In this document: in pieces, positions 1 to 64,000 of the stretch | Layout of the letters: each line of letters starts with the position of its first letter | Numbering within the stretch: position 1 is the first letter of the stretch | Source: an uncultured Flavobacteriaceae bacterium | Lineage (GTDB): Bacteria; Bacteroidota; Bacteroidia; Flavobacteriales; Flavobacteriaceae | Assembly: GCA_963716625.1 (NCBI GenBank) | Contig: CAVQTP010000008.1 | Span: forward strand, 73,812-137,811 | Length of the DNA stretch: 64,000 bases | Direction: 5' to 3' | Translations under genes and position numbers: made by a program | The notes under the pieces: generated by a model | Databases searched by the model: none | Told to the model about the DNA's origin: nothing | What the model saw: only the letters and a program-made list of their open reading frames with translations

Positions 1-86
1 GAAGTAATATCATCAGAGGAGTCTTGACAAGAAATAATACTTAATATTAAAATGAGTATTAGAAAAGGATGTGTGGCAAATCTCAT
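1..86 (-). CDS. Lipoprotein, 5' part only (runs off the window start)
   Basis: Manual translation from ATG at 86: MRFATHPFLILILILSIISC-QDSSDDIT. Hydrophobic h-region, lipobox Cys, then an acidic stretch resembling the Bacteroidota lipoprotein export signal. Not in the ORF track. Confidence 0.7.
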   Translation of the reverse strand, partial: MRFATHPFLILILILSIISCQDSSDDIT

Positions 87-189
87 AGTTGTATTTTATA
101 GTGTAACGCAACTTATTGGTATTTATGTTAAGGTTCCGTTATTCTATTTCATTTTTTAAGAGAACCTCCTATCTTTAAAAGAAAAAGCG

Positions 190-402
190 ATGATTAAAGA
201 AGGAACAAAGGTAAAGTGGAGCTGGGGAAATGGCTCAGCTACAGGAAAAGTAAAGTCAACATTTACAAAAAGTGTGACCCGTACCATAAAAGGTAACGAA
301 GTAACACGCAATGGAGAAGAGGGAAATAAAGCACTTTATATTGAGCAAGAAGATGGAGACAATGTCCTCAAATTAGAGAGTGAAGTAGAGCGTGTAGATT
401 AA
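190..402 (+). CDS. DUF2945 / Hva1 Tudor-like small protein
   Basis: 70 aa, G-x-KVKWSWGNGSATGKV...TIKGNEVTRNG pattern typical of DUF2945. Confidence 0.75.
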   Translation: MIKEGTKVKWSWGNGSATGKVKSTFTKSVTRTIKGNEVTRNGEEGNKALYIEQEDGDNVLKLESEVERVD

Positions 403-427
403 ATACATAGAAATTAGTAGTCCTTTC

Positions 428-445
428 ACGCTTTCGCGAAAGCGT
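428..445. repeat. Iterated palindrome, perfect 16-mer extended to 18 bp (intergenic)
   Basis: ACGCTTTCGCGAAAGCGT. Confidence 0.95.
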
Positions 446-481
446 AAAAACTCTTGCTAACATATTTCAAATAACAGGATC

Positions 482-1099
482 ATGGCAGAATTCATTAAGC
501 TTTACGAAGAAAATCCAAACCCAAAAGAACTTAAAAGAATTGTAAAAATTCTTAAAGATGGAGGACTTATTATTTATCCCAGTGATACGGTGTATGCGCT
601 AGGGTGTGATATCACAAATACGAAAGCGCTTGAGCGTGTGGCTCAAATTAAAGGGGTCAAATTAGAAAAAGCCAATTTTTCTTTTGTCTGCGAGGATTTG
701 AGCAATTTGTCAGATTATGTAAGACAAATAGACTCTAAAACTTTTAAAATTTTAAAGCGAGCACTTCCAGGCCCCTACACATTTATATTACCTAGTAATA
801 GTAATTTGCCACCTGTTTTTAAGAAGAAAAAAGAAGTAGGCATACGCGTTCCAGATAATGCCATCACCAAGGCCATTGTTCACGCATTAGGAAATCCCAT
901 TGTATCGACATCTATCTATGATGAAGATGAAGTCATTGAGTACACTACTGATCCAGAGCTTATTTTTGAAAAATGGCAATCTCGTGTAGATGTGGTGGTA
1001 GATGGTGGTTACGGGGATAATATTCCGTCTACTGTAATAGATCTTACGGGAGATGAACCTATTTTGGTACGGGAAGGTAAAGGAAGTCCTGAAATATAA
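482..1099 (+). CDS. Sua5/YciO/YrdC family (L-threonylcarbamoyladenylate synthase-like) protein
   Basis: IIYPSDTVYALGC, LPGPYTFIL, GIRVPD and STS motifs. Confidence 0.9.
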   Translation: MAEFIKLYEENPNPKELKRIVKILKDGGLIIYPSDTVYALGCDITNTKALERVAQIKGVKLEKANFSFVCEDLSNLSDYVRQIDSKTFKILKRALPGPYTFILPSNSNLPPVFKKKKEVGIRVPDNAITKAIVHALGNPIVSTSIYDEDEVIEYTTDPELIFEKWQSRVDVVVDGGYGDNIPSTVIDLTGDEPILVREGKGSPEI

Positions 1100-1124
1100 A
1101 GCACTCAATAGTTTTCTTACTATC

Positions 1125-1153
1125 AAATCTCGAGGTTTACTTCGAGATTTTTT
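1125..1153 (+). terminator. Intrinsic terminator
   Basis: AAATCTCGAG-gtttac-TTCGAGATTT followed by a T-run, 25 nt after the stop codon. Confidence 0.75.
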
Positions 1154-1273
1154 ATAGGTATTAGTTCAAAAATATATAAAAGTTGTTGTAACTAAATAAC
1201 CTCTCCGGGTAGGAGAGGCTCTTAACTAAATCTAATAAAGATTTGGGGATTTACTATGCAATTGCTTAGTAAC

Positions 1274-2035
1274 TTATGAACCGACTAAGGCTGTATTTAA
1301 TGGAGTTTCAATAAAGTTATTACGATGGTATGCTAGTTCATCAAGATTTAAGTCGTTAATTTCCTTAGGAAAGATTCCTTCAAAATTGTTGTCAAACAAG
1401 CTTAAACTTTTTAAATTAGGTAGTGATACTATACATCTTGGTATTTCTCCTGTAAAAGAATTACTACTTAATTGTAATTCTTTTAAATTTTTTAAACTTG
1501 AGATGGAATCTGGTATCTCACCTTCTAAAAAATTACCATAAACACTTAATCTCTTAAGGTTTGTGAGACTACTAAGATCGTTAGGTAGCTCACCACTTAA
1601 TTCATTAAAAAATACATCAAAATATTCCAAATTTGTCATTTGAGATATCTCGTTAGGTATAGATCCTTTTATTTTGTTTATAGACAGATTTAAAATTTTA
1701 AGAGCTTTAAGTTCAGCAACGCTAGATGGAATTTCACCCACTAGATTATTGTTATGAAGATTTAAAACTCTTAAGAATTTTAAATCCTTTAAACTGGTAG
1801 GTAATGTACCATTCAGATTATTATTTTTTAAAGTAATAGACATTACATGATTACTTATGATAGTTACACCTTTCCATGCTGTAGGTTCTGCAGTTAGATC
1901 CCAGGTTTGGGTCCAAGCATCACCGTTAGTATAAGCATATAAGTCTAGAAGCGCTTGCTTTTCACTTTCTGGTATAGAAGCAAATGACAGTGAAGTGAGA
2001 AGAGATAATATCAAAGTAAATGTAATTGTTTTCAT
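1274..2035 (-). CDS. Secreted leucine-rich repeat protein (plant-type LRR)
   Basis: Repeats of LxxLxLxxNxLxGxIPxxI; N-cap EKQALLDLY...W...WKGV; signal peptide from ATG 2035 (MKTITFTLILSLL). The track start at 2125 is probably too far upstream. Confidence 0.85.
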   Translation of the reverse strand: MKTITFTLILSLLTSLSFASIPESEKQALLDLYAYTNGDAWTQTWDLTAEPTAWKGVTIISNHVMSITLKNNNLNGTLPTSLKDLKFLRVLNLHNNNLVGEIPSSVAELKALKILNLSINKIKGSIPNEISQMTNLEYFDVFFNELSGELPNDLSSLTNLKRLSVYGNFLEGEIPDSISSLKNLKELQLSSNSFTGEIPRCIVSLPNLKSLSLFDNNFEGIFPKEINDLNLDELAYHRNNFIETPLNTALVGS

Positions 2036-2224
2036 ATTCTTTGGTTGTTTTGATTTGCTTAGTACTAATTTAAATTCTTTTTCCAACCTAGCAATAATTT
2101 TAGCATTATTTTCGATAAAATACACGCAAATTTAACATTTAAACGTCAAATAAGTGTATTTCATCGATGTTTTAGATAGTTTTAGATTATATGTTAATTT
2201 ATTTAACATATTCTTAGATATAGA

Positions 2225-2254
2225 AAAACCGTCTAAATTCATTTAGACGGTTTT
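2225..2254. terminator. Bidirectional-type terminator downstream of the OmpA/MotB gene
   Basis: AAAACCGTCTAAAT-tc-ATTTAGACGGTTTT. Confidence 0.8.
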
Positions 2255-2294
2255 CCTTAGGATGATGGATTACACCATCAAGATTTATAAAGAT

Positions 2295-3155
2295 TTACTC
2301 TCCAGTTTCTAGATTTTTCATCTCTTCTTCAATCATAGTATAAAACTGATCGATTTTAGGGAGTACATAAATTTTAGTTCTTCTATTAATAGATCTGTTT
2401 TCAGCAGTACTATTATCTACAAGGGGCACAAACTCACTACGGCCTGCCGCTATAAGTTGTGAAGGATTTGCTCCTAATTTTACAAGCTCTCTTACGATAG
2501 CTGTACTTCTTTTTGCACTAAGATCCCAGTTATCTAATAAAATACCTCCACTGTTGTAAGGCACATTATCAGTATGGCCTTCTACTAGCGCTTCAAAATT
2601 AGGTTTACTATTGATTACTTTGGAAACTTTCCCTAAAATCTCCGTCGCTCTTGGTGTTATGTTATAACTACCACTCTTAAACAACATTTTATCTGAAAGT
2701 GATATAAAAACCACGCCTTTCTCCACATTAATCTCAATATCTTCATCATTAAGCCCTACTTCTTTCTTTAAACTTGTCACTAAGGCTAATGTTACACTAT
2801 CTTTCTTAGTAAGGGCATCCTGAAGTCTATTTATTTTCAAATCTTTTTCTTTTAAGCTTTCAAGAGATTTTTCAAGATTTGTAGCTCCTTGTTGTGTTAG
2901 TACAGTAAGGTCTTTAGAACTTTCAATTAAACTATTTTTATCATTTCTGAGCTCAGCCAGTCTTTCTTCTAAAGACATAACTCTTGTGGTAGCACTTGCT
3001 TTTTCTTCTAAACAGGTATTCAACTTTACTGTAGCAGAGTTCAACAAGTCTTGTGTTTCCTGTTGTCTCGCCTCAAGTGCAGCATATTCTTTTTTAGAAA
3101 CGCAAGAGGTTAAGAGTAGGGTGCTGGCAATTCCTGCCATTAATAATCGTTTCAT
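2295..3155 (-). CDS. OmpA/MotB-family peptidoglycan-binding lipoprotein with coiled coil
   Basis: Lipobox LLTSC; coiled coil; C-terminal VEGHTDN...NWDLSAKR...NRR. Confidence 0.9.
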   Translation of the reverse strand: MKRLLMAGIASTLLLTSCVSKKEYAALEARQQETQDLLNSATVKLNTCLEEKASATTRVMSLEERLAELRNDKNSLIESSKDLTVLTQQGATNLEKSLESLKEKDLKINRLQDALTKKDSVTLALVTSLKKEVGLNDEDIEINVEKGVVFISLSDKMLFKSGSYNITPRATEILGKVSKVINSKPNFEALVEGHTDNVPYNSGGILLDNWDLSAKRSTAIVRELVKLGANPSQLIAAGRSEFVPLVDNSTAENRSINRRTKIYVLPKIDQFYTMIEEEMKNLETGE

Positions 3156-3236
3156 AAGTTTTGTAATATTTTGAATTAAAAGGTAAATGTATAAAAAAGC
3201 AAGACTGCCATTTTGAAGTTAACACATATTTAAGTT

Positions 3237-4232
3237 TTAGAGAAGCTCCTTGTACGTGCGCTTTCGCGAAATAAAATACCGCCATACTACAGAAAAAATG
3301 CGTGCATATCTTGAGCTATCTTTTAAGGATTTTCTATCTCCTATAAAACTAGGTATGTGTGTGTAAAAACTAAAGTGCGCTCTCAGAATAGCTAGAAAGT
3401 GTTTCGGCTTACCTGCTGCCAAAAATTTTACACCTGCCAAGCCATCTAAGACAAGTCTAGCCAATATTATAAAAAATGCATGTGTCCCTTTTACGTTTTT
3501 CATAATATTGAAAAGAGAATTTCTGAAGTTGTAAAACGTTTTTTGCGCATTGGCAGAGGCGAGGGTAGCGCCACCTAGGTGTAGAACTTCACTAGCTCCG
3601 CATGCTATAATTTTTTTCCCGCGGTTTTTGATACGCCAGCATAGATCGATTTCCTCTTGATGGGCAAAATACCGTTCATCCAGTCCGCCCACTTGCCAAA
3701 AATCTATAGATCTTACAAATAAACAAGCACCACTTGCCCATTGTACCTCGAGGGTGTCATTATATTGTCCTAGATCTTCCTCACAGGTCTCAAAAACCCT
3801 ACCTCTACAAAAAGGATAGCCAAAACGGTCTAAAAATCCCCCAGCCGCTCCCGCATATTCAAAGTGTGTAGGTCGTTTGTAATCTTTAATTTTGGGTTGC
3901 GCCGCGCCTACAAATGAGTTCTCAAAAAGTGCTACCATAGGTGATAACCAGCCTTCCGTAACTTGGACATCACTATTAAGTAGAACGTAAATGTCACTTT
4001 CTATGGCTGTAAGTCCATCATTGTACCCCTTAGCGTAGCCGCCATTCTCTGTATTCTCTATAATAGTGACGGAAGGAAAGTTAGTACGTATATAGCTTAC
4101 CGAGTCATCAGTACTTGCATTATCTATTACAAATACATCTGCCAGGGGTGCGCTATACCTCATGACCGTACTCAAAAACTGTTCGAGCAGGTTTTTTCCA
4201 TTCCAATTTAGTATGACGATCGCAATTTTCAC
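3237..4232 (-). CDS. Glycosyltransferase family 2
   Basis: IAIVILNWNG, DNASTD, LLNSD, SGAC and EEIDLCWR motifs. Confidence 0.9.
   Translation of the reverse strand: MKIAIVILNWNGKNLLEQFLSTVMRYSAPLADVFVIDNASTDDSVSYIRTNFPSVTIIENTENGGYAKGYNDGLTAIESDIYVLLNSDVQVTEGWLSPMVALFENSFVGAAQPKIKDYKRPTHFEYAGAAGGFLDRFGYPFCRGRVFETCEEDLGQYNDTLEVQWASGACLFVRSIDFWQVGGLDERYFAHQEEIDLCWRIKNRGKKIIACGASEVLHLGGATLASANAQKTFYNFRNSLFNIMKNVKGTHAFFIILARLVLDGLAGVKFLAAGKPKHFLAILRAHFSFYTHIPSFIGDRKSLKDSSRYARIFSVVWRYFISRKRTYKELL
3259..3271. repeat. Partial palindrome copy (13/16) in the GT2 3' end
   Basis: CGCTTTCGCGAAA; read as ISRKR on the minus strand. Confidence 0.75.
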
Positions 4233-4284
4233 AATAGAGTTATAAGGGTTATGGTTCAGGTTGTTTTTAACTATTTAACTGATA

Positions 4285-4737
4285 TTACTTTACGTAGGTA
4301 AACTCAGGAAGGCTTTTCAAAAAACAATACATTTCATTTTTATAATCTAGTTCACAATAATAATGCAAGAGTCCATTAGTTACCATCAGATAATCTGCAT
4401 TAAGTGTAAGATTATAGCGTGCTATTTGATCAAAGCTCTTTTGATCAATTCGAATACTTGGCGCTTTGCATTCTACGATAAGAAATAAACTACCGTCGGG
4501 TTTATACAATACGATGTCATACCGTTTGCGGGTGGTCCCTACTTTTATTTCTTTCTCGACATTAAGCAAACTTAATGGATATTTTTTTTCTTGTTTTAGA
4601 TATTGTATGACGTGCTGTCGTACCCACTCCTCTGGTGTGAGAACTAAGAATTTTTTGCGTATGACACAAAAAATAAACGTTTTGTTTTCGCTATTTTTGA
4701 GCCTAAAGGAATATGCTGGAAATGCAAGTTGTTGCAT
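4285..4737 (-). CDS. Stand-alone type I restriction enzyme HsdR N-terminal domain protein
   Basis: IRKK...LTPEEWVRQ, RYDIV...IVECKAP (PD-(D/E)xK), Q-x-x-R-Y, TNG. Confidence 0.85.
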   Translation of the reverse strand: MQQLAFPAYSFRLKNSENKTFIFCVIRKKFLVLTPEEWVRQHVIQYLKQEKKYPLSLLNVEKEIKVGTTRKRYDIVLYKPDGSLFLIVECKAPSIRIDQKSFDQIARYNLTLNADYLMVTNGLLHYYCELDYKNEMYCFLKSLPEFTYVK

Positions 4738-4774
4738 ACTACAATAGTACTATTTCTTATCTCAAAAGCCAAAG

Positions 4775-5779
4775 GTGGAGCACGCAAAAAACATCGTCGC
4801 AGATATAAAAAACGGGATCATTAAACCTATTTATTTTTTAAGTGGGGAGGAACCTTATTTTATAGACCAGATCTCAAACTATATTGAACAAAATGTACTA
4901 GATGAATCTGAGAAAGGGTTTAATCAGATGGTTCTTTACGGTAGGGATGTGACGGTAGATGATATTGTAAGTAATGCTAAGCGCTACCCTATGATGGCAG
5001 AGCGACAAGTTATTATAGTCAAAGAAGCCCAAGATCTCTCTCGTACTATTGAAAAACTAGCCGCCTATGTTGAGAACCCACAGCCTTCCACGGTTCTTGT
5101 TGTTGCTTATAAATACAAAAAGTTAGATAAACGTAAAGGACTTGCTAAGGCGCTCAAAAAACACGGAATTCTGTATGAAAATAAAAAGCTTTATGAGAAT
5201 AAGGTTGGAGATTGGATACGTAATGTATTAATCGATCATGGATACCACATCCAGCCTAAAGCAGCACAAATGCTAGTAGATTATTTAGGGAATGATTTAA
5301 GTAAAGTTAATAATGAGCTCAACAAACTGATGCTCATATTGCCTAAGGGTAGCGATATCACACCACAGGCTATAGAAGAAAATATTGGGATTAGTAAAGA
5401 CTACAATATTTTTGAACTTCGTAAGGCCATTGTTGAGAAGGATGTTTTTAAGGCACAGCGTATTGCGCACTATTTTACACAAAACCCAAAGGACAATCCT
5501 TTAGTACTCACTGTGGGACAATTATTTAGTCTTTTTTCTAATATTATGAAATATCACGGCTTACCTCAAAAGGATAAAGCCACAGTGGCAAAGACCTTAG
5601 GGGTGTCACCATTTTTTGTGGGAGAATATATCATAGCAGCTCGCAATTATCCCATGAAAAAGGTAAGTTCATGTATAACCATGATACGAGAAGTAGATGT
5701 AAAAAGTAAAGGAGTAGGGGCTAGTGCTTTTGCTAGCAATGATCTTTTAAAAGAACTGCTGGTAAAAATTATGAATTAA
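4775..5779 (+). CDS. holA: DNA polymerase III delta subunit
   Basis: KPIYFLSGEEPYFID, FNQMVLYG, YPMMAERQVIIVKEAQ, IGISKDYNIFEL. Confidence 0.92.
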   Translation: MEHAKNIVADIKNGIIKPIYFLSGEEPYFIDQISNYIEQNVLDESEKGFNQMVLYGRDVTVDDIVSNAKRYPMMAERQVIIVKEAQDLSRTIEKLAAYVENPQPSTVLVVAYKYKKLDKRKGLAKALKKHGILYENKKLYENKVGDWIRNVLIDHGYHIQPKAAQMLVDYLGNDLSKVNNELNKLMLILPKGSDITPQAIEENIGISKDYNIFELRKAIVEKDVFKAQRIAHYFTQNPKDNPLVLTVGQLFSLFSNIMKYHGLPQKDKATVAKTLGVSPFFVGEYIIAARNYPMKKVSSCITMIREVDVKSKGVGASAFASNDLLKELLVKIMN

Positions 5780-5813
5780 TTGGAAGCTTCTGTTGTAAGT
5801 ATCAGCTTCAAAC

Positions 5814-6194
5814 TTATAATATTGCAATGGCAGAAATCTCTACATTTACATATTTTGGTAAATTAGCCACTTCTACCGTTTCGCGAGCAGGAGCAGTTTC
5901 TTCATTAAAATATTTACCATATACTTCATTGATTTTGCCAAAATTCTCCATATCACTTATGAAAATGGTCGTTTTAACTACATTTTCAAAAGTCATATCT
6001 GCTGCGCTAAGTATTGCCTGTAAGTTTTGCATGACAAGCGCTGTTTCTTCAGCGATGCTCCCTTTTAGAAGTTCTCCAGTAGCAGGAATAATCGCAATCT
6101 GACCACTGGTATATAACGTGCCATTTATAAGTGTTGCTTGATTGTATGGGCCTATAGGTGCAGGGGCATCTTGTGTGGTGATAATTTTTTTCAT
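5814..6194 (-). CDS. ridA: RidA family enamine/imine deaminase
   Basis: APAPIGPYNQA, SGQI, PARETVEVANLP, VEIS. Confidence 0.9.
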   Translation of the reverse strand: MKKIITTQDAPAPIGPYNQATLINGTLYTSGQIAIIPATGELLKGSIAEETALVMQNLQAILSAADMTFENVVKTTIFISDMENFGKINEVYGKYFNEETAPARETVEVANLPKYVNVEISAIAIL

Positions 6195-6212
6195 AACATG
6201 AATTTAGGAAGT

Positions 6213-6232
6213 TACGCTTTCGCGAAAGCGTA
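6213..6232. repeat. Iterated palindrome extended to 20 bp (between lptD and ridA)
   Basis: TACGCTTTCGCGAAAGCGTA. Confidence 0.95.
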
Positions 6233-6246
6233 TACATATATCTAAT

Positions 6247-9078
6247 CTATAATCGTTGATCTGGTGTTCTACGTTTGTCATATTTAATATCACTTAACAG
6301 ATTTCCAGAAATTCCTATAAAAAAGTTCCATGAGGTACGACTGTTGTTAGTGTTTACAGGAGGAATCCAGCTGAAACGCATATTCCAACTTTGAAGATCA
6401 CGTGAAAAATTTAAGGAGGTATAAGTGATTCCAGGATTTGCAAAATCGTACCCAGTTGAGCCGCCTACCGTCCATCTATTCCCAAGTTTTACATCACCAC
6501 TCACGACGAGAGAATGGCTAGTGACTTCATCTTGTCTAGCGCTGTTCGTATAACCTACTTGATAACCAAATCTTAAATTCCAAGGAATTTTAAATCTATA
6601 AAACTGCACCTCCTTTTCTTCTTCTTGCTCTGGATTTCTCGTGCCTATATTGTTATCTCCAGTGATATCTACACCCTTTCCAAATAAATCATCTGGGCGA
6701 CCACCTGCGGCAAAGGTTTCATTTTCTGTACGATCTGTATTTTCTCCAGGTTCGTCTCCATCTTTGTCAAAGTCTCTACTAGAAAAACTATAGCCAAAAC
6801 TTGCTTGACCAGCGGTCCATCTAAAGAGACTACCACCATTTTGAATATTTAGTTTGTTTATACGCTGGTTTGCGCTGTTAAGAGCATAAATGTCTAGTGC
6901 TGCACTAAAATTTACATCTAATTTTTCTTGTATAATTGGAACTGATCCACTTATGGAGATAGGAGATAATTTTAAATCTTCTGCGGCAAAATTGTATGCC
7001 GTGCGGATGTTTAAGTTATTTATAAGTTTTATCTTCTTAGGTTCTGTGGCGGTACTATCTCTATCCTTTACCTTAGCTTCAAGAGTATTTGCGAGGGATA
7101 GTGAGACTGAATTAGAAATACGGTTCCCAGGAGCGCCAAAAAATCCATTATCAAAACGAGAATACGCAACATCAATAATTTCTGGCGTATTGGTATCTAT
7201 TTGTGTTGGATCTTCTCGTTCATACGTAGTATAAAATTGATCGAAAGCCGGGGTATAAGACCAGCTTACTGACGGACGTATTACATGACGTATGGTTTGG
7301 ACCTTGCTTCCTTCCTTAAAGTTAAAGGTTCCATAGACGGTAGTTCCCAAGCTTAAACCACCACGATAGGTTCTAAAAGCATCAAAACCGCTTATAGTAT
7401 CAATAACTTCAGTTTGATTGATTTCATCATAGCTTTTGTTTATAGTTTTAAAAACCCAACTTTCTTCATAACTAGCGTTGGCAGAAGCGCTAATGTAATT
7501 AAAAAGTTTAAAGTTAGTAGAAAGGGGTATGTTATGACGTATCCCACTTTGGCCTTCTGCAAACATGGCAGCTGTAAAAAATTCGCTATCTGTAGTTACA
7601 TATCTATTATCTGCATTAACAGCATAACTCAAATTGACATTATCAATGAGTCCTTTTTTTGACCCAGACTTTCCTGCAAAAGGATAAATACGATCGACAC
7701 TAAGCTGGGCACTAGGAAGTGACATGTTGATAGTTTCTGTTTGTGAGTTTTGACTATGCGTTGCAGCCACGGTAAAGTTTACAGGAGTAACTCCAGGAAA
7801 GGTACGGGAGTAGGATACAGAAGAACTAAAGTTATTGTTTAAAAAGTTACCTGTATTTGCTTGACTTAATGACTGCCTATAATAGTTACTACTTCCTAAG
7901 TTTACAGAAGCAGCAAACCGACTGTTAGGGCTTGATTTTGTGTCTTGGCTGTGATTCCACCGTATATTATAGGTATTGGTTTCACTAAAGTCTGGCAAAC
8001 CACGCTCACTAAATAAAATACGCTCCGAATTAAAGCTAAACCGACCGCTAAATTTATAGCGGATCTTATATTCTGTATCTGCTCTAAAGGCGTAGCTACC
8101 ATTAGTATAATAATCTCCCGTAAGTGCCAGATCAAAATAATCACTTAATGCAAAATAATAACCGCCATTTTGTAGTGAATAGCCCCGCTCATTAGATTCA
8201 TTAAAGCTAGGGATTAAAAATCCAGAAACACTTCTTTCTTTTTCCATAGGGAAAAAAGCAAATGGAATTCCTATAGGCGTGGGTACATCTGCGATATACA
8301 TATTTGTAAGTCCTGCAACTAGCTTTTTACCAGGGACAAATTTTACGCGACGTGCATAGAAATAATACTCTGGATTATCAAGATCTTCTGCCGTGGTAAT
8401 TTTTACATTACTCATAAATACAACAGAATCATTTACACGCTTACTGCGCTCTGCTTTTAGATTAATTTGCTGTCCACCAGCGCCCTCTACTCTTGATCCA
8501 TATATAAGTGCTCGCTGTGTGTCGAAATTAAATTTAATAGAGTCAGGCTGGACTTCATTAGCCCCTTGAATGAATACAGGTATTTGGGAATAATTACCAG
8601 CAGAGTCTTTGATTCCTTTTGCAAGCACTGTATTGGTTTGATAGTCTAATATGATCTCACCAGCATTTATTTTCATATCCTCATATACAACTTCTGCTTC
8701 ATTGTACAGAAATATTTTTTTAAGGCGTTGTGATATGCGTTCGTAGTCTTTTGCTTTATACGTTATTTTGTCAGTAAGCCGTTCTTTCTTTTTAATTGTA
8801 GAATCCTGATTTATAGTGGTTTCTGTGACCTTTAGTGAATCAGAAGTTGGGTTAGAAAAACCGCGTGTGGCAATAAGTGACCCTTGTGGAGACGCTGTTG
8901 GTTTCAAATCTGGATTCTGCTTTTTTTGTTGGACTTTAATAGTCTTAGGTAATATTCCTGTAGTTATAGTGTCTTTTCTGGCATTGTTATTGGATTCCTT
9001 CTCTTGACCTAGAGCAGTTGCTTGGGTGAAAAGGCATAAGCCCAGGAGGATAAGAAAAAATGCAGTTTTTGTTTGCAA
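6247..9078 (-). CDS. lptD: Putative LPS assembly protein LptD (Bacteroidota type)
   Basis: Signal peptide, OstA-like N-domain (LYNEAEVVYEDMKINAG), long beta-barrel; divergent from the amidase as in other Flavobacteria. Confidence 0.8.
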   Translation of the reverse strand: MQTKTAFFLILLGLCLFTQATALGQEKESNNNARKDTITTGILPKTIKVQQKKQNPDLKPTASPQGSLIATRGFSNPTSDSLKVTETTINQDSTIKKKERLTDKITYKAKDYERISQRLKKIFLYNEAEVVYEDMKINAGEIILDYQTNTVLAKGIKDSAGNYSQIPVFIQGANEVQPDSIKFNFDTQRALIYGSRVEGAGGQQINLKAERSKRVNDSVVFMSNVKITTAEDLDNPEYYFYARRVKFVPGKKLVAGLTNMYIADVPTPIGIPFAFFPMEKERSVSGFLIPSFNESNERGYSLQNGGYYFALSDYFDLALTGDYYTNGSYAFRADTEYKIRYKFSGRFSFNSERILFSERGLPDFSETNTYNIRWNHSQDTKSSPNSRFAASVNLGSSNYYRQSLSQANTGNFLNNNFSSSVSYSRTFPGVTPVNFTVAATHSQNSQTETINMSLPSAQLSVDRIYPFAGKSGSKKGLIDNVNLSYAVNADNRYVTTDSEFFTAAMFAEGQSGIRHNIPLSTNFKLFNYISASANASYEESWVFKTINKSYDEINQTEVIDTISGFDAFRTYRGGLSLGTTVYGTFNFKEGSKVQTIRHVIRPSVSWSYTPAFDQFYTTYEREDPTQIDTNTPEIIDVAYSRFDNGFFGAPGNRISNSVSLSLANTLEAKVKDRDSTATEPKKIKLINNLNIRTAYNFAAEDLKLSPISISGSVPIIQEKLDVNFSAALDIYALNSANQRINKLNIQNGGSLFRWTAGQASFGYSFSSRDFDKDGDEPGENTDRTENETFAAGGRPDDLFGKGVDITGDNNIGTRNPEQEEEKEVQFYRFKIPWNLRFGYQVGYTNSARQDEVTSHSLVVSGDVKLGNRWTVGGSTGYDFANPGITYTSLNFSRDLQSWNMRFSWIPPVNTNNSRTSWNFFIGISGNLLSDIKYDKRRTPDQRL

Positions 9079-9256
9079 TACGATTAGCCTATTTTTGAAC
9101 GGTGTGCCTCAATTAAAGTGCCAAAATTACGTTATTTTTTTTCAGATAGAAATGAATACACGTATTTTTAAAATTATGGAGCTATCAATTAAACTTCATA
9201 AAATGAAAACGAATTTAAGAACCCAACGATCGTAAGACTCATATTTGATATAAAGG

Positions 9257-10378
9257 ATGCGTAAAAGAATTGATTTTAATAGTTATTTAACCGTTTTGCT
9301 TCTCGTAGGGAGTTTGTTTTGTAACGCTTTCGCGAAAGCGCAGAGCACCCCCTCAAAAAAATTTAAAATCGTACTCGATGCGGGTCATGGAGGTAAAGAC
9401 AGTGGGAATCGAGGTAATGGCTACTATGAGAAAAATATTGCACTTAATGTTGTTTTAGCCATAGGAGAAGAGCTAGCAAAACTCCCCGATGTAGAGGTTA
9501 TCTACACTCGTAAAAAAGATGTTTTCTTAGAATTATGGGAGCGAGCTGATATAGCAAATAATTCAAATGCAGACCTTTTTATAAGTGTACATTGCAATTC
9601 ACATTCATCTCAAGCGAAGGGAACAGAGACTTTTGTATTGGGAATAGGTGGCAATGCAAAAAATATGGCCATTGCAAAAAAAGAGAACTCCGTTATATTA
9701 CTAGAGGAAAATTATGAAAAACGTTATGCTGGCTTTGACCCAAATATGCCAGAGACAACCATAGGTTTAGAACTTATGCAAGAAGAATATCTGGATCAAA
9801 GTATCAATCTTGCAAGTTTTATTGAGAACGAATTTACAAGTACCGTTAAAAGGTCAAGTAGAGGTGTAAAACAGGCGATTTTCTGGGTGTTACACAGATC
9901 TGTCATGCCTAGTGTGCTCATTGAAACGGGCTTTTTGACTAATGATGAAGAGGGTAAATTTCTTAATTCAAAAAATGGACAAGAGAAGATGGCACAGGCT
10001 ATTTCTAAGGCAGTTGTTAACTACAAGGAAAGTATACAAGCAATCGAAAGTGTAGCAATTATTGATAAACCTGAAATGACTTCTAATGAACCTGTCATTG
10101 TGGAAACTCCTATGATAATGTCTGGGATAGAGTTTAAGGTGCAAGTTGCAGCTAGTAAATTGAAGCTAGAAACACAACCTTATAATTTTAAACAACTCAA
10201 TAATGTTACGCGTATGCTGGATAATGGGTTCTATAAATATTATTATGAGTCAACACATGATTATAATCTAGCTCGAAAATTTCTTGAAGAAGCAAAAAGT
10301 GCTGGGTTTGAACAGGCATTTATAGTTTCATTTAATGAGCAAAATATAAAGGTACCTCTTAGTCAAGTGTTAAATTAG
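9257..10378 (+). CDS. N-acetylmuramoyl-L-alanine amidase (Amidase_3)
   Basis: VLDAGHGGKD, EKNIAL, FISVHCN, PSVLIETGFLTN. Confidence 0.93.
   Translation: MRKRIDFNSYLTVLLLVGSLFCNAFAKAQSTPSKKFKIVLDAGHGGKDSGNRGNGYYEKNIALNVVLAIGEELAKLPDVEVIYTRKKDVFLELWERADIANNSNADLFISVHCNSHSSQAKGTETFVLGIGGNAKNMAIAKKENSVILLEENYEKRYAGFDPNMPETTIGLELMQEEYLDQSINLASFIENEFTSTVKRSSRGVKQAIFWVLHRSVMPSVLIETGFLTNDEEGKFLNSKNGQEKMAQAISKAVVNYKESIQAIESVAIIDKPEMTSNEPVIVETPMIMSGIEFKVQVAASKLKLETQPYNFKQLNNVTRMLDNGFYKYYYESTHDYNLARKFLEEAKSAGFEQAFIVSFNEQNIKVPLSQVLN
9325..9340. repeat. Iterated palindrome in the amidase signal peptide
   Basis: CGCTTTCGCGAAAGCG, read as N-AFAKA-Q. Confidence 0.95.
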
Positions 10379-10412
10379 TCTTATTCCTAAGGGTGACTTT
10401 TATCAGAAAGTC

Positions 10413-10420
10413 TACATTTG
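10413..10420 (+). promoter_or_regulatory. Bacteroidota -7 promoter element
   Basis: TACATTTG matches TAnnTTTG, about 25 nt before the mlaD ATG. Confidence 0.55.
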
Positions 10421-10444
10421 TTTCTATAACCAGAACACTATTTG

Positions 10445-11389
10445 ATGTCAAAAGAAATCAAAACTGCCATACTCGTAATTGCAGCACTATTATTGCTAAT
10501 ATTTGGATATAATTTTTTAAAGGGGAATAATCTTCTCGATAAAAGTAAAATACTTTATGCAAAATATGACAACGTAGAAGGTCTTGCACCATCTTCTAAG
10601 GTTACAATTAATGGATTGCCTGTGGGAAGAGTGCTTGCAATAGATTTTGCAGATAGGCAAGGAAAGCTTGTGGTAAAATTTGTAGTTGAAAAAGATTTTG
10701 AATTTTCAAGAAATAGTCTTGCTAGAGTGTACGGAGGAGGTTTAATAGGTGGAAAAACACTCGCTATTGTTCCTTCTTATGAAAAAGGAATGAACGTAAA
10801 GTCTGGCGATACCTTACCTGGAGAAACAGGAACTGGTATTATGGAACTTGTTAATGAACGCCTTACACCTTTGCAAAATCAAGTAGAAAACGTGATCGTA
10901 AGTACAGATTCTGTATTAACAAATGTGAGTGCAGTACTAGATAGAGATACGAGAGCAAATCTTAGAGATGCGATTGCAAACTTTACCTCTGCGTCTAGAG
11001 AACTTAAGGGAATAACCACATCAGTAAATAGTTTAATGGCTTCAAACCAAGAAAAACTGGATCGCACTATTACCAACATTGATAAAATGAGTGGAAATTT
11101 TGCTAAACTTTCAGATTCATTATCTCAAATCCAGCTGGGTAAAATGGTTGCAGATTTGGAAACAACTATTGCAGATTTTAAAGAAATCTCTAATAAATTG
11201 AATTCTCCAGAAGGAACCGTAGGTAAACTTTTGAATGATGAACAACTTTACTTAAATTTGGACCGTACAGCTAATCAAATGGGAGACCTACTTCAAGATA
11301 TGAAGCTCAATCCTAAGCGTTACGTACATTTTTCATTATTTGGGAAAAAACCTGGAGAATACTCTGCGCCTAGCGATTCGTTACAATAG
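10445..11389 (+). CDS. MlaD/MCE family protein
   Basis: N-terminal TM; YDNVEGL...VTINGLPVGRV MCE domain; helical tail; C-terminal NPKRYVHFSLFG. Confidence 0.9.
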   Translation: MSKEIKTAILVIAALLLLIFGYNFLKGNNLLDKSKILYAKYDNVEGLAPSSKVTINGLPVGRVLAIDFADRQGKLVVKFVVEKDFEFSRNSLARVYGGGLIGGKTLAIVPSYEKGMNVKSGDTLPGETGTGIMELVNERLTPLQNQVENVIVSTDSVLTNVSAVLDRDTRANLRDAIANFTSASRELKGITTSVNSLMASNQEKLDRTITNIDKMSGNFAKLSDSLSQIQLGKMVADLETTIADFKEISNKLNSPEGTVGKLLNDEQLYLNLDRTANQMGDLLQDMKLNPKRYVHFSLFGKKPGEYSAPSDSLQ

Positions 11390-11412
11390 GCGCGAGCTTA
11401 ATTAACGAATTT

Positions 11413-12762
11413 ATGCAATACATACCTAACATTTTATTCCTCATTGCGTTAGCAGTGGGAGGTGGTTTTTTTATAAAAAACATTAAGAAATTATCTCGTA
11501 ATATCAATCTCGGAAAAGATGTTGACCGCTCAGATAATAAACCACAACGCTGGCGCAATATGGCAAAAATTGCCTTAGGTCAATACAAAATGGTAAAACG
11601 TCCAGTATCTGGAATTTTACATGTTGTTGTTTACATAGGTTTTATCATTATCAATATAGAAGTCCTTGAAATAATTATTGATGGCCTTTTTGGTACGCAC
11701 AGAATTTTTAGCTTTCTCGGCGGCACTTACGATTTCCTAATCGCAAGTTTTGAAATATTAGCCTTTTTAGTATTTGTAGCTGTTGTTATTTTTTGGCTTC
11801 GACGTAATGCTATACGAATCCAGCGTTTTTTAAATCCAGAGATGAAAGGATGGCCAAAGATGGATGCCAACCTCATTCTTTATTTCGAAATGGTGCTGAT
11901 GGGACTATTTTTAGTAATGAACGCTGCAGATTTACAACTTCAATTACTAGGCGCAGATCATTATGCTTCTGGAGATGGAACCATCACAGGTTCATTCCCT
12001 ATTAGTGGATATATCACACCTCTTTTTGATGGGATGTCAACTTCCGCTCTTATTATTTTAGAGAGAGTTGCTTGGTGGTTACACATTCTTGGAATTCTAG
12101 TGTTCTTAAATTACTTATACTATTCTAAGCATCTACATATATTACTTGCTTTTCCTAATACATGGTATGCAAAACTTAAACCTCAAGGAGAATTTAATAA
12201 TCTCGAAGCGGTGACAGATGAGGTAATGCTTATGATGGACCCAAACGCAGATCCATTTGCAGCACCTACTGAAAATGTAGAGGGTGCAGGGGAGCCAGAT
12301 AAATTTGGAGCCAGCGACGTGATGGATCTTAATTGGGTACAACTAATGAACTCATACAGTTGTACAGAATGTGGACGTTGTACTAGTGAATGTCCTGCAA
12401 ATCAAACTGGAAAAAAGTTGAGTCCTCGTAAGATTATGATGGACACTAGAGATCGACTAGAGGAAGTAGGAAAAAATTTAGATGCTAATAATGGGAATTT
12501 TAAACCAGATGGCAAGCAATTGCTTGATGATTATATTACAAAAGAGGAGCTTTGGGCATGTACTACATGTAACGCTTGTGTAGAAGCCTGTCCTATTGGA
12601 ATTGATCCCCTTAGTATTATTATGGATATGCGCCGCTATATGGTGATGGAGGAGAGTAGTGCTCCTACAGATTTGAATAACGCCATGACGAATATAGAGA
12701 ATAATGGTGCTCCATGGCCGTTCAATCAACTAGATAGAGGAAATTGGATACATGAAGGGTAA
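11413..12762 (+). CDS. Membrane-bound Fe-S oxidoreductase, N-terminal half (FadF/HdrD-like)
   Basis: Multiple TMs; CTECGRCTSECP and CTTCNACVEACP 4Fe-4S motifs. Confidence 0.88.
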   Translation: MQYIPNILFLIALAVGGGFFIKNIKKLSRNINLGKDVDRSDNKPQRWRNMAKIALGQYKMVKRPVSGILHVVVYIGFIIINIEVLEIIIDGLFGTHRIFSFLGGTYDFLIASFEILAFLVFVAVVIFWLRRNAIRIQRFLNPEMKGWPKMDANLILYFEMVLMGLFLVMNAADLQLQLLGADHYASGDGTITGSFPISGYITPLFDGMSTSALIILERVAWWLHILGILVFLNYLYYSKHLHILLAFPNTWYAKLKPQGEFNNLEAVTDEVMLMMDPNADPFAAPTENVEGAGEPDKFGASDVMDLNWVQLMNSYSCTECGRCTSECPANQTGKKLSPRKIMMDTRDRLEEVGKNLDANNGNFKPDGKQLLDDYITKEELWACTTCNACVEACPIGIDPLSIIMDMRRYMVMEESSAPTDLNNAMTNIENNGAPWPFNQLDRGNWIHEG

Positions 12763-13096
12763 CATTGTTTTTATAGTTGCGTTTTTATGTTTTTTCGCTT
12801 TCGCGAAAGCGCAAGTATCCACACAAGATTACCGTATAGATAGTATACAATTTAAAATGTATACGCGTATATATGTAGGTTCACAACTTCAACTAGATAG
12901 TGTCATAGTTAAAAAGATTTTTTGCGATTGGTGTTCTGAGTCACAATTAGATATTTTACGCGAGGAGGCCATGCGACAATCCATGATGGAGAGGTATAAT
13001 CCAAAGTATAAAAAACCTGGACAACATAGATTAGCACTATATGTACGTTTTAGTAAAGAAGATTTTAAAAAATTAAATAGCACAGATGAATACTGA
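12752..13096 (+). CDS. Hypothetical secreted protein (CxxC)
   Basis: 114 aa; signal peptide ending AFAKA-Q; FCDWC; overlaps its neighbours by 11 nt. Confidence 0.7.
   Translation: MKGNIVFIVAFLCFFAFAKAQVSTQDYRIDSIQFKMYTRIYVGSQLQLDSVIVKKIFCDWCSESQLDILREEAMRQSMMERYNPKYKKPGQHRLALYVRFSKEDFKKLNSTDEY
12796..12811. repeat. Iterated palindrome in a signal peptide
   Basis: CGCTTTCGCGAAAGCG, read as F-AFAKA-Q. Confidence 0.95.
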
Positions 13097-13520
13097 AGAC
13101 TTAAATAAATTATTGAGATCTAAATTAGAGGATGGTGGAACCGTGAGTCCAGTGCTTCAAGAAGGTGTAAAGAATTATTTAATAGATATAGATGGTACAA
13201 TTACCGAAGATGTACCTAATGAAGAGCCAGAGCGTATGGAAACGTGTGAGCCTTTTCCAGATGCATTAAAAACTCTAAACAAATGGTATGATGAAGGTCA
13301 TATCATCTGTTTTTTTACCTCGCGTACAGAAGATCACAGAGAAGTGACTACAAAATGGCTAATTAAGCATGGGTTTAAGTTTCACAGTTTATTAATGGGT
13401 AAACCACGTGGAGGTAATTACCATTGGATTGATAATCACCTTGTAAAAGCAACTAGGTATAAAGGTAAATTTACAGACCTTGTTGAAAAAGAGGTTACTA
13501 TAGAAGTATTTAAGGAGTAA
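13086..13520 (+). CDS. Capless HAD-superfamily phosphatase (LNS2-like)
   Basis: LIDIDGT motif I, FTSR motif II, KPRG, WID. Confidence 0.8.
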   Translation: MNTEDLNKLLRSKLEDGGTVSPVLQEGVKNYLIDIDGTITEDVPNEEPERMETCEPFPDALKTLNKWYDEGHIICFFTSRTEDHREVTTKWLIKHGFKFHSLLMGKPRGGNYHWIDNHLVKATRYKGKFTDLVEKEVTIEVFKE

Positions 13521-13599
13521 TAGTAATACTATTAAATAGAAAATAAGAGTAATTATTACGCATTTAATTAAGAATACACGTACGTATATCAAAAAGAAT

Positions 13600-14391
13600 A
13601 TGAGCGAAGCATTAAAAGTACCAACAATGGCAGAGTATCTAGCCCAAGGAAAACAACCAGAAGTATTATTTTGGGTAGGTTGTGCTGGAAGTTTTGACGA
13701 TCGAGCAAAAAAAATCACAAAGGCTTTTGCCAGAATTTTGAACAAAGCAAATGTGGATTTTGCAGTGTTAGGTGCAGAAGAGAGTTGCACTGGAGATCCT
13801 GCAAAAAGAGCTGGAAATGAGTTTTTATTTCAAATGCAAGCAGTAACAAATATTGAAGTGCTCAATGGGTACGAAGTAAAAAAAATCGTAACAGCCTGTC
13901 CACACTGTTTTAATACAATTAAAAACGAGTATCCTTCTCTGGGGGGTAATTATGAGGTTGTGCATCATACACAGTTTCTCAAGTCTCTTTTAGAAGATGG
14001 AAGACTCACGGTAGAAGGAGGCAAATTTAAAGGAAAACGCATCACTTTTCACGATCCATGTTATTTAGGTCGTGCAAATGGCGTTTATGAAGCACCTCGA
14101 GACTTATTACGTAAACTAGATGTGGAGCTTGTAGAAATGCGTAAATGCAAATCTAATGGCCTGTGTTGTGGAGCCGGTGGAGCTCAAATGTTTAAAGAGC
14201 CAGAGCCAGGTACTAAAGATGTAAATATCAAGCGTACGGAACAAGCTCTTGAAGTAAAGCCAGATATCATTGCAGCAGGTTGTCCTTTTTGTAACACAAT
14301 GATGACAGATGGTGTAAAGAATAAAGAAAAAGAAGATAGTATTGAGGTGATGGACATAGCAGAGATGATTGCTAGTGCAGAGGAGCTTTAA
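13600..14391 (+). CDS. Fe-S oxidoreductase, CCG-domain half
   Basis: FWVGC, ESCTGD, TACPHC, FHDPCYLGR, CCGAGG, GCPFC. Confidence 0.9.
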   Translation: MSEALKVPTMAEYLAQGKQPEVLFWVGCAGSFDDRAKKITKAFARILNKANVDFAVLGAEESCTGDPAKRAGNEFLFQMQAVTNIEVLNGYEVKKIVTACPHCFNTIKNEYPSLGGNYEVVHHTQFLKSLLEDGRLTVEGGKFKGKRITFHDPCYLGRANGVYEAPRDLLRKLDVELVEMRKCKSNGLCCGAGGAQMFKEPEPGTKDVNIKRTEQALEVKPDIIAAGCPFCNTMMTDGVKNKEKEDSIEVMDIAEMIASAEEL

Positions 14392-14421
14392 AAGGAATAC
14401 ACTTTTTTAAAAAATATAATT

Positions 14422-14462
14422 ACGACGGTTTAGTTTTTTAAATTCTACCGTTGTTTTCTTTT
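14422..14462 (+). terminator. Possible intrinsic terminator
   Basis: ACGACGGT...ACCGTTGT followed by TTTCTTTT; long loop. Confidence 0.4.
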
Positions 14463-14510
14463 AGTGAAGTCCATTATGCTTCACTGTAATTCACTAAAGA
14501 AATAAACACA

Positions 14511-15005
14511 ATGTTAGTAGATATAGATAAACTTCCTGATCATTCCCGTATTTGGTTATATCAATCTGACACTAAATTTACAGAAGCGCAAGTTGATAAA
14601 CTTCAAAAAGACCTAAGTACTTTCCTTACAGGTTGGACAGCGCACGGATCTAGCCTTCACGCTGGCTTTGAAGTAAAGTACGATCGTTTTATAGTGATTG
14701 CTTTAGATCAATCAGAAGCAAGCGCAAGTGGTTGCTCCATTGATAGTCAGGTGCGTTTTATTCAATCTTTACAAGAAGAATTCGGGGTAGATCTATTAGA
14801 TAAAATGAACGTAACATATTACCAGAATGATCGCGTTCATTACAAACCCTTACTAGAATTTAAGAAGATGGCAAAAGACGGTGCCGTGGGAAAAAATACT
14901 GTTGTCTTCAATAATCTGGTAACAACTCTAGGTGAGTACAAAACAGATTGGGAAATACCTGCAATAGATAGTTGGCATTCCCGTTTTCTTTCCAGCAAGA
15001 AATAG
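14511..15005 (+). CDS. Conserved Bacteroidota hypothetical protein
   Basis: SRIWLYQS, WTAHG, ASGCSIDS, VFNNLV, SWHSRF. Often labelled 'ABC transporter ATPase', but no Walker A motif is visible. Confidence 0.75.
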   Translation: MLVDIDKLPDHSRIWLYQSDTKFTEAQVDKLQKDLSTFLTGWTAHGSSLHAGFEVKYDRFIVIALDQSEASASGCSIDSQVRFIQSLQEEFGVDLLDKMNVTYYQNDRVHYKPLLEFKKMAKDGAVGKNTVVFNNLVTTLGEYKTDWEIPAIDSWHSRFLSSKK

Positions 15006-15116
15006 CATTTCAAACTTTTACTAATTTTAGACAGTATTATGGTATTGATCCTAAAATGAATTAGGAGATTTTATGATTAGTTAGGTGTGGGTCATAAGAT
15101 GTTGTTAAGATTAGTC

Positions 15117-15132
15117 CGCTTTCGCGAAAGCG
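15117..15132. repeat. Iterated palindrome (intergenic)
   Basis: CGCTTTCGCGAAAGCG followed by TA. Confidence 0.95.
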
Positions 15133-15229
15133 TAAAAGAAACCCATTATTTTTATAGTCGAAAATCAAATAAGACACTTACTGGCGTTGTTTTTGATTTA
15201 TAAATTACAACTTAAAATTTACCATTTTT

Positions 15230-18151
15230 ATGCCGTTTAGACGCATTCTTTATATATTTCTTTTATACTTATTTACAGTCACCCTTTCTGCGCAAGAGAG
15301 TTATCCCTTATATACTAATGATATTTTGGCACAACGCACTTGGGTAGACTCTGTGTATAACTCAATGACGCCAAAAGAACGGGTGGGACAATTGTTCATG
15401 ATAGATGTTTTTTCTAGCGATCCCAAAGGAAAAATTGATCAAATCAAAAAACTTATTAGGGATCATCACGTTGGAGGTGTCATTTTTTCAAAAGGTGGTC
15501 CGCTTCGTCAAGCAAAACTCAATAATGAGCTCCAAGCAATGTCAGAAACCAAGTTGCTTGTGGGAATGGATGCAGAGTGGGGACTTGCCATGCGTTTAGA
15601 CAGTACCTATGCTTTTCCTTGGAACATGACATTAGGAGCGATACAAGATAATAATATTGTAAAAAAAGTGGGGCGTCGTATTGGAGAACACTCGAAAAGA
15701 TTAGGAGTTCATATAAATTTTGCGCCTGTAGTTGATATCAATATAAATCCAGCAAATCCGATAATAGGAAATAGATCTTTTGGAGAAGATAAAGTTAATG
15801 TCACTCAAAAAGCGATAGCGCTTATGGAGGGTATGCAAGAGGCTGGGGTTTTAGGTAGTGCAAAACATTTTCCAGGTCATGGTGATACGGACAAGGACAG
15901 CCATAAGACATTACCTACGCTTACATTTTCTAAAGAACGTTTAGAGCGTATCGAACTTTACCCTTACAAACCTATTATTGAAAAAGGAATATCGAGCATT
16001 ATGGTGGCGCATCTTAATGTTCCTGCTTTAGTACCAGAGGAAGGAGTTCCTACAAGTATTTCACCTACGATAGTTACAAAAATGCTTAAAGAAGATTATA
16101 AATACCACGGTCTCATTTTTACAGATGCGCTAAATATGAAAGGCGCCGCAAATTTTAAAGAACCTGGTGATATTGATCTGGCAGCATTCAAAGCAGGAAA
16201 TGATATCCTCCTAATTAGTGAAAATGTACCTTCTGCTGCAACTAAAATTTTAGAAGCTTTAAAAACTGGCGATATTACAGCGCAACGATTAGAACATTCT
16301 GTAAAAAAAATATTGTATGCAAAATATAAAGTAGGTTTACATCAGTGGAAACCTGTACGTACAGAGAATCTAGTGCGCGACCTTAATGGAACTATAGATG
16401 ATATGGTTTATAGCGAGGCTATGGAAAACGCAATTACTGTTACTCAGAATAAAAATTCTGTATTACCTATTACTAAGTTAGAAGAAAAAAAGATTGCTTA
16501 TTTAGGATTAGGCGATGATAGTGGAAGTGCTTTCAAACTACAATTGCGTAAATATGCTCAAGTAGAAAGTATTAAAGCGACAAATTTAAAAGAAGTACAA
16601 AAAGAAGTAGAGCCCTATAATTATGTAATTATCGGTTTTCATAGATCTGACGAGAACCCATGGAAATCCTATAAGTTTACAACAGAGGAAATCAACTTGA
16701 TTACCGAAATCGCAAAAAATAAGACGGTAGTACTAGACTTATTTGTGCGTCCTTATGCTATGCTGGATATACCAAATATTGAAAATATAGACGGTATCGT
16801 TCATAGCTATCAAAATAGTAAAATTGCACAAGAAAAAAGTGCACAATTGCTTTTTGGAGCCATCGCTAGTAAAGGAAAATTACCAGTATCTCTAGGCCAG
16901 ACTCCATTAGGAACGGGATTACAATCTGGAACACTTAGAAGATTACAATATGGTCTACCTGAAGAGGTAGGTGTTGATTCTGAACTTCTTAACTCAAAAG
17001 TAGATTCTCTTGTAAATGTAGGTATCAAAAAAGCAATGATGCCAGGAGCACAAGTGCTTGTATCAAGACGCGGTAAAGTGATCTATGATAAGAGTTTTGG
17101 ATATCACACCTACAATAAAAAGAGAGCCGTTTTACCAGAAGACATTTATGATATCGCTTCGATGACAAAAATCCTTGCCACGTTACCCTTAGTAATGGAA
17201 TTGGAAAGTAAGGGTGTGATAAATCTCGACACTAGATTTGGAGAATTACTTCCTGAATTAGAGAACTCTAACAAGGCAGACATAACAATCAGAAATGCTA
17301 TGTCTCACTATGCTCGTTTTAAAGCATGGATCCCCTTTTACCAATACACTCTGGATGAAAAAACAAAAAAACCATCTAATGACTTTTATAGTAAGACTTT
17401 TTCTGAGGACTTTAATATAAAAATTACAGATAAGTTATTTCTCCGTAGTGATTATAAGGACAGTATTATTGACAGAATTACAGAAACAGATTTACGAAGT
17501 AGGCTGTCTTACAAATACAGCGACTTGCCCTACTATTTGTTAAAAGAGTATCTAGAAAATTATTACAACCAGGGTTTAGACAATCTAACCAAAACCCATT
17601 ATTATAATTCTCTTGGCGCAAATTATACAGGATATAATCCGTTAGAGCGATTTAATAGGGATATCATTACACCATCAGAAAACGATACTTACTGGCGTAA
17701 ACAAAAAGTACAAGGAACGGTACACGATATGGGAGCTGCCATGCAGGGTAATGTAGGTGGACATGCAGGACTTTTTTCCAACTCAAATGATGTAGCTAAG
17801 ATGATGCAAATGTATTTGCAAAATGGGTATTACGGAGGGAAAAGATATTTCTCAAAAGAAACAATGTCTAAATTTAATACCTGCTATTATTGTAAAAATA
17901 ATGTGAGGAGAGGTGTAGGATTTGATAAGCCAGAAAAGAACGGTGGTGGCCCTACTTGCGGTTGTGTTCCTATGTCAAGTTTTGGACATAGTGGCTTTAC
18001 TGGAACATATACTTGGGCAGATCCAGAAAATGAACTAGTGTATGTGTTTTTGTCCAATCGTACTTTCCCTACCATGAATAATAGAAAACTCATAAAGTCT
18101 GAATTGAGAACACAAATTCAAGAGGCCATCTACGATGCTATAATTCAGTAA
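15230..18151 (+). CDS. GH3 beta-N-acetylglucosaminidase fused to a beta-lactamase-like serine hydrolase
   Basis: DAEWG, KHFPGHGDTDKDSH (NagZ motif), FTDALNM; C-terminal SMTK (SxxK), YSD, GHSGFTGT. Confidence 0.92.
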   Translation: MPFRRILYIFLLYLFTVTLSAQESYPLYTNDILAQRTWVDSVYNSMTPKERVGQLFMIDVFSSDPKGKIDQIKKLIRDHHVGGVIFSKGGPLRQAKLNNELQAMSETKLLVGMDAEWGLAMRLDSTYAFPWNMTLGAIQDNNIVKKVGRRIGEHSKRLGVHINFAPVVDININPANPIIGNRSFGEDKVNVTQKAIALMEGMQEAGVLGSAKHFPGHGDTDKDSHKTLPTLTFSKERLERIELYPYKPIIEKGISSIMVAHLNVPALVPEEGVPTSISPTIVTKMLKEDYKYHGLIFTDALNMKGAANFKEPGDIDLAAFKAGNDILLISENVPSAATKILEALKTGDITAQRLEHSVKKILYAKYKVGLHQWKPVRTENLVRDLNGTIDDMVYSEAMENAITVTQNKNSVLPITKLEEKKIAYLGLGDDSGSAFKLQLRKYAQVESIKATNLKEVQKEVEPYNYVIIGFHRSDENPWKSYKFTTEEINLITEIAKNKTVVLDLFVRPYAMLDIPNIENIDGIVHSYQNSKIAQEKSAQLLFGAIASKGKLPVSLGQTPLGTGLQSGTLRRLQYGLPEEVGVDSELLNSKVDSLVNVGIKKAMMPGAQVLVSRRGKVIYDKSFGYHTYNKKRAVLPEDIYDIASMTKILATLPLVMELESKGVINLDTRFGELLPELENSNKADITIRNAMSHYARFKAWIPFYQYTLDEKTKKPSNDFYSKTFSEDFNIKITDKLFLRSDYKDSIIDRITETDLRSRLSYKYSDLPYYLLKEYLENYYNQGLDNLTKTHYYNSLGANYTGYNPLERFNRDIITPSENDTYWRKQKVQGTVHDMGAAMQGNVGGHAGLFSNSNDVAKMMQMYLQNGYYGGKRYFSKETMSKFNTCYYCKNNVRRGVGFDKPEKNGGGPTCGCVPMSSFGHSGFTGTYTWADPENELVYVFLSNRTFPTMNNRKLIKSELRTQIQEAIYDAIIQ

Positions 18152-18159
18152 ATTTGTCT

Positions 18160-18174
18160 CGCTTTCGCGAAAGC
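18160..18174. repeat. Iterated palindrome 15/16 (intergenic)
   Basis: CGCTTTCGCGAAAGCt. Confidence 0.9.
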
Positions 18175-18197
18175 TTAGTATCACCAAAAAATCTACT

Positions 18198-19328
18198 ATG
18201 AAAATTGCAATTGTATGTTATCCAACTTTTGGAGGAAGTGGAGTAGTAGCTACAGAACTAGGAATAGCGCTTTCTAAGCGTGGTCACGAAGTACATTTTA
18301 TAACCTACAAGCAGCCAGTGAGACTCGCATTACTAAATGATAATATTTATTATCATGAGGTTAATGTTCCAGATTATGCACTTTTTCATTATCAACCTTA
18401 CGAATTAGCACTGTCAAGTAAGTTGGTTAAAATAATTAAGCAAGAACAAATAGACATTCTCCACGTACATTATGCAATTCCACATGCTTATGCAGGATAC
18501 ATGGCGAAGGAGATGTTAAAGCAAGAGAATATATATATACCCATGGTGACCACATTACATGGTACAGATATCACCTTAGTAGGAAGTCATCCATTTTATC
18601 GTCCTGCAGTAAGTTTTAGTATAAATAATAGTGACATAGTGACTTCCGTTTCAGAAAGTTTAAAACAAGATACTTTGCGACTCTTTGAAATTACAAAAGA
18701 AATTGATGTGGTCCCTAACTTTATAGACTTCTCAGCGGTAGACAACTCTTTTACAGACTGTCAAAGGGATTTAATGGCTAATGAAGATGAGCGCATCGTC
18801 ACTCATATTAGTAATTTCAGAAAGGTAAAGCGCATCTCAGATGTAATAGATGTTTTTTACAGATTACAACTTGAAGTGCCATCAAAGTTATTAATGGTGG
18901 GCGAGGGTCCTGAAAGAGAACGAGCAGAGGAGCACGTATTAGAACTAGGTATTGAAGATAAGGTGAAGTTTCTAGGGAATAGTAATGAGATAGACAAAAT
19001 TCTTTGTTTCTCAGATTTATTTTTACTCCCTTCTGAGGCCGAAAGTTTTGGCCTTGCTGCTCTTGAGGCTATGGTGAATCGAGTTCCTGTAATTTCCAGT
19101 AATGCAGGAGGAATTCCAGAAGTAAATATAGATGGAGTGACAGGATATCTTTCTAATGTAGGCAATATTGCAGATATGGCTCAAAATGCGATACGCATTT
19201 TACAAGATGATATAATACTTGAAACATTTAAAAATAACGCAAAAAAAGAAGCGGCCAAGTTTGATATACAAAACATTGTGCCGCTTTATGAACAGCTCTA
19301 TGAAAGAGCATTGACTAAGTTGGTTTAG
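18198..19328 (+). CDS. bshA: N-acetyl-alpha-D-glucosaminyl L-malate synthase
   Basis: CYPTFGGSGVVATELG, HVHYAIPHA, TTLHGTDIT, ISNFRKVKR, ESFGLAALEAM. Confidence 0.92.
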   Translation: MKIAIVCYPTFGGSGVVATELGIALSKRGHEVHFITYKQPVRLALLNDNIYYHEVNVPDYALFHYQPYELALSSKLVKIIKQEQIDILHVHYAIPHAYAGYMAKEMLKQENIYIPMVTTLHGTDITLVGSHPFYRPAVSFSINNSDIVTSVSESLKQDTLRLFEITKEIDVVPNFIDFSAVDNSFTDCQRDLMANEDERIVTHISNFRKVKRISDVIDVFYRLQLEVPSKLLMVGEGPERERAEEHVLELGIEDKVKFLGNSNEIDKILCFSDLFLLPSEAESFGLAALEAMVNRVPVISSNAGGIPEVNIDGVTGYLSNVGNIADMAQNAIRILQDDIILETFKNNAKKEAAKFDIQNIVPLYEQLYERALTKLV

Positions 19329-19819
19329 AACGTATATCTAATACCTAAAGCAATGTCAAATTCTAAATCATCATCATAGTCATTGAGTAAACCTATTTCT
19401 GGTCTAAAGTCTAATGATAATTGAAGTGGTATATCAAATACATACTCAATACCTATATCTCCCGCAGCATTGATAAATAGATCACTATTGTCGTCATCAA
19501 ATCTTTCAAAATCATTGTCTACATCAAATGCGCCTACTGCAGCACCTACACCAGCATACCAATTGAAACCACCGTCAATGTTCCAGATCCATTGATACAA
19601 ACCTACCGCTTTAACAGCGTCAAAATTGTTTCCACTTCTCCAACTAAGACCTAATTCAAGTCTGTTATTATCTCCTAGACCTCTTTGGTAGTTAACTTCT
19701 GTGCTAAAACCATCATTATCACCTAGACGTAAACCTATTGCATTAGAAGGTATTGTTTGTGCTGATGCCGCTAATCCAAACATGAGTGCAACTGCTGCTG
19801 TAAAAAAAAATTGTTTCAT
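19325..19819 (-). CDS. Small outer-membrane beta-barrel protein
   Basis: Signal peptide ASA-Q; amphipathic strands; C-terminal GIRYTF. Confidence 0.8.
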   Translation of the reverse strand: MKQFFFTAAVALMFGLAASAQTIPSNAIGLRLGDNDGFSTEVNYQRGLGDNNRLELGLSWRSGNNFDAVKAVGLYQWIWNIDGGFNWYAGVGAAVGAFDVDNDFERFDDDNSDLFINAAGDIGIEYVFDIPLQLSLDFRPEIGLLNDYDDDLEFDIALGIRYTF

Positions 19820-19905
19820 TTTTTGAGTTTTAATTTATTTGCTAAAATTATCCCGATATAGCATAACAAAGCGTTAATAAACGCCTAATGTTTTCTTATT
19901 TTTAA

Positions 19906-22801
19906 ATGATGAAAAAAAAGCTGCTTGCCTTAGATAATGAACTAGAAGGTACTCTACACTTTGATGATTTACATAAAACAATATATGCTACAGATGCATC
20001 TGTATATCGTAAAATTCCATTGGCAGTAGCATTTCCAAGTTCTGTAGACGATATTAAGAAATTGGTCATCTTTGCTAGTTCGCATAAAACTTCTCTCATA
20101 CCACGTACAGCAGGAACTTCCTTAGCGGGACAGTGTGTAGGTGATGGTATTGTAGTAGATGTATCAAAGCATTTTACTAAGATTCTTAAATTTGACAAGC
20201 ATAAAGCACAAGTTACAGTGCAGCCAGGAGTGATAAGAGATGAGTTAAATGCTTATCTTAAACCTCATGGGCTATTCTTTGGACCCAATACCTCTACGGC
20301 AAATCGCTGTATGATTGGCGGTATGGTAGGTAATAATTCTTCTGGAACTACTAGCATTCAGTATGGAGTAACGAGAGATAAAGTGATTCGTTTAAAAACA
20401 ATTTTGTCTGACGGTAGTGAAGCAATCTTTGAGCCTCAAGAAGATAACCGCTTTCGCGAAAAATTAAAACTCACAAACCTAGAGGGACATATTTATAACG
20501 TAATCAATGATGTTTTAGAGAATGAGACCTCTCGAGATACTATTCTTAGTAAATTTCCGAAACCAGAAATTCATAGACGAAACACAGGCTATGCTTTAGA
20601 TGCATTAGTATCAACAACTCCTTTCCAAAAAAACGGTCCATCTTTTAATATGTGTAAGTTGCTATCTGGAAGTGAAGGTACACTAGCATTTACAACAGAA
20701 ATCACTTTACAGCTAGATCCGCTCCCACCTAAATATAGTGTGATGGTCGCAGCACATTTTCACACGCTCAATAAATGTTTAAAAGCTGTAGTCCCTGCCA
20801 TGAAACATAAATTGTACACCTGTGAAATGATGGATAAAGTAATTCTTGATTGTACAAAAAATAATAGGGAGCAGCTCAAGAATCGTTTTTTTATTGAAGG
20901 AGATCCAGCCGCTGTGTTGATGTTAGAATTATGTGATGCATCCATAGAAGGAGCTCGAGAACAAGCACAAGAACTTATTGTAACTTTACTAAGTGAGGAT
21001 GTAGGTTATGCATATCCTATTCTAGAAGGATTAGAAATCGATCAGGCAATGGAACTTCGTAAAGCTGGGCTTGGTCTTTTAGGTAATCTAGTTGGTGATC
21101 CAAAAGCGGTTGCTTGTATTGAAGATACAGCAGTAGCTATAGAAGATCTTGCTGGGTATATAGAAGAATTTACAGCAATCATGGATCGTTATGGTCAAAA
21201 AGCAGTGTATTATGCGCACGCAGGAGCTGGAGAAATACATTTAAGACCTATTCTTAATTTAAAAAAAGAAGAGGATGTAGTGCTTTTTAGAAAAATTACC
21301 ACAGAAGTAGCTTCATTGGTCAAGAAGTACAGAGGTTCTATGAGTGGGGAACATGGCGATGGTATTGTACGAGCAGAGTTTATTGAGAGGATGGTGGGAA
21401 AAGAGAATTATGATATCATGCAGCAGATTAAAACTGCTTTTGATCCACAAAATATTTTTAATCCAGGTAAGATTATCAATCCACTGCCAATGGATACGAA
21501 TTTACGCTATGAGGTAAATCGTAAAGAACCCATGGTTGATACATTACTTAATTTTGACGACAATAAAGGGATACTGCGCTTAGCAGAAAAGTGTAATGGG
21601 AGCGGAGATTGTCGTAAACTGCCTAGTGCGGGAGGTGTGATGTGCCCTAAGTTATCGAGCCACTCTTGATGAAAAAGATACCACAAGAGCAAGAGCAAAT
21701 TCTCTACGTGAATTTTTAACCAACTCTCAAAAGGAAAACAAATACAATCATAAAGAACTTAAAGAAGTTTTTGACTTATGCTTGAGTTGTAAAGCCTGTG
21801 CTAGTGAGTGTCCAAGTAATGTAGATGTCGCTACGCTTAAAGCAGAGTTTGAATACCAATACCAAAAATCGAATGGGGCCAGTATTAGAACAAAACTATT
21901 TGCTCATACCACAAGAGTCAATAAAATAGGAGCCAAAGCGCCAAGTCTCTATAATTATTTGCTCAGACATTCAGGAACTATCACAAAAAGGATTTTGAAT
22001 ATTGCCCCAAATCGGAGCTTACCGCCACTTGATGTTTTCAAAAGTTTGGTAACAGAAAATAATTGTAACCCAACTATTAAACCCGTAATCCTCTATATAG
22101 ATGAGTTCTCAGAATATCTGGATGGGTCTATTGCAAATGATGCATTGGCTTTGTTAGAACAGCTTCATTATAAAGTCACTATTTTAAAAAGTTTAGAAAG
22201 CGGTCGCTCTTATATTTCAAAAGGTTTTCTTAAAGAAGCAAAACAATTAGCAAATAAAAATATTGGTATTATTAACTCCTTATCAGATAGTAGTGCTGCA
22301 ATTGTTGGTATTGAGCCTTCAGCAATATTAACCTTTAGAGATGAGTATCTGCGTTTAGCAGATGATTTGGAAGGAGCAAAGGCTATTTCTAAAAGATCCT
22401 TCCTCATTGAAGAATTTTTAAATAATGAAATAGCGTTAGGAAATATCAAGTCAGAGCAATTTTCCGCGCAAGCAAAAAAAATAAAAATTCACGCACATTG
22501 TCATCAAAAGGCGTTATCGTCTGTCTCTCCAACTTTTAAAATTCTCAATTTACCAGTCAATTTCACACCGACCATTATTCCATCGGGTTGTTGCGGTATG
22601 GCTGGAAGTTTTGGCTATGAAAAAGAACATTATGAAATCAGTATGAAGGTAGGGGAGCAAACACTCTTTCCAGCAATTCGTAAGGCAGATCCTAACACGA
22701 TAATTGTTGCAAATGGCACCAGTTGTCGTCATCAAATTAAAGATGGTACCCATATAACAGCATTACATCCCGTTACTGTGCTTAAAGAAGCACTTTTGTA
22801 A
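19906..22801 (+). pseudogene. FAD-binding/(Fe-S) oxidoreductase (YdiJ/GlcD-GlcF-like), split by a +1 frameshift at 21649-21650
   Basis: YATDASVY, GTSLAGQ, SGEHGDG. Removing one A from CCT-A-AGT restores MCPSYRAT.DEKDTTRARAN...CLSCKACASECP in frame with the 21782-22801 ORF. Real lesion or sequencing error. Confidence 0.85.
20449..20461. repeat. Partial palindrome copy (13/16) in coding sequence
   Basis: CGCTTTCGCGAAA, read as RFRE. Confidence 0.75.
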
Positions 22802-22847
22802 GTTAAATTAGCGTATGGTAGAATTAGTAATTTAGGAACCATCATGT

Positions 22848-22878
22848 TTGATACTATGACCTTTTCCATATACATTTG
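22848..22878 (+). promoter_or_regulatory. Bacteroidota housekeeping sigma promoter of aroC
   Basis: TTG (22848-50), 20-nt spacer, TACATTTG (22871-78). Confidence 0.7.
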
Positions 22879-22893
22879 TTTGAAAATCTAACT

Positions 22894-23958
22894 ATGGCTG
22901 GAAATACCTACGGAACAGTATTCAAACTTACCACTTACGGAGAATCTCATGGGAAAGCCATCGGCGGTATTATAGATGGTTGCCCTTCTGGACTAGAAAT
23001 TGATTTTGAAGCAATACAGCGTGATTTAGACCGCCGTAAGCCCGGACAGTCTAAGATTGTTACCCAACGCAAAGAACCCGATACGGTAGATTTTTATTCT
23101 GGTATTTTTGAAGGAAAAACTACGGGAACACCTATAGGATTTCAGATCGTAAATACGAATCAGAAATCTAAGGATTATAGCCACATTAAAGATACGTATA
23201 GACCTAGTCACGCAGATTATACCTACGATAAGAAGTATGGTAATCGCGATTACCGTGGTGGTGGACGCTCTTCTGCGAGAGAAACCGCAAGCAGGGTAGT
23301 AGCTGGCGCTATCGCAAAGCAATTTTTAAAAGATATTAAATTTTATGCTTATACGAGTGCCGTGGGAGATCTAGTGATGGAAAAGTCATACCAAGAGGTA
23401 GACTTTTCTGAGATAGAAAAGAACGATGTGAGGTGTGCAGATCCCGCTTTCGCGAAAGCGTGTGAACAAAAAATAAAACAGATAAAGAAAGAAGGTGATA
23501 CCATAGGTGGAGTTATTACGTGTGTAATTCAAAATGTACCCGTAGGTCTTGGAGAACCTGTTTTCGATAAATTGCATGCAGAACTAGGCAAAGCGATGCT
23601 GTCTATTAATGCCGTGAAAGGTTTTGAATATGGAAGTGGGTTTGCTGGAGCACAAATGAGAGGGAGTCATCACAATGATCATTTTAATACAGATGGTACC
23701 ACCAAAACAAATTTGAGTGGTGGTGTACAAGGTGGTATATCCAACGGAATGGATATTTACTTTAAGGTTGCATTTAAACCTGTGGCTACAGTGATGCAAA
23801 AGCAACAAACTATAAACGCTGCAGGTGAAGCTGTAGAGATGCAAGGAAAAGGACGTCACGACCCTTGTGTAGTGCCTCGAGCGGTTCCAATTGTAGAAGC
23901 TATGGCAGCACTCGTCATAGCAGATTTTGTACTTCGAGACAAAACAGCTAGATTGTAG
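22894..23958 (+). CDS. aroC: Chorismate synthase
   Basis: [38 protein letters not shown]; start at ATG 22894 (MAGNTYG). Confidence 0.97.
23445..23460. repeat. Iterated palindrome inside aroC
   Basis: CGCTTTCGCGAAAGCG, read as P-AFAKA-C. Confidence 0.95.
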
Positions 23959-24045
23959 ACTTTAAATAATAACAGTATATCCTAAGTTTTAATGAGGCGC
24001 TAAGAGCTATTAAATACTCTTGCTTACACAATTATAAAATTTATT

Positions 24046-25494
24046 ATGAAGATAGCATTACACTGGAAGATTATCATTGGTTTAGTTTTAGGAGTTATTT
24101 GGGCTTTAGTTTCGTCATCCCTAGGGTGGAGCCAGTTTACAATTAATTGGATAGCTCCATTCGGGACTATTTTCATTAATCTTCTTAAACTGATTGCAGT
24201 GCCTTTGGTTTTATTCTCCATTATAGCAGGTGTGGCTGGTATAGGAGATCCCTCAAGTCTCGGAAGAATGGGAGGGAAGACCCTTCTTGCCTATTTACTT
24301 ACAACACTACTTGCTGTGGGGTTAGGGCTTACATTGGTAAACATCATTAAACCAGGAGCTCTTGTAGATCAAGAAAGTCGCATAGACAATCGTATTAGTT
24401 ATGAATTATGGGCCCAAGAGCAAGGCGTAGAGATTAAGGACGGTGTAAATTATTTACAAGATCCTGCCTTTATGGAACGTGCGGGTCGTGTAAACGAACT
24501 TGTACAAGCCAAAGGTGAAGATGCGACCGTTGCAGAGAAAATGAAAACAGCAAACGAAACAACGAGTGCTGGACCTTTACAACCACTTATTGATCTCGTA
24601 CCACAAAACTTTTTTAAAGCGTTAACAGATAATGGATTAATGCTTCAAATCATATTCTTTGCCATTTTCTTTGGAGTGAGTTTATTGTTTATTCCTACCG
24701 AGAAATCTGCCCCTGTGATTAAGATTGTAGACAGTATCATGGAGGTTTTCTTAAAAATGGTAGACTTCGTGATGCAAGCCTCACCATTTTTTGTATTTGC
24801 GCTACTAGCCGGAGTCATTAGTAAAATGGCAGGCGATGATATAGGAAAAGTGGTAGAGATTTTTAAAGGACTTTCTTGGTACTCGCTAACCGTATTTTTA
24901 GGACTAGTGCTAATGATATTTGCAGTGTATCCTCTCATAATCAAATTATTGGTTCGTACAATACCATATACAGGATTCTTTAAAGCGATGGGTCTGGCAC
25001 AAACAACGGCTTTTTCAACTTCTAGTAGTGCTGCCACCTTACCAGTAACAATGGAGTGTGTAGAAGATAATTTAGGGGTGGACAAAAAAATTACAAGCTT
25101 TGTATTACCTATAGGAGCTACAGTAAACATGGATGGCACTGTATTATATCAAGCGGTTGCAGTTGTTTTTCTAGCACAATTGCACATGATAGATCTTACG
25201 ATAGCACAACAACTTACCATTGTACTTACAGCAACATTAGCGTCCATAGGGTCTGCTGCGGTTCCAAGTGCTGGTTTAGTAATGCTTATTATCGTTCTAG
25301 GATCTGTAGATTTAAATCCTGCATGGATTGCAATTATCTTCCCTGTAGACAGAATACTTGATATGTGTCGTACGGTAGTAAATGTAACAGGTGATGCCAC
25401 AGTTTCTTCTGTTATTGCAAAAACAGAAGGGATGATTCACTATGATAGAACTAAAAATCCGGACGATGCTTTTGATCCAGATTACAACGGTTAA
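24046..25494 (+). CDS. Dicarboxylate/amino acid:cation symporter (GltP family)
   Basis: AFSTSSSAATLP, PIGATVNMDGT, DRILDMCRTVVNVTGD. Confidence 0.93.
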   Translation: MKIALHWKIIIGLVLGVIWALVSSSLGWSQFTINWIAPFGTIFINLLKLIAVPLVLFSIIAGVAGIGDPSSLGRMGGKTLLAYLLTTLLAVGLGLTLVNIIKPGALVDQESRIDNRISYELWAQEQGVEIKDGVNYLQDPAFMERAGRVNELVQAKGEDATVAEKMKTANETTSAGPLQPLIDLVPQNFFKALTDNGLMLQIIFFAIFFGVSLLFIPTEKSAPVIKIVDSIMEVFLKMVDFVMQASPFFVFALLAGVISKMAGDDIGKVVEIFKGLSWYSLTVFLGLVLMIFAVYPLIIKLLVRTIPYTGFFKAMGLAQTTAFSTSSSAATLPVTMECVEDNLGVDKKITSFVLPIGATVNMDGTVLYQAVAVVFLAQLHMIDLTIAQQLTIVLTATLASIGSAAVPSAGLVMLIIVLGSVDLNPAWIAIIFPVDRILDMCRTVVNVTGDATVSSVIAKTEGMIHYDRTKNPDDAFDPDYNG

Positions 25495-25501
25495 TAAACA
25501 C

Positions 25502-25534
25502 AAAAAAAGAGGTTTTTTAAAGACCTCTTTTTTT
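25502..25534. terminator. Intrinsic terminator
   Basis: AAAAAAAGAGGT...ACCTCTTTTTTT. Confidence 0.8.
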
Positions 25535-25630
25535 CTCTCTTTCTAACGTCTTCTATTTGATGGATTTTATAAATGTTTTAAGAGGATGTTAAACGGTTTT
25601 CAGTAATTTACTCAGACTAAAAACCAACTA

Positions 25631-26662
25631 ATGAATATTTGCTTTATCATGTATCCTTGGGAAGAAATGGATCCCGAAAATGATACTACATTATCTCTTA
25701 TACATGAGTGCGTAAAACGCAATCATGGAGTTGCAATAACCACTCCAGCAAACTTAACCATACGTGATAGTGAGACTTTTGCTTTTTGTCGAGCCCTGAA
25801 CCGTATGGAAAAGATGCCCAGTAACCTTAAGTCTTTTCATAAAAAGGTAACATTTCGTGAAGAAATGCTACCGCTAGCAGGATTTGATGTAATCATTTTG
25901 CGGAGCAATCCACCGCTGGATATGATTATGCTTAACTTCTTAGATTCTGTGAAGGATGATGTCTTTATCATGAATGATATTGACGGAATACGTAGGGCAA
26001 ATAATAAATTATACACTGCCGCTTTTGAAGATAATACACGGGATTTTATCCCACGTACCCATGTGACAAAAAACAAGGAGTACTTAATTAAAATGATCAA
26101 GGAATCTGAAGAGGATAAGATGATCTTAAAACCGCTTAACGGTTTTGGTGGATCTGGGGTCATTTTGATTGAAAAAAGAGCCATGTCTAGTATTCGCTCG
26201 CTACTTGACTTTTATATTGACAATAAAGACGGAACTACTAATTATGTGATTCTTCAAGATTACATCCCAGGAGCAGACCAGGGAGACGTTCGAATACTTA
26301 TCCTTAATGGAAAACCTATTGGAGCGATGAAGCGTGTACCAGGAGATGATGATCATCGATCAAATGTTTCAGCGGGTGGTTCTGTTCAAAAGCATACCCT
26401 ATCAAAACAAGAAAAAGAACTTTGTAGACGTATAGGTCCAAAACTTGTTAAGGATGGATTGTACTTTGTAGGTATCGATGTGATTAATGGAATGCTGGTT
26501 GAGGTGAACGTGATGAGTCCTGGTGGAATTACGTACATCAACAAGGTTTATAAAACGAGATTGCAAGAAAAAGTCATTAATTTCATTGAAGATAAAGTAC
26601 TGGAACGTGTAGCCAGAATAGAACGCCGAGCAAAACTTAGAAAAACAGTAGAAGATGCTTAG
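25631..26662 (+). CDS. Glutathione synthetase-like ATP-grasp ligase
   Basis: GSH-S N-domain (DTT..L..E, RSNPP), ILKPLNGFGGSGV, QDYIP, GDVRI, RSNVSAGG, GIDVI, EVNVMSPGG. Confidence 0.85.
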   Translation: MNICFIMYPWEEMDPENDTTLSLIHECVKRNHGVAITTPANLTIRDSETFAFCRALNRMEKMPSNLKSFHKKVTFREEMLPLAGFDVIILRSNPPLDMIMLNFLDSVKDDVFIMNDIDGIRRANNKLYTAAFEDNTRDFIPRTHVTKNKEYLIKMIKESEEDKMILKPLNGFGGSGVILIEKRAMSSIRSLLDFYIDNKDGTTNYVILQDYIPGADQGDVRILILNGKPIGAMKRVPGDDDHRSNVSAGGSVQKHTLSKQEKELCRRIGPKLVKDGLYFVGIDVINGMLVEVNVMSPGGITYINKVYKTRLQEKVINFIEDKVLERVARIERRAKLRKTVEDA

Positions 26663-27506
26663 ACTTACAATTGCAGAGATGATTGCCAAAATAGGCAGCG
26701 AAGAACCTTTTGAGGCAGTCGCTCACGATTACTCATTCACCTTGAAAATTGAAGAATACACACATTTTTTGTGTGCTGCCGTACATGACGGTCATCAATT
26801 TAGAAAAGAATTATGGGATAAGTGTCTTCGTACAGCTTATGAGCGTTGGTATGAAGAAGATCCATGTACAGGTCAAATGGTACAATCTATGCCTATGGTT
26901 CTTATAGGTCGTGATAGTCGCTTTGAATATGATCTTAATCGAGCGCCAGATGATGCTATATATGAGGATGCCTGGGGAAAGAAATTATGGAAAAGTTCTC
27001 TTTCTTTAGATGAGAAAGAACGAAGCTTAACTAAGCACAGGGAGTTTTACTATGTGGTAGAAGCACTCGTTGCAAAAATGGAAGAAAAATTTGGTGCAGC
27101 CATTGTATTTGATATGCACTCCTATAATTGGAAACGGTGGGATAGGCCAGTACCAGTAGTAAATTTAGGAACTGTAAACATTGATGGAGAACGATTTTCT
27201 GCTTTCGCGAAAGCGTGGAGAGACTCCTTATCAAGTATCGAATTACCTAATGATATTGCAGCTACAGCTGCTATTAATGATACTTTTCAAGGGAATGGAT
27301 ATTTCTTGAAATTTATCACAGCGCATTTCGATCACACACTGGTACTAGCTACAGAGTTTTCAAAAATCTATTGTGATGAGTTAGAAAATGTCATTTATCC
27401 TGAAGTTGTACATGCAATTGAAGAACAATTAAAGGTAAAATTACGTAATCAAGCAACCCTATTTTACAATGATTACATCGTCAAGAATAAGCGATTACCA
27501 AAGTGA
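26655..27506 (+). CDS. N-formylglutamate amidohydrolase family protein
   Basis: AVHDGH, YEEDP, SRFEYDLNR, FDMHSY; overlaps the ligase stop by 8 nt. Confidence 0.85.
   Translation: MLRLTIAEMIAKIGSEEPFEAVAHDYSFTLKIEEYTHFLCAAVHDGHQFRKELWDKCLRTAYERWYEEDPCTGQMVQSMPMVLIGRDSRFEYDLNRAPDDAIYEDAWGKKLWKSSLSLDEKERSLTKHREFYYVVEALVAKMEEKFGAAIVFDMHSYNWKRWDRPVPVVNLGTVNIDGERFSAFAKAWRDSLSSIELPNDIAATAAINDTFQGNGYFLKFITAHFDHTLVLATEFSKIYCDELENVIYPEVVHAIEEQLKVKLRNQATLFYNDYIVKNKRLPK
27201..27215. repeat. Iterated palindrome 15/16 in coding sequence
   Basis: tGCTTTCGCGAAAGCG, read as S-AFAKA-W. Confidence 0.9.
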
Positions 27507-27522
27507 TTTCCTGAGTAATCGC

Positions 27523-27530
27523 TATTTTTG
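27523..27530 (+). promoter_or_regulatory. Possible internal -7 promoter element
   Basis: TATTTTTG matches TAnnTTTG, 17 nt before the DUF1704 ATG. Confidence 0.45.
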
Positions 27531-27547
27531 TGTCTTAAATTTTTATA

Positions 27548-28705
27548 ATGCCCTTGCAAACCTTAGAAACGAATACAGCTCTTTTTGAAATAGATCAAAA
27601 CATTGATAAACTGGTGCGCGATATAGAATTGCTCACTTATCTCAATCCTATAAATATTGAGAATGAAAAGAAGCGTTTTTTCGCCTCTAAATATTCTGAA
27701 GATCCATTATTTAAATATCGTAAACTCAAATTCAGTCCTTATAAATTACAGCGTAAATTTTTTAATCAACGTTTAGAAAATATTGAAGATGAGGAGATAC
27801 GTTTACTATATCGAGATATCATCTATGAATATTCTGGTTTAATTCAATGTATAGAATCCATAGGAAAAGGAAAACAGTTTTATTATAATTCTTTGCGAGT
27901 TTTTGGAACTCCTAAAGAGAAGGATGTGGAGAACGCACAATTTATTTTACACTTTGCAGATGACGATGGTGATGCAGATTTTGTAGCACAATACAGTGCA
28001 GATGATGCGCAAGCTTATTTTGAAGATTTTGGGAAGCGCTATGACTTTAATTTTAATATTAAACAAAGTACCAACATCGCAGCGGCAGCTATGGTTCTTA
28101 ATGCTTCAGATACCTTAGTACTCAAAAAGTTTCATAAATACTCAGATAACCAAATCAAAGTATTAGCAAACCATGAGATAGGTGTGCATGTTGTTACCAC
28201 AAAAAATGGTAAAAATCAGCCGCTTAAAATTTTTTCAAACGGTTTTGTAAATAATACGGAAACTCAAGAAGGACTTGCGGTACTCAGTGAGTATAAGAGC
28301 AATAATCTCACAATGCGTCGCATGAAAGAACTGGCACATAGAGTAATTGCTGCAGATAGTTTAATAAAGGGATACAGCTTTGCAGATACCTTTGATTTAC
28401 TCTTCAATCAATACAAAGTTGATCGGGACACTGCCTGGCAAATTACATTGAGGGTGCATCGAGGTGGTGGTTTTACAAAAGATTTTTTATATCTCACGGG
28501 ATTAAAAAAAGTGTATGACTATTACCAAGAAGGTCAGGATTTATCTCTCCTACTTACAGGTAAGGTGACCCTAGAAAATGCTGAGGTTATAAACAAGATG
28601 ACAAAAATGGGTCTAGCTAAACCCAGTAAGTTTATTACAGATTCTTTTAGCCAGAATCTAAACACAAATAAGAAACTTGATTTTATACTTCGTAATCTAA
28701 AATAA
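27548..28705 (+). CDS. DUF1704 / QEGLA-motif metallopeptidase (MATCAP-like)
   Basis: HEIGVH (HExxxH), TQEGLA, RVHRGGGFTKD..YL.G. Confidence 0.88.
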   Translation: MPLQTLETNTALFEIDQNIDKLVRDIELLTYLNPINIENEKKRFFASKYSEDPLFKYRKLKFSPYKLQRKFFNQRLENIEDEEIRLLYRDIIYEYSGLIQCIESIGKGKQFYYNSLRVFGTPKEKDVENAQFILHFADDDGDADFVAQYSADDAQAYFEDFGKRYDFNFNIKQSTNIAAAAMVLNASDTLVLKKFHKYSDNQIKVLANHEIGVHVVTTKNGKNQPLKIFSNGFVNNTETQEGLAVLSEYKSNNLTMRRMKELAHRVIAADSLIKGYSFADTFDLLFNQYKVDRDTAWQITLRVHRGGGFTKDFLYLTGLKKVYDYYQEGQDLSLLLTGKVTLENAEVINKMTKMGLAKPSKFITDSFSQNLNTNKKLDFILRNLK

Positions 28706-28725
28706 GTAAATTTATAAATAGCTCT

Positions 28726-29409
28726 ATGATCAAAACCATAGCCTTTGATGCAGACGACACGCTCTGGATAAATGAAACTTATTTTCGGGATGCAGAAGAT
28801 CATTTCTGTAATTTACTCGCAGAGCATATCGCTTTTGAAGACTGTCAAAAACGTCTTTTTGAGATGGAAATACGCAACTTACCATTGTATGGCTACGGTA
28901 TTAAGCCATTTATACTCTCGCTCATAGAGTGTGCTATAGCAATCACAGATGGCGATGTAACTACAGAAACCATTACTGCGATTATGGATATGGGCAAAGC
29001 CATGCTTAATGCTCCAGTAGATACACTTGAAGGAATTGAAGATGTCTTAAAAAAACTCTCAAAGAATTATAGACTTGTTGTTGCCACCAAAGGTGATTTG
29101 TTAGATCAAGAGCGCAAACTAAGAAAATCAGGTCTTTCAGAGTATTTTCATCACATAGAAGTCATGTCAGATAAGCAACCAGCAAACTATTTGAAATTAG
29201 TGAATCATCTAGATATAGCTCCCTCTTCTTTTCTTATGATAGGAAATTCTCTTAAATCAGACGTACTGCCCGTTCTTGAAATAGGTGCTCACGCATATCA
29301 TATACCTTTTCATACCACATGGGCACATGAGGTGATTGATTTTGAGGTGAGCCACGAGCGGTTCAAATCATTTGAAAAGGCCAAGGATATTTTAAAAGAA
29401 TTGACGTAG
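28726..29409 (+). CDS. HAD family hydrolase
   Basis: FDADDTLW, ATKGDLLDQ, MIGNSLKSD. Confidence 0.9.
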   Translation: MIKTIAFDADDTLWINETYFRDAEDHFCNLLAEHIAFEDCQKRLFEMEIRNLPLYGYGIKPFILSLIECAIAITDGDVTTETITAIMDMGKAMLNAPVDTLEGIEDVLKKLSKNYRLVVATKGDLLDQERKLRKSGLSEYFHHIEVMSDKQPANYLKLVNHLDIAPSSFLMIGNSLKSDVLPVLEIGAHAYHIPFHTTWAHEVIDFEVSHERFKSFEKAKDILKELT

Positions 29410-29417
29410 GGTAGAAG

Positions 29418-29437
29418 TACGCTTTCGCGAAAGCGTA
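29418..29437. repeat. Iterated palindrome extended to 20 bp (intergenic)
   Basis: TACGCTTTCGCGAAAGCGTA. Confidence 0.95.
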
Positions 29438-29458
29438 TACACATTTAAAAAAATAGTT

Positions 29459-29851
29459 ATGAATTTTCACACGAGAAAATGGATTAAACCAGAAGATTTA
29501 AACCCCAACGGAACTTTATTTGGTGGTCGATTACTACAATGGATTGATGAAGAAGCGGCACTATATGCTATTATCCAATTGGAAAATCCACGTACGGTAA
29601 CTAAATATATGAGTGAGATAGATTTTCGATCTAGTGCAAAAAAAGGGGATATTATCGAAATAGGAATTGAGGTTACAAAGTGGGGCACAGCTTCACTAAC
29701 GTTAAAATGTGAGGTGCGTAATAAGATGACGCGAGAAATTATTATAACGGTAGATCGTATTGTAATGGTTGGACTTGATGAAGATGGTAATTCAAAACCC
29801 CATGGGAAAACACAAGTAGAATATGTCAGGGATCGTTTAGGTAATTCTTAA
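29459..29851 (+). CDS. Acyl-CoA thioesterase (hotdog fold)
   Basis: PEDLNPNGTLFGGRLLQWIDEE. Confidence 0.9.
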   Translation: MNFHTRKWIKPEDLNPNGTLFGGRLLQWIDEEAALYAIIQLENPRTVTKYMSEIDFRSSAKKGDIIEIGIEVTKWGTASLTLKCEVRNKMTREIIITVDRIVMVGLDEDGNSKPHGKTQVEYVRDRLGNS

Positions 29852-29981
29852 ACTTCAGATCCCGTAAGCATACCTCTCAGCTTCAAAAGTTTGTATAGTG
29901 ATATAAGTAATTAATTTTAAATACATGCCTAGTCTTTCGTAATGGCTTTTAGTACGTACTAAAGAATAGATACCTTTATAT

Positions 29982-32471
29982 ATGAAACAGTTTATAACCC
30001 TTAGCTTACTTTTTTTATTTCTAACACCTCATGATGCGTTAGCACAGCGTAAAAGAAAAAAGGATAAAAAACAGACCGAAACTTCTACTATAGAAAAAAA
30101 GTCAGAAAAGGATGCTATACAGCCTTTCGCTAAGGTCATCACAAAAGAGGCAGTATCTGATACTGGTGTATTTATAGTTCATAAACTAAAAAACGACTTT
30201 TTTTATGAAATCCCATTTGCTAATCTTCAAAAGGATATGTTGTGGGTTACTCGCATTGCCCAAATTCCCAACGGTCTAGGTGGAGGCTATTTAAATGCGG
30301 GCTCTAAAACAAATGAGCAAGTTGTTCACTGGGAACGATTTCAAGATAAAATTTTACTTAAGATTAAATCTTATGAAAGTATTGCCGACAGCACGAAGGC
30401 CATAAGCAACTCAGTCAGAGTGAATAACTACGAGCCCACGCTTTATGCTTTTGACATCAAGGCTTTTAATACAGATTCTACAGCAGTGGTTATTGATGTA
30501 ACGAAGTTGTTCTCCACAGATGTAAAAGCGATAAGTGGATTAACAGCTCGAGTACGAAAGGAATATAAGGTTAAAAAACTTGATGCATCACGAAGCTTTA
30601 TCCATTCGGTGAAATCTTTTCCTGAGAATATAGAGGTTAAACAAGATTTTACATTTGAAGCTTCAGAGCCACCCACAGAGCGTAATGCAGAGAGTATTAG
30701 TTTGCAAGTAAATCAATCTATGATTTTATTGCCAGAAAATCCTATGCAACCAAGACTGTATGACCCACGTGTAGGTTTTTTTACAGTAAGTCAATACGAC
30801 TATGGCAGTGATGCTTTAAAAGCAGATAAGAATACCTATATACGTCGCTGGCGGTTAGAACCTAAAGATAAAGAAGCTTACGAAAGAGGAGAATTGGTAG
30901 AACCTATAAAGCCTATAGTCTATTATTTAGACCCAGGCACTCCAGAAAATTTAAAAGAATACATCAAGCAGGGAATCGAGGATTGGCAAAAACCGTTTGA
31001 AACCGCAGGATTTAAAAATGCCATTATTGCAAAAGATGCTCCCACTGCTGAAGAGGATCCAGAGTTTAGTCCAGAGGACATAAGATACTCCGTGGTACGT
31101 TATGTAGCGAGTACGACTCGCAACGCAGTAGGGCCTAGCGTGTCAGACCCACGAAGTGGCGAGATAATCGAAAGCGATATTATCTGGTATCATAACCACT
31201 TACGTAGTTATAGAAATAGATATCTTCTCGAAACTGGAGCAGCAAATCCTAGCGCTCGTACCTTAGAAACGCCTGCCGAAGAAATAGGAGAGATGATGCG
31301 TATGGTCATTGCACACGAGGTAGGACACGCCCTAGGATTTCCTCACAATATGGCCGCAAGTTATGCTTATGACGTAGAATCTTATAGAGACGGAGCATTT
31401 ACCCAAGAAAATGGCATTGCTGCCAGTATTATGGACTATGCACGCTATAATTATATTGCACAGCCAGGAGACACTAATATAAGATTTATTAGACAAATGG
31501 GTCCCTACGATCACTATGCTACTAACTGGGGCTACCGTTGGATACCAGGAGCAAAGACTGGGATGGCAGAAAAGAAAACTTTAAATCAATGGATACTTAA
31601 TAAAGCAGGAGATCCAAGGTATACCTTTGGACGACAGTCAAGTCGTTTTGATCCGCAATCACAGACAGAAGCTATCGGTGATGACCCTATAAAAGCGAGT
31701 ACGTATGGTATTAAGAATTTACGATACGTTGCTGAAAATTTACCGAGTTGGACTTCTGATCAAACAAACGACTATCAAGATCTTGAGGAGTTGTATGGAG
31801 AGTTACTTAGTGTGTATAGTAGATATGTAGGGCACGTGGTGACAAATATAGGTGGCGTGTATGAAAATATAAAAATGCCATCGCAAGCTGGTGTCGTATA
31901 TACGCACCTAGATGAAGATACACAAAAAGAATCCATGCAATGGCTACAAAATAATCTATTTGAAACCCCAGCGTGGCTCATCGATCCTGCGATCCTACAA
32001 AACATCGATCACGCAGGCTATTTTGAAGATGTCCGTCGCGTACAAGCTAGATATTTAGATAGGCTTCTCGCATTTGATAGAATAGGGAGATTGATTGATG
32101 CAGAAACCACGCAATCCAATTATTACAGTGCTTTAGAAATGCTTTCTGATACGCGTAAAGGTATTTGGTCTGAAACCAGTAGAGGTACTTCAGTAGATGT
32201 ATATCGTCGAAATTTACAGCGATCTTATCTGAAACGTATGGAATACTTAATGACAGATGAAGGCCCTGAAAGACGCTCCGGAAGAGCTGGTTTTGAAGGC
32301 GGTTTGTATTATGATGTAGCCGTTTCTGATGTAAGACCATTGGTTCGCGGCGAACTAACGGCACTAAGAAGAACGTTAAGAGCAGCACGTAATGCGGGTA
32401 TAAATACAATTACAAAATACCATTATGAAGATGCGATTGCTAGAATTGATGAACTACTAGACCCTAAATAA
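29982..32471 (+). CDS. Secreted zinc-dependent metalloprotease (DUF5117/DUF4953 type)
   Basis: Signal peptide; DPRVGFF, DPRSGEI, HEVGHALGFPHN, SIMDY Met-turn. Confidence 0.9.
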   Translation: MKQFITLSLLFLFLTPHDALAQRKRKKDKKQTETSTIEKKSEKDAIQPFAKVITKEAVSDTGVFIVHKLKNDFFYEIPFANLQKDMLWVTRIAQIPNGLGGGYLNAGSKTNEQVVHWERFQDKILLKIKSYESIADSTKAISNSVRVNNYEPTLYAFDIKAFNTDSTAVVIDVTKLFSTDVKAISGLTARVRKEYKVKKLDASRSFIHSVKSFPENIEVKQDFTFEASEPPTERNAESISLQVNQSMILLPENPMQPRLYDPRVGFFTVSQYDYGSDALKADKNTYIRRWRLEPKDKEAYERGELVEPIKPIVYYLDPGTPENLKEYIKQGIEDWQKPFETAGFKNAIIAKDAPTAEEDPEFSPEDIRYSVVRYVASTTRNAVGPSVSDPRSGEIIESDIIWYHNHLRSYRNRYLLETGAANPSARTLETPAEEIGEMMRMVIAHEVGHALGFPHNMAASYAYDVESYRDGAFTQENGIAASIMDYARYNYIAQPGDTNIRFIRQMGPYDHYATNWGYRWIPGAKTGMAEKKTLNQWILNKAGDPRYTFGRQSSRFDPQSQTEAIGDDPIKASTYGIKNLRYVAENLPSWTSDQTNDYQDLEELYGELLSVYSRYVGHVVTNIGGVYENIKMPSQAGVVYTHLDEDTQKESMQWLQNNLFETPAWLIDPAILQNIDHAGYFEDVRRVQARYLDRLLAFDRIGRLIDAETTQSNYYSALEMLSDTRKGIWSETSRGTSVDVYRRNLQRSYLKRMEYLMTDEGPERRSGRAGFEGGLYYDVAVSDVRPLVRGELTALRRTLRAARNAGINTITKYHYEDAIARIDELLDPK

Positions 32472-32496
32472 ATCTCAAATTAGACTGATTAACCTT

Positions 32497-32594
32497 GCGT
32501 GAGCGATAGCAGTGATTACCCTGCAGGGATGAGCAGCGATAGCTTAACAGACCGAAGCGTAGTAATGGATAGCGCGACCCTATGGGTCACGTCC
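32497..32594 (+). ncRNA. Structured GC-rich intergenic element resembling the Flavo-1 RNA motif / Flavobacterial repeat
   Basis: GCGTGA-GCG-ATAG...GATAG-CGC-GACCC-tat-GGGTCACGTCC. The ends pair (CGTGA/TCACG). It matches my recollection of the Flavobacterial GCGTGAGGGATAG...GATAGCCCGACC...ACGCCC element; not verified by a search. Confidence 0.55.
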
Positions 32595-32602
32595 AAAACA
32601 AA

Positions 32603-32635
32603 AAAATGCCGATTCATAAATTGAATCGGCATTTT
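32603..32635. terminator. Bidirectional terminator between convergent genes
   Basis: AAAATGCCGATTCA-taaat-TGAATCGGCATTTT. Confidence 0.88.
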
Positions 32636-32654
32636 ATATTTCTATTGATGTAAT

Positions 32655-35600
32655 CTACTCCTTAGAATCTAAAAACTCTTCTTTAGTTATAAATTCAATG
32701 GTCGCAGCTTCACTTTTTTCTAAGTATTTCTCAAACTTAGAAAGGCGCTTAGATTTGATGTTTCCGAAATCACTCTTGGCCGTGTCAAAACGATCAGATA
32801 ATAATTTAATGTTATCTAGCTGAGCTGCACTAGGGGCTTCAAAATTACTAGCAACATCGCTGTAAATTGTACTTAGTTTTTCTCTTAATTGCGGAGGAGC
32901 GGTGCCTACATAATTATCACCCGTGGTTACCACTAACGTATTTTTAAGTGCGGTAAGTTCATCAATAAGAGGTTGAGCCGTTTTTGAGGCCTTGACATCT
33001 TTCTCTATAGCATCATTTGCTTTGTTAACCATAAGGTCAATTTGGTATACCATATAGGCTAGGTCTTCTTGAATAGTAAAAAGCTGCTTACTTATCGTAT
33101 ATTGAGCCAGTCTCTCTGCCTCCGTAACAAACGATTTTGGGTCATTCTTAATTTCAAAGATGGTTTCATAGGTATCTTTACCTTTTTTGAGCACTGCTTT
33201 ATACTTGCCCGCAGGTGCTCTTACAGCCGTAAATCCACCAAAAGCAAATGTTTTTGCAGCAGCGAGCTTTGGAGTTTTTGTAGTATAGTTCCATGATACG
33301 ATATTGATCCCTTTTGATTTTCCAGGAGCTAAGCTAGCTACCTCATTACCTTCCATATCTTGAATTTCTAACGTCATCTTTCCAAAGGTGTGACGCTTTT
33401 TGAGAAAATACTTAATCTTAGCAGCGGTTCCAGGGTTAGGGCCCACAAACTCTAATTCTGTCGCATTGCCACCAAAACCTCCTTCTTCTACCATCACACC
33501 TGTTTTTGTGTCAAAGAAATGCACGTCCTTATCGAGTATTTCTGGTTTGATAGCTCTTAAAATACTGATGTCATCTATAATGATAACGCCTCGTCCGTGT
33601 GTGCCAGCCACAAGATCATTTGTTTTCTTTTGTAAATCTAAAAAGTGAACTGCTGTAGGAGGGAAGTTATTAGTAAACTGTGACCAGTTTGCACCTCCAT
33701 CTACGGTGATATACAATCCTTTCTCTGTACCTAGAAACAATAAATTTTCGTTTTCGTAATCTTCTTGAAGGTTACGAGCAAAAATTGGAATATCCTCTGT
33801 AACAATACTTTTCCAAGTAGTGCCATAGTCTGTTGTTTTGTAGACATATGGCTTCATATCACCACGAGCATGTCCTTCAAACACAGCATAAGCTGTTCCA
33901 GCACCGTGCACAGAAGCTTCTATATGGTATACCCAAGTATTTGCAGGAAGCCCAGGTACGTTGGCTACTACGTTGCTCCAGGAGGCACCACCATCTTTTG
34001 TTACTTGAACATTACCATCGTCTGTTCCTACCCAAATAACCTTTTCATTAATTGGAGATTCTGCAATCGTAAAGATAGTTGTATGTGTTTCTGCTCCAGA
34101 ATTATCTGCACTTAAACCTCCAGAATCTTTGGCTTGTTTAAGTGGATCATTGGTTGTTAAATCTGGCGAGATTACCTTCCATGTATCTCCCATGTCTTCA
34201 CTTACATGTAAAAACTGACTTCCCATATAAAAGCGATCTGGCTGGTGTTCACTCGTAGCCATAGGAGGGTTCCAGTTAAAACGTAGATCTGCACTTCCTT
34301 TTGCTGGGAGGGGTTTAACGTTCTTTGTATAATTACGCTCCATGTCGTAGCGCCATACATTATCTGCTCCTTGCATCTCAGAATATAAAATCTCTTTTGT
34401 AGGATGAGGAAGCACTCTAAAGCCATCACCTACACCCACACGTACCCAGTCGCGAGACTCAATACCCCCTGGTGATGAAGAAGGCCCGTACCAAGATCCG
34501 TTGTCTTGCAAACCGCCATAAATTCTATACGGTTCTGCAGTATCAACACTAATTTGATAAAACTGGGACAGTGGTAAGTTAGATACAATTTCCATAGTGG
34601 TGCCGCCATTCCAAGAGCGGTATACACCACCGTCTGTACCTACATGCATTACATCAGAGTTATTGATATCAAATACAATATCGTGTATATCTGAGTGCAT
34701 ATTTCCTAACGGTTTGAAAGTGTTTCCTCCATCTCTTGAGATAGAGCCACTAAGACCTCCTTTAACAACCACATCTGCATTGCGAGGATCCACTACAATT
34801 CTTGAAAAATAAAAGGGACGTACAGTTAATGAGAAATCTCCATTTGTTTTTTTCCAACTAGCTCCTCCATCTTCAGAACGATAAAGACCTTTATCCTTGT
34901 CTTGCTCTGATTCTATCACCGCATATACAATATTTGGACTTGATGGAGCAACTGCCACACCAATTCTTCCTAATTTACCAGAAGGAAATCCGTTGTGTAT
35001 TTTATTCCAAGTGGCTCCGGCATCTGTCGATTTGTAGAGTCCTGAGTTAAGTCCACCGGAGTTAAAGTCCCATGCTGTGCGTCTATGTTCCCACATTGAA
35101 GCATACAATACATTTGGATTAGTAGGATCCATCATAAGATCTGCTACACCCGTTTTCTCATTAACATATAAGATTTTATCCCAACTCTTACCGCCATCTG
35201 TTGTTTTATAGACTCCGCGATCTTCGCTATCGCTCCATAGGCCACCTAATACACCTACGTAAACGGTATTGCCGTCCTTTGGATGAATTTCTATACTCGC
35301 AATACGCTCACTATTTTCAAAAGCTTGAATTTTTTCCCAGTTGGAACCTCCATCTTTAGTGCGATATAAACCATCGCCTACAGATACCGAGTTACGAGTC
35401 CAGATTTCACCGGTACCCACCCAGATAGTTTGATCTGGATCATTAGGATCTACCGCAACTTGTCCGATTGATTGTATATAATCATCAAAAATAGGAGAGT
35501 AACTAGCCCCACCGTCTTGTGATTTCCATACTCCACCTCCAGCAGTACCTGTATAAATGACTTGTGCGTTTGTAGGGTGTGTTTCCATGTCAATAATACG

Positions 35601-35741
35601 TCCAGACATTAAAGCAGGACCAATCTGACGAGCGGTAATATCACCAAAAAGTTCTTTTCCTTTTAAGGCAATTTCTTGAGCTTGTAACGGGATCCACAGT
35701 GATGCCGCAAAAAAGCCGAGTATTAGATTTTTTGTTTTCAT
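32655..35741 (-). CDS. Secreted VPS10/BNR (Asp-box) beta-propeller protein
   Basis: Signal peptide; IGPALMSGRI; many S/T-x-D-G-G-x-S/T-W repeats; helical C-terminus. Confidence 0.88.
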   Translation of the reverse strand: MKTKNLILGFFAASLWIPLQAQEIALKGKELFGDITARQIGPALMSGRIIDMETHPTNAQVIYTGTAGGGVWKSQDGGASYSPIFDDYIQSIGQVAVDPNDPDQTIWVGTGEIWTRNSVSVGDGLYRTKDGGSNWEKIQAFENSERIASIEIHPKDGNTVYVGVLGGLWSDSEDRGVYKTTDGGKSWDKILYVNEKTGVADLMMDPTNPNVLYASMWEHRRTAWDFNSGGLNSGLYKSTDAGATWNKIHNGFPSGKLGRIGVAVAPSSPNIVYAVIESEQDKDKGLYRSEDGGASWKKTNGDFSLTVRPFYFSRIVVDPRNADVVVKGGLSGSISRDGGNTFKPLGNMHSDIHDIVFDINNSDVMHVGTDGGVYRSWNGGTTMEIVSNLPLSQFYQISVDTAEPYRIYGGLQDNGSWYGPSSSPGGIESRDWVRVGVGDGFRVLPHPTKEILYSEMQGADNVWRYDMERNYTKNVKPLPAKGSADLRFNWNPPMATSEHQPDRFYMGSQFLHVSEDMGDTWKVISPDLTTNDPLKQAKDSGGLSADNSGAETHTTIFTIAESPINEKVIWVGTDDGNVQVTKDGGASWSNVVANVPGLPANTWVYHIEASVHGAGTAYAVFEGHARGDMKPYVYKTTDYGTTWKSIVTEDIPIFARNLQEDYENENLLFLGTEKGLYITVDGGANWSQFTNNFPPTAVHFLDLQKKTNDLVAGTHGRGVIIIDDISILRAIKPEILDKDVHFFDTKTGVMVEEGGFGGNATELEFVGPNPGTAAKIKYFLKKRHTFGKMTLEIQDMEGNEVASLAPGKSKGINIVSWNYTTKTPKLAAAKTFAFGGFTAVRAPAGKYKAVLKKGKDTYETIFEIKNDPKSFVTEAERLAQYTISKQLFTIQEDLAYMVYQIDLMVNKANDAIEKDVKASKTAQPLIDELTALKNTLVVTTGDNYVGTAPPQLREKLSTIYSDVASNFEAPSAAQLDNIKLLSDRFDTAKSDFGNIKSKRLSKFEKYLEKSEAATIEFITKEEFLDSKE

Positions 35742-35799
35742 TGGTTGGTTAATTTTTGCAGAGCAGAAACTAATTCTGGTGCGCGAGTTAGTATTATTT

Positions 35800-35863
35800 A
35801 GTTCGCTTTCGCGAAAAATGTTTAAACCTATTTACTTTGAATAATATTTTGCGAAAGCGAACT
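35800..35863. repeat. Split palindrome: two part-copies forming a long inverted repeat
   Basis: AGTTCGCTTTCGC (35800-12), 38-nt spacer, GCGAAAGCGAACT (35851-63). Confidence 0.85.
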
Positions 35864-35884
35864 TTGATTTTAAAATTAGAGCTA

Positions 35885-35916
35885 AAAAAATCCCCAAGAT
35901 GTTTTGGGGATTTTTT
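35885..35916 (-). terminator. Intrinsic terminator of the LolA-like gene
   Basis: AAAAAATCCCCAA...TTGGGGATTTTTT. Confidence 0.8.
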
Positions 35917-35926
35917 GCTATTCATT

Positions 35927-36682
35927 TTATTGCTTCTCAGGATAAGCAAACATATCATCTGTGATCTCTGGATTAATTACAACAGATTTAATCATTATTT
36001 CTTGTCCACCCGGCTGCCCTTTTGCACCTGCCATAATAGACATTGGGAAATAAATGCCATCTACTTCTTGATAATCACTTAGTTTAGTTTGAGATACTTT
36101 TCCTTTCATTGGTCCAGAAGCAACTTCTTGCTCTACAACGATTGGCACAAAATTTTCTGTGTCAAAATAGTAAGTACCTATAGAAGGAGTTTCTATACCA
36201 TCAACCATTATTGGTTCTTTAGTTAATTTTATTTTAAACGTTTCAGTTCCTTCAATGGTTTCTTTTCCTAATAATTCAACGGTGTATCCTTTATCTGCAT
36301 AGTTTAAAAAAGGATCTGCAAAGTCATTCATATCCAATTTGGCGTTTGCTGTTGTTTCGGCATCGCTTTTCTCGGCAGCCATGGTCATTTGATTCGTATT
36401 CCACATGGTCTCTCCGTCAAAAACACCTTGATAAAATTTCATTCCTTGAAATTCTGCCATGGTCATTTGACGTCCTTCTTTCGTTTGGATCATTGTCATA
36501 GGTAGTTCCATACCTTGTACTTTTACCGCACCTTCAAATTTTAAAGCTTTGAGTGAGTTCCAAGTATCTATTCCACCTGTATTTTCAAAATAATTTGCGA
36601 TAATTTCTTCCGCAGTTTGGGCTTGTGTTGTTGCTACAAATGAAAAAAGCATTGCAACAATCAATAATTTAATAGTTTTCAT
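35927..36682 (-). CDS. LolA-like outer-membrane lipoprotein-sorting family protein
   Basis: Signal peptide TQA-Q; TAEEIIANYFENTGG, YYFDTE, SDYQEVDG..FP. Confidence 0.75.
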   Translation of the reverse strand: MKTIKLLIVAMLFSFVATTQAQTAEEIIANYFENTGGIDTWNSLKALKFEGAVKVQGMELPMTMIQTKEGRQMTMAEFQGMKFYQGVFDGETMWNTNQMTMAAEKSDAETTANAKLDMNDFADPFLNYADKGYTVELLGKETIEGTETFKIKLTKEPIMVDGIETPSIGTYYFDTENFVPIVVEQEVASGPMKGKVSQTKLSDYQEVDGIYFPMSIMAGAKGQPGGQEIMIKSVVINPEITDDMFAYPEKQ

Positions 36683-36835
36683 AATGGTATATCTGTTAAT
36701 GTATTGTTTATATGGTTTCTTGTAAGACGTTTTGGAAGCTCATTTGTTACAGCTTTATATAAAAGTTTACATTTTTTTAAATGGTGAGACCTTATATATG
36801 TTTTATTTTTATGAGACCTCATAAAAATACTACCT

Positions 36836-37738
36836 ATGAAATTTGGCGTTGTTGAGCATCCAGAGCAAATTGATTTTACTTTACCTCCAGATCATCCTGA
36901 AACGGAGCGTGTTATTAAGGACGCTTTCGCGAAAGCGAAAAACAAAGATCTCGAAGTATTTGTAGGTTGTGCAAAATGGAATAAAGCAGAGCTTAAAGGA
37001 TTTTACCCAAGAGGAACTAAAGATGAACTTACCTATTATACGAGTCAGTTTAATAGCATAGAGCTCAACGCCACGTTTTATCGATTATTTCCAAAAGAAC
37101 AATTTCAAAAATGGTACGATAAAGCGCCAGAGGGTTTTAAATTTTTCCCCAAAATAACAAATATGATCAGCCACCGAAAGCGGTTGATTGATTCTCAAGA
37201 TTTTATTCCAGAGTATGTTGATCACGTTTCTGTACTTCAAGAAAAGTTGGGAACCATATTCTTACAGATGCACAATAATTTCCAACCCAAGGATTTTGAT
37301 CGTGTAGATAATTTTGTCAACCACTGGCCAGATGATTTACCTATTGCTTTAGAATTTAGACACACAGATTGGTTTAATATTCCAGAAGTTGCAGAGCGAT
37401 TGTACTTGCTGCTAGAAGAGAATACCATGGCAAACGTATTAGTAGACACTGCTGGCCGAAGAGATATAATGCACATGAGATTAACTAATGGGGAAGCATT
37501 TATAAGGTATGTAGGAGCAAACCATCCCAGTGATTATGCTAGACTTGATGCATGGGTAGCACGTCTTAAACATTGGGTTGATTTAGGACTACGCAAAATC
37601 CATTTCTTTGTGCATCAAAATGTAGAGCAAGAAAGTACTTTATTATCGGCCTACTTTATTGAGCGGTTGAATAAAGAACTAGGGATACAACTGCACATTC
37701 CATATGCTGCCAATAAGGCTGAACAAACATTATTTTAG
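36836..37738 (+). CDS. DUF72 domain protein
   Basis: VGCAKW, FYPRGT, FNSIELNATFY, LEFRHTDW, FFVHQ. Confidence 0.9.
   Translation: MKFGVVEHPEQIDFTLPPDHPETERVIKDAFAKAKNKDLEVFVGCAKWNKAELKGFYPRGTKDELTYYTSQFNSIELNATFYRLFPKEQFQKWYDKAPEGFKFFPKITNMISHRKRLIDSQDFIPEYVDHVSVLQEKLGTIFLQMHNNFQPKDFDRVDNFVNHWPDDLPIALEFRHTDWFNIPEVAERLYLLLEENTMANVLVDTAGRRDIMHMRLTNGEAFIRYVGANHPSDYARLDAWVARLKHWVDLGLRKIHFFVHQNVEQESTLLSAYFIERLNKELGIQLHIPYAANKAEQTLF
36922..36937. repeat. Iterated palindrome in coding sequence
   Basis: CGCTTTCGCGAAAGCG, read as D-AFAKA-K. Confidence 0.95.
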
Positions 37739-38346
37739 TAGCGGTTTTAGGAAAATTTCATTCAGTTCCATAGGCTTTTATCTGTTATTATTTATGATAT
37801 TATTATTGGAATCTCCTTTAAATGTTTAAAGTGTTCTTAAATAGGTTTAGAGAGAAAATTAGATCTAGTAAATTTATCTCATGCACGATATATAATAGAT
37901 AAAGTGAACAGATTAGTTAAATTTAGAGTATCAGGTTTGTTTAACGCGTCATTTATTTCACCATGATTTAAATAAGTATACAAATCTTACTTGAATCAAT
38001 GAGGTATTGCAAATAGTCCATAAATGGTTTTAGGTACGATGTAAAGAATAAATTTTTTGTTCTTTAAGAAAATACCTCAAAATCTATCACTTAATATGAA
38101 TACTATATCACCTCTACTCAAACGACAAATGGATTAGAACCTAATAAATGACTCGTTTAAAAATGATTATTGAATATGATGGTTTTATTGTTTACAAAGC
38201 GAGATAGAAAAATGGGTAGTGCTTATTCCTTAAATTTTTTCTACAACTCATTTGAAAAAAATATAAATATTGATCATCTCTTTATGCTTTATTAGTGTAA
38301 ATATATCGTGATCAAAAAATTTGAAAATAATTTAAAAATAACAACT

Positions 38347-39027
38347 ATGAACGTATTATTTGTATTGACATCACACGATAAATTAGGAGATACCGGAAAA
38401 AAAACTGGTTTTTGGGTAGAAGAATTTGCGGGTCCCTATTACACGCTAAGAGATAAAGGGGTGAACATCACACTAGCAACACCTAAAGGTGGAAAAGCCC
38501 CAATTGATCCTAGCAGTGATACCGAAGACGCGGCGACTGAGTTTACGAAGCGATTTGATAAAGATCCAGATGCACAAGAACGTATTAATACTACGGCTAA
38601 GCTATCCACTATCAATGCAGAGGATTTTGATGCCGTTTTTTACCCAGGTGGTCACGGACCGTTGTGGGACTTAGCTAACGATAAAATCTCTATCGAATTA
38701 ATAGAAACATTTAATAAACAAGAAAAGCCAGTAGCATTTGTATGCCATGCACCAGCTGCTCTAAAAAGTGTTTCTGGGACTAATGGAGAGCCTTTAGTGA
38801 AAGGAAAAAAGGTTACAGGATTTACAAATTCTGAAGAAGAGGCAGTAGAACTTAAGGAGGTTGTTCCATTTTTAGTTGAGAGTATGCTCAAAGAAAATGG
38901 AGGGATCTATTCCAAAGCCGATGACTGGGCTGAGTATGCTCTGCAAGATGGTAATCTAATCACTGGTCAAAATCCTGCATCGTCCGTTTTGGTGGCAGAA
39001 AAACTCTATGAAAGTTTACGTAAATAA
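38347..39027 (+). CDS. DJ-1/PfpI (Hsp31-like) glutamine amidotransferase-fold protein
   Basis: TGFWVEE, PGGHGPLWDL, VCHAP, ITGQNPAS; probable start ATG 38347. Confidence 0.9.
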   Translation: MNVLFVLTSHDKLGDTGKKTGFWVEEFAGPYYTLRDKGVNITLATPKGGKAPIDPSSDTEDAATEFTKRFDKDPDAQERINTTAKLSTINAEDFDAVFYPGGHGPLWDLANDKISIELIETFNKQEKPVAFVCHAPAALKSVSGTNGEPLVKGKKVTGFTNSEEEAVELKEVVPFLVESMLKENGGIYSKADDWAEYALQDGNLITGQNPASSVLVAEKLYESLRK

Positions 39028-39029
39028 GA

Positions 39030-39081
39030 ATTAAAAAAACAGCGCCTATTTCTTAAAAGAAATAGGCGCTGTTTTTTTAAT
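39030..39081. terminator. Bidirectional terminator
   Basis: ATTAAAAAAACAGCGCCTATTTCT-taaa-AGAAATAGGCGCTGTTTTTTTAAT. Confidence 0.92.
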
Positions 39082-39096
39082 GTAACTATTGAAAAA

Positions 39097-40440
39097 TTAT
39101 ATTCCAGTATAATTTTCTGGTGTAATTGCCTTTAGTTCTGATTTTACATGTTCACTAACGTCCAGTGTGTCGATGAACTCGGCAATTGAGATTCTAGTGA
39201 TTTTACTATTCACACGTGTAAGTTCTTTAAGTGCTTCATAAGGATTTGGGTAGGCTTCACGGCGTAAAATAGTTTGAATTGCTTCTGCCACCACTGCCCA
39301 ATTATCTTCTAGATCTGCTGCTATTTTTTCTTCGTTAATGAGTAATTTATTTAAACCCTTTGAAGTAGACTGTAATCCTATCAGCGTATGACCAATGGGT
39401 ACTCCTATATTCCTTAAAACAGTGCTATCTGTAAGATCACGTTGTAGTCTAGAAATTGGTAGTTTTGCAGAGAGATGCTCAAAAATGGCATTTGCGATTC
39501 CTAAATTTCCTTCGCTATTTTCAAAATCGATAGGGTTTACTTTGTGTGGCATTGCACTAGATCCCACTTCTCCTTTTTTGATTTTTTGCTTGAAGTAATC
39601 CATAGATACATACGTCCAGAAATCACGATCTAAATCAATCAGAATCGTATTGATTCGTTTCATTCCATCAAATAAAGCCGCCATGTGATCGTAATGCTCA
39701 ATTTGTGTGGTAGGAAATGAGTGTTGCATCTTTAGGGTGCCGTGTACAAACGACTTTCCAAAAGCGCGCCAATCTATTTGAGGGTAAGCTACATGGTGTG
39801 CATTAAAGTTTCCAGTTGCCCCACCAAATTTTGCTGCACTTGGGATATCATTGAGTAAGTTAAGCTGCTCTTCTAGACGTACAACAAAAACCTCAATTTC
39901 TTTTCCTAACCGTGTAGGAGAAGCTGGCTGTCCGTGTGTACGTGCTAGAAGCGGAATGCTTCCCCACTCATCTACTAGCTGTTTTAAATGATCAACAACC
40001 TCCAAAAGTTGCGGCACATACACTTGATTCATCGCATCCTTAAGGGATAATGGTATAGCCGTATTATTAATATCTTGTGAGGTAAGTCCAAAATGGATAA
40101 ATTCTTTATAATCTGCTAAATCGAGCGCATCAAATTTTTCTTTGATGAAATATTCAACTGCTTTTACATCGTGGTTAGTAACTTTTTCAATTTCTTTAAT
40201 GGCTTGCGCATCCGCTGTAGTAAAGTCTGTATAAATCTCGCGCAAAGCGATAAAAGATCGACTATCCACATCTTTAAGCTGGGGTAGTGGTAGCTCGCAA
40301 AGTGCAATAAAGTATTCAATCTCTACTTTAACTCTGTATTTGATAAGTGCTTCTTCAGAAAAGAACGATACAAGACTATTCGTTTTTGAAGCATAACGGC
40401 CATCAATAGGGGAGATGGCTCTAAGTGGTGACAACGACAT
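39097..40440 (-). CDS. purB: Adenylosuccinate lyase
   Basis: SPIDGRY, TNHDVKAVEY, HFGLTSQD, ARTHGQ, GSSAMPHKVNPIDFEN. Confidence 0.97.
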   Translation of the reverse strand: MSLSPLRAISPIDGRYASKTNSLVSFFSEEALIKYRVKVEIEYFIALCELPLPQLKDVDSRSFIALREIYTDFTTADAQAIKEIEKVTNHDVKAVEYFIKEKFDALDLADYKEFIHFGLTSQDINNTAIPLSLKDAMNQVYVPQLLEVVDHLKQLVDEWGSIPLLARTHGQPASPTRLGKEIEVFVVRLEEQLNLLNDIPSAAKFGGATGNFNAHHVAYPQIDWRAFGKSFVHGTLKMQHSFPTTQIEHYDHMAALFDGMKRINTILIDLDRDFWTYVSMDYFKQKIKKGEVGSSAMPHKVNPIDFENSEGNLGIANAIFEHLSAKLPISRLQRDLTDSTVLRNIGVPIGHTLIGLQSTSKGLNKLLINEEKIAADLEDNWAVVAEAIQTILRREAYPNPYEALKELTRVNSKITRISIAEFIDTLDVSEHVKSELKAITPENYTGI

Positions 40441-40463
40441 ATGACGTGATTTGTTTAAAGAAG

Positions 40464-40471
40464 CAAATATA
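40464..40471 (-). promoter_or_regulatory. -7 promoter element of purB
   Basis: TATATTTG on the minus strand. Confidence 0.6.
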
Positions 40472-40505
40472 TATAGAAGAGATGGCTTGACCGAATTTAA
40501 ACCAA

Positions 40506-41846
40506 TTATAAAAGCCCCCTAGCCTTAACTTCTAGATATTTATTGATGGTATTTATCGTAAGATCTTCTGGTTTTGTAAGTATGGTTTGTATGCCATTTT
40601 TTTCTAGTGTTGCTACCATTACTTTTTTATCATAATTAGATTTTTGTGCAATAGTTTTATGATATACTTCAGGAAGTGTACTTGCCTTTTTATCTATGAG
40701 GCTTTCAAGTTCTGTATTTTGAAAAAAGATTACCACGAGTACATGCTTTCGCGAAAGCGCTTTTAAATAAGGAAGTTGCCTTTCTAGCGCAGATATATGT
40801 TCAAAATTAGTGTATAAAAGCAATAGACTACGCTGGGTAATTTTTCGTTTTACTTGGTTATACAATAGACCAAAATCACTATCTAAAAACTGTGTATTAA
40901 TGTTATATAAAACCTCAAGAATGGTTTGTAAATGTGTTTTTTTACTACTCGCCGGTAGATGATTGAGTATGGTATTTGCAAAGGTGAGCATCCCAACCTT
41001 ATCCTTTTTTTTGAGGGCAATATTGGAAAAAGCCAGCGTGCTATTTATGGCATAATCTAGCAGTGATAGCCCTTTAAACGGCATTTTCATCACTCGACTA
41101 GCATCTATTAGTGCATACACAGGTTGGGACTTTTCATCTTGGAATTGATTTACCATCAAGCTAGCCCGCTTTGCAGTTGCTTTCCAGTTTATAGTACGAG
41201 CATCATCTCCTATCACATAATCTTTGATCTGCTCAAACTCCATCGTATGACCAATACGCCGTATTTTTTTCATGCCCTGTAAGGTGAGTCTATTATCAAG
41301 CGCTAGAAAAGCATACCTTTTCATCTGTATGAATGATGGATACACTTTTACCATTTGATCTTTTTCAAAACGATAGCGTCTTTTTACCAGTGCAATCTTG
41401 GTATTGACATACAGATTGAGATGCCCAAAGGTATATTCACCACGCTCCCTAGGTCTCAAGTAATAAGAAAAATTTTTAGAATCTTTTGCCTCAATATGTA
41501 GCACTTTTGAGAAATCTCGCTTTTGAAATTGTACGGGAATTTCATCAATAATAGCTACTTTAATTTTAAACGGATATTTATTTTCAATCTGAATAATTAA
41601 TTCATTTGCATCACTATTAGAAAACTTCTCTGGCAATGTACGTACTGCTTTAATTTTTCCGCTTGCGCGAAAAAGTACTAAGGCATCAACGAAAATGAGC
41701 ACTACAAAAGCAAGGAGTATTACATTGGTGATGGCGAATAAACTATTAAAGAAATAAGAAAGTATATAGCATACGCCAATGATACCCAAGCAATAAAATA
41801 ATCGCTCATGCACAAAAAAGCCCTTAATGAATCTAATTATAGCCAA
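40506..41846 (-). CDS. DUF58 (vWA-related) membrane protein
   Basis: RGEY.FG, EFEQIKDY..GDD.R.INWKATA, vWA-like IDASR.M. Confidence 0.9.
   Translation of the reverse strand: MAIIRFIKGFFVHERLFYCLGIIGVCYILSYFFNSLFAITNVILLAFVVLIFVDALVLFRASGKIKAVRTLPEKFSNSDANELIIQIENKYPFKIKVAIIDEIPVQFQKRDFSKVLHIEAKDSKNFSYYLRPRERGEYTFGHLNLYVNTKIALVKRRYRFEKDQMVKVYPSFIQMKRYAFLALDNRLTLQGMKKIRRIGHTMEFEQIKDYVIGDDARTINWKATAKRASLMVNQFQDEKSQPVYALIDASRVMKMPFKGLSLLDYAINSTLAFSNIALKKKDKVGMLTFANTILNHLPASSKKTHLQTILEVLYNINTQFLDSDFGLLYNQVKRKITQRSLLLLYTNFEHISALERQLPYLKALSRKHVLVVIFFQNTELESLIDKKASTLPEVYHKTIAQKSNYDKKVMVATLEKNGIQTILTKPEDLTINTINKYLEVKARGLL
40745..40759. repeat. Iterated palindrome 15/16 in coding sequence
   Basis: GCTTTCGCGAAAGCG; read as A-LSRK-H on the minus strand. 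Confidence 0.9.
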
Positions 41847-41849
41847 TGT

Positions 41850-42920
41850 TTATCTTGGAATTTCAACAGATTGTACGATCATATCTATTACCTGCTCTGT
41901 AGTCATTCCCTCCATCTCGCGCTCCGGAGAAAGTATAAGACGATGACACAATACAGGTGTGACGGCTCTTTTGACATCTTCTGGAATAACAAAATCTCTA
42001 CCCGCTATCGCAGCAAATGCTTTTGAAGCATTCATAATTGCTAAGGAAGCACGAGGAGAACCTCCTAGATACAAATGAGGATGCGTTCGAGTTCTTACTA
42101 CAATCTCTGCTACATAATTTAACACTTTCTCTTCAATAAGCACTTCTTGTGTTTGCTGTCTAAAGTTTGCTAATTTTTTTGGATCGAGTACTGCTGTAAC
42201 TATATCTTGAGCGGTGTTTCCTTTACGATCGTGATGCGTCTGGAGTATAGAAATTTCTTCTTCTAAGGACGGATAATCAACTTTAATTTTAAATAAAAAT
42301 CGATCTAGTTGGGCTTCTGGTAAAGAATACGTGCCTTCTTGTTCAACAGGGTTTTGAGTTGCCAGCACCATAAATGGTGGCTCCATTTTATATTTTGTAC
42401 CATCTATGGTAATTTGTCTTTCTTCCATCACCTCAAAAAGAGCCGCTTGTGTTTTTGCAGGGGCGCGATTTATTTCATCTATAAGTACGATATTTGAAAA
42501 AATAGGTCCTTTTTTAAACTCAAACTCACTAGTTTTCATATTTAGTATAGATGTACCCAATACATCACTAGGCATTAGGTCTGGCGTAAATTGTAATCTC
42601 CCAAATCCGGTAGCCAGGGTTTTTGCAAATAATTTTGCGGTTACTGTTTTTGCAATACCAGGAACTCCTTCAATGAGTACATGACCGTCAGATAATAATG
42701 CCACAATCAATAACTCTATAAACTCTTTCTGGCCTATAATAAACTTACCTAGCTCTTCTCTTATCGCATTTGCAGTTATACGCAATTCCTCAAGGGGGAT
42801 TCTATTTTGAAAAGAAAGATTTTTATCATCTTTATCCACATCTTTCATAGGGGGAGGGACATTTGTCATTCCACCTAATTTTGAGTTCTGATCTGGGTTC
42901 TGAGGTATATTTTCGTCCAT
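41850..42920 (-). CDS. MoxR family AAA+ ATPase
   Basis: GHVLIEGVPGIAKT, QFTPDLMPSD, DEINRAPAKTQ, ATQNP.EQEGTY.LPEAQLDRF. Confidence 0.95.
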   Translation of the reverse strand: MDENIPQNPDQNSKLGGMTNVPPPMKDVDKDDKNLSFQNRIPLEELRITANAIREELGKFIIGQKEFIELLIVALLSDGHVLIEGVPGIAKTVTAKLFAKTLATGFGRLQFTPDLMPSDVLGTSILNMKTSEFEFKKGPIFSNIVLIDEINRAPAKTQAALFEVMEERQITIDGTKYKMEPPFMVLATQNPVEQEGTYSLPEAQLDRFLFKIKVDYPSLEEEISILQTHHDRKGNTAQDIVTAVLDPKKLANFRQQTQEVLIEEKVLNYVAEIVVRTRTHPHLYLGGSPRASLAIMNASKAFAAIAGRDFVIPEDVKRAVTPVLCHRLILSPEREMEGMTTEQVIDMIVQSVEIPR

Positions 42921-44137
42921 TAGTTCAAATTTTTAAAATCTTCAATTCGTGTATTAAGTTGTAGTAGTTCCTCTTGACTTACTGTTTTTTTGTCACGCAA
43001 AGCAACAATAGAATTAATAAGCAATCTAGTATCCTCCATAGTATTCTCACTTTTTGCAGCTAAGTTTAAAATAAATTCCTCATTTATTTTTGCAGTATGA
43101 AGCGCATACGTACTTCGTATGTATTCTAGAAAATGATTTATTTGATGGGACACAACGCTTCTATGATCTTGTCTGTCAAGATACATTCCCGCAATGGTTT
43201 TTGTAAATGCTAAGGTTTGATTAGGCAGAGGATCAATAACGGGTATGGCTCGTTGTTTCCTACGGCCTTCAAAAATGACCCAAATCAATGTTCCAATGAG
43301 AAGCATATAATAGGCCCAGCGCAAGTAGCGATTATTTAAAAATACGTAAAGCGGACTTATGTATTGTGTTTTTCCATTTTTATAATGATTATCCCAAAAG
43401 ATGGTTTGATTTTTAGGTAAATAAGATAAGGCGTCTTGTGTGTAGGTGTAATTATTCTCGCGTAGCATAAAATAGTTTGTGAAGGTGCTAGGCATTAGGT
43501 GAATGAAAATCGCTCCCTTACCAAAAGATTGTTTTATAAAATTTACTTCTGGGTAGTGTACAGCAACCGTATCATTATCTTTAGAAAAACTAAACTCCCC
43601 TAGTACCTTAGTCTCTAAGGTGTCAACCTCAGTAAAATAGCCAGAGAGTGTTTCTATATCTAAGTAGTACGGAGGAGAACGCTCGAGCTGGGGATTCACA
43701 AGATTTACTAAAGGTTTTCGCTCAAAGTTATTGTAGTCATAAAATACTTCTGTTTCTAAGTGTAAAGTATCAAGAATTGTGCTCCCTATTCCTCTAGCTG
43801 CAATAAAGAGGTTATTACCCTCTGACACCCAGCTGAGCAACTTTTTAGCTTCGGCTTCATCAAAATTGATATACTCATTTACAAAAAAATATGTTCCCCG
43901 TTGATCACTGCTATCTGATAGAAACTCATAAGGGGGGAGACGCACTTCTTTCATATGAGAAACACCACGACTTTCTTTCAAGGTTTCATACAATACAAAT
44001 GTGCCAAATGGTATTTTATCTGATTTAGAATAGCTTGAATACCAGTTTATGGGTTCTTTTTTACCAGACTCCATATATATGATGAGCGCAATGGATAATA
44101 ACAAGAACCCAGCAATTACCTTAAATTTAGAACTCAT
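42920..44137 (-). CDS. DUF4350 domain membrane protein
   Basis: N-terminal TM, DKIPFGT, WV..GN.LFIA, C-terminal TM plus RRKQRAIP; position in the MoxR cluster. Confidence 0.75.
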   Translation of the reverse strand: MSSKFKVIAGFLLLSIALIIYMESGKKEPINWYSSYSKSDKIPFGTFVLYETLKESRGVSHMKEVRLPPYEFLSDSSDQRGTYFFVNEYINFDEAEAKKLLSWVSEGNNLFIAARGIGSTILDTLHLETEVFYDYNNFERKPLVNLVNPQLERSPPYYLDIETLSGYFTEVDTLETKVLGEFSFSKDNDTVAVHYPEVNFIKQSFGKGAIFIHLMPSTFTNYFMLRENNYTYTQDALSYLPKNQTIFWDNHYKNGKTQYISPLYVFLNNRYLRWAYYMLLIGTLIWVIFEGRRKQRAIPVIDPLPNQTLAFTKTIAGMYLDRQDHRSVVSHQINHFLEYIRSTYALHTAKINEEFILNLAAKSENTMEDTRLLINSIVALRDKKTVSQEELLQLNTRIEDFKNLN

Positions 44138-44931
44138 ATTGAATTGTTTAAGGTTTTAAATGCCAATTCCGCTTTCGCGAAAGCGGTCACATCTACTTCA
44201 AAATTTCCGTACCAAATGTAGTCGTATAGAGCGGTTACTTTACTAAATTGTGTTTGTGTCGTAAGATTCTTGATCTCATTGATGTAGTCATGGTTTGTCT
44301 TTTGCACTTCCCAGTGAATAAGATCTTTACTACTCATTTTTTGAAGCACTAAAAGATAGTAGTAACGTACGGCAATACGATAGTTTTCATTACTTATAGC
44401 AGTATCTAGAAGTTGCTGTAAGTCTGGTCTCTGAATTAATGCTTCGTCATCAGAAAGAAATGTTTCTGGAGCCTTAATTTTTTCCATGAGTAGATTACCG
44501 CTGTCCATTTTAAAAAACAGCCAAACAATGAGTGCCACGACTCCCGCTACTAGGAGATATGGCAACAACTTTACTAGAATTGCCCAGATGCCCACAGCCT
44601 CATCTCCGTCTAGTAGCCAGTGGATAAAGCTGTGGTAAAGATCTGTTAATTTCTGCTTGAGACGTGTCCACCAATTATCATCAGGTAAAGCTTCTTTGTA
44701 ATTAAAATCTTCGGCAGCTTGATAGGCTTCAATACTATTTTGGTCAAGAGGCACCTTAGTAATTTCACTGTCGTCGTACTTCAAAAATTGGCGTGGATTT
44801 TTATACGCTTTACTTAAAGTGTCCTTCTCAGAAATAACTCGCGCTATACTATCTGTATTTTGAGGCGCCGTGCTTCCTTTCGCGTAAAGCGTATTAATAA
44901 AGAGGAGTACGACGAAAAGGATTTTACACAT
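44134..44931 (-). CDS. DUF4129 domain membrane protein
   Basis: YRIAVRYYYL, KTNHDY, YDYIWYG. Confidence 0.8.
   Translation of the reverse strand: MCKILFVVLLFINTLYAKGSTAPQNTDSIARVISEKDTLSKAYKNPRQFLKYDDSEITKVPLDQNSIEAYQAAEDFNYKEALPDDNWWTRLKQKLTDLYHSFIHWLLDGDEAVGIWAILVKLLPYLLVAGVVALIVWLFFKMDSGNLLMEKIKAPETFLSDDEALIQRPDLQQLLDTAISNENYRIAVRYYYLLVLQKMSSKDLIHWEVQKTNHDYINEIKNLTTQTQFSKVTALYDYIWYGNFEVDVTAFAKAELAFKTLNNSI
44169..44186. repeat. Iterated palindrome extended to 18 bp in coding sequence
   Basis: CCGCTTTCGCGAAAGCGG, read as T-AFAKA-E. Confidence 0.95.
44877..44891. repeat. Degenerate palindrome copy with a 1-nt insertion, at the DUF4129 signal-peptide end
   Basis: CTTTCGCG-T-AAAGCG; minus strand reads TLYAKG. 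Confidence 0.5.
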
Positions 44932-45865
44932 TTTCGTTTCCGATCTGGTCTATTTGATCAAGACTACCTGACTGATTTTTACGCTCATTCAGATTGAAAT
45001 AAATAAAATTGATACAAATAGCTAGAATGACATATAAAATATAGTTTACGGATGACGATATGATTTGCAAGACAAGATATACACCATCAAAAAGCTCTTT
45101 TGGGTTGCTCATACTTCCAGATTGTACGGATGTAAATGTTTTAATAAATGTGTAGATAGCCACTGGTATCTGAAATACAAACCCTATTATCCCTATTAAA
45201 ATAGCTATAATAAAGATTGTAAAGAAAGTCATCCACCACTCTCCTTTAACAAGTTCACCACTTTGAGCAAACGTTTCTGTCACAGAGGTTTTTTGATTAG
45301 TGAAAGTTGGATATATCACACTAAATTTCACATATAAATAAAGCACTGGGAAAAAAGAAATAATGACGAGAACAATTCCCAAGAATTTAGTTCCAGAAGC
45401 AAATAAATAACTCCCTAGCGCAGCCGGGATAATAAATGCAGCAATAAAAATAAGTAGGTTTAAGAATCCGAGCCCTATGAATGAACCTGTCTTTTTCTTC
45501 ACTTCATTGACCACTGTAACTCTTTCTGGTTTTTCTCCAGTAGTAATATATTCCTTTATATACTCTGACACGCTTCCATAGAGCATTGCGTTATACACAA
45601 TTCCCGTAATACCAAGGGCAATAATTGCTATCATTAAACTCCCAATGTCTAAACTATCATTTCCAGAAGAAAAGAAATCTACCCCAGTAGAGGTCTTAGT
45701 ATAAAATCCTACGGCAATTAGTAGAAGTATGAATGGTATGCTGCAGGTTCTTACAAGAACTTTCAATAAAGGTTTAAGATTGCGTCTCAAAAAAACAAAA
45801 GTGTCACTAACAATTTGTCCTAATTCACGCTGTTTTTGGAAAATGATATAATTTGTGTTCTTCAT
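44924..45865 (-). CDS. Multi-pass membrane protein of the MoxR/SpoIIM cluster
   Basis: RELGQIVSDTF.F.R.N; about 6 TMs; LVKGEWW.TF; YFNLNE.K. Confidence 0.75.
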   Translation of the reverse strand: MKNTNYIIFQKQRELGQIVSDTFVFLRRNLKPLLKVLVRTCSIPFILLLIAVGFYTKTSTGVDFFSSGNDSLDIGSLMIAIIALGITGIVYNAMLYGSVSEYIKEYITTGEKPERVTVVNEVKKKTGSFIGLGFLNLLIFIAAFIIPAALGSYLFASGTKFLGIVLVIISFFPVLYLYVKFSVIYPTFTNQKTSVTETFAQSGELVKGEWWMTFFTIFIIAILIGIIGFVFQIPVAIYTFIKTFTSVQSGSMSNPKELFDGVYLVLQIISSSVNYILYVILAICINFIYFNLNERKNQSGSLDQIDQIGNENV

Positions 45866-46860
45866 TAGTATAATTCTTCTATAGTTGGAATAAGTGCAAG
45901 TCTATCTAATTGTTCTTTATTTTTCTTAATGGGATAGTATACATAATAAAATAAAATGAGTGTGAGTGAGCTACCTATAATTAGTAATGCGAGCCAGTCT
46001 GGCATTTCTGTATGTCTAGTCACAAAGCCTTCTAAGAACCCCGCAATAATAAATAAAGGAACAGTGCTTACAACAATTTTAAGTCCGTTTTTCATACCTC
46101 TTTTGAAGGATTCTAATCGAGTGAAAGTACCAGGTAAAAGAATAGAGTTGCCGAGAACCATTCCCGCACATCCAGCAATAATTATAACTGAAATTTCAAT
46201 AGTACCGTGTATCCATATGGTACGTACTGACTCCCATCCTACACCTTGATCGAAGAAAAAGTACTGAAAACTACCTAACATGACCGCGTTTGTCATGATA
46301 ATGTAAAGGGAACCAATGGTAAGTAGCATCCCATATACAAAAGCAAAAAAAGCAACTTTAATATTATTAATGGTGATGCCTAAAAACATATTGAGTTCAC
46401 CTTGCTTTTTATATACTCCCATGGGGTCTCCTTTTTCAATATTATCAAGTGTCATATTTACATAACCATCGCCCATAATAGCTCTTACAAATGTACCATC
46501 GTTTGCAGCGCTATAAGCACCTATAAGACTAAATAGCAAAAACGTCAAAAAAGCTATCAAGAGTTGTTTTTGATAACGATACATAATAAGCGGAAATTCC
46601 TCCGTAAAAAACGTTATAAATCTTTTACTTGACTCTCTCTTGGTTTTGTAAATTATTAAGTGTGATTGAGATGCAAGATAGTTTAGATATTCTAATGTTT
46701 TAGATTCAGGAAAAAATGTCTGTGCGTAGCTTAGGTGATCTGTCACCTCCATGTATAAATTAGATAACTCATCTGGGCGCATTTGATCTTTGTTGATCAA
46801 AACACTTTCAAAAGTTAACCATTTATCCTTATTTTGCTTCACAAAAGCCGCTTCGCGCAT
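45865..46860 (-). CDS. Stage II sporulation protein M (SpoIIM/DUF95) family membrane protein
   Basis: MREAAFVKQN..KW, NNIKVAF, IWIHGTIEI, AGFLEGFVT. Confidence 0.9.
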   Translation of the reverse strand: MREAAFVKQNKDKWLTFESVLINKDQMRPDELSNLYMEVTDHLSYAQTFFPESKTLEYLNYLASQSHLIIYKTKRESSKRFITFFTEEFPLIMYRYQKQLLIAFLTFLLFSLIGAYSAANDGTFVRAIMGDGYVNMTLDNIEKGDPMGVYKKQGELNMFLGITINNIKVAFFAFVYGMLLTIGSLYIIMTNAVMLGSFQYFFFDQGVGWESVRTIWIHGTIEISVIIIAGCAGMVLGNSILLPGTFTRLESFKRGMKNGLKIVVSTVPLFIIAGFLEGFVTRHTEMPDWLALLIIGSSLTLILFYYVYYPIKKNKEQLDRLALIPTIEELY

Positions 46861-46894
46861 TCTTCTAAATTCTAGAGGTAAAGAAAAAGAATAT

Positions 46895-47617
46895 ATGGAT
46901 AACTTTCAAATAGAAACCGCTCAAAATGTTAGTATTTATCAGAATGTCTCTGGTATAGGTGAACGTATCGTCGCATTCATCATAGACGGTATTATTTTAA
47001 TTGCTTACTGGATTTTGTCTTTAATTTTATTAACTCAGTTTGGCTTAGAAAGTCAAGATTTTAGAGATATTTGGGTATTTTATTTAATTATAGGTCTGCC
47101 GATATTCTTGTATTATTTGCTTTTTGAAACTTTCTGGGACGGAAAAACGCCTGGAAAGGCTGCGATGAAACTAAAGGTTGTAAAATTAGATGGTTCAAAG
47201 CCAGGTTTCGGGAGTTTTTTTGTGCGATGGATTATGCGCATTATTGATATATCAATTACCTCTGGAGGAATAGCTGTTGTAAGCATACTTATGACGGAAA
47301 AAGGACAACGTTTAGGAGATATGGCGGCTGGTACAACAGTTATTACAGAGCGAAAGCGTGTAAAACTATCAGATAATTTAATGGTAGAGATTCCTGATAA
47401 CTACCAGCCATCTTACCCACAAGTGACTGTTTTTAATGATAAGGATGTTCAATTAATTAAGATGCTCTTTGTTGATGCGAGAAGAAATGGAAATCACAAT
47501 GTAATTGTAAAACTATCAGATAGACTTAAATCAAAAATGAAAGTGATTCCAGAAGAAAATAATATCGCTTTTGTAGAACGTGTATTGTCAGATTATAATT
47601 ATTATACACAGAAGTAA
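46895..47617 (+). CDS. RDD family protein
   Basis: IETAQNV, GERIVAFIID, GKTPGK, QRLGDMAAGT; probable start ATG 46895, only 34 nt from the divergent SpoIIM ATG. Confidence 0.9.
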   Translation: MDNFQIETAQNVSIYQNVSGIGERIVAFIIDGIILIAYWILSLILLTQFGLESQDFRDIWVFYLIIGLPIFLYYLLFETFWDGKTPGKAAMKLKVVKLDGSKPGFGSFFVRWIMRIIDISITSGGIAVVSILMTEKGQRLGDMAAGTTVITERKRVKLSDNLMVEIPDNYQPSYPQVTVFNDKDVQLIKMLFVDARRNGNHNVIVKLSDRLKSKMKVIPEENNIAFVERVLSDYNYYTQK

Positions 47618-48228
47618 TGGATATTAGTTCAATAATAGACATTCTTGGAACGGTTTCATTTGCAATTTCTGGTGCCCTTACCGCTATGCGAAAAAAACTG
47701 GATGTTTTTGGAATTTTAATAATAGCTTTAGTTACCTCTGTAGGAGGGGGCACGCTGCGAGACATACTGATAGGTAAAACACCCGTGAGCTGGATGCTTA
47801 ATATGACTTTTGTTTATGTAATATTTGCAGCTACGGTCATTGCGATCATATTTAGAAGGTATCTAAAATATGTACGTAGATCTTTATTCTTATTTGATAC
47901 TATAGGTATTGCATTATATACTATGGCAGGAGTTCAGATTGCAACTGCTGCTGGGTTATCCCCTGTGATTTGTGTCATTATTGGTACAATATCAGCATGT
48001 TTCGGAGGGGTTATACGCGATATATTATGTAATGAAATCCCAATAATTTTCCATAAAGAGATTTATGCAACAACCTGTATTTTAGGGGCAAGTATATACT
48101 TAATGCTTATCAATTATGGTTTACACACTACATGGTCAATGGTCATTGCAGGTAGTATTATCATCACATTAAGAACTTTAGCAGTAGTGAAGGAGTGGAG
48201 TCTTCCTTCGGTGTATAAAAAGGCTTAA
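47617..48228 (+). CDS. Trimeric intracellular cation channel / UPF0126 family protein
   Basis: FAISGA, DVFG, GGGTLRD, FGGVIRDIL, EIYAT. Confidence 0.9.
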   Translation: MDISSIIDILGTVSFAISGALTAMRKKLDVFGILIIALVTSVGGGTLRDILIGKTPVSWMLNMTFVYVIFAATVIAIIFRRYLKYVRRSLFLFDTIGIALYTMAGVQIATAAGLSPVICVIIGTISACFGGVIRDILCNEIPIIFHKEIYATTCILGASIYLMLINYGLHTTWSMVIAGSIIITLRTLAVVKEWSLPSVYKKA

Positions 48229-48232
48229 AAAA

Positions 48233-48266
48233 TAAAAAGGTTTTCATTTAAATGAAAACCTTTTTA
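48233..48266. terminator. Terminator (34-bp perfect inverted repeat)
   Basis: TAAAAAGGTTTTCATTT-AAATGAAAACCTTTTTA, immediately after the stop codon. Confidence 0.8.
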
Positions 48267-48441
48267 GATATAATAGTTTCTAAGTATAAATTTTTAAAAT
48301 TTTAAAGGCTAATTCAAATTATTAATGATAGTCTACTAGAAACAAAGATATATTACAATATAGTAACTTTTTGTCTTAAAATATTACATATTTATATAAA
48401 GATTAACTATTTTATAATAAATTACATATATATAAATTATT

Positions 48442-48472
48442 AAATCCCGAGACTCGAGTTCTCGGGATTTTT
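48442..48472 (+). terminator. Orphan terminator-like hairpin
   Basis: AAATCCCGAGA-ctcgagt-TCTCGGGATTTTT with no ORF directly upstream. Confidence 0.6.
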
Positions 48473-48618
48473 ATTGCTAGTCATAGTTTATAACACTAAC
48501 CATCAAAGTGTCCCGTTTTAATAGGACTAAAACTCTGACTAACAAATAAGTTAACTTACAGTATAGACTACTATTTTTACTAATAGTTACATAACAATTA
48601 AATCTTTAACTTTATCTT

Positions 48619-49002
48619 ATGTTAAGAGCAACTTTAGTTATTGGAGCGTCGCTAAAACCTAATCGCTATTCTCATAGAGCGATTATCCGGTTAAATGCAC
48701 AAAATCATCCTGTTACAGCCATTGGGCTGAGGAGAGGTTTTGTTGGTGATGTAGAGATTATTGATTTTGAGACTGCCATCAATTCACATCTTTTCATGGA
48801 TCATCAAATTAATACAATCACATTATACCTCAATGCAATGCGTCAAGAAGCCTACTACGACTATATCGTAAAGCTTCATCCAAAGAGAGTGATATTTAAT
48901 CCAGGTACAGAAAATCCTATATTTTATGAAATTTTAAAAAATAAAGGAATAGAAGTAGAAGTTGCGTGTACTTTAGTTTTGCTAGCCACTAATAATTATT
49001 GA
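48619..49002 (+). CDS. CoA-binding protein (YccU-like)
   Basis: TLVIGAS.KP.RYS, TITLY, RVIFNPGTEN, ACTLV. Confidence 0.9.
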   Translation: MLRATLVIGASLKPNRYSHRAIIRLNAQNHPVTAIGLRRGFVGDVEIIDFETAINSHLFMDHQINTITLYLNAMRQEAYYDYIVKLHPKRVIFNPGTENPIFYEILKNKGIEVEVACTLVLLATNNY

Positions 49003-49160
49003 TTCGGATTATATTAAAATTTGATTTCGTTAGGAATAGTTATTGAGATAGTAGCTGCTATATGCGAGGATAGTAATTTGATTATAAAGCATAGTCTAGA
49101 CAATTGTATTATTTAATGATTGTCCCAATTAAGAAACCTATGAGTTTTTTTAAATCATTA

Positions 49161-49182
49161 ATATGCTTTCGCGAAAGCATAT
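49161..49182. repeat. Variant palindrome with symmetric flank changes (22-bp perfect palindrome)
   Basis: ATATGCTTTCGCGAAAGCATAT. Confidence 0.93.
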
Positions 49183-49219
49183 ACTTTCTCTTAAAAGATG
49201 CGTATTTTATAATGGTTAT

Positions 49220-49796
49220 ATGCAGAAGATCCCCAAAAGAAAAAACTGGAAGAATATATTATTTATAATCTTAATTGTGGTAGTGCTTTTACCACAAACC
49301 CGTACCCCTATTCAGGTTGGATTAAACCGAATAAAAGCTGTAATTTTTTCTCCATCCAAAATTGATAAAGCAAATCAGCAAAAAATTGATCCATTTACGT
49401 ATAAATTAAAATCAATAAAAGGCGATTCCTAAGGAGGTGTTAGTAGGAGAGGGGGAAGTTGTTTTTTTAAGCTATTGGGCAACGTGGTGTCCTCCATGTA
49501 TTGCAGAGCTACCCTCAATCGAGAAGTTGTATGCTGATTATCGATATAAAATTAAATTTATTTTGATTACAAACGAAGATCCTAAGGTTGTGCAAAAATT
49601 CTTAGCTAAAAAGAAATTTAATTTACCCGTATTTTTACCTCAAATGGAAACCCCTTCTGAATTATTTGAGCCAAGTATACCTACTAATTATATTATTGAT
49701 CAGAATGGAACTATTATACTAAAAGAAAAAGGCGCATCAAACTGGAATAGTATACAAGTGAGAGAAGCTATTGACAATTTGCTTATTACTATTTAA
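49220..49796 (+). pseudogene. TlpA-family thiol-disulfide reductase split by a +1 frameshift near 49424-49432
   Basis: The N-terminal TM anchor (..PQTRTPIQV..) ends at GAT TCC TAA. The +1 frame continues KEVLVGEGEVVFLSYWATWCPPCIAELP. Confidence 0.8.
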
Positions 49797-49797
49797 A

Positions 49798-50253
49798 TTA
49801 ATCTTCTACTCGCCAAAATATAAAGGAAATGTTTGATGAGTCTGAAGATATTCTTGCCGTAAGCACTTCATCAAAATAGGAATACTTAATTTTTTTTGGA
49901 AATTCATTTGTAGGATTTTCAGCAATAAATGAGTTAGTATGATGCTCTGTGACTTCAAAGATTGTAGGGGTTTCATGAGGTCCACTAATTTTCAATAACC
50001 AATTTTCACCTTCTTTTTTTAATATCATCTGCTCGCTAAAAGCAGTGTCATTGCCTACAAGTGTATACCCATGCCCTCTTAATTCTAACGTATTAATTGT
50101 TCTCCAGTGTTCCTTTGTGACTCTACCATCAGGTTGATTAGTTAGCTCCCAGTCACCTATAAGAAAATTGAAAGGAGTGATTGTTTTGGGTAGTTCTCTT
50201 TTACAGCTTAAAAAACTTAAGGTAAGAAGTAATAAAAACAGTGTAATTCTCAT
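49798..50253 (-). CDS. Lipoprotein, DUF6265-like
   Basis: Lipobox FLSC; FLIGDW, EHW, AENPTNEFPKKI.Y. Confidence 0.7.
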   Translation of the reverse strand: MRITLFLLLLTLSFLSCKRELPKTITPFNFLIGDWELTNQPDGRVTKEHWRTINTLELRGHGYTLVGNDTAFSEQMILKKEGENWLLKISGPHETPTIFEVTEHHTNSFIAENPTNEFPKKIKYSYFDEVLTARISSDSSNISFIFWRVED

Positions 50254-50331
50254 GATAGAATTTCGTTTAAGTAGAGTTGCTGGAAGTTCATAGACTAATT
50301 TGAAAATGAAGTACTGCTATAAAGAATCAAA

Positions 50332-50913
50332 TTATCCGTGCATGGTTTCTTTTACACTAAGTTCTTTCATTACTTGTTTCTCAAAATCTAATAATTCTTG
50401 CCATTTTTTATCCACTTTTTTTCGATCTCCATATTGTCTAGCAAAGTTTAAGAACATGGTGTAATGGCCAGCCTCACTTATCATTAGTTTTCTATAAAAT
50501 TTAGCTAATTTCTTATCTTCAAGTTCTTCAGACAATAAGCGGAAACGCTCACAACTTCTACCTTCAATCAATGCCGCTACGAGCAGTCTATTTATAAGGC
50601 TTTCTACACGTGAACCTCCTTTTGGAAAATAAAATCTGAGTTTGTGTACATATTCATCTTTGCGCTCACGACCTAAATGTAAACCACGCTCTACCATAAG
50701 ATCATGTACCATTTTGAAATGGCTCATTTCTTCTACAGCAAGGTCACTCATAGCACTTACCAGTTCAGAATATTCTGGAAACCCTATGATAAATGAGATG
50801 GCACTAGAAGCGGCTTTTTGCTCGCAGTAGGCGTGATCTGTGAGAATTTCCTCTATATTTTTTTCTACGATATTAACCCACCTTGGATCTGTAGGTAATT
50901 TGAGATGTAGCAT
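50332..50913 (-). CDS. miaE: tRNA-(ms2io6A) hydroxylase MiaE family
   Basis: LTDHAYCEQKAA, EE..HF, IEGRSCERF, SEAGHY; start at 50913 or 50937. Confidence 0.88.
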   Translation of the reverse strand: MLHLKLPTDPRWVNIVEKNIEEILTDHAYCEQKAASSAISFIIGFPEYSELVSAMSDLAVEEMSHFKMVHDLMVERGLHLGRERKDEYVHKLRFYFPKGGSRVESLINRLLVAALIEGRSCERFRLLSEELEDKKLAKFYRKLMISEAGHYTMFLNFARQYGDRKKVDKKWQELLDFEKQVMKELSVKETMHG

Positions 50914-50948
50914 TTGTATGGCTTCTTTATTCTCCATAGATTTTTATA

Positions 50949-52736
50949 TTATAAGTCAAGATCAAAAGTTCTTCTAAGGGTAGCGAGCGCAGGATTTTGC
51001 TCGAGTAGTTTGTCATATTTTTCTTGAGCAGTATATGCGTATTTGCGTTGTACTTCTTCATTAACGGTGATATGCAGGGTAATATCGTAATTTTGTAATT
51101 TACGTTTAAGGAATTCTAGAAGAGGTCCTTGAGCACGTTCGACTTCCACTTTCATTGTTTCATTTGGAAATTCTAGTTGTATACTAGTTCCATTTAGAGT
51201 TGGCTGGTCTGCTTCTAAATTTGAAGCAATGATTTTTTCACCTTTTAGTATCAACTTTGAAACATATTCACTCCATGCTGCCTGCATTGCAATTTCAGTA
51301 AATGGTTCCGAAGGAAGATTTTCTACATCTACTTTTTTATTTGCTTTTTTTTCTTGTAGTTCTTTTTTCTTTTGTAATCCTTTAAGGGAGAGACCAGAAA
51401 CTCTGTCTTTTCTTACAGTAAGTGTAGGAACAGCGGGTGTAATAGGAGAAGGTTGGGGACTAACTGGATTATTTTTAATAGCTTCTTGACTTATATTAAC
51501 AAAGTGATCTTCATTACTTGAAGCGTTATCTTGAGTACCATTTATAACGGAATCTTTTTCAGATGTAGAGTATTCTTTTGCTAATGAAAGATCTACAGCA
51601 TGAGAAGATGCAATTTTAGAATCTTCAATCTTATAATAAGAGGGTGGAATTAAGAAAGGTTTATTGTTTTTTTTTTCTCCATCAAAAGTGATAGAGGCCA
51701 GCTGCATTAATGATAGTTCTACTAATAATCGTTGATTTCTACTTGCTCTATATTTTAGATCACAAGAGTTTGCAATTTCAATAGCCTCCATAAGAAATGC
51801 CATATCTGTTTGCTTTGATTGCTCGTAATATTTCTTTTTTGTGGTATCTCCCACTTCTAAAAGATGTATGGTGGGTGGATTTTTACACACCATTAAATCT
51901 CTGAAGTGTGAAGCGAGGCCTGCTATAAAATGATGACCATCAAAACCACGAGAAAGGACTTCATTAAATTTCACTAACAGCTGAGGAATATCATTTGCTA
52001 GAATTAAATCTACACATTGAAAATAGGTATCGTAATCTAATACATTTAAATTTTCTGTTACCGCTTTTCGCGAAAGCGTTTTTCCACTAAAACTTACCAC
52101 TCTATCAAAAATTGATAATGCATCACGCATCGCACCATCTGCTTTTTGAGCGATAATGTGTAGTGCTTCCTCATCTGCATCAATTCCTTCTTCGGCAGCA
52201 ATTTGAACAAGATGCTTACGGGCGTCTGTTACCGTGATTCTTTTAAAATCAAAGATCTGACACCGCGATAATATTGTAGGTATAATTTTATGCTTCTCTG
52301 TGGTGGCAAGTATAAAAATTGCGTGCTTAGGAGGCTCTTCTAACGTTTTAAGAAAAGCATTAAAAGCTGAAGATGACAGCATATGAACTTCATCTATTAT
52401 ATAAACCTTATATTTTCCTACTTGTGGAGGTATGCGTACTTGATCAATCAAGCTACGTATATCATCGACAGAATTATTTGAGGCTGCGTCTAACTCGAAT
52501 ACATTAAAAGCAAAATCCTCATCTGGACTGGTATGTTCATCTGTATTAATTTGCTTTGCTAATATACGGGCGCAACTTGTTTTTCCTACTCCTCTAGGAC
52601 CGCAAAAGAGCAACGCTTGTGCCAGGTGATTATGGGCAATTGCATTTTCAAGTGTATTTGTAATAGCCTGCTGCCCTACAACATCTTTAAATGTAGTAGG
52701 TCGGTATTTACGTGCAGATACTATAAATGGTTCCAT
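50949..52736 (-). CDS. dnaX: DNA polymerase III gamma/tau subunit
   Basis: ARKYRP, GPRGVGKT, ELDAASNNSV, IIDEVHML, SRC, GAMRDALS. Confidence 0.96.
   Translation of the reverse strand: MEPFIVSARKYRPTTFKDVVGQQAITNTLENAIAHNHLAQALLFCGPRGVGKTSCARILAKQINTDEHTSPDEDFAFNVFELDAASNNSVDDIRSLIDQVRIPPQVGKYKVYIIDEVHMLSSSAFNAFLKTLEEPPKHAIFILATTEKHKIIPTILSRCQIFDFKRITVTDARKHLVQIAAEEGIDADEEALHIIAQKADGAMRDALSIFDRVVSFSGKTLSRKAVTENLNVLDYDTYFQCVDLILANDIPQLLVKFNEVLSRGFDGHHFIAGLASHFRDLMVCKNPPTIHLLEVGDTTKKKYYEQSKQTDMAFLMEAIEIANSCDLKYRASRNQRLLVELSLMQLASITFDGEKKNNKPFLIPPSYYKIEDSKIASSHAVDLSLAKEYSTSEKDSVINGTQDNASSNEDHFVNISQEAIKNNPVSPQPSPITPAVPTLTVRKDRVSGLSLKGLQKKKELQEKKANKKVDVENLPSEPFTEIAMQAAWSEYVSKLILKGEKIIASNLEADQPTLNGTSIQLEFPNETMKVEVERAQGPLLEFLKRKLQNYDITLHITVNEEVQRKYAYTAQEKYDKLLEQNPALATLRRTFDLDL
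51667..51676 (-). promoter_or_regulatory. A10 run in dnaX; candidate slippage/frameshift site generating gamma
   Basis: GGA GAA AAA AAA AAC AAT AAA at codons 353-359; both alternative frames stop within 8 codons. Confidence 0.7.
52062..52078. repeat. Palindrome copy with a 1-nt insertion inside dnaX
   Basis: CGCTTTTCGCGAAAGCG; minus strand reads T-LSRK-A. Confidence 0.85.
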
Positions 52737-52741
52737 AATTA

Positions 52742-52749
52742 CAAATATA
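52742..52749 (-). promoter_or_regulatory. -7 promoter element of dnaX (very short leader)
   Basis: TATATTTG ending 5 nt before the ATG. Confidence 0.55.
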
Positions 52750-52795
52750 AAAGTAGCGTTGCGATTATGGTGTGCGGTAGCTTGATATTCTTGTC

Positions 52796-52972
52796 TTATT
52801 TATTAACAGCAAGTGTAGCCATTTTTTTATCAATAACATCAATCATAATTCTATAGCTATGAGTGACCATGGGGTCTTGATTGTCTATTTTTTTTAAATT
52901 TTGGAGCGTCTTTTTACGCATACCTTTGAGGCGTGCCAATTTATGGCAAGAATAAAAAAGGGGGATAATCAT
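52796..52972 (-). CDS. 58-aa small protein, probable diverged paralog of the adjacent 54-aa protein
   Basis: Manual translation MIIPLFYSCHKLARLKGMRKKTLQNLKKIDNQDPMVTHSYRIMIDVIDKKMATLAVNK; 15/54 ungapped identities with 53032-53196. Confidence 0.6.
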   Translation of the reverse strand: MIIPLFYSCHKLARLKGMRKKTLQNLKKIDNQDPMVTHSYRIMIDVIDKKMATLAVNK

Positions 52973-53031
52973 TCTTGGTATATTTAGTATTAGCTACCTA
53001 AAATAGGCAAAAAATATCTTTTAAGAAATAT

Positions 53032-53196
53032 TTAAGATAAAGAGCTCATCTTTTTTTCAATATCTGCAGCTTTGACATAGAGTGCATCACTGGCTGCTCT
53101 ATCAGTTTTTGATAGCTTATAAGCATTCTCTAATGTTTTTTTGTGCTGAAATTGTAATTTTTCTAAGGCAGTTTTCTTTTTAAATATTCCAAACAT
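53032..53196 (-). CDS. 54-aa small protein, Lacal_2735-like family
   Basis: Manual translation MFGIFKKKTALEKLQFQHKKTLENAYKLSKTDRAASDALYVKAADIEKKMSSLS; MFG.FKKK..EKL...A..LS...R.ASD..Y..A..I pattern; below the ORF-track cutoff. Confidence 0.8.
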   Translation of the reverse strand: MFGIFKKKTALEKLQFQHKKTLENAYKLSKTDRAASDALYVKAADIEKKMSSLS

Positions 53197-53254
53197 GGTT
53201 TTCTTTTAAAGATAAAACTCAAATTGATATATTCAGTTCTTTTAAGATTAATTT

Positions 53255-53284
53255 ACAATTCAGCATTGTTATTCAACAGCTCAG
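53255..53284 (+). promoter_or_regulatory. LytTR-type direct-repeat binding site
   Basis: ACAATTCAG-N12-ACAGCTCAG (21-bp period), like the AgrA box ACAGTTAAG-N12-ACAGTTAAG, upstream of the 2TM-LytTR operon. Confidence 0.7.
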
Positions 53285-53347
53285 TTATGAAAGCTTTTCT
53301 AGTAGCGCTTTGGGATAGATATTTACCTAAATTTAAAACAAGATATC

Positions 53348-53623
53348 ATGGAAAATACAACAGCAAAATACGAAAGAGCTCTAAAAAGAGTCAATGAGAT
53401 TAAGGAGTTTTATAATCACTTGGGAATCTATATTATTTTCGTCTGTATATTTATAGGACTCAACAGCTATACCAGTAATTTCTTTTGGGCTATTTTCCCT
53501 ATTTTAGGGTGGGGAATAGGTATTTTGAGCCACGCATCAAAAGTATACCAATGGAATCCACTGTTCTCTAAAGATTGGGAAAGACGCAAAATTGATCAAT
53601 TTATGAAAAATGAAGATTTATAA
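53348..53623 (+). CDS. 2TM domain protein
   Basis: YERA.KRV.EIKEFY.H, two TMs, WGIG...H, WERRKI..FM. Confidence 0.88.
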   Translation: MENTTAKYERALKRVNEIKEFYNHLGIYIIFVCIFIGLNSYTSNFFWAIFPILGWGIGILSHASKVYQWNPLFSKDWERRKIDQFMKNEDL

Positions 53624-53633
53624 TAGACCAACT

Positions 53634-53939
53634 ATGGAAACAAATCAAGAAAAATATCTGAGAGCAGTAGATCGTATGAAGCAGATTAAGAAATTATATA
53701 GCAAAATAATTAATTCGATCATTTTAGTAGCTCTCATTGCTGGGATTAATTACTATGTAAATGAATTTAGAAATCCGTGGTTTCTATGGGTTGCTGGTTT
53801 TTCCCTTTTAGGAATAATCATAGAAACTTTTAAAGTGTATGGTACATCGTTGTTCTTAGGGAAAGGATGGGAACAGCGTAAGATTAAGGAACAAATGGAA
53901 AAAGAAGATGATACAAATAATACACTTATAAGAAAATAA
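53634..53939 (+). CDS. 2TM domain protein (diverged)
   Basis: YLRA..R...IKK.Y, PWFLW, WEQRKIKEQM; probable ATG 53634. Confidence 0.82.
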   Translation: METNQEKYLRAVDRMKQIKKLYSKIINSIILVALIAGINYYVNEFRNPWFLWVAGFSLLGIIIETFKVYGTSLFLGKGWEQRKIKEQMEKEDDTNNTLIRK

Positions 53940-54277
53940 TGAATGATCAAAATCAAAAATATCAAAAAGCAAAAAAGCGTATTGCGGATGAAAAAGGCTT
54001 TTACTCTCATCTTTTTGTTTATTTGACTATTAATACACTTCTCCAATTGTTTTATGCCGGAGTTTTTGTAGATGTTAGATTTTTCGGGAATATGCCTTGG
54101 TGGGTACGTTTTACCACACCTATTTTTTGGGGACTCTCTCTCTTTTTACATTGGCTTTGGGTATTTAAAGGTTTTAAAGTTTTTGCATTTATAAAAGCAT
54201 GGGAAGAACGTAAAATTAAAAAGTTTATGGAGGAGGAAGAAGAAACATATACCGCTCGTTTTCCAAATGATCATTAG
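53939..54277 (+). CDS. 2TM domain protein
   Basis: YQKAKKR....KGFYSH..VY, FWG..L..H, WEERKIKKFM. Confidence 0.88.
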   Translation: MNDQNQKYQKAKKRIADEKGFYSHLFVYLTINTLLQLFYAGVFVDVRFFGNMPWWVRFTTPIFWGLSLFLHWLWVFKGFKVFAFIKAWEERKIKKFMEEEEETYTARFPNDH

Positions 54278-54331
54278 ATTTACACTATTATACTCTAAAC
54301 TCTAAGAAATAATTACCATTTAATCTAAGCT

Positions 54332-55090
54332 ATGAATGTACTTATTATTGAGGATGAAAAACCCTCTGCAAGGCGTTTAAACAGAATGCTTGCAGAGATT
54401 GATATCGCAGTAAATGAGATGCTACACTCTGTTGAGGAGGCCGTCGCATGGTTTCAGAAGAATGAACATCCAGATCTTATTTTTCTAGACATACAACTTT
54501 CGGATGGATTGTCTTTTGAAATATTTGATCAAGTAGAGGTTAAAAGTGCCATTATATTTACCACCGCTTTTGATGAATATGCACTACAAGCTTTTAAACT
54601 CAATAGCGTAGATTATTTACTAAAACCCATTGATGATGAAGACTTAGAGAAGGCAGTTATAAAATTTAAAGAACGTAATCCTTCCTCTCAAAATGTAGCA
54701 CTTAATTTTGATGATATTAAAAAATTACTAGGAGCTACGGTGGTAGAACGTGAGTATAAAAAACGATTTACCACAAAGATTGGTTCTCATATAAAAATGA
54801 TTCCCATAGATGAGATTGAGTGTTTTTATAGTGAGAATAAAGGTACATATGCCGCTACGATAGAGGGGCGCAATTATTTACTAGATACTACGCTTGAGTT
54901 ATTAGAAAATGACCTAGAACCAGATACCTTTTTCAGAGTGAGTAGAAAATTTTATGTAAACATCAATGCTATTGCAGATATTATCGCCTACACTAATTCT
55001 CGTCTTAGAATCAAATTGAATCACTGGAATGAGCAAGAGATTATAGTGAGCCGTGAACGCGTAAAAGATTTTAAAACGTGGATTGCGTAA
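54332..55090 (+). CDS. LytR/AlgR family response regulator (REC + LytTR)
   Basis: IIEDE, FLDIQLSDG, FTTAFDEYA, DYLLKP; FFRVSRKFYVN, VSRER. Confidence 0.95.
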   Translation: MNVLIIEDEKPSARRLNRMLAEIDIAVNEMLHSVEEAVAWFQKNEHPDLIFLDIQLSDGLSFEIFDQVEVKSAIIFTTAFDEYALQAFKLNSVDYLLKPIDDEDLEKAVIKFKERNPSSQNVALNFDDIKKLLGATVVEREYKKRFTTKIGSHIKMIPIDEIECFYSENKGTYAATIEGRNYLLDTTLELLENDLEPDTFFRVSRKFYVNINAIADIIAYTNSRLRIKLNHWNEQEIIVSRERVKDFKTWIA

Positions 55091-55131
55091 ATGGGAAGCA
55101 CTCTATTTTTTAAATAAGCAAAGAACAGTTC

Positions 55132-55147
55132 CGCTTTCGCGAAAGCG
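55132..55147. repeat. Iterated palindrome between convergent genes
   Basis: CGCTTTCGCGAAAGCG followed by TA. Confidence 0.95.
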
Positions 55148-55183
55148 TAATTACATCCTAAGAATTTTTAATTTAGAAGGAGA

Positions 55184-56377
55184 TTAGTCTTCTAAATTTT
55201 CATTAAATGCACTCGGCAACATCCTAGGGATAAACTTTATTAATAGCGGGAGTAAAATCCCACCGCCTGGCAAAAGAAAGATTGCAAGAGAGGGAATACT
55301 CTTACATATATCTAATAATTGGTTTTTGACAATTTTGCGCTCTTCTTTAGATAGTTCACGCACTGTAGATTTAGTAAGCAATTTTACAAGTGTACCACTT
55401 TCACTAATTTCTTGTGCTAACCGTTTGCTATTTCTACTAATCAAGTTTTTTACAGTGGCAGTAGTTTGATTGTAAAAATGCTTTACTGGATTACTGTAAT
55501 TAAGGTAAGATATATCTTCACTATGCTTACTTAAAAATTCTTTAACTGCAAGTATTGAGGACTCGTAACTATTTTCTTTGATTTCTAAAGATGTACATAA
55601 ATCAATCAAAAATTTTCGTTCGTGTTGATCTACTTTTTGATCATCCCATAATGATAAACAGCATAAGTCTAGAAGATATTTTTTTTCTAATGGTTCTCTG
55701 ATAGATGATAAATCTATTTGTTGGATGGAAGTATGTGATTCTTTCACAAGAGAGTTGTAACGTACTGAGCTCTCAAACAATTTGATAAGTAATTTATTGT
55801 ATAAATCCTTCTCTTCCTTTTGTCGTAATGCTACCCAAATAGATTGAGTAAGAATAGATTCTAAATTTTTTGCGTACGGATAAGGATCGCTCTGAGTGAT
55901 TAGATAATGTTCAAAACTGAGGATATCAATATACACTAGCGCGTTTGTTATAAGATGGCTAAAGTTTTTTTGCAGCGTAGATTCATTAGTTTGTACGCGT
56001 TGATGAATAATCTTCTCTAATCTTGATTGAGGGGAATCTGCACCTATTTTTATATTAATAAAGTAATTTTCTCTTTTGTCTAATTTTAAATAAAAATTTA
56101 CAATAGATTGAATACAATCTGTTTGTGTTGCACTTTCTATAGTATCATAGTACGTAAAAGCTAAGGCATCAAAGAGATTAATTTTAGTTTTCTCTTGAAT
56201 CGTCCATTTGAGCTGTTTAGAGGTGCTTATAATAAGTGTATCTGTAGAATGCCCATAAATAAAACCAATATCTCTTAGAGATTTGTAAAACTCCTCATCA
56301 TCCAAGGGATGCTGTTCTAAATAGTTTAGAAAAACAGGAAAATGCTTATGTATCCAGCCAGGAGCAGAGGGGTTCAC
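55184..56377 (-). CDS. LETM1-related (TerB-like + LETM1) Flavobacterial protein
   Basis: MNPSAPGWI.K; C-terminal QLLDICKSIPSLAIFLLPGG.ILLP......P.MLPSAF. Confidence 0.8.
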   Translation of the reverse strand: MNPSAPGWIHKHFPVFLNYLEQHPLDDEEFYKSLRDIGFIYGHSTDTLIISTSKQLKWTIQEKTKINLFDALAFTYYDTIESATQTDCIQSIVNFYLKLDKRENYFINIKIGADSPQSRLEKIIHQRVQTNESTLQKNFSHLITNALVYIDILSFEHYLITQSDPYPYAKNLESILTQSIWVALRQKEEKDLYNKLLIKLFESSVRYNSLVKESHTSIQQIDLSSIREPLEKKYLLDLCCLSLWDDQKVDQHERKFLIDLCTSLEIKENSYESSILAVKEFLSKHSEDISYLNYSNPVKHFYNQTTATVKNLISRNSKRLAQEISESGTLVKLLTKSTVRELSKEERKIVKNQLLDICKSIPSLAIFLLPGGGILLPLLIKFIPRMLPSAFNENLED

Positions 56378-56395
56378 GATAATATCAATTAAAAA

Positions 56396-57637
56396 TTAGT
56401 GGTAACGCTGGGCGGTAATTTCTGTTATTTTGACAATAACTTCTACAGCACGTATCATACTTTCTACCGGAACATACTCATAGCGTCCGTGGAAGTTGTG
56501 CCCGCCGGCAAAAATATTAGGACAAGGCAATCCCATAAATGATAATTGTGATCCATCTGTACCACCGCGTATAGGTTTTATAAGAGGTTCTATACCTAGT
56601 GCCTTCATTGCTTGCTCTGCGATATCTACAATATGCATGACAGGTTCTACTTTCTCACGCATATTGAAGTATTGATCTTTAATTTCTACCGTGACAAGCT
56701 CTTTACCAAGTTGGCTATTAAGTTCATCAGCCAGTTTATTCATCATGCCTTTTCGTGCCTCAAAATGCCCTTTATCGTGATCTCTAATAATATATTCTAA
56801 TTGCGTAGTATCTACACCTCCCTTGATGTCATATAAATGAAAAAAACCTTCACGGCCAGAGGTATGCTCTGGTGTTTCTAATCTAGGCAGGCTGTTTATA
56901 TAATCTGTCGCGATATACATACTGTTAACCATCTTACCTTTAGCATAGCCGGGATGTACAATTTTTCCTTCTATAGTTACTACAGCTCCTGCAGCATTAA
57001 AATTTTCGTATTCTAGCTCACCTATTTGGCTACCATCCATGGTATAAGCCCATTGTGCACCAAATTTTTTTACATCAAACTTATGTGCACCACGACCTAT
57101 TTCCTCATCCGGAGTGAAGCCCACACGTATGGTACCATGTTTTATTTCTGGGTGTGCAATAAGGTATTGCATAGCCTCCATTATTTCAGTAATCCCTGCT
57201 TTATCATCTGCACCAAGCAAAGTTGTGCCATCTGTGGTAACGATGGTCTGTCCTTTGTACTGCTTAAGATCTTCAAAATAATCTGGGGAGAGAACGATGT
57301 TTTGCTCTTTATTTAACACTAAGTCACCACCATCATAATTTTTCCAAATTTTTGGTTGTACATTTTTTCCTGTAAAATCTGGAGTAGTGTCAAAATGAGC
57401 TACAAAACCTATAACGGGGACTTCATGAGCTACGTTGCTAGGTAAAGTCGCCATTACATACGCATGCTCATCAATGGTTACCTCTTCCATCCCCATAAGC
57501 TCAAGTTCTTGTTTCAATTTATTTGCAAGATCCCATTGCTTCTCTGTACTCGGAGTGGTGTCGCTGGCAGGATCACTTTCCGTATCAATCGTTACGTAAC
57601 TTATAAATCTGTTGAGTAATGCTTCTTTATTAATCAT
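56396..57637 (-). CDS. pepT: Peptidase T (M20B)
   Basis: AHFDT, LLGADDKAG, FTPDEEIG, IRGGTDG, GGHNFHG; start ATG 57637. Confidence 0.95.
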   Translation of the reverse strand: MINKEALLNRFISYVTIDTESDPASDTTPSTEKQWDLANKLKQELELMGMEEVTIDEHAYVMATLPSNVAHEVPVIGFVAHFDTTPDFTGKNVQPKIWKNYDGGDLVLNKEQNIVLSPDYFEDLKQYKGQTIVTTDGTTLLGADDKAGITEIMEAMQYLIAHPEIKHGTIRVGFTPDEEIGRGAHKFDVKKFGAQWAYTMDGSQIGELEYENFNAAGAVVTIEGKIVHPGYAKGKMVNSMYIATDYINSLPRLETPEHTSGREGFFHLYDIKGGVDTTQLEYIIRDHDKGHFEARKGMMNKLADELNSQLGKELVTVEIKDQYFNMREKVEPVMHIVDIAEQAMKALGIEPLIKPIRGGTDGSQLSFMGLPCPNIFAGGHNFHGRYEYVPVESMIRAVEVIVKITEITAQRYH

Positions 57638-57655
57638 AATGGGTTGGTGTAGGGT

Positions 57656-57673
57656 ACGCTTTCGCGAAAGCGT
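57656..57673. repeat. Iterated palindrome (18 bp) between divergent pepT and pyrD
   Basis: ACGCTTTCGCGAAAGCGT. Confidence 0.95.
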
Positions 57674-57719
57674 GAAAATCATCCTTCGTTAAGTACTTCA
57701 AAAATACCGCTTTTTGGAC

Positions 57720-57727
57720 TATTTTTG
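57720..57727 (+). promoter_or_regulatory. -7 promoter element of pyrD
   Basis: TATTTTTG, 19 nt before ATG 57747. Confidence 0.55.
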
Positions 57728-57746
57728 TACAACCGAAAACTGCAAT

Positions 57747-58796
57747 ATGTACAAAAAAGTCATTCGCCCGCTATTATTCACTTTTGACCCAGAAAAGGTG
57801 CATTATTTTACGTTTAGATGGATTAAACGATTGCATAGACTGGGAATGGCAGGTATTTTAAATAAACTTGGTAGCGTAGAGGATCGCAAATTAGAACGTA
57901 CAGTTTTTGGTATAACCTTTAGAAATCCAGTGGGGCTCGCAGCAGGATTTGATAAAGATGCAAAGCTTTATGAGGAACTAGGTGATCTAGGTTTTGGTTT
58001 TGTAGAGATAGGAACGCTTACCCCAAAAGCACAAGAAGGAAATCCTAAAAAACGTCTATTTAGACTTAAAGAAGATCAAGGGTTAATTAATAGAATGGGT
58101 TTTAATAATGAGGGTGTATATAATGCGACGCACAGACTCACTAAGGTCTCTCAACGTGCTTCAAAAAAAAATAGACTAATCATAGGTGGAAACATAGGTA
58201 AAAATACGGCGACGTTACCAGAAGATTACACCGCAGATTATCTAGAATGCTTTACGGCATTGCATCCTTATGTAGACTATTTTGTCTTGAATGTGAGCTG
58301 TCCTAATGTTTCTAGTCACGCAAAATTAAACGATAAAGAATACCTTCTTGAACTTATTGAAGCTGTCCAAGAAGAAAACAAAGGATTTGAAGAGCAACGA
58401 CCTATTTTATTAAAGATAGCGCCAGACTTAAACGATGTACAACTAGATGAGATTGTAGATCTCGTAAAACACACAGCTCTTGATGGTGTCATAGCCAGCA
58501 ACACCTCTATGAATAGAGAAGCACTTAACGTTTCTAAAAAAAGACTTGAAGAGATAGGGAATGGAGGTCTGAGTGGTAAACCTGTATCAGATCGTTCTAC
58601 CCGAGTTATAAAATATCTAGCAGATAAAAGTGATCGATCTTTCCCAATCATTGGCGTAGGTGGAATACACTCAGCAAAAGATGCTCTTGAAAAATTAAAT
58701 GCTGGAGCCTCATTAGTGCAGTTATATACAGGTTTTGTGTATGAAGGACCGGGGTTAATAAAAGATATTAACAAGGCCATACTAGCTAATAATTAG
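57747..58796 (+). CDS. pyrD: Quinone-dependent dihydroorotate dehydrogenase
   Basis: [48 protein letters not shown]. Confidence 0.96.
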
Positions 58797-58838
58797 ACAC
58801 ATTCTAATTTGTTGTAATTTCAGACTAAACTTATAACT

Positions 58839-59000
58839 ATGCGCAATTCTCATAAAATAATTTTTGCTTCAATATTAGTTATGTTATTTTCTTTAAAACC
58901 TGAGGTTGCAAGCTTTATACCGCAATGGCTAAAGTTAGCCGTAGCTGGAATTCTTTTAATTTTAGGCTTGTTTTTAATGTGGAAGGAAAGGCAGTGGTAG
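58839..59000 (+). CDS. 53-aa small two-TM membrane protein
   Basis: Manual translation MRNSHKIIFASILVMLFSLKPEVASFIPQWLKLAVAGILLILGLFLMWKERQW; fills the pyrD-LysE gap. Confidence 0.6.
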   Translation: MRNSHKIIFASILVMLFSLKPEVASFIPQWLKLAVAGILLILGLFLMWKERQW

Positions 59001-59097
59001 CAATAGTGTATTTTAAAACTTATATCAAAGATGTATTGTTTTGAATTTTATTTAATATTTATAAAATCTGAACAATTAATACTGATTAACTAAAATT

Positions 59098-59709
59098 TTG
59101 ACAGAATCCATTTTAGCCTTTTTAGCGGCGACTGCCCTTTTAGCCCTTTCTCCAGGACCAGATAACATTTATGTGTTGACGCAAAGTATCGTAAATGGAA
59201 GTAAATCTGGGCTTGCCACCACTGCAGGATTAATATCTGGATGTATTGTACATACCACCTTGGTTGCTTTTGGGATTTCTGCGATAATCGCAGCATCACC
59301 AAAGTTATTTTTGGCAATCAAAATTGCAGGAGCTGCCTATCTTTTATACATAGCCTATAAAGTATATCGTGCAGATGCGCAGATTAATTTAACAGAAGGT
59401 GCTCCAAAAAAAACATACTTAGCTCTTTTTAAGCAAGGAGTCCTAATGAATATTTTAAACCCTAAGGTAACCATTTTTTTTCTAGCATTTTTTCCAGGTT
59501 TCTTGTGGGATCCAGAGGGTAATACAGTATATCAATTTTATATTTTGGGACTAGTATTTATGTTAGAGTCCTTCTTAATATTTGGCGGAATAGCCTTGGT
59601 AGCAGGTAAAATAGCTCCTGTATTAAAAAAAAGTGATACTGCAGGAATTATTTTAAAATGGTTGCAGTTTTTTGTTTTCATAGGGATCGCTATTTTTATA
59701 TTGATTTAG
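59098..59709 (+). CDS. LysE/RhtB family translocator
   Basis: SPGPDNIYV, GAAYLLY, NILNPKV.IFFLAFFPGF. Confidence 0.92.
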   Translation: MTESILAFLAATALLALSPGPDNIYVLTQSIVNGSKSGLATTAGLISGCIVHTTLVAFGISAIIAASPKLFLAIKIAGAAYLLYIAYKVYRADAQINLTEGAPKKTYLALFKQGVLMNILNPKVTIFFLAFFPGFLWDPEGNTVYQFYILGLVFMLESFLIFGGIALVAGKIAPVLKKSDTAGIILKWLQFFVFIGIAIFILI

Positions 59710-61400
59710 ATCTCAAGTTTGTAAACAATTGCTTGCCAAGGCCTCAGTGCAAATTCTTTAAATGTCTTGTCATCAAGAATTTTGTCATTAGAAATCAGCT
59801 TTATTTTTCTATTATACGAGATATCTAATGGTAATGAAAACCGTACCGTATCGTCAGAAAAGTTCAACAAAATCAAAAATCGTTGATCTTCTTGTTGGCG
59901 TGTATAGGCATATACTTGTTCATGTTCTGGCTTTATAATCGTATATGTCCCATAAACAAGTGCTTTATGTAATTTGCGTAAAGCAACCATGTTTTTAAAG
60001 TATGAAAGTACGGAGTCCTTAGATTTTAATTGTTGAGAGACAGTAATCCCCTTACGATAATCTGAATTAACTTCAATCCACGGATCTGCAACTGAAAAAC
60101 CTGCATTATTAGAAGAGTCCCATTGCATAGGAGTACGTGCATTTTCTCTAGCAGTGTGTTGCTCATTTTTCATAAAAGCGTTGAGATCACCGCCACGGTT
60201 TTTTTCTAATTCATATCTATTAATGGTATTAATATCTCTATAATCTTCAATACCTGAAAACTTGACATTTGTCATTCCAATCTCATCGCCTTGGTAAAAG
60301 TAGGGGGTGCCTCTCATGGTTAGTAAAAAAGTGTGCAAAAGTGTAGCGCTGTTTTTCCAGTGTTCTTGAGAATCATTGCCCCACCTACTTACTGCTCTAG
60401 GAAAGTCATGATTTGCCAGAAATAACGATCCCCATCCATGGTTTGCAAATGCATGGTCCCATTTTGTAAAAATCTCTTTAAATTCAGACAACTTCCATCT
60501 CTCTTCTTTTAGAGTAAAAACCTCTCCAGGAGCACGGTCCAGACTCATTAGGTCAAAATGAAAAAACATATCCATTTCTTTTCGGTCTTCATGCACAAAA
60601 TCTAATGCTTGGTCTAGGGCTATGCCTGGTCCTTCCCCCACAGTAAAAGCGTCATATTTAGATATTACCTCCTTGTTGAGCTCATTGAGATATTCATGTA
60701 CTTTAGGGCCATTTGCATAGTATGCTATAAACTCGTGCGGTTCTTGCGCAAGTATTTCTGGATAGCTAGTATCTTTGCTTATAAACGGAATCACATCCAT
60801 ACGGAAACCGTCTACGCCCTTTTGAAACCAGAAATGCATCATATGATAGATTTCTTGTCTAACTTTTCGGTTTTCCCATTTGAGATCTGGTTGTTTTACT
60901 GAAAAATAATGGAGGTAGTAAGCATTGGTCTGCTCATCATACTGCCAGGCATCCTCATTTACATCAAAATAGCTCCAACGCCTTGGAGGATTGCCATGCT
61001 CTGCGGGCCACCAGTGAAAGTAGTCTCGATACGGATTTTCTCTAGATTTCCTACTCTCTTGAAACCATCGGTGTTCATCACTACAATGATTTACAACTAG
61101 ATCCATCACAAGCTTTAGTCCACGGGCTTTCATACCAGCGAGTAGTTGTTCAAAGTCGGCCATTGTGCCGAATTCTGTCATTATTTTTTGATAATCGCGT
61201 ATATCATAACCGTTGTCGTCATTAGGAGAATCGTAAATAGGGTTGAGCCATATAATATCAACTCCTAAGCTTTGTATATAGTCTAGCTTATCAATAATAC
61301 CCTGTAAATCACCTATACCATTTCCAGTTGTATCGTTAAAAGATCTTGGGTAAATTTGATATACCACTCCTTCTTTCCACCAAGTTTCTTTGAGACTCAT
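59706..61400 (-). CDS. GH13 alpha-glucosidase / oligo-1,6-glucosidase
   Basis: WWKEGVVYQIYPRSF, DNGYDIRDY, DLVVNH, QPDL, GFRMDVI, NHD, RTPMQW. Confidence 0.93.
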   Translation of the reverse strand: MSLKETWWKEGVVYQIYPRSFNDTTGNGIGDLQGIIDKLDYIQSLGVDIIWLNPIYDSPNDDNGYDIRDYQKIMTEFGTMADFEQLLAGMKARGLKLVMDLVVNHCSDEHRWFQESRKSRENPYRDYFHWWPAEHGNPPRRWSYFDVNEDAWQYDEQTNAYYLHYFSVKQPDLKWENRKVRQEIYHMMHFWFQKGVDGFRMDVIPFISKDTSYPEILAQEPHEFIAYYANGPKVHEYLNELNKEVISKYDAFTVGEGPGIALDQALDFVHEDRKEMDMFFHFDLMSLDRAPGEVFTLKEERWKLSEFKEIFTKWDHAFANHGWGSLFLANHDFPRAVSRWGNDSQEHWKNSATLLHTFLLTMRGTPYFYQGDEIGMTNVKFSGIEDYRDINTINRYELEKNRGGDLNAFMKNEQHTARENARTPMQWDSSNNAGFSVADPWIEVNSDYRKGITVSQQLKSKDSVLSYFKNMVALRKLHKALVYGTYTIIKPEHEQVYAYTRQQEDQRFLILLNFSDDTVRFSLPLDISYNRKIKLISNDKILDDKTFKEFALRPWQAIVYKLEI

Positions 61401-61440
61401 TGTAATGTATTTAATGAAAAACGAATTTAGGGATAGATAT

Positions 61441-61455
61441 GCTTTCGCGAAAGCG
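61441..61455. repeat. Iterated palindrome 15/16 between divergent GH13 and pyrR
   Basis: tGCTTTCGCGAAAGCG followed by TA. Confidence 0.9.
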
Positions 61456-61487
61456 TAATTCTACTCAAAAAAATTATCTAATTTATG

Positions 61488-61495
61488 TACATTTG
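61488..61495 (+). promoter_or_regulatory. -7 promoter element of pyrR-pyrB
   Basis: TACATTTG. Confidence 0.6.
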
Positions 61496-61521
61496 TATCC
61501 CGAACCGACCTCGGAAATTTT

Positions 61522-62061
61522 ATGAGCCAAAAAGTACTTCTTAATGCCACAGAGATTAAAATAATTCTCCATCGGCTGGCTTGTCAATTAATAGAAAATC
61601 ATACGGATTTTAAAGAAACAGTACTCATAGGTATTCAACCTCGTGGTGTGTATCTCGCAGAGCGTATGAAACAATTATTAATGTCAGATTATGCTATCAA
61701 TGAAGTCAAGCTGGGCTATCTTGATATTACGTTTTACCGTGATGATTTTAGGCGTAATGAAAAAACGCTAGAGGCAAACAAGACAAAGATCGATTTTATT
61801 ATAGAAAATAAAAAAGTCGTCTTTATAGATGATGTTTTATATACTGGAAGAAGTATTAATGCTGCACTTACGGCTGTACAAAGTTTTGGAAGGCCTGAAG
61901 AGGTAGAATTATTATGCCTTATAGACAGGCGTTTTTCCAGACACTTACCTATCCAACCTGATTATAAGGGAAGACAGGTAGATGCTATAAATGAGGAGAA
62001 GGTAAAGGTTTGCTGGAAAGAAAACGAAGGAGAAGATGTAGTATATCTTGTTAAAAGTTAA
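61522..62061 (+). CDS. pyrR: PyrR / uracil phosphoribosyltransferase
   Basis: GIQPRG, LDITFYRDD, IDDVLYTGRS, RHLPIQPDY.G. Confidence 0.93.
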   Translation: MSQKVLLNATEIKIILHRLACQLIENHTDFKETVLIGIQPRGVYLAERMKQLLMSDYAINEVKLGYLDITFYRDDFRRNEKTLEANKTKIDFIIENKKVVFIDDVLYTGRSINAALTAVQSFGRPEEVELLCLIDRRFSRHLPIQPDYKGRQVDAINEEKVKVCWKENEGEDVVYLVKS

Positions 62062-62066
62062 ATTAT

Positions 62067-62996
62067 ATGAGCGAGTTAAGTGTCAATCATTTACTAGGTA
62101 TAAAATACATTAACGAGGCAGATATTAATCTTATTTTTAAAACTGCAGATCACTTTAAAGAAGTGATTAATCGACCTATTAAAAAAGTTCCTTCATTACG
62201 GGATATAACCATCGCTAATCTTTTTTTTGAAAATAGTACACGTACTAAACTTTCTTTTGAGCTTGCGGAGAAAAGACTTAGCGCAGATGTGATTAATTTT
62301 AGCGCAGCAGCATCTTCTGTTAAAAAAGGTGAGACTCTTATTGATACGGTTAATAATATTCTATCTATGAAAGTAGATATGGTTGTCATGAGACATCCTA
62401 ACCCAGGAGCGGGTGTATTTTTATCTAAACATATAAAAGCTAGTATTGTAAATGCCGGAGACGGGGCACATGAGCATCCTACGCAGGCCTTACTAGATAG
62501 TTACTCCATACGAGAAAAATTAGGAGATGTAGCTGGTAAGAATGTTGTTATTGTAGGTGATATTTTGCATAGTCGAGTTGCATTATCTAACATTTATGCT
62601 TTAAAACTTCAAGGTGCAAATGTAAAAGTATGTGGTCCAAAGACCTTACTTCCTAAATATATTGAGACCTTAGGAGTGGAGGTGGAACTTGACTTGCGTA
62701 AAGCATTGCAATGGTGTGATGTGGCAAATATGCTACGTGTTCAAAATGAGCGTATGGACATAAGCTATTTCCCAACAACACGCGAGTACACACAACAATA
62801 CGGAGTCACAAAGGAAATATTAGATTCTCTAGATAAGGAGATCGTAATTATGCACCCAGGACCAATCAATCGAGGGGTAGAAATTACGAGTGATGTTGCA
62901 GATTCTGAACACTCAATTATTCTCGATCAAGTTCAAAATGGTGTAGCGGTTCGTATGGCAGTTATCTATTTATTAGCTTCAAAAATTAAACAATAA
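62067..62996 (+). CDS. pyrB: Aspartate carbamoyltransferase catalytic subunit
   Basis: FFENSTRT, HEHPTQALLD, GDILHSRV, MHPGP.NRG. Confidence 0.97.
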   Translation: MSELSVNHLLGIKYINEADINLIFKTADHFKEVINRPIKKVPSLRDITIANLFFENSTRTKLSFELAEKRLSADVINFSAAASSVKKGETLIDTVNNILSMKVDMVVMRHPNPGAGVFLSKHIKASIVNAGDGAHEHPTQALLDSYSIREKLGDVAGKNVVIVGDILHSRVALSNIYALKLQGANVKVCGPKTLLPKYIETLGVEVELDLRKALQWCDVANMLRVQNERMDISYFPTTREYTQQYGVTKEILDSLDKEIVIMHPGPINRGVEITSDVADSEHSIILDQVQNGVAVRMAVIYLLASKIKQ

Positions 62997-62998
62997 CC

Positions 62999-63334
62999 AT
63001 GAAGATTACCACTAAAGATAAGTATACAGTACTCGCAGATGATCGAGAGGATGTTGTAGATTTTGCTAAACATTTAGAATTTATCGTGCCGAAACATTAC
63101 GATCAGAAAAATTTAATCATTGATTTATTAAAATACGATACCTTACAATTAGAAGAGTTAGTGAATTTTATAAAGTTGTCTAACTATCAGCGTGCAGACA
63201 AGAAGTCTTTTGTTTTTGTAAATAAAGGGATCAACTATGATTTTATACCAGATGAGATGGTGGTTGTCCCTAGTATTCAAGAAGCCATAGATGTAGTTGA
63301 AATGGAAGAGATAGAACGAGATCTTGGTTTATAA
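62999..63334 (+). CDS. Conserved Flavobacterial hypothetical protein
   Basis: 111 aa; KKSFV.V, VVPSIQEA.D.VEMEEIERDLG. Confidence 0.75.
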   Translation: MKITTKDKYTVLADDREDVVDFAKHLEFIVPKHYDQKNLIIDLLKYDTLQLEELVNFIKLSNYQRADKKSFVFVNKGINYDFIPDEMVVVPSIQEAIDVVEMEEIERDLGL

Positions 63335-63345
63335 AAAAAAATGTA

Positions 63346-64000
63346 ATGGCGAGCAATCTACATCTTACTATTTTAGGTTGTTATGCGGCAGCACCAGGCA
63401 GTTTCAAAAATCCTACATCTCAAGTATTAGAAATTCGCAATCATCTTTTCCTCATTGATTGTGGAGAGGGTACGCAAGTGGCCTTACGAAGGAATAAAAT
63501 AAAGTTTTCTCGCATAAAGCACATATTTATTTCTCACTTACACGGAGATCATTTTTTTGGATTAATGGGTGTAATTACCACCTTTAGTCTTCTAAAGCGC
63601 ACAGCACCCCTTACAGTATACGGCCCTAAAGGAATTAAAGAAATAGTTTTATTACAGCTCAAACTTTCTCAAGGTTTTACAAGTTATCCGCTGTTATTCA
63701 TAGAATTAGAAAGTAAAGAGCCCCAACTCTTGTATGAAGATGGTAAAGTAATTGTAACCACGATACCTCTCAAGCATCGAGTTTATACCAATGGTTTTTT
63801 ATTTAATGAAAAATTAGGAGAACGTAAATTAAATATAAATGCATGCCTTAACTTAGAAATTAACCAGGCGTATTATTCAAAAATAAAGCAAGGAGGAGAT
63901 GTTACGCTGGATGATGGGAAGGTCGTAAAAAACCAAGAGGTCACTTTCGATCCACCACAACCTAAAAGCTATGCCTATTGTAGTGATACATCATACAAAG
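63346..64000 (+). CDS. rnz: Ribonuclease Z, 5' part (runs off the window end)
   Basis: Manual translation MASNLHLTILGCYAAAP...LIDCGEGTQ...IFISHLHGDH...YAYCSDT; absent from the ORF track because there is no stop codon. Confidence 0.92.
   Translation, partial: MASNLHLTILGCYAAAPGSFKNPTSQVLEIRNHLFLIDCGEGTQVALRRNKIKFSRIKHIFISHLHGDHFFGLMGVITTFSLLKRTAPLTVYGPKGIKEIVLLQLKLSQGFTSYPLLFIELESKEPQLLYEDGKVIVTTIPLKHRVYTNGFLFNEKLGERKLNINACLNLEINQAYYSKIKQGGDVTLDDGKVVKNQEVTFDPPQPKSYAYCSDTSYK

Follow-up and report, generated by a model that had tools for sequence, protein, structure and literature searches.

A palindrome of 14–16 bp with the 14-bp core GCTTTCGCGAAAGC is iterated throughout the genome that contains the 64,000-nucleotide stretch analyzed here (the window), a genome that, judged by its aroC matches, is Dokdonia. 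We document an exact core, flanking wings, two-fold symmetry, an exclusion zone around each site, filling of gaps, an origin mainly by substitution, conservation across genera, and presence in temperate-type phages. The original prediction, which had described the palindrome from the window, did not include the wings, the zone of exclusion, or the copies in phages. We tentatively interpret the palindrome as a candidate homodimer site under selection for even chromosome coverage, a reading to which we give a little less than even confidence.

Results

All 16 exact 14-mers listed in the original prediction are present at the positions it gave, and 11 are perfect 16-mers, as claimed. Shuffling the window 100 times gave a mean of 0.17 matches and a maximum of 2, even allowing two mismatches. 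The six partial copies comprise four one-armed copies with two mismatches, a half-site, and a variant with a one-base insertion at 44877. Our own gene calls place 10 copies between genes and 6 in coding sequence, and the proposed split of 9 and 7 lies within their uncertainty; longer ORF starts would turn the copies at 12797 and 57658 into coding copies. The amidase codons that hold one copy likely encode the end of a signal peptide. At the place matching the window's 29420 copy, L052 and L053 carry none, and the 20450 site is degenerate in L054 and L055, with a perfect copy elsewhere along the aligned stretch. An Rfam search of the window returned no matches.

Table 1. Palindrome copies located in the window
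Position	Strand	Copy	Context
429..444	.	perfect 16-mer	spacer upstream of TsaC/Sua5 gene
3260..3273	.	one-armed, 2 mismatches	3' end of glycosyltransferase gene
6215..6230	.	perfect 16-mer	tandem spacer upstream of Rid-family gene
9325..9340	.	perfect 16-mer	amidase gene, AFAKA frame, codons 24-28
12796..12811	.	perfect 16-mer	spacer; within ORF 12752-13096 if longer start is real
15117..15132	.	perfect 16-mer	tandem spacer
18161..18174	.	exact 14-mer	upstream of bshA, 10 bases past stop codon
20450..20463	.	one-armed, 2 mismatches	FAD-linked oxidase gene
23428..23477	.	full ~50-bp element (16-mer at 23445-23460 plus wings)	within aroC
27201..27214	.	exact 14-mer	gene 26655-27506, AFAKA frame
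29420..29435	.	perfect 16-mer	tandem spacer, 11 bases past stop codon
35805..35818	.	one-armed, 2 mismatches	spacer; half-site at 35851
36922..36937	.	perfect 16-mer	gene 36836-37738
40745..40758	.	exact 14-mer	gene 40506-41702 (gene on minus strand)
44170..44185	.	perfect 16-mer	near 3' end of gene 44134-44931 (gene on minus strand)
49165..49178	.	exact 14-mer	spacer
52064..52077	.	one-armed, 2 mismatches	dnaX
55132..55147	.	perfect 16-mer	convergent spacer
57657..57672	.	perfect 16-mer	divergent pepT/pyrD spacer; inside pepT ORF if longer start is real
61441..61454	.	exact 14-mer	divergent spacer upstream of pyrR

The anticipated density of ∼250 copies per Mb holds for the whole genome (G000), which contains 705 exact 14-mers in 2.87 Mb (161–278 per Mb on the individual contigs), against 0.001–0.006 expected genome-wide from Markov backgrounds of orders 1–6. 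With copies abundant on 8 of 8 contigs, the motif is a genome-wide cis-element, as proposed, and is not confined to one region. An artefact is excluded because independent assemblies carry the copy at identical aroC codons. Sites occur about once per 3–4 kb, at ∼2.4–5.9 per 10 kb of core DNA (1.7 in one bin), and are distributed uniformly over the G000 contigs and 17 samples around the complete genome G254. The motif is abundant in all 24 congeners, throughout a second genus (39 of 39 genomes), and in one genome of a third; the word is identical across the three genera, and TA are its commonest flanking bases. The mapping called for across the family finds it near background in 296 of 300 Flavobacteriaceae genomes. 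Genome G014, with 70 copies, is a candidate case of reader loss. The motif-poor relative G143 showed no iterated word of its own, and among 70 screened loci the motif-free ones contained none except a codon-like word in L118 and L121. Our literature search, which covered mostly open-access papers, found no published description of the motif for Dokdonia or Nonlabens, and none of the papers listed as matching TTTCGCGAAA concerns these bacteria. We also considered and rejected prior coverage of Dokdonia in RAREFAN or Bertels 2017 (0 occurrences in the main texts; the supplements could list the 16-mer).

The element extends beyond its core to ∼50 bp, comprising the core and two 15-base G-poor wings. 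Positions +4 to +18 have a G fraction of 0.077, which rises again to about 0.15 past +19. Compared with motif-free orthologues, G is low on either side of sites in genes, whichever of the three codon positions is considered, and even the armless side of one-armed sites is G-poor (0.094). The bias is flat, non-periodic, and strand-specific over the 15 bases, unlike what is expected for DNA wrapping. Core and wings are symmetric relative to replication and to transcription; with the terminus placed by GC skew only, we see no replication polarity, and wing G is 0.081 on the leading and 0.071 on the lagging strand (n = 608). A hairpin formed by the element has an energy of only -4.3 kcal/mol, and its flank-extended form displays no covariation between flanks.

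Sites avoid one another within about 1.5 kb, and weak copies occupy the gaps. The coefficient of variation of inter-site distances is 0.67, compared with 1.06 and 0.93 in two null models (1000 draws, none as low), and the density of pairs in the first four 500-bp bins is 0.11, 0.24, 0.58, and 0.93 of random, then flat to 12 kb, with no helical phasing of the distances. Of the copies with one, two, and three mismatches, only 5, 4, and 10% have a perfect site no more than 500 bp away, compared with 25% at random; words with four mismatches show no such avoidance. Motif-free chromosome stretches of 14–20 kb persist, and any requirement for even coverage is therefore not strict. Very conserved genes hold 38 copies per Mb versus about 195, and their median distance to a site is no greater (821 bp versus 720–867 bp).

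Genes contain 347 of the 705 genomic copies, and the sites show no link to transcription, with 228/1380 in tandem, 76/402 in divergent, and 53/316 in convergent spacers. Copies are enriched about 7-fold in spacers, where one group of them sits 5–15 bases 3' of stop codons. As originally argued, the motif is not a terminator, insertion sequence end, or operon operator. None of the copies in window positions 1–20000 receives a terminator score.

Copies arise mostly by base substitution. In aroC, the element swaps five codons with no indel, at a position common to seven of eight Dokdonia-like loci (L056 is one-armed) and also found in L072 and L110. Among ungapped coding sites, 9 of 20 have an exact counterpart at the matching position of another genus, and stepwise intermediates are seen between Dokdonia species. 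Of 165 coding sites, 125 are unchanged in length, 28 are longer versus 12 shorter, and just 2 have gained 5 or 6 codons; a gap is present at 27, compared with 2.1% of control windows. Exactly the motif codons encode 211 of 220 AFAKA peptides. Coding copies are conserved beyond the need of the protein, spacer copies in few alignments only. The most frequent single change, C-to-T at the first C of CGCG (19/84), leaves the AFAKA peptide unaltered. Once the motif has been masked, CGCG (0.76) and TCGCGA (0.90) are under-represented.

Copies complete with wings occur in unrelated temperate-type phages, recognized by an integrase, a recombinase, or a Mu portal. The sibling Nonlabens phages P12024S and P12024L, with no annotated integrase, hold no copy in 35.7 kb each, a count that covers the phage genomes only. 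A BLAST search of named phages and plasmids in which a 66-base site served as query, a method that cannot detect a 16-mer, returned chance matches only. The motif marks phages and islands that have lived in these hosts. We rejected the view of G143 as a relic lineage, its motif-bearing ORFs being located in a recently shared island. The assembly also includes a foreign, cyanobacterial-looking 77-kb piece, exposed by its lack of the motif; true HIP1 is found in this piece only.

A cognate factor encoded elsewhere, as suggested at the outset, is the likely cause of the motif, but two of the four proposed candidates are not supported. A C5 methylase (PF00145) is found in two of three motif-rich genomes; it is absent from the complete G254, and that of G000 lies in a motif-free island. 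N4/N6 methylases (PF01555) are absent from G000, which is 87% complete; the methylase search covered these two families. Y1/HUH transposases are missing from G000 and G254, with matches only in G053 and, weakly, in G002, and no RAYT is shared by the motif-rich genomes. A DNA-binding protein or uptake receptor was pinned down neither by gene subtraction nor by family searches. Subtracting 2.61 of the 2.95 Mb (88%) of G143 left 389 cytoplasmic candidates, judged by eye from sequence, none of which stood out, and adding a 340-kb sample of G254 yielded no convincing reader. ParB occurs once in each of five genomes, its helix-turn-helix region near-identical in motif-rich and motif-poor ones, and this ordinary ParB has two parS-like sites of its own on contig C7. 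Copy numbers of ParB, HU/IHF, and HhH proteins are similar in three motif-rich and two motif-poor genomes. G000 encodes an intact DUF5689 lipoprotein, an adjoining large outer-membrane protein, ComEC, and an HhH protein; motif-poor genomes have them too, with DUF5689 present in all 24 genomes searched for it and ComEC in all 5. An AddA-like gene and a nearby likely AddB gene on C7, named from sequence motifs, are only 41–42% identical to their G143 orthologues.

Discussion

In the homodimer reading, a lineage-specific dimer would read the 14–16-bp core and contact about 15 more bases on each side, preferring the G-poor strand 3' of the core. Each bound site may act on 1–2 kb either side, whether through spreading, through looping, or as a loading point for a DNA-handling machine, so that a second nearby site would add nothing and decay, a site in a gap would be favored even if amino acids change, and integrating phages would fall under the same selection. 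Passages of PMC4331003 describe that Noc, with about 70 palindromic sites, could cover about 1–2 kb per site. Against this reading, no reader emerged from subtraction, and known chromosome-organizing palindromes appear regional, whereas this motif is uniform. A bolder version, which we consider possible but doubtful, is a new protein complex with a two-armed 50-bp footprint that splits the whole chromosome into ∼3-kb units. If true, hundreds of proteins would have been rewritten and integrating phages forced to adopt the site, by a class of nucleoid or DNA-maintenance machinery that has no characterized counterpart.

The spacing and origin patterns all fit a DNA uptake sequence as well, preferred by a cell-surface receptor belonging to the flavobacterial competence machinery and spread by uptake and recombination to about one per recombining fragment. 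Such a sequence, our second choice, is conceivable here, although we lean against it. We know of no uptake core that is a palindrome, and uptake cores are often paired as inverted terminators; this motif is a perfect palindrome with depleted close pairs. The word is moreover the same in three genera with no substitute in G143, and motif-poor genomes share the uptake machinery. G000 nevertheless has that machinery, and proteins with these domains are, according to part of PMC8459023, essential for transformation in Riemerella. The motif arises in place and is scarce in new DNA and constrained genes, as are uptake sequences, which are spread relatively evenly (as parts of PMC7811141 state) and whose spacing in Neisseria matches conversion tracts (passages of PMC2397512). 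The lack of copies in the two non-integrating-type phages also fits. On the opposing side, our literature search turned up no account of competent Dokdonia. It is unlikely that the site is a signal of the Chi or repair type working in both directions, where a helicase-nuclease or a repair complex would stop, nick, or load RecA. The G/T-rich strand 5' of the core would be handed on as a single strand, which suits the flat strand-specific wing, and the site would protect or repair DNA within 1–2 kb; the 3–4-kb spacing and ∼1.5-kb range resemble Chi density and the range of mismatch repair, and the AddA-like and likely AddB genes have diverged. Chi sites, however, are 5–8 bases long, non-palindromic, and polarized, and this motif has no polarity; virulent phages would be expected to copy a protective self-mark, but it is missing from P12024S and P12024L, and no shared methylase for marking strands was found.

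Two further explanations are very improbable. If a CGCG or TCGCGA methyltransferase coupled with biased repair had left the motif as a HIP1-type by-product, the central CGCG and its most frequent change, C-to-T, would be accounted for, but that change does not alter the AFAKA peptide, both words are under-represented, G254 has no C5 methylase and that of G000 lies in a motif-free island, and an enzyme reading 4–6 bases could not specify 14–16 bases plus wings. Equally remote is the footprint of a mobile element (REP/RAYT or a TA-targeting miniature element) or an RNA hairpin or terminator, already largely refuted. The TA flanks, the excess of gapped and longer coding sites, and the clustering past stop codons speak for it; constant length at most coding sites, stepwise intermediates, the missing Y1 transposase, a weak hairpin with no flank covariation, and the absent terminator scores speak against it.

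A homodimer site is our preferred reading, and the motif has partial parallels in known systems. The 14–16-bp palindromes of parS/ParB and NBS/Noc are likewise fit for a dimer, and Noc spreading has a similar kilobase range, but these sites are grouped in one part of the chromosome and range in number from a few up to about 70, compared with 700–1000 uniform sites here, and the single ordinary ParB has its own two sites. The dimer-suited 14–16-bp palindromes of matS/MatP and SBS/SlmA are also limited to one region. KOPS and Chi share hundreds of sites per chromosome, and KOPS is carried by enterobacterial prophages (according to part of PMC3603311), but both are short, non-palindromic, and polarized with replication. 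REP/REPIN-RAYT systems too have hundreds of short, spacer-enriched palindromes, whereas half of the Dokdonia copies lie in genes without insertion, all copies avoid one another where REP elements pair, and no RAYT was found. Neisseria DUS and Pasteurellaceae USS resemble the motif in being written into permissive codons, in being scarce in constrained genes and newly acquired DNA, in their fairly regular spread, and in weak flank preferences, but lack its perfect palindrome, mirror wings, and absence of inverted pairs.

HIP1, associated with a cognate palindrome methyltransferase, resembles the motif in being a hyper-abundant palindrome in and between genes without a gene-level role. HIP1 (GCGATCGC) has 8 bp, is enriched 15–300-fold, and has a reported periodicity of 10–90 kb, whereas the Dokdonia motif has 14–16 bp plus wings, is enriched over 100,000-fold, and displays short-range exclusion with pair density flat from 2 to 12 kb; HIP1 also belongs to another phylum, the cyanobacteria, and no shared methylase was found with the Dokdonia motif. 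A chromosome-structure function has been proposed for the conserved HIP1 palindrome (PMC5861425). For decades, HIP1 has had no known function. The Dokdonia motif is long enough to be unambiguous and is confined to one clade with close motif-free relatives and cultured marine hosts; its reader would reveal, in Bacteroidota, either a new chromosome-organizing system or the first uptake sequence with a palindromic core.

Abundance and taxonomic range of the motif

The original prediction of a highly iterated palindrome in the window is borne out: we find 16 exact copies of the 14-bp core (16 bp in full form) and four two-mismatch copies at the positions listed there; shuffles give 0.17. The proposed genome-wide count against a Markov background yields 705 exact 14-mers in the source genome G000 (2.87 Mb in 8 contigs, 87% complete) versus 0.001–0.006 expected from chains of order 1–6. 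Perfect 16-mers number 459 in G000, copies with one mismatch 84 and copies with two mismatches 138, and the motif is the source of every top 12- and 14-mer of this genome.

The best aroC matches of the window are Dokdonia records (87–94%), and 24 of 24 genomes from the genus of G000 carry 70–906 motif copies. Among 300 genomes of the family, the 10-base core is abundant (560–1049) in four (G002, G053, G312, and G254) and does not exceed 42 in the remaining 296. In the genus of G053, each of 39 genomes has 298–858 copies. We count five exact copies across 2.61 Mb of the motif-poor relative G143 and none in 16 genomes from other families. A single origin across genera appears plausible, since the closest other genus to G000 by purB is that of the complete, motif-rich genome G254. 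We found no published description of the motif in the literature searched on Dokdonia/Nonlabens palindromes and repeats.

Motif-bearing ORFs of G143 lie within a P-type ATPase/RND efflux island 85–97% identical to G000. The island links a motif-rich and a motif-free genus, and the motif travels with it.

Several records deserve separate mention. One end of G000 contig C7 looks cyanobacterial (89 HIP1 copies, 39% GC, no motif copy) and is probably a chimeric assembly join. A FAD-linked oxidase gene in the window is in two pieces, one matching the N-terminal and the other the C-terminal part of a single family; comparable gene splits at other places in G000 hint at sequencing indels. For a leucine-rich-repeat protein in the window, the matches to plant-pathogen effector families fall far below the family cut-offs. 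The locus L056 is labeled Alphaproteobacteria, yet has a Dokdonia-like aroC, mostly one-armed sites (two-mismatch copies keeping one arm) and 39 exact copies in its genome; Leeuwenhoekiella-labeled L109 and L110 have 5 and 61 copies, together suggesting mixed bins or mislabels. At the Ulvibacter/Patiriisocius loci L125, L121, and L118, a 21-kb stretch holds 11, 7, and 6 occurrences of TTTCCGAAG, respectively; this word looks codon-like but may be a short over-represented one.

Coordinates of features in the window, in genomes and in viral stretches
Feature	Location	Remark
Portal/terminase/tape-measure phage with integrase	L286, L339, L319	multi-copy
Phage with recombinase	L331	multi-copy
Phage with Mu portal	L350	multi-copy
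P-type ATPase/RND efflux island	L277-L278 (G143); G000:C5 ~513-535 kb	second ATPase copy on C8
Cyanobacterial-looking end	G000:C7:1-77000	outside the window
Split FAD-linked oxidase gene	window 19909-22801	
Leucine-rich-repeat protein gene	window 1274-2035	
Motif at a likely signal-peptide end	window 9325-9340	

Architecture of the element

By our own gene calls, 347 copies in G000 are genic and 357 lie in spacers, where the motif is ∼7-fold denser, with no preference among tandem, divergent, and convergent spacers. Beyond the core, the flank consensus reads G-T-A-A, followed by a G-poor wing from +4 to +18 (G 0.077, C 0.237, A 0.389) that ends at +19; both wings together amount to ∼2.8 bits. 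Core and two wings thus define an element of ∼50 bp. The wing bias occurs at all three codon positions in genes (compared with motif-free orthologues), on both replication strands, in G254, Dokdonia relatives and phages, and beside the absent arm of one-armed sites (n = 132), which keep either arm irrespective of gene direction. The two flanks do not covary, so a longer hairpin is not under selection, and the folding energy of the 16-mer is only -4.3 kcal/mol.

Even spacing of sites

The coefficient of variation of gaps between sites is 0.67, compared with 1.06 and 0.93 in two nulls preserving the gene/spacer split. Gaps below 1 kb number 16 (173 and 120 in the nulls) and gaps above 10 kb number 20 (63 and 53). 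Relative to random, site-pair density is 0.11 below 500 bp, climbs to 1 at ∼2 kb and shows no further trend up to 12 kb; inter-site distances are not helically phased. Variants with one to three mismatches avoid perfect sites and those with one or two carry full wings, whereas four-mismatch words do neither; including sites with up to two mismatches, mean spacing is 3.0 kb. A weak member is present in 12 of the 20 pairs lying <600 bp apart, roughly double the proportion expected at random, a pattern suggestive of redundancy and not of interference.

Very conserved genes contain few copies yet lie as near to a site as other genes; a site lies 166 bp from the rpsJ midpoint, and each of the three 16S loci is flanked by sites in both directions. 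Among genes without a G143 homologue, 14% are >3 kb from a site, versus 1–5% of others. Site density is uniform along contigs and around G254. In contig C4 of a further genome, G344, listed sites are ∼2 times denser at 45–135 kb than at 250–390 kb.

Origin of sites in genes

In aroC (80 aligned loci), five codons have been exchanged for the motif without any indel. Compared with G143, length is kept at 125 of 165 coding sites (28 longer, 12 shorter), and just 2 of the 165 change by +5 or +6 codons. Alignment gaps occur at 27/165 sites versus 189/9121 control windows elsewhere, and a small share of sites may have been created by insertion. Amino-acid identity is 32% at sites and 65% elsewhere, which marks the sites as variable loops. 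In Dokdonia relatives, partial forms at equivalent positions reveal stepwise gain or loss. Of 20 ungapped sites, nine are exact in G254, and the other 11 differ by five or more bases. AFAKA, the peptide encoded by the motif in one frame, is specified by the motif's own codons in 211 of 220 cases; 17 of the 211 lie where a hydrophobic N terminus, a likely signal peptide, ends, and A-K-A could serve there as a signal-peptidase site.

Motif copies in phages

At least 131 viral stretches match the motif, and flanks were taken for 80. Among the matches listed, two or more cores occur at 16 loci (9 contigs), spaced ∼5–8 kb in multi-copy phages; the remaining matches are single, and many of these are probably chance. 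Four of 10 further phage proteins have no Pfam match (five in all lack an assignment), so the temperate status of L304, L309, and L336-338 is putative. The Nonlabens phages P12024S and P12024L, siblings of each other, have no motif copy and no annotated integrase.

Candidate readers and competing explanations

The perfect dyad and mirror wings, blind to the directions of transcription and replication, point to a two-fold symmetric complex that would recognize the motif on double-stranded DNA. The exclusion zone and gap-filling variants suggest that a site's benefit would saturate within ∼1.5 kb. We tentatively favor, at somewhat less than even odds, an intracellular protein that tiles the chromosome. 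KOPS are reported to be adopted by integrating phages (PMC3603311), and the motif's presence in phages matches this; its range matches that of Noc (PMC4331003). A reader, the proposed motif-recognizing protein, was not found by comparing G000 with motif-rich and motif-poor genomes. A single, ordinary ParB is present, along with two parS-like sites. In five-genome panels no C5 or N4/N6 methylase, Y1 transposase, HU/IHF or HhH protein tracks the motif. Subtracting the available 88% of G143 from G000 left 389 cytoplasmic candidates and 58 genes at clean syntenic gains, none of them evidently DNA-binding; this blank says little because G000 is incomplete and false candidates arise from the absent 12% of G143. 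A common protein in altered form may be the reader.

A DNA uptake sequence is the less probable but serious competitor: it accounts equally for spacing and origin (PMC2397512, PMC7811141, and PMC8459023), but palindromy and invariance across three genera count against it. ComEC and DUF5689 are present in every genome searched, motif-rich or motif-poor. We consider a two-way Chi/repair signal unlikely. A methylase by-product and a mobile or RNA element are both very improbable.

Compared with known systems, the motif behaves like HIP1 (PMC5861425) or a DNA uptake sequence, but on tested features it falls outside HIP1, REP/RAYT, parS/NBS, and Chi/KOPS.

Follow-up and report, generated by a model that had tools for sequence, protein, structure and literature searches.

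The window, a stretch of 64 kb from a marine Dokdonia-like bacterium of the Flavobacteriaceae, carries many copies of a 14-bp palindrome, GCTTTCGCGAAAGC, both between and inside genes. An earlier note on this DNA had claimed 16 exact and four one-armed copies, which were all found at their places on recounting. The features are as follows, with strand given for the one-armed copies and the half-site, the others being unstranded:

411..462, example of the ~52-bp footprint: core, GTAA-type extension and G-poor, C/A-rich tract on each outward strand
430..443, exact palindrome, intergenic; degraded in genome G009
3259..3271, minus strand, one-armed copy, left arm intact, inside a glycosyltransferase-like ORF (3237-4232); mid-gap
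6216..6229, exact palindrome, intergenic; retained in G009
9326..9339, exact palindrome near the start of an amidase ORF (9257-10378), read as AFAKA
12797..12810, exact palindrome, intergenic by gene calls, enclosed by the longest ORF reading (12752-13096)
15118..15131, exact palindrome, intergenic
18161..18174, exact palindrome, 10 bp past a stop codon
20449..20461, minus strand, one-armed copy, left arm intact, in a FAD oxidoreductase ORF (19909-21669); same in G009; mid-gap
23446..23459, exact palindrome in chorismate synthase (aroC)
27201..27214, exact palindrome in ORF 26655-27506
29421..29434, exact palindrome, 12 bp past a stop codon
35804..35816, minus strand, one-armed copy, left arm intact; absent in G009
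36923..36936, exact palindrome in ORF 36836-37738
40745..40758, exact palindrome in ORF 40506-41846
41660..41672 (approximate), minus strand, one-mismatch one-armed copy; perfect one-armed site in G009
44171..44184, exact palindrome in ORF 44134-44931
47350..47358, plus strand, half-site GCGAAAGCG within a 5-kb gap
49165..49178, exact palindrome, intergenic
52066..52078, plus strand, one-armed copy within dnaX, right arm intact and left side with an extra T; mid-gap
55133..55146, exact palindrome, intergenic
57658..57671, exact palindrome, intergenic by gene calls
61441..61454, exact palindrome, intergenic

The copy in dnaX is identical in G009 and is therefore not a sequencing error. The copy at 35804..35816 has its broken arm facing a full site 1.1 kb away. 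Half-sites of the class GCGAAAGCG number 45 in the genome and lie farther from the cores than expected by chance. The 19 gaps of the window agree with the previously claimed values to within 1 bp, 16 of them lying within 2.2-3.9 kb, and no gap among the 16 full cores is indeed shorter than 2.2 kb, the minimum being 2,220 bp (P = 7.9e-6 under random placement). Three partial copies are located near gap middles, as had been described, with the same tendency genome-wide.

Throughout the genome (G000, 87% complete), GCTTTCGCGAAAGC is present in 705 exact copies versus 0 for its reversed control, and a perfect-palindrome test found it over-represented and conserved both in genes and in spacers, a HIP1-type trait. 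Each site consists of two overlapping directional units, TTTCGCGAAAGCG on each strand, with a common 10-bp core; both arms are intact in 705 of the 839 sites (84%) and 132 sites are one-armed, which together with a polar loss of arms in Dokdonia reveals a directional unit, a Chi-type trait. Genes contain 335 of the exact copies, 52% of sites are intergenic, many directly 3' of stop codons, and convergent, divergent and tandem spacers hold sites at similar rates. In a comparison at ~80% identity, 95 of 110 sites were retained, the core positions of the orthologue alignment being 93-100% identical versus a background of 80%, and the aligned orthologous sites differ via substitutions, without insertion. 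Sites arise by substitution. Insertion and target-site duplication were rejected for the aligned sites, which show substitutions only, and a REP/MITE insertion repeat was rejected on the same differences and on the copies lying in genes. Each arm is flanked by a 16-nt G-poor tract with a GC skew of -0.5, which holds for sites within and between genes and for every codon position; the G-poor, C/A-rich tract of the footprint, 10-25 nt from the centre, is a genome-wide average and not a call for each site. No clear strand-specific mutational footprint was seen past ~150 bp, and graded arm strength among full sites gave no signal against gap length.

The non-random spacing claimed for the window extends to the genome, where distances between sites are under-dispersed relative to random placement (CV 0.674 vs 0.997 +- 0.038), and this evenness persists after conditioning on gene layout (CV 0.67 vs 0.93-0.98 in architecture nulls). 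Gaps below 1 kb amount to 16 of 697 versus ~153 at random and 120-137 under two gene-architecture nulls, those below 500 bp to 13 of 831, and short gaps are also depleted in three relatives; genic and intergenic sites repel each other. A gene-layout artefact was rejected, the evenness exceeding the architecture nulls. Pair correlation takes values of 0.07, 0.12, 0.59 and 0.90 in the first four 500-bp bins and 0.89-1.24 from there out to 20 kb, and the chance of a gap ending increases from 0.016 to ~0.26 per 500 bp by 3 kb before reaching a plateau, a soft exclusion. Copies keep apart at distances under ~1.5 kb, and no periodicity extends over longer ranges.

The ~3-kb period that had been read from the window was not borne out: pair correlation is flat, the variance of k summed gaps rises linearly, successive gaps are uncorrelated (rho 0.025) and no spectral peak appears between 1.5 and 150 kb against a shuffled-gap null (p = 0.29; Fourier test, six contigs). 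The window is a regular extreme, with 84% of its gaps in 2.2-3.9 kb versus 40% genome-wide, and 0.4% of 19-gap runs reach 16 within that range. The parallel with HIP1 periodicity also fails, HIP1 order extending over 10-90 kb according to parts of PMC5861425, where a damped-sine method rather than the present Fourier test is used, and none of that kind being found here. In fits to 811 of the 831 gaps, those of 9 kb and above being dropped, a lattice model allowing for absent sites (m 2.4 kb, sd 1.1 kb; AIC 2934) was about equal to soft exclusion (AIC 2931), the exponential model being far worse than both (AIC 3309); the lattice was rejected because long-range order is absent. When the 132 one-armed sites are ranked by relative distance from the nearer full site, they number 7/19/24/31/51 from edge to centre, weak copies tend to fill large gaps and 9-bp half-sites likewise lie mid-gap. 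Site-free stretches of 14-20 kb are tolerated, and the long gaps that lack sites consist mainly of islands and genes for repeat proteins.

In relatives, the loss of a site is offset by a nearby gain in 10 of 13 cases versus 4.0 expected (P = 2.5e-4). This compensation, the evenness, the gap-filling weak copies, the conservation and the substitution origin uphold the proposal of the earlier note that selection acts on site density and not on specific genes. Arm intactness increases with the length of the gap faced (0.56, 0.74, 0.88, then 0.91-0.97). In close pairs from 34 genomes of the genus Dokdonia the outer arm is intact in 527 cases versus 309 for the inner arm, with an outer excess in 26 of the 34 genomes, and in pairs closer than 500 bp inner versus outer losses stand at 11:0; no such polarity can be seen in the two carrier genera beyond Dokdonia (counts of 5:4 and 3:3), where there are few close pairs. 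One-armed sites show a weak replichore lean in four genomes (69:41, 65:46, 55:41 and 55:50; 52-63%), the origins being placed by GC skew, by parS-like sites or by the location of addAB, and strong replichore polarisation, a Chi-type trait, is absent from all four.

GC content at fourfold sites declines with distance from the palindrome, from 0.29 to 0.245, forming a halo of 1-2 kb. The slope is -0.0114 per kb within gaps (shift null 0.000 +- 0.002) and -0.0107 per kb within genes (shift null 0.000 +- 0.003), and the halo exceeds that of all 39 GC-rich pseudo-motifs tried. It was also seen in G030 (p 0.015 and 0.01 in two stretches) and G020 (0/200 shifts) and was not significant in G009 and G305, while orthologues with differing site distance, a weak test, gave four slopes between -0.0135 and +0.0018, for a hand-pooled value of about -0.008 +- 0.004. 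Consequently, patches richer in GC may in part be where sites originate. Past 30 bp, synonymous divergence from G009 shows no variation with distance. Among the functions first offered, a repair or replication landmark is retained as the best fit to the halo, with nucleoid looping as a possible alternative. The conservation, the substitution origin, the loss-gain compensation, the polar arm decay, the G-poor flanks and the synonymous GC halo are new here.

The motif is clade-limited. Genomes titled Leeuwenhoekiella have 5-254 copies per strand, sister genomes span 5 to 900 copies, and within non-carrier genomes the site is found on a shared conjugative element and on a metal island. A dialect lead, ATCGTATACGAT, never exceeded 10 copies in any of the 301 genomes searched and is not a genome-wide counterpart; with the foreign C7 segment set aside, the HIP1 octamer GCGATCGC has 17 occurrences. 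In viral contigs, ~250 stretches were estimated from 31 of 64 parts scanned, near the chance estimate, with none carrying more than 3 stretches among 80 loci listed, and phage and plasmid BLAST with a 32-nt query, a weak test, returned nothing from these hosts. Profile searches for a reader protein (PF12705, PF02195, PF00145, PF03772, PF06470 and PF00263, 5 genomes each) found no carrier-specific family, and a motif and charge screen of the G000 gene calls found no standout candidate. Within the C5 family, a methyltransferase (PF00145) was present in 2 of 3 carriers and had no match in the complete carrier G305.

Taken together, these results are tentatively explained by a landmark that is read in both directions by a recombination or repair machine tracking along DNA, Chi- or HIP1-like and selected for coverage. 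Such a machine would work 1-2 kb outward from each arm, and a site would be worth retaining only where a neighbour does not already serve the DNA; redundant sites near neighbours would thus not be retained and even spacing would result without any ruler. The halo would be left behind by tracts of gene conversion or repair that are anchored at the sites. Against this reading, the Chi sites known so far are short, lack palindromic symmetry and are strongly polarised with the replichores, whereas the lean of the one-armed sites is weak. The reader could be a helicase-nuclease or strand-invasion factor, for example the resident AddAB (AddA- and AddB-like genes are present in carriers and equally so in two non-carriers), or another partner, and may recognise the GCGAAAGC mini-hairpin once the DNA is unwound. 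According to parts of the respective sources, HIP1 raises homologous integration in Synechococcus (10.1101/2024.09.10.611283) and the spacing of DUS corresponds to the length of conversion tracts (PMC2397512). If tracking simply stopped at the first encounter, with additive cost, loss of facing arms would, on reasoning, not be predicted, and the landmark model therefore needs coupling between its two directions. In a fuller form, conceivable but doubtful as a whole, a bidirectional hairpin-forming landmark every 2-4 kb would be a novel type of chromosomal signal, its facing arms delimiting kb-scale recombination or repair domains, with a lineage-specific reader in hosts without canonical SMC, compensatory re-tiling by point mutation, a bending of synonymous composition and adoption by conjugative elements passing through the hosts.

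A DNA uptake sequence, rather unlikely here, would be spread by uptake and recombination, through a receptor preferring site-bearing fragments, until most fragments hold one. The clade-limited, substitution-made motif, its scarcity in islands and its biased 3' flank as in USS agree with uptake; ComEC is present in 5 of 5 genomes, in G000 an element with a gene resembling serine recombinases interrupts the YifB/ComM-family gene, conversion tracts would likewise produce a halo, and parts of PMC7811141 indicate that even spacing is expected under molecular drive. For uptake from duplex DNA, however, a single orientation would suffice, yet most sites are both-armed (705/839) and arm loss is polar; USS cluster (23% within 100 bp, in parts of PMC7811141) whereas palindrome copies avoid one another; secretin matches were obtained in 2 of 5 carriers, the 3 without a match including two complete genomes; and each of the three rRNA operons found in G000 has sites in its leader and its spacer.

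The nucleoid organiser of the earlier note, by which a core-bound protein would bridge the facing arms of neighbours or load a sliding clamp to give 1.5-5-kb loops, is unlikely, although it accounts directly for an arm mattering only toward the gap it faces. It is also in keeping with gene direction being irrelevant to placement and with site density being even round the chromosome, and no SMC hinge protein was found in the carriers searched, so that a lineage-specific organiser is conceivable. Nevertheless, long-range order is absent, the 14-20-kb empty stretches are tolerated, the Leeuwenhoekiella-titled genomes are viable with their few copies, one PF02195 gene and no extra ParB-family copy was found in each of 3 carriers (G000 being 87% complete), and the halo requires an additional assumption.

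Single-strand initiation is improbable; an unwound arm would fold into the GCGAAAGC mini-hairpin, exclude SSB and direct primase or fork restart to the adjacent G/T-rich template on the scale of Okazaki fragments. According to parts of PMC13037366, this hairpin has a Tm of 76.5 C, is bound poorly by SSB and is present where priming takes place in phage G4. The flank has the length of a primer and one-armed sites lean to the lagging-strand orientation in 4 of 4 genomes tested, but this lean is only ~58% and 84% of sites are both-armed. Furthermore, the TTT outside the hairpin is nearly always retained (132 of 155 non-palindromic CGCGAAAGC) and the flanks of broken arms remain biased (G 0.10 vs 0.085). 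ViennaRNA folds the whole 14-22-mer stem and not the mini-hairpin, and therefore provides no test of this idea.

It is very improbable that the exclusion zone arises as a by-product, with closely spaced copies purged for promoting deletion or hairpins whatever the role of a single site. A broken arm does shorten the shared repeat, and repeat-mediated deletion declines with distance over a similar range, yet losing either arm would shorten it equally and the inner one is lost; weak 9-bp half-sites also lie mid-gap, and abundance and halo are left unexplained. A gene-layout artefact, a transcription signal or a selfish inserted repeat is scarcely credible despite the many intergenic sites right past stop codons, given the architecture nulls, the genic-intergenic repulsion, the substitution differences between orthologues, a T-rich flank on the 5' and not the 3' side, opposite to a terminator, and no Rfam match in the window.

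What role HIP1, uptake sequences and other motifs abundant on chromosomes play is a long-standing question. The palindrome is long enough for unambiguity and offers handles that HIP1 lacks, namely a 1-2-kb range, separable arms, a flank requirement and a composition halo, sister genomes of contrasting copy number being a further one. Since the hosts are culturable marine bacteria, the uptake, Chi-like, looping and priming models are testable via an oligonucleotide and one-armed variants, and genetic work in these bacteria may be affected should recombination or persistence of DNA depend on the site.

Among known systems, HIP1 (GCGATCGC, cyanobacteria) is likewise abundant, perfect, present in genes and spacers, conserved, substitution-made and non-randomly spaced, with a link to recombination in one study. 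It is 8 bp long, whereas the palindrome is a different 14-mer (14-22 bp, one per 4 kb) of Flavobacteriaceae, with short-range exclusion instead of 10-90-kb periodicity, separable directional arms, biased flanks and no C5 methyltransferase match in complete G305. Neisseria DUS and Pasteurellaceae USS share its clade limits, point-mutation origin, scarcity in islands, few single-mismatch copies, conversion-tract-scale spacing and biased 3' flank, but they are non-palindromic and often paired within 100 bp, while the palindrome avoids close pairs, loses arms polarly and lacks a secretin match in 3 of 5 carriers. Chi (RecBCD/AddAB) resembles it in its directional unit, its density of one per 3-5 kb of core DNA, its G/T-rich 5' context and the AddAB-like genes; in contrast, the palindrome is a 13-nt unit fused head to head, with ~58% replichore bias and strong under-dispersion, and for it the activity of Chi, which attenuates the RecBCD/AddAB nuclease and favours loading of RecA, is putative. 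The parS/ParB and Noc sites (CTPase clamps) are 14-16-bp palindromes with similar TTTC...GAAA half-sites, and kb-scale spreading from such sites would render close ones redundant; unlike them, ~800 sites lie round the whole chromosome, with separate parS-like sites near the origin and one ParB-family gene. Finally, the mini-hairpin of the phage G4 origin is an 8-mer identical to that in each palindrome arm, here chromosomal, in ~1,500 arms per genome and with an obligatory TTT outside the hairpin.

The palindrome GCTTTCGCGAAAGC (consensus TTACGCTTTCGCGAAAGCGTAA) is the commonest 12- to 16-mer family within the window. Exact copies number 705 in the genome containing the window (G000; 2.87 Mb assembled into 8 contigs, completeness 87%), which also has the 10-bp core TTTCGCGAAA 839 times and just 84 sites with one mismatch; the most frequent frame of genic sites reads AFAKA (207 of 335). 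One window protein shares a common cluster at 90% identity with Dokdonia LptD and, among 80 fetched orthologous loci, the core was present at all 12 titled Dokdonia. The 33 other genomes of the genus carry 70 to 906 copies each, while the palindrome is absent from all 27 other-genus genomes of the same search. A survey of 300 family genomes, each from a different genus, found hundreds of copies only in the representative of the window's own genus and in G071 and G305, two carriers outside Dokdonia. One-arm units number 5 to 254 per strand in the 16 genomes behind Leeuwenhoekiella- or Flavimarina-titled loci, which looks like decay or rise of the palindrome in a sister group. Low to intermediate copy numbers were observed in G357-G372 (Leeuwenhoekiella-titled), G085 (74 TTCGCGAA, spread over the genome) and G014 (70 exact palindromes), and these genomes form a natural gain or decay series useful for locating the reader of the palindrome. 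Full-text literature searches (titles and listings, with most subscription journals outside their coverage) returned no published description of it.

The spacing of the palindrome is an exclusion and not a period. An earlier note on this DNA had described the copies as quasi-periodic at about 3 kb; its coordinates, its 19 gaps and its count of 16 gaps within 2.2-3.9 kb were correct on recount, and the probability that 16 randomly placed sites leave no gap below 2,220 bp is 7.9e-6. The evenness holds genome-wide, with a gap CV of 0.674 compared with 0.997 ± 0.038 under the random null and 16 of 697 gaps shorter than 1 kb compared with about 153 for random placement. When gene layout was controlled by moving each intergenic site to a spacer matched in type and length and each genic site to a gene comparable in length to its own (gene calls of G000, some of whose ORFs are split, being those of our own hexamer model), 137 or 120 such gaps were expected against the same 16; genic and intergenic sites also repel each other. 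The period, on the other hand, did not stand. A spectral scan from 1.5 to 150 kb gave no peak (p = 0.29), the pair correlation is depleted at distances under 1.5 kb and then flat out to 20 kb, the structure factor is that of a shuffled-gap null, successive gaps in G000 are uncorrelated, and dividing the variance of k summed gaps by k gives a steady 2.3-2.5. The chance of a gap ending, per 500 bp, rises from 0.016 to about 0.26 by 3 kb and reaches a plateau thereafter.

The window is a regular extreme of its genome: its gap CV of 0.34 is matched by 2.5% of 19-gap runs genome-wide, and 0.4% of them place 16 of their gaps within 2.2-3.9 kb. Gaps shorter than 1 kb are likewise depleted in 400 kb of G009 (3 vs 27.6 expected), two stretches of G030 (3 vs 16.7 and 7 vs 35.8), 600 kb of G305 (6 vs 19.5) and 400 kb of G020 (9 vs 16.9; CV 2.16, yet a median gap of 3.1 kb). 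The even spacing is real, general and actively maintained, and the wording "quasi-periodic at 3 kb" overstates it.

The palindrome is made of two directional units. Among the 839 cores, both arms are intact in 705, one in 132 and none in 2, and the proportion of intact arms varies with the gap that the arm faces: it is 56% where that gap is below 500 bp, 74% for gaps of 0.5-1 kb, 88% for those of 1-1.5 kb and 91-97% for longer ones. In pairs closer than 500 bp, 11 broken arms were inner, facing the neighbouring site, and none outer. Pairs 20-510 bp apart in 34 genomes of the genus kept both outer arms in 527 cases vs both inner arms in 309, the outer count being higher in 26 genomes, lower in 3 and tied in 5 (kin, not independent observations). 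Against this pattern stand outer:inner counts of 5:4 in G071, 3:3 in G305, and 8:7 and 5:5 in two further carriers, counts in which G381 duplicates G022. In the pooled fetched stretches, arm decay was restricted to gaps below 500 bp (0.62 vs 0.85, 13 arms). Some one-armed pairs 30-50 bp apart form one long inverted repeat, and other one-armed sites adjoin a different repeat:

G000 C7:981,072 and 981,103: one long inverted repeat, 2 kb upstream of comEC
G030 C1:101,677-101,723: pair of the same kind
G022 C1:386,158-386,218: pair of the same kind
G022 C1:434,434-434,930 and C3:8,384-8,790: one-armed sites beside a REP-like repeat of the CTGAGCG..GTCGAAG type

The flanks are biased in composition. 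On the outward strands, at positions 10-25 from the centre, G is 3-15% and C is raised (skew about -0.5), fading by position 30; the bias is common to sites inside and outside genes, holds at each of the three codon positions, and is mostly kept at broken arms. One-armed sites favour one replichore orientation, by 69:41 in G000 and, in three complete genomes whose origins were estimated, by 65:46, 55:41 and 55:50; in these three, 16 unlisted sites were assigned by contig-end position. In G000, the GC skew switches and parS-like sites occur close to addAB, at about 450-485 kb of C7, and, since dnaA is about 1 Mb from the addAB/parS-like region in G030, G009 and G305, the origin appears unlinked from dnaA.

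A composition halo surrounds the sites: fourfold-degenerate GC is 0.29 at less than 200 bp from a site and declines to 0.245 at distances over 2-3 kb, on either side of the site and in both gene directions. The slope per kb is -0.0114 with gap and -0.0107 with gene fixed effects, compared with 0.000 ± 0.002 (gap) and ± 0.003 (gene) in 40 circular shifts, a mean of -0.001 to -0.002 (lowest -0.008) for 39 similarly abundant GC-rich hexamers, and +0.002 for random spacers; the fit constrains the decay length loosely, to about 0.7-3 kb. The halo recurs in G030 and G020, and the within-gap slope has the same sign, non-significantly, in G009 and G305. A comparison of orthologous codons lying at unequal distances from a site in different genomes gave a weak test of whether sites shape GC or the reverse. 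Since conversion or repair tracts are what the halo points to, the reading tentatively favoured is that of a landmark for recombination or repair. Uptake with molecular drive would account for the evenness and the halo, but leaves the arm polarity unaccounted for and is considered unlikely.

The pattern is conserved and also re-made. Of the 110 sites in a 343-kb alignment with G009 (about 80% identity), 95 persist, with core position identity of 93-100%, and the differing sites changed by substitutions. Partial copies do lie mid-gap, as had been noticed in the window: one-armed, GCGAAAGCG-only (n=45 in G000) and GCTTTCGCAAAAGC (n=19) sites sit towards the centres of large gaps, at a median of about 1,750 bp from a core vs 903 for random points. 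The compensation of lost sites by nearby gains, suggested as a check, was also observed, as 10 of the 13 sites that are specific to the relative and map less than 1 kb from a G000 site with a readable fate adjoin a site lost in the relative, vs 4.0 expected. In one case, at the level of single arms, a full site of G009 is matched in G000 by a right-armed site and, 1,348 bp upstream of it, a new left-armed one (C5:192127 and 193475). Compensation follows partly from exclusion in each genome, yet shows that the pattern is re-made and not merely inherited.

By their protein starts, most gaps above 11.5 kb cover polysaccharide, transposase-like, mobile or giant-repeat regions. Site clusters in several non-carrier Flavobacteriaceae genomes belong to a common heavy-metal island and a Bacteroidota conjugative element, and their sites are kept across diverged copies. 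The three rRNA operons found in G000 all have sites in their leader and 16S-23S spacer, and none surrounds the one operon seen in G305. The following regions were recorded:

L021-L040 (G195, G158, G333, G172, G196, G183, G287) and G000 C5:503-540 kb: palindrome-bearing copper/heavy-metal island, encoding RND pumps, P-type ATPases and a multicopper oxidase, and conjugative element; G196 and G183 both keep a pair of one-armed sites, one left and one right, at a distance of 790 bp
L361 (G000 C3:228,001-239,000): element of about 8 kb with a serine-recombinase-like gene, halving a YifB/ComM-family ATPase gene; comM-interrupting elements are known in transformable bacteria
G000 C7:1-76,000 (L363 = 1-20,000): foreign start with filamentous-haemagglutinin-domain genes, no palindrome and 89 HIP1 octamers GCGATCGC vs 17 in the rest of G000; probably cyanobacterial DNA joined into the assembly

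The foreign segment contributed no gap, was kept in the random null for the CV and was excluded from the GC analyses. Another perfect palindrome, ATCGTATACGAT, occurs in 1-10 copies in 66 of 301 family genomes (including loci L282, L287 and L288), often within one 10-60-kb region, and may serve as a regional binding site comparable to matS or parS.

Family profile searches of carriers and non-carriers found no reader of the palindrome; AddA-/AddB-like genes, one ParB and ComEC are present in both alike. A C5 methyltransferase was not found in the complete genome G305, nor an SMC hinge in any of 5 genomes searched, and a secretin match was obtained in 2 of 5 carriers.

Taken together, the analysis shows the palindrome to be a conserved two-way signal selected for coverage, and a range of 1-2 kb recurs in three separate measures, namely exclusion, arm decay and the GC halo. 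The value of a site or arm may saturate with the DNA served, which would produce evenness without a ruler. A plain Chi-like stop with additive cost would give no facing-arm decay; the machine would have to couple the two directions, be halted at the next site or be unable to load where intervals are short. Looping keeps some weight for the same reason, that such a stop would leave the facing-arm decay unaccounted for, and it is rated slightly below uptake. Each arm also contains GCGAAAGC, according to PMC13037366 a hairpin with a Tm of 76.5 C present at the G4 priming site, which suggests one way in which the palindrome may be recognised once DNA is unwound, and also a priming role of the arm hairpin, the latter quite improbable.

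Among known systems, HIP1 had been invoked as a parallel for the periodicity, but its period of 10-90 kb (PMC5861425) differs in kind; the DUS distance files of PMC2397512 are pertinent to the comparison. Set against HIP1, DUS/USS and Chi (comparison literature: PMC1939737, PMC7811141, PMC2397512, 10.1101/2024.09.10.611283), the palindrome fails a defining test of each, yet works like them.
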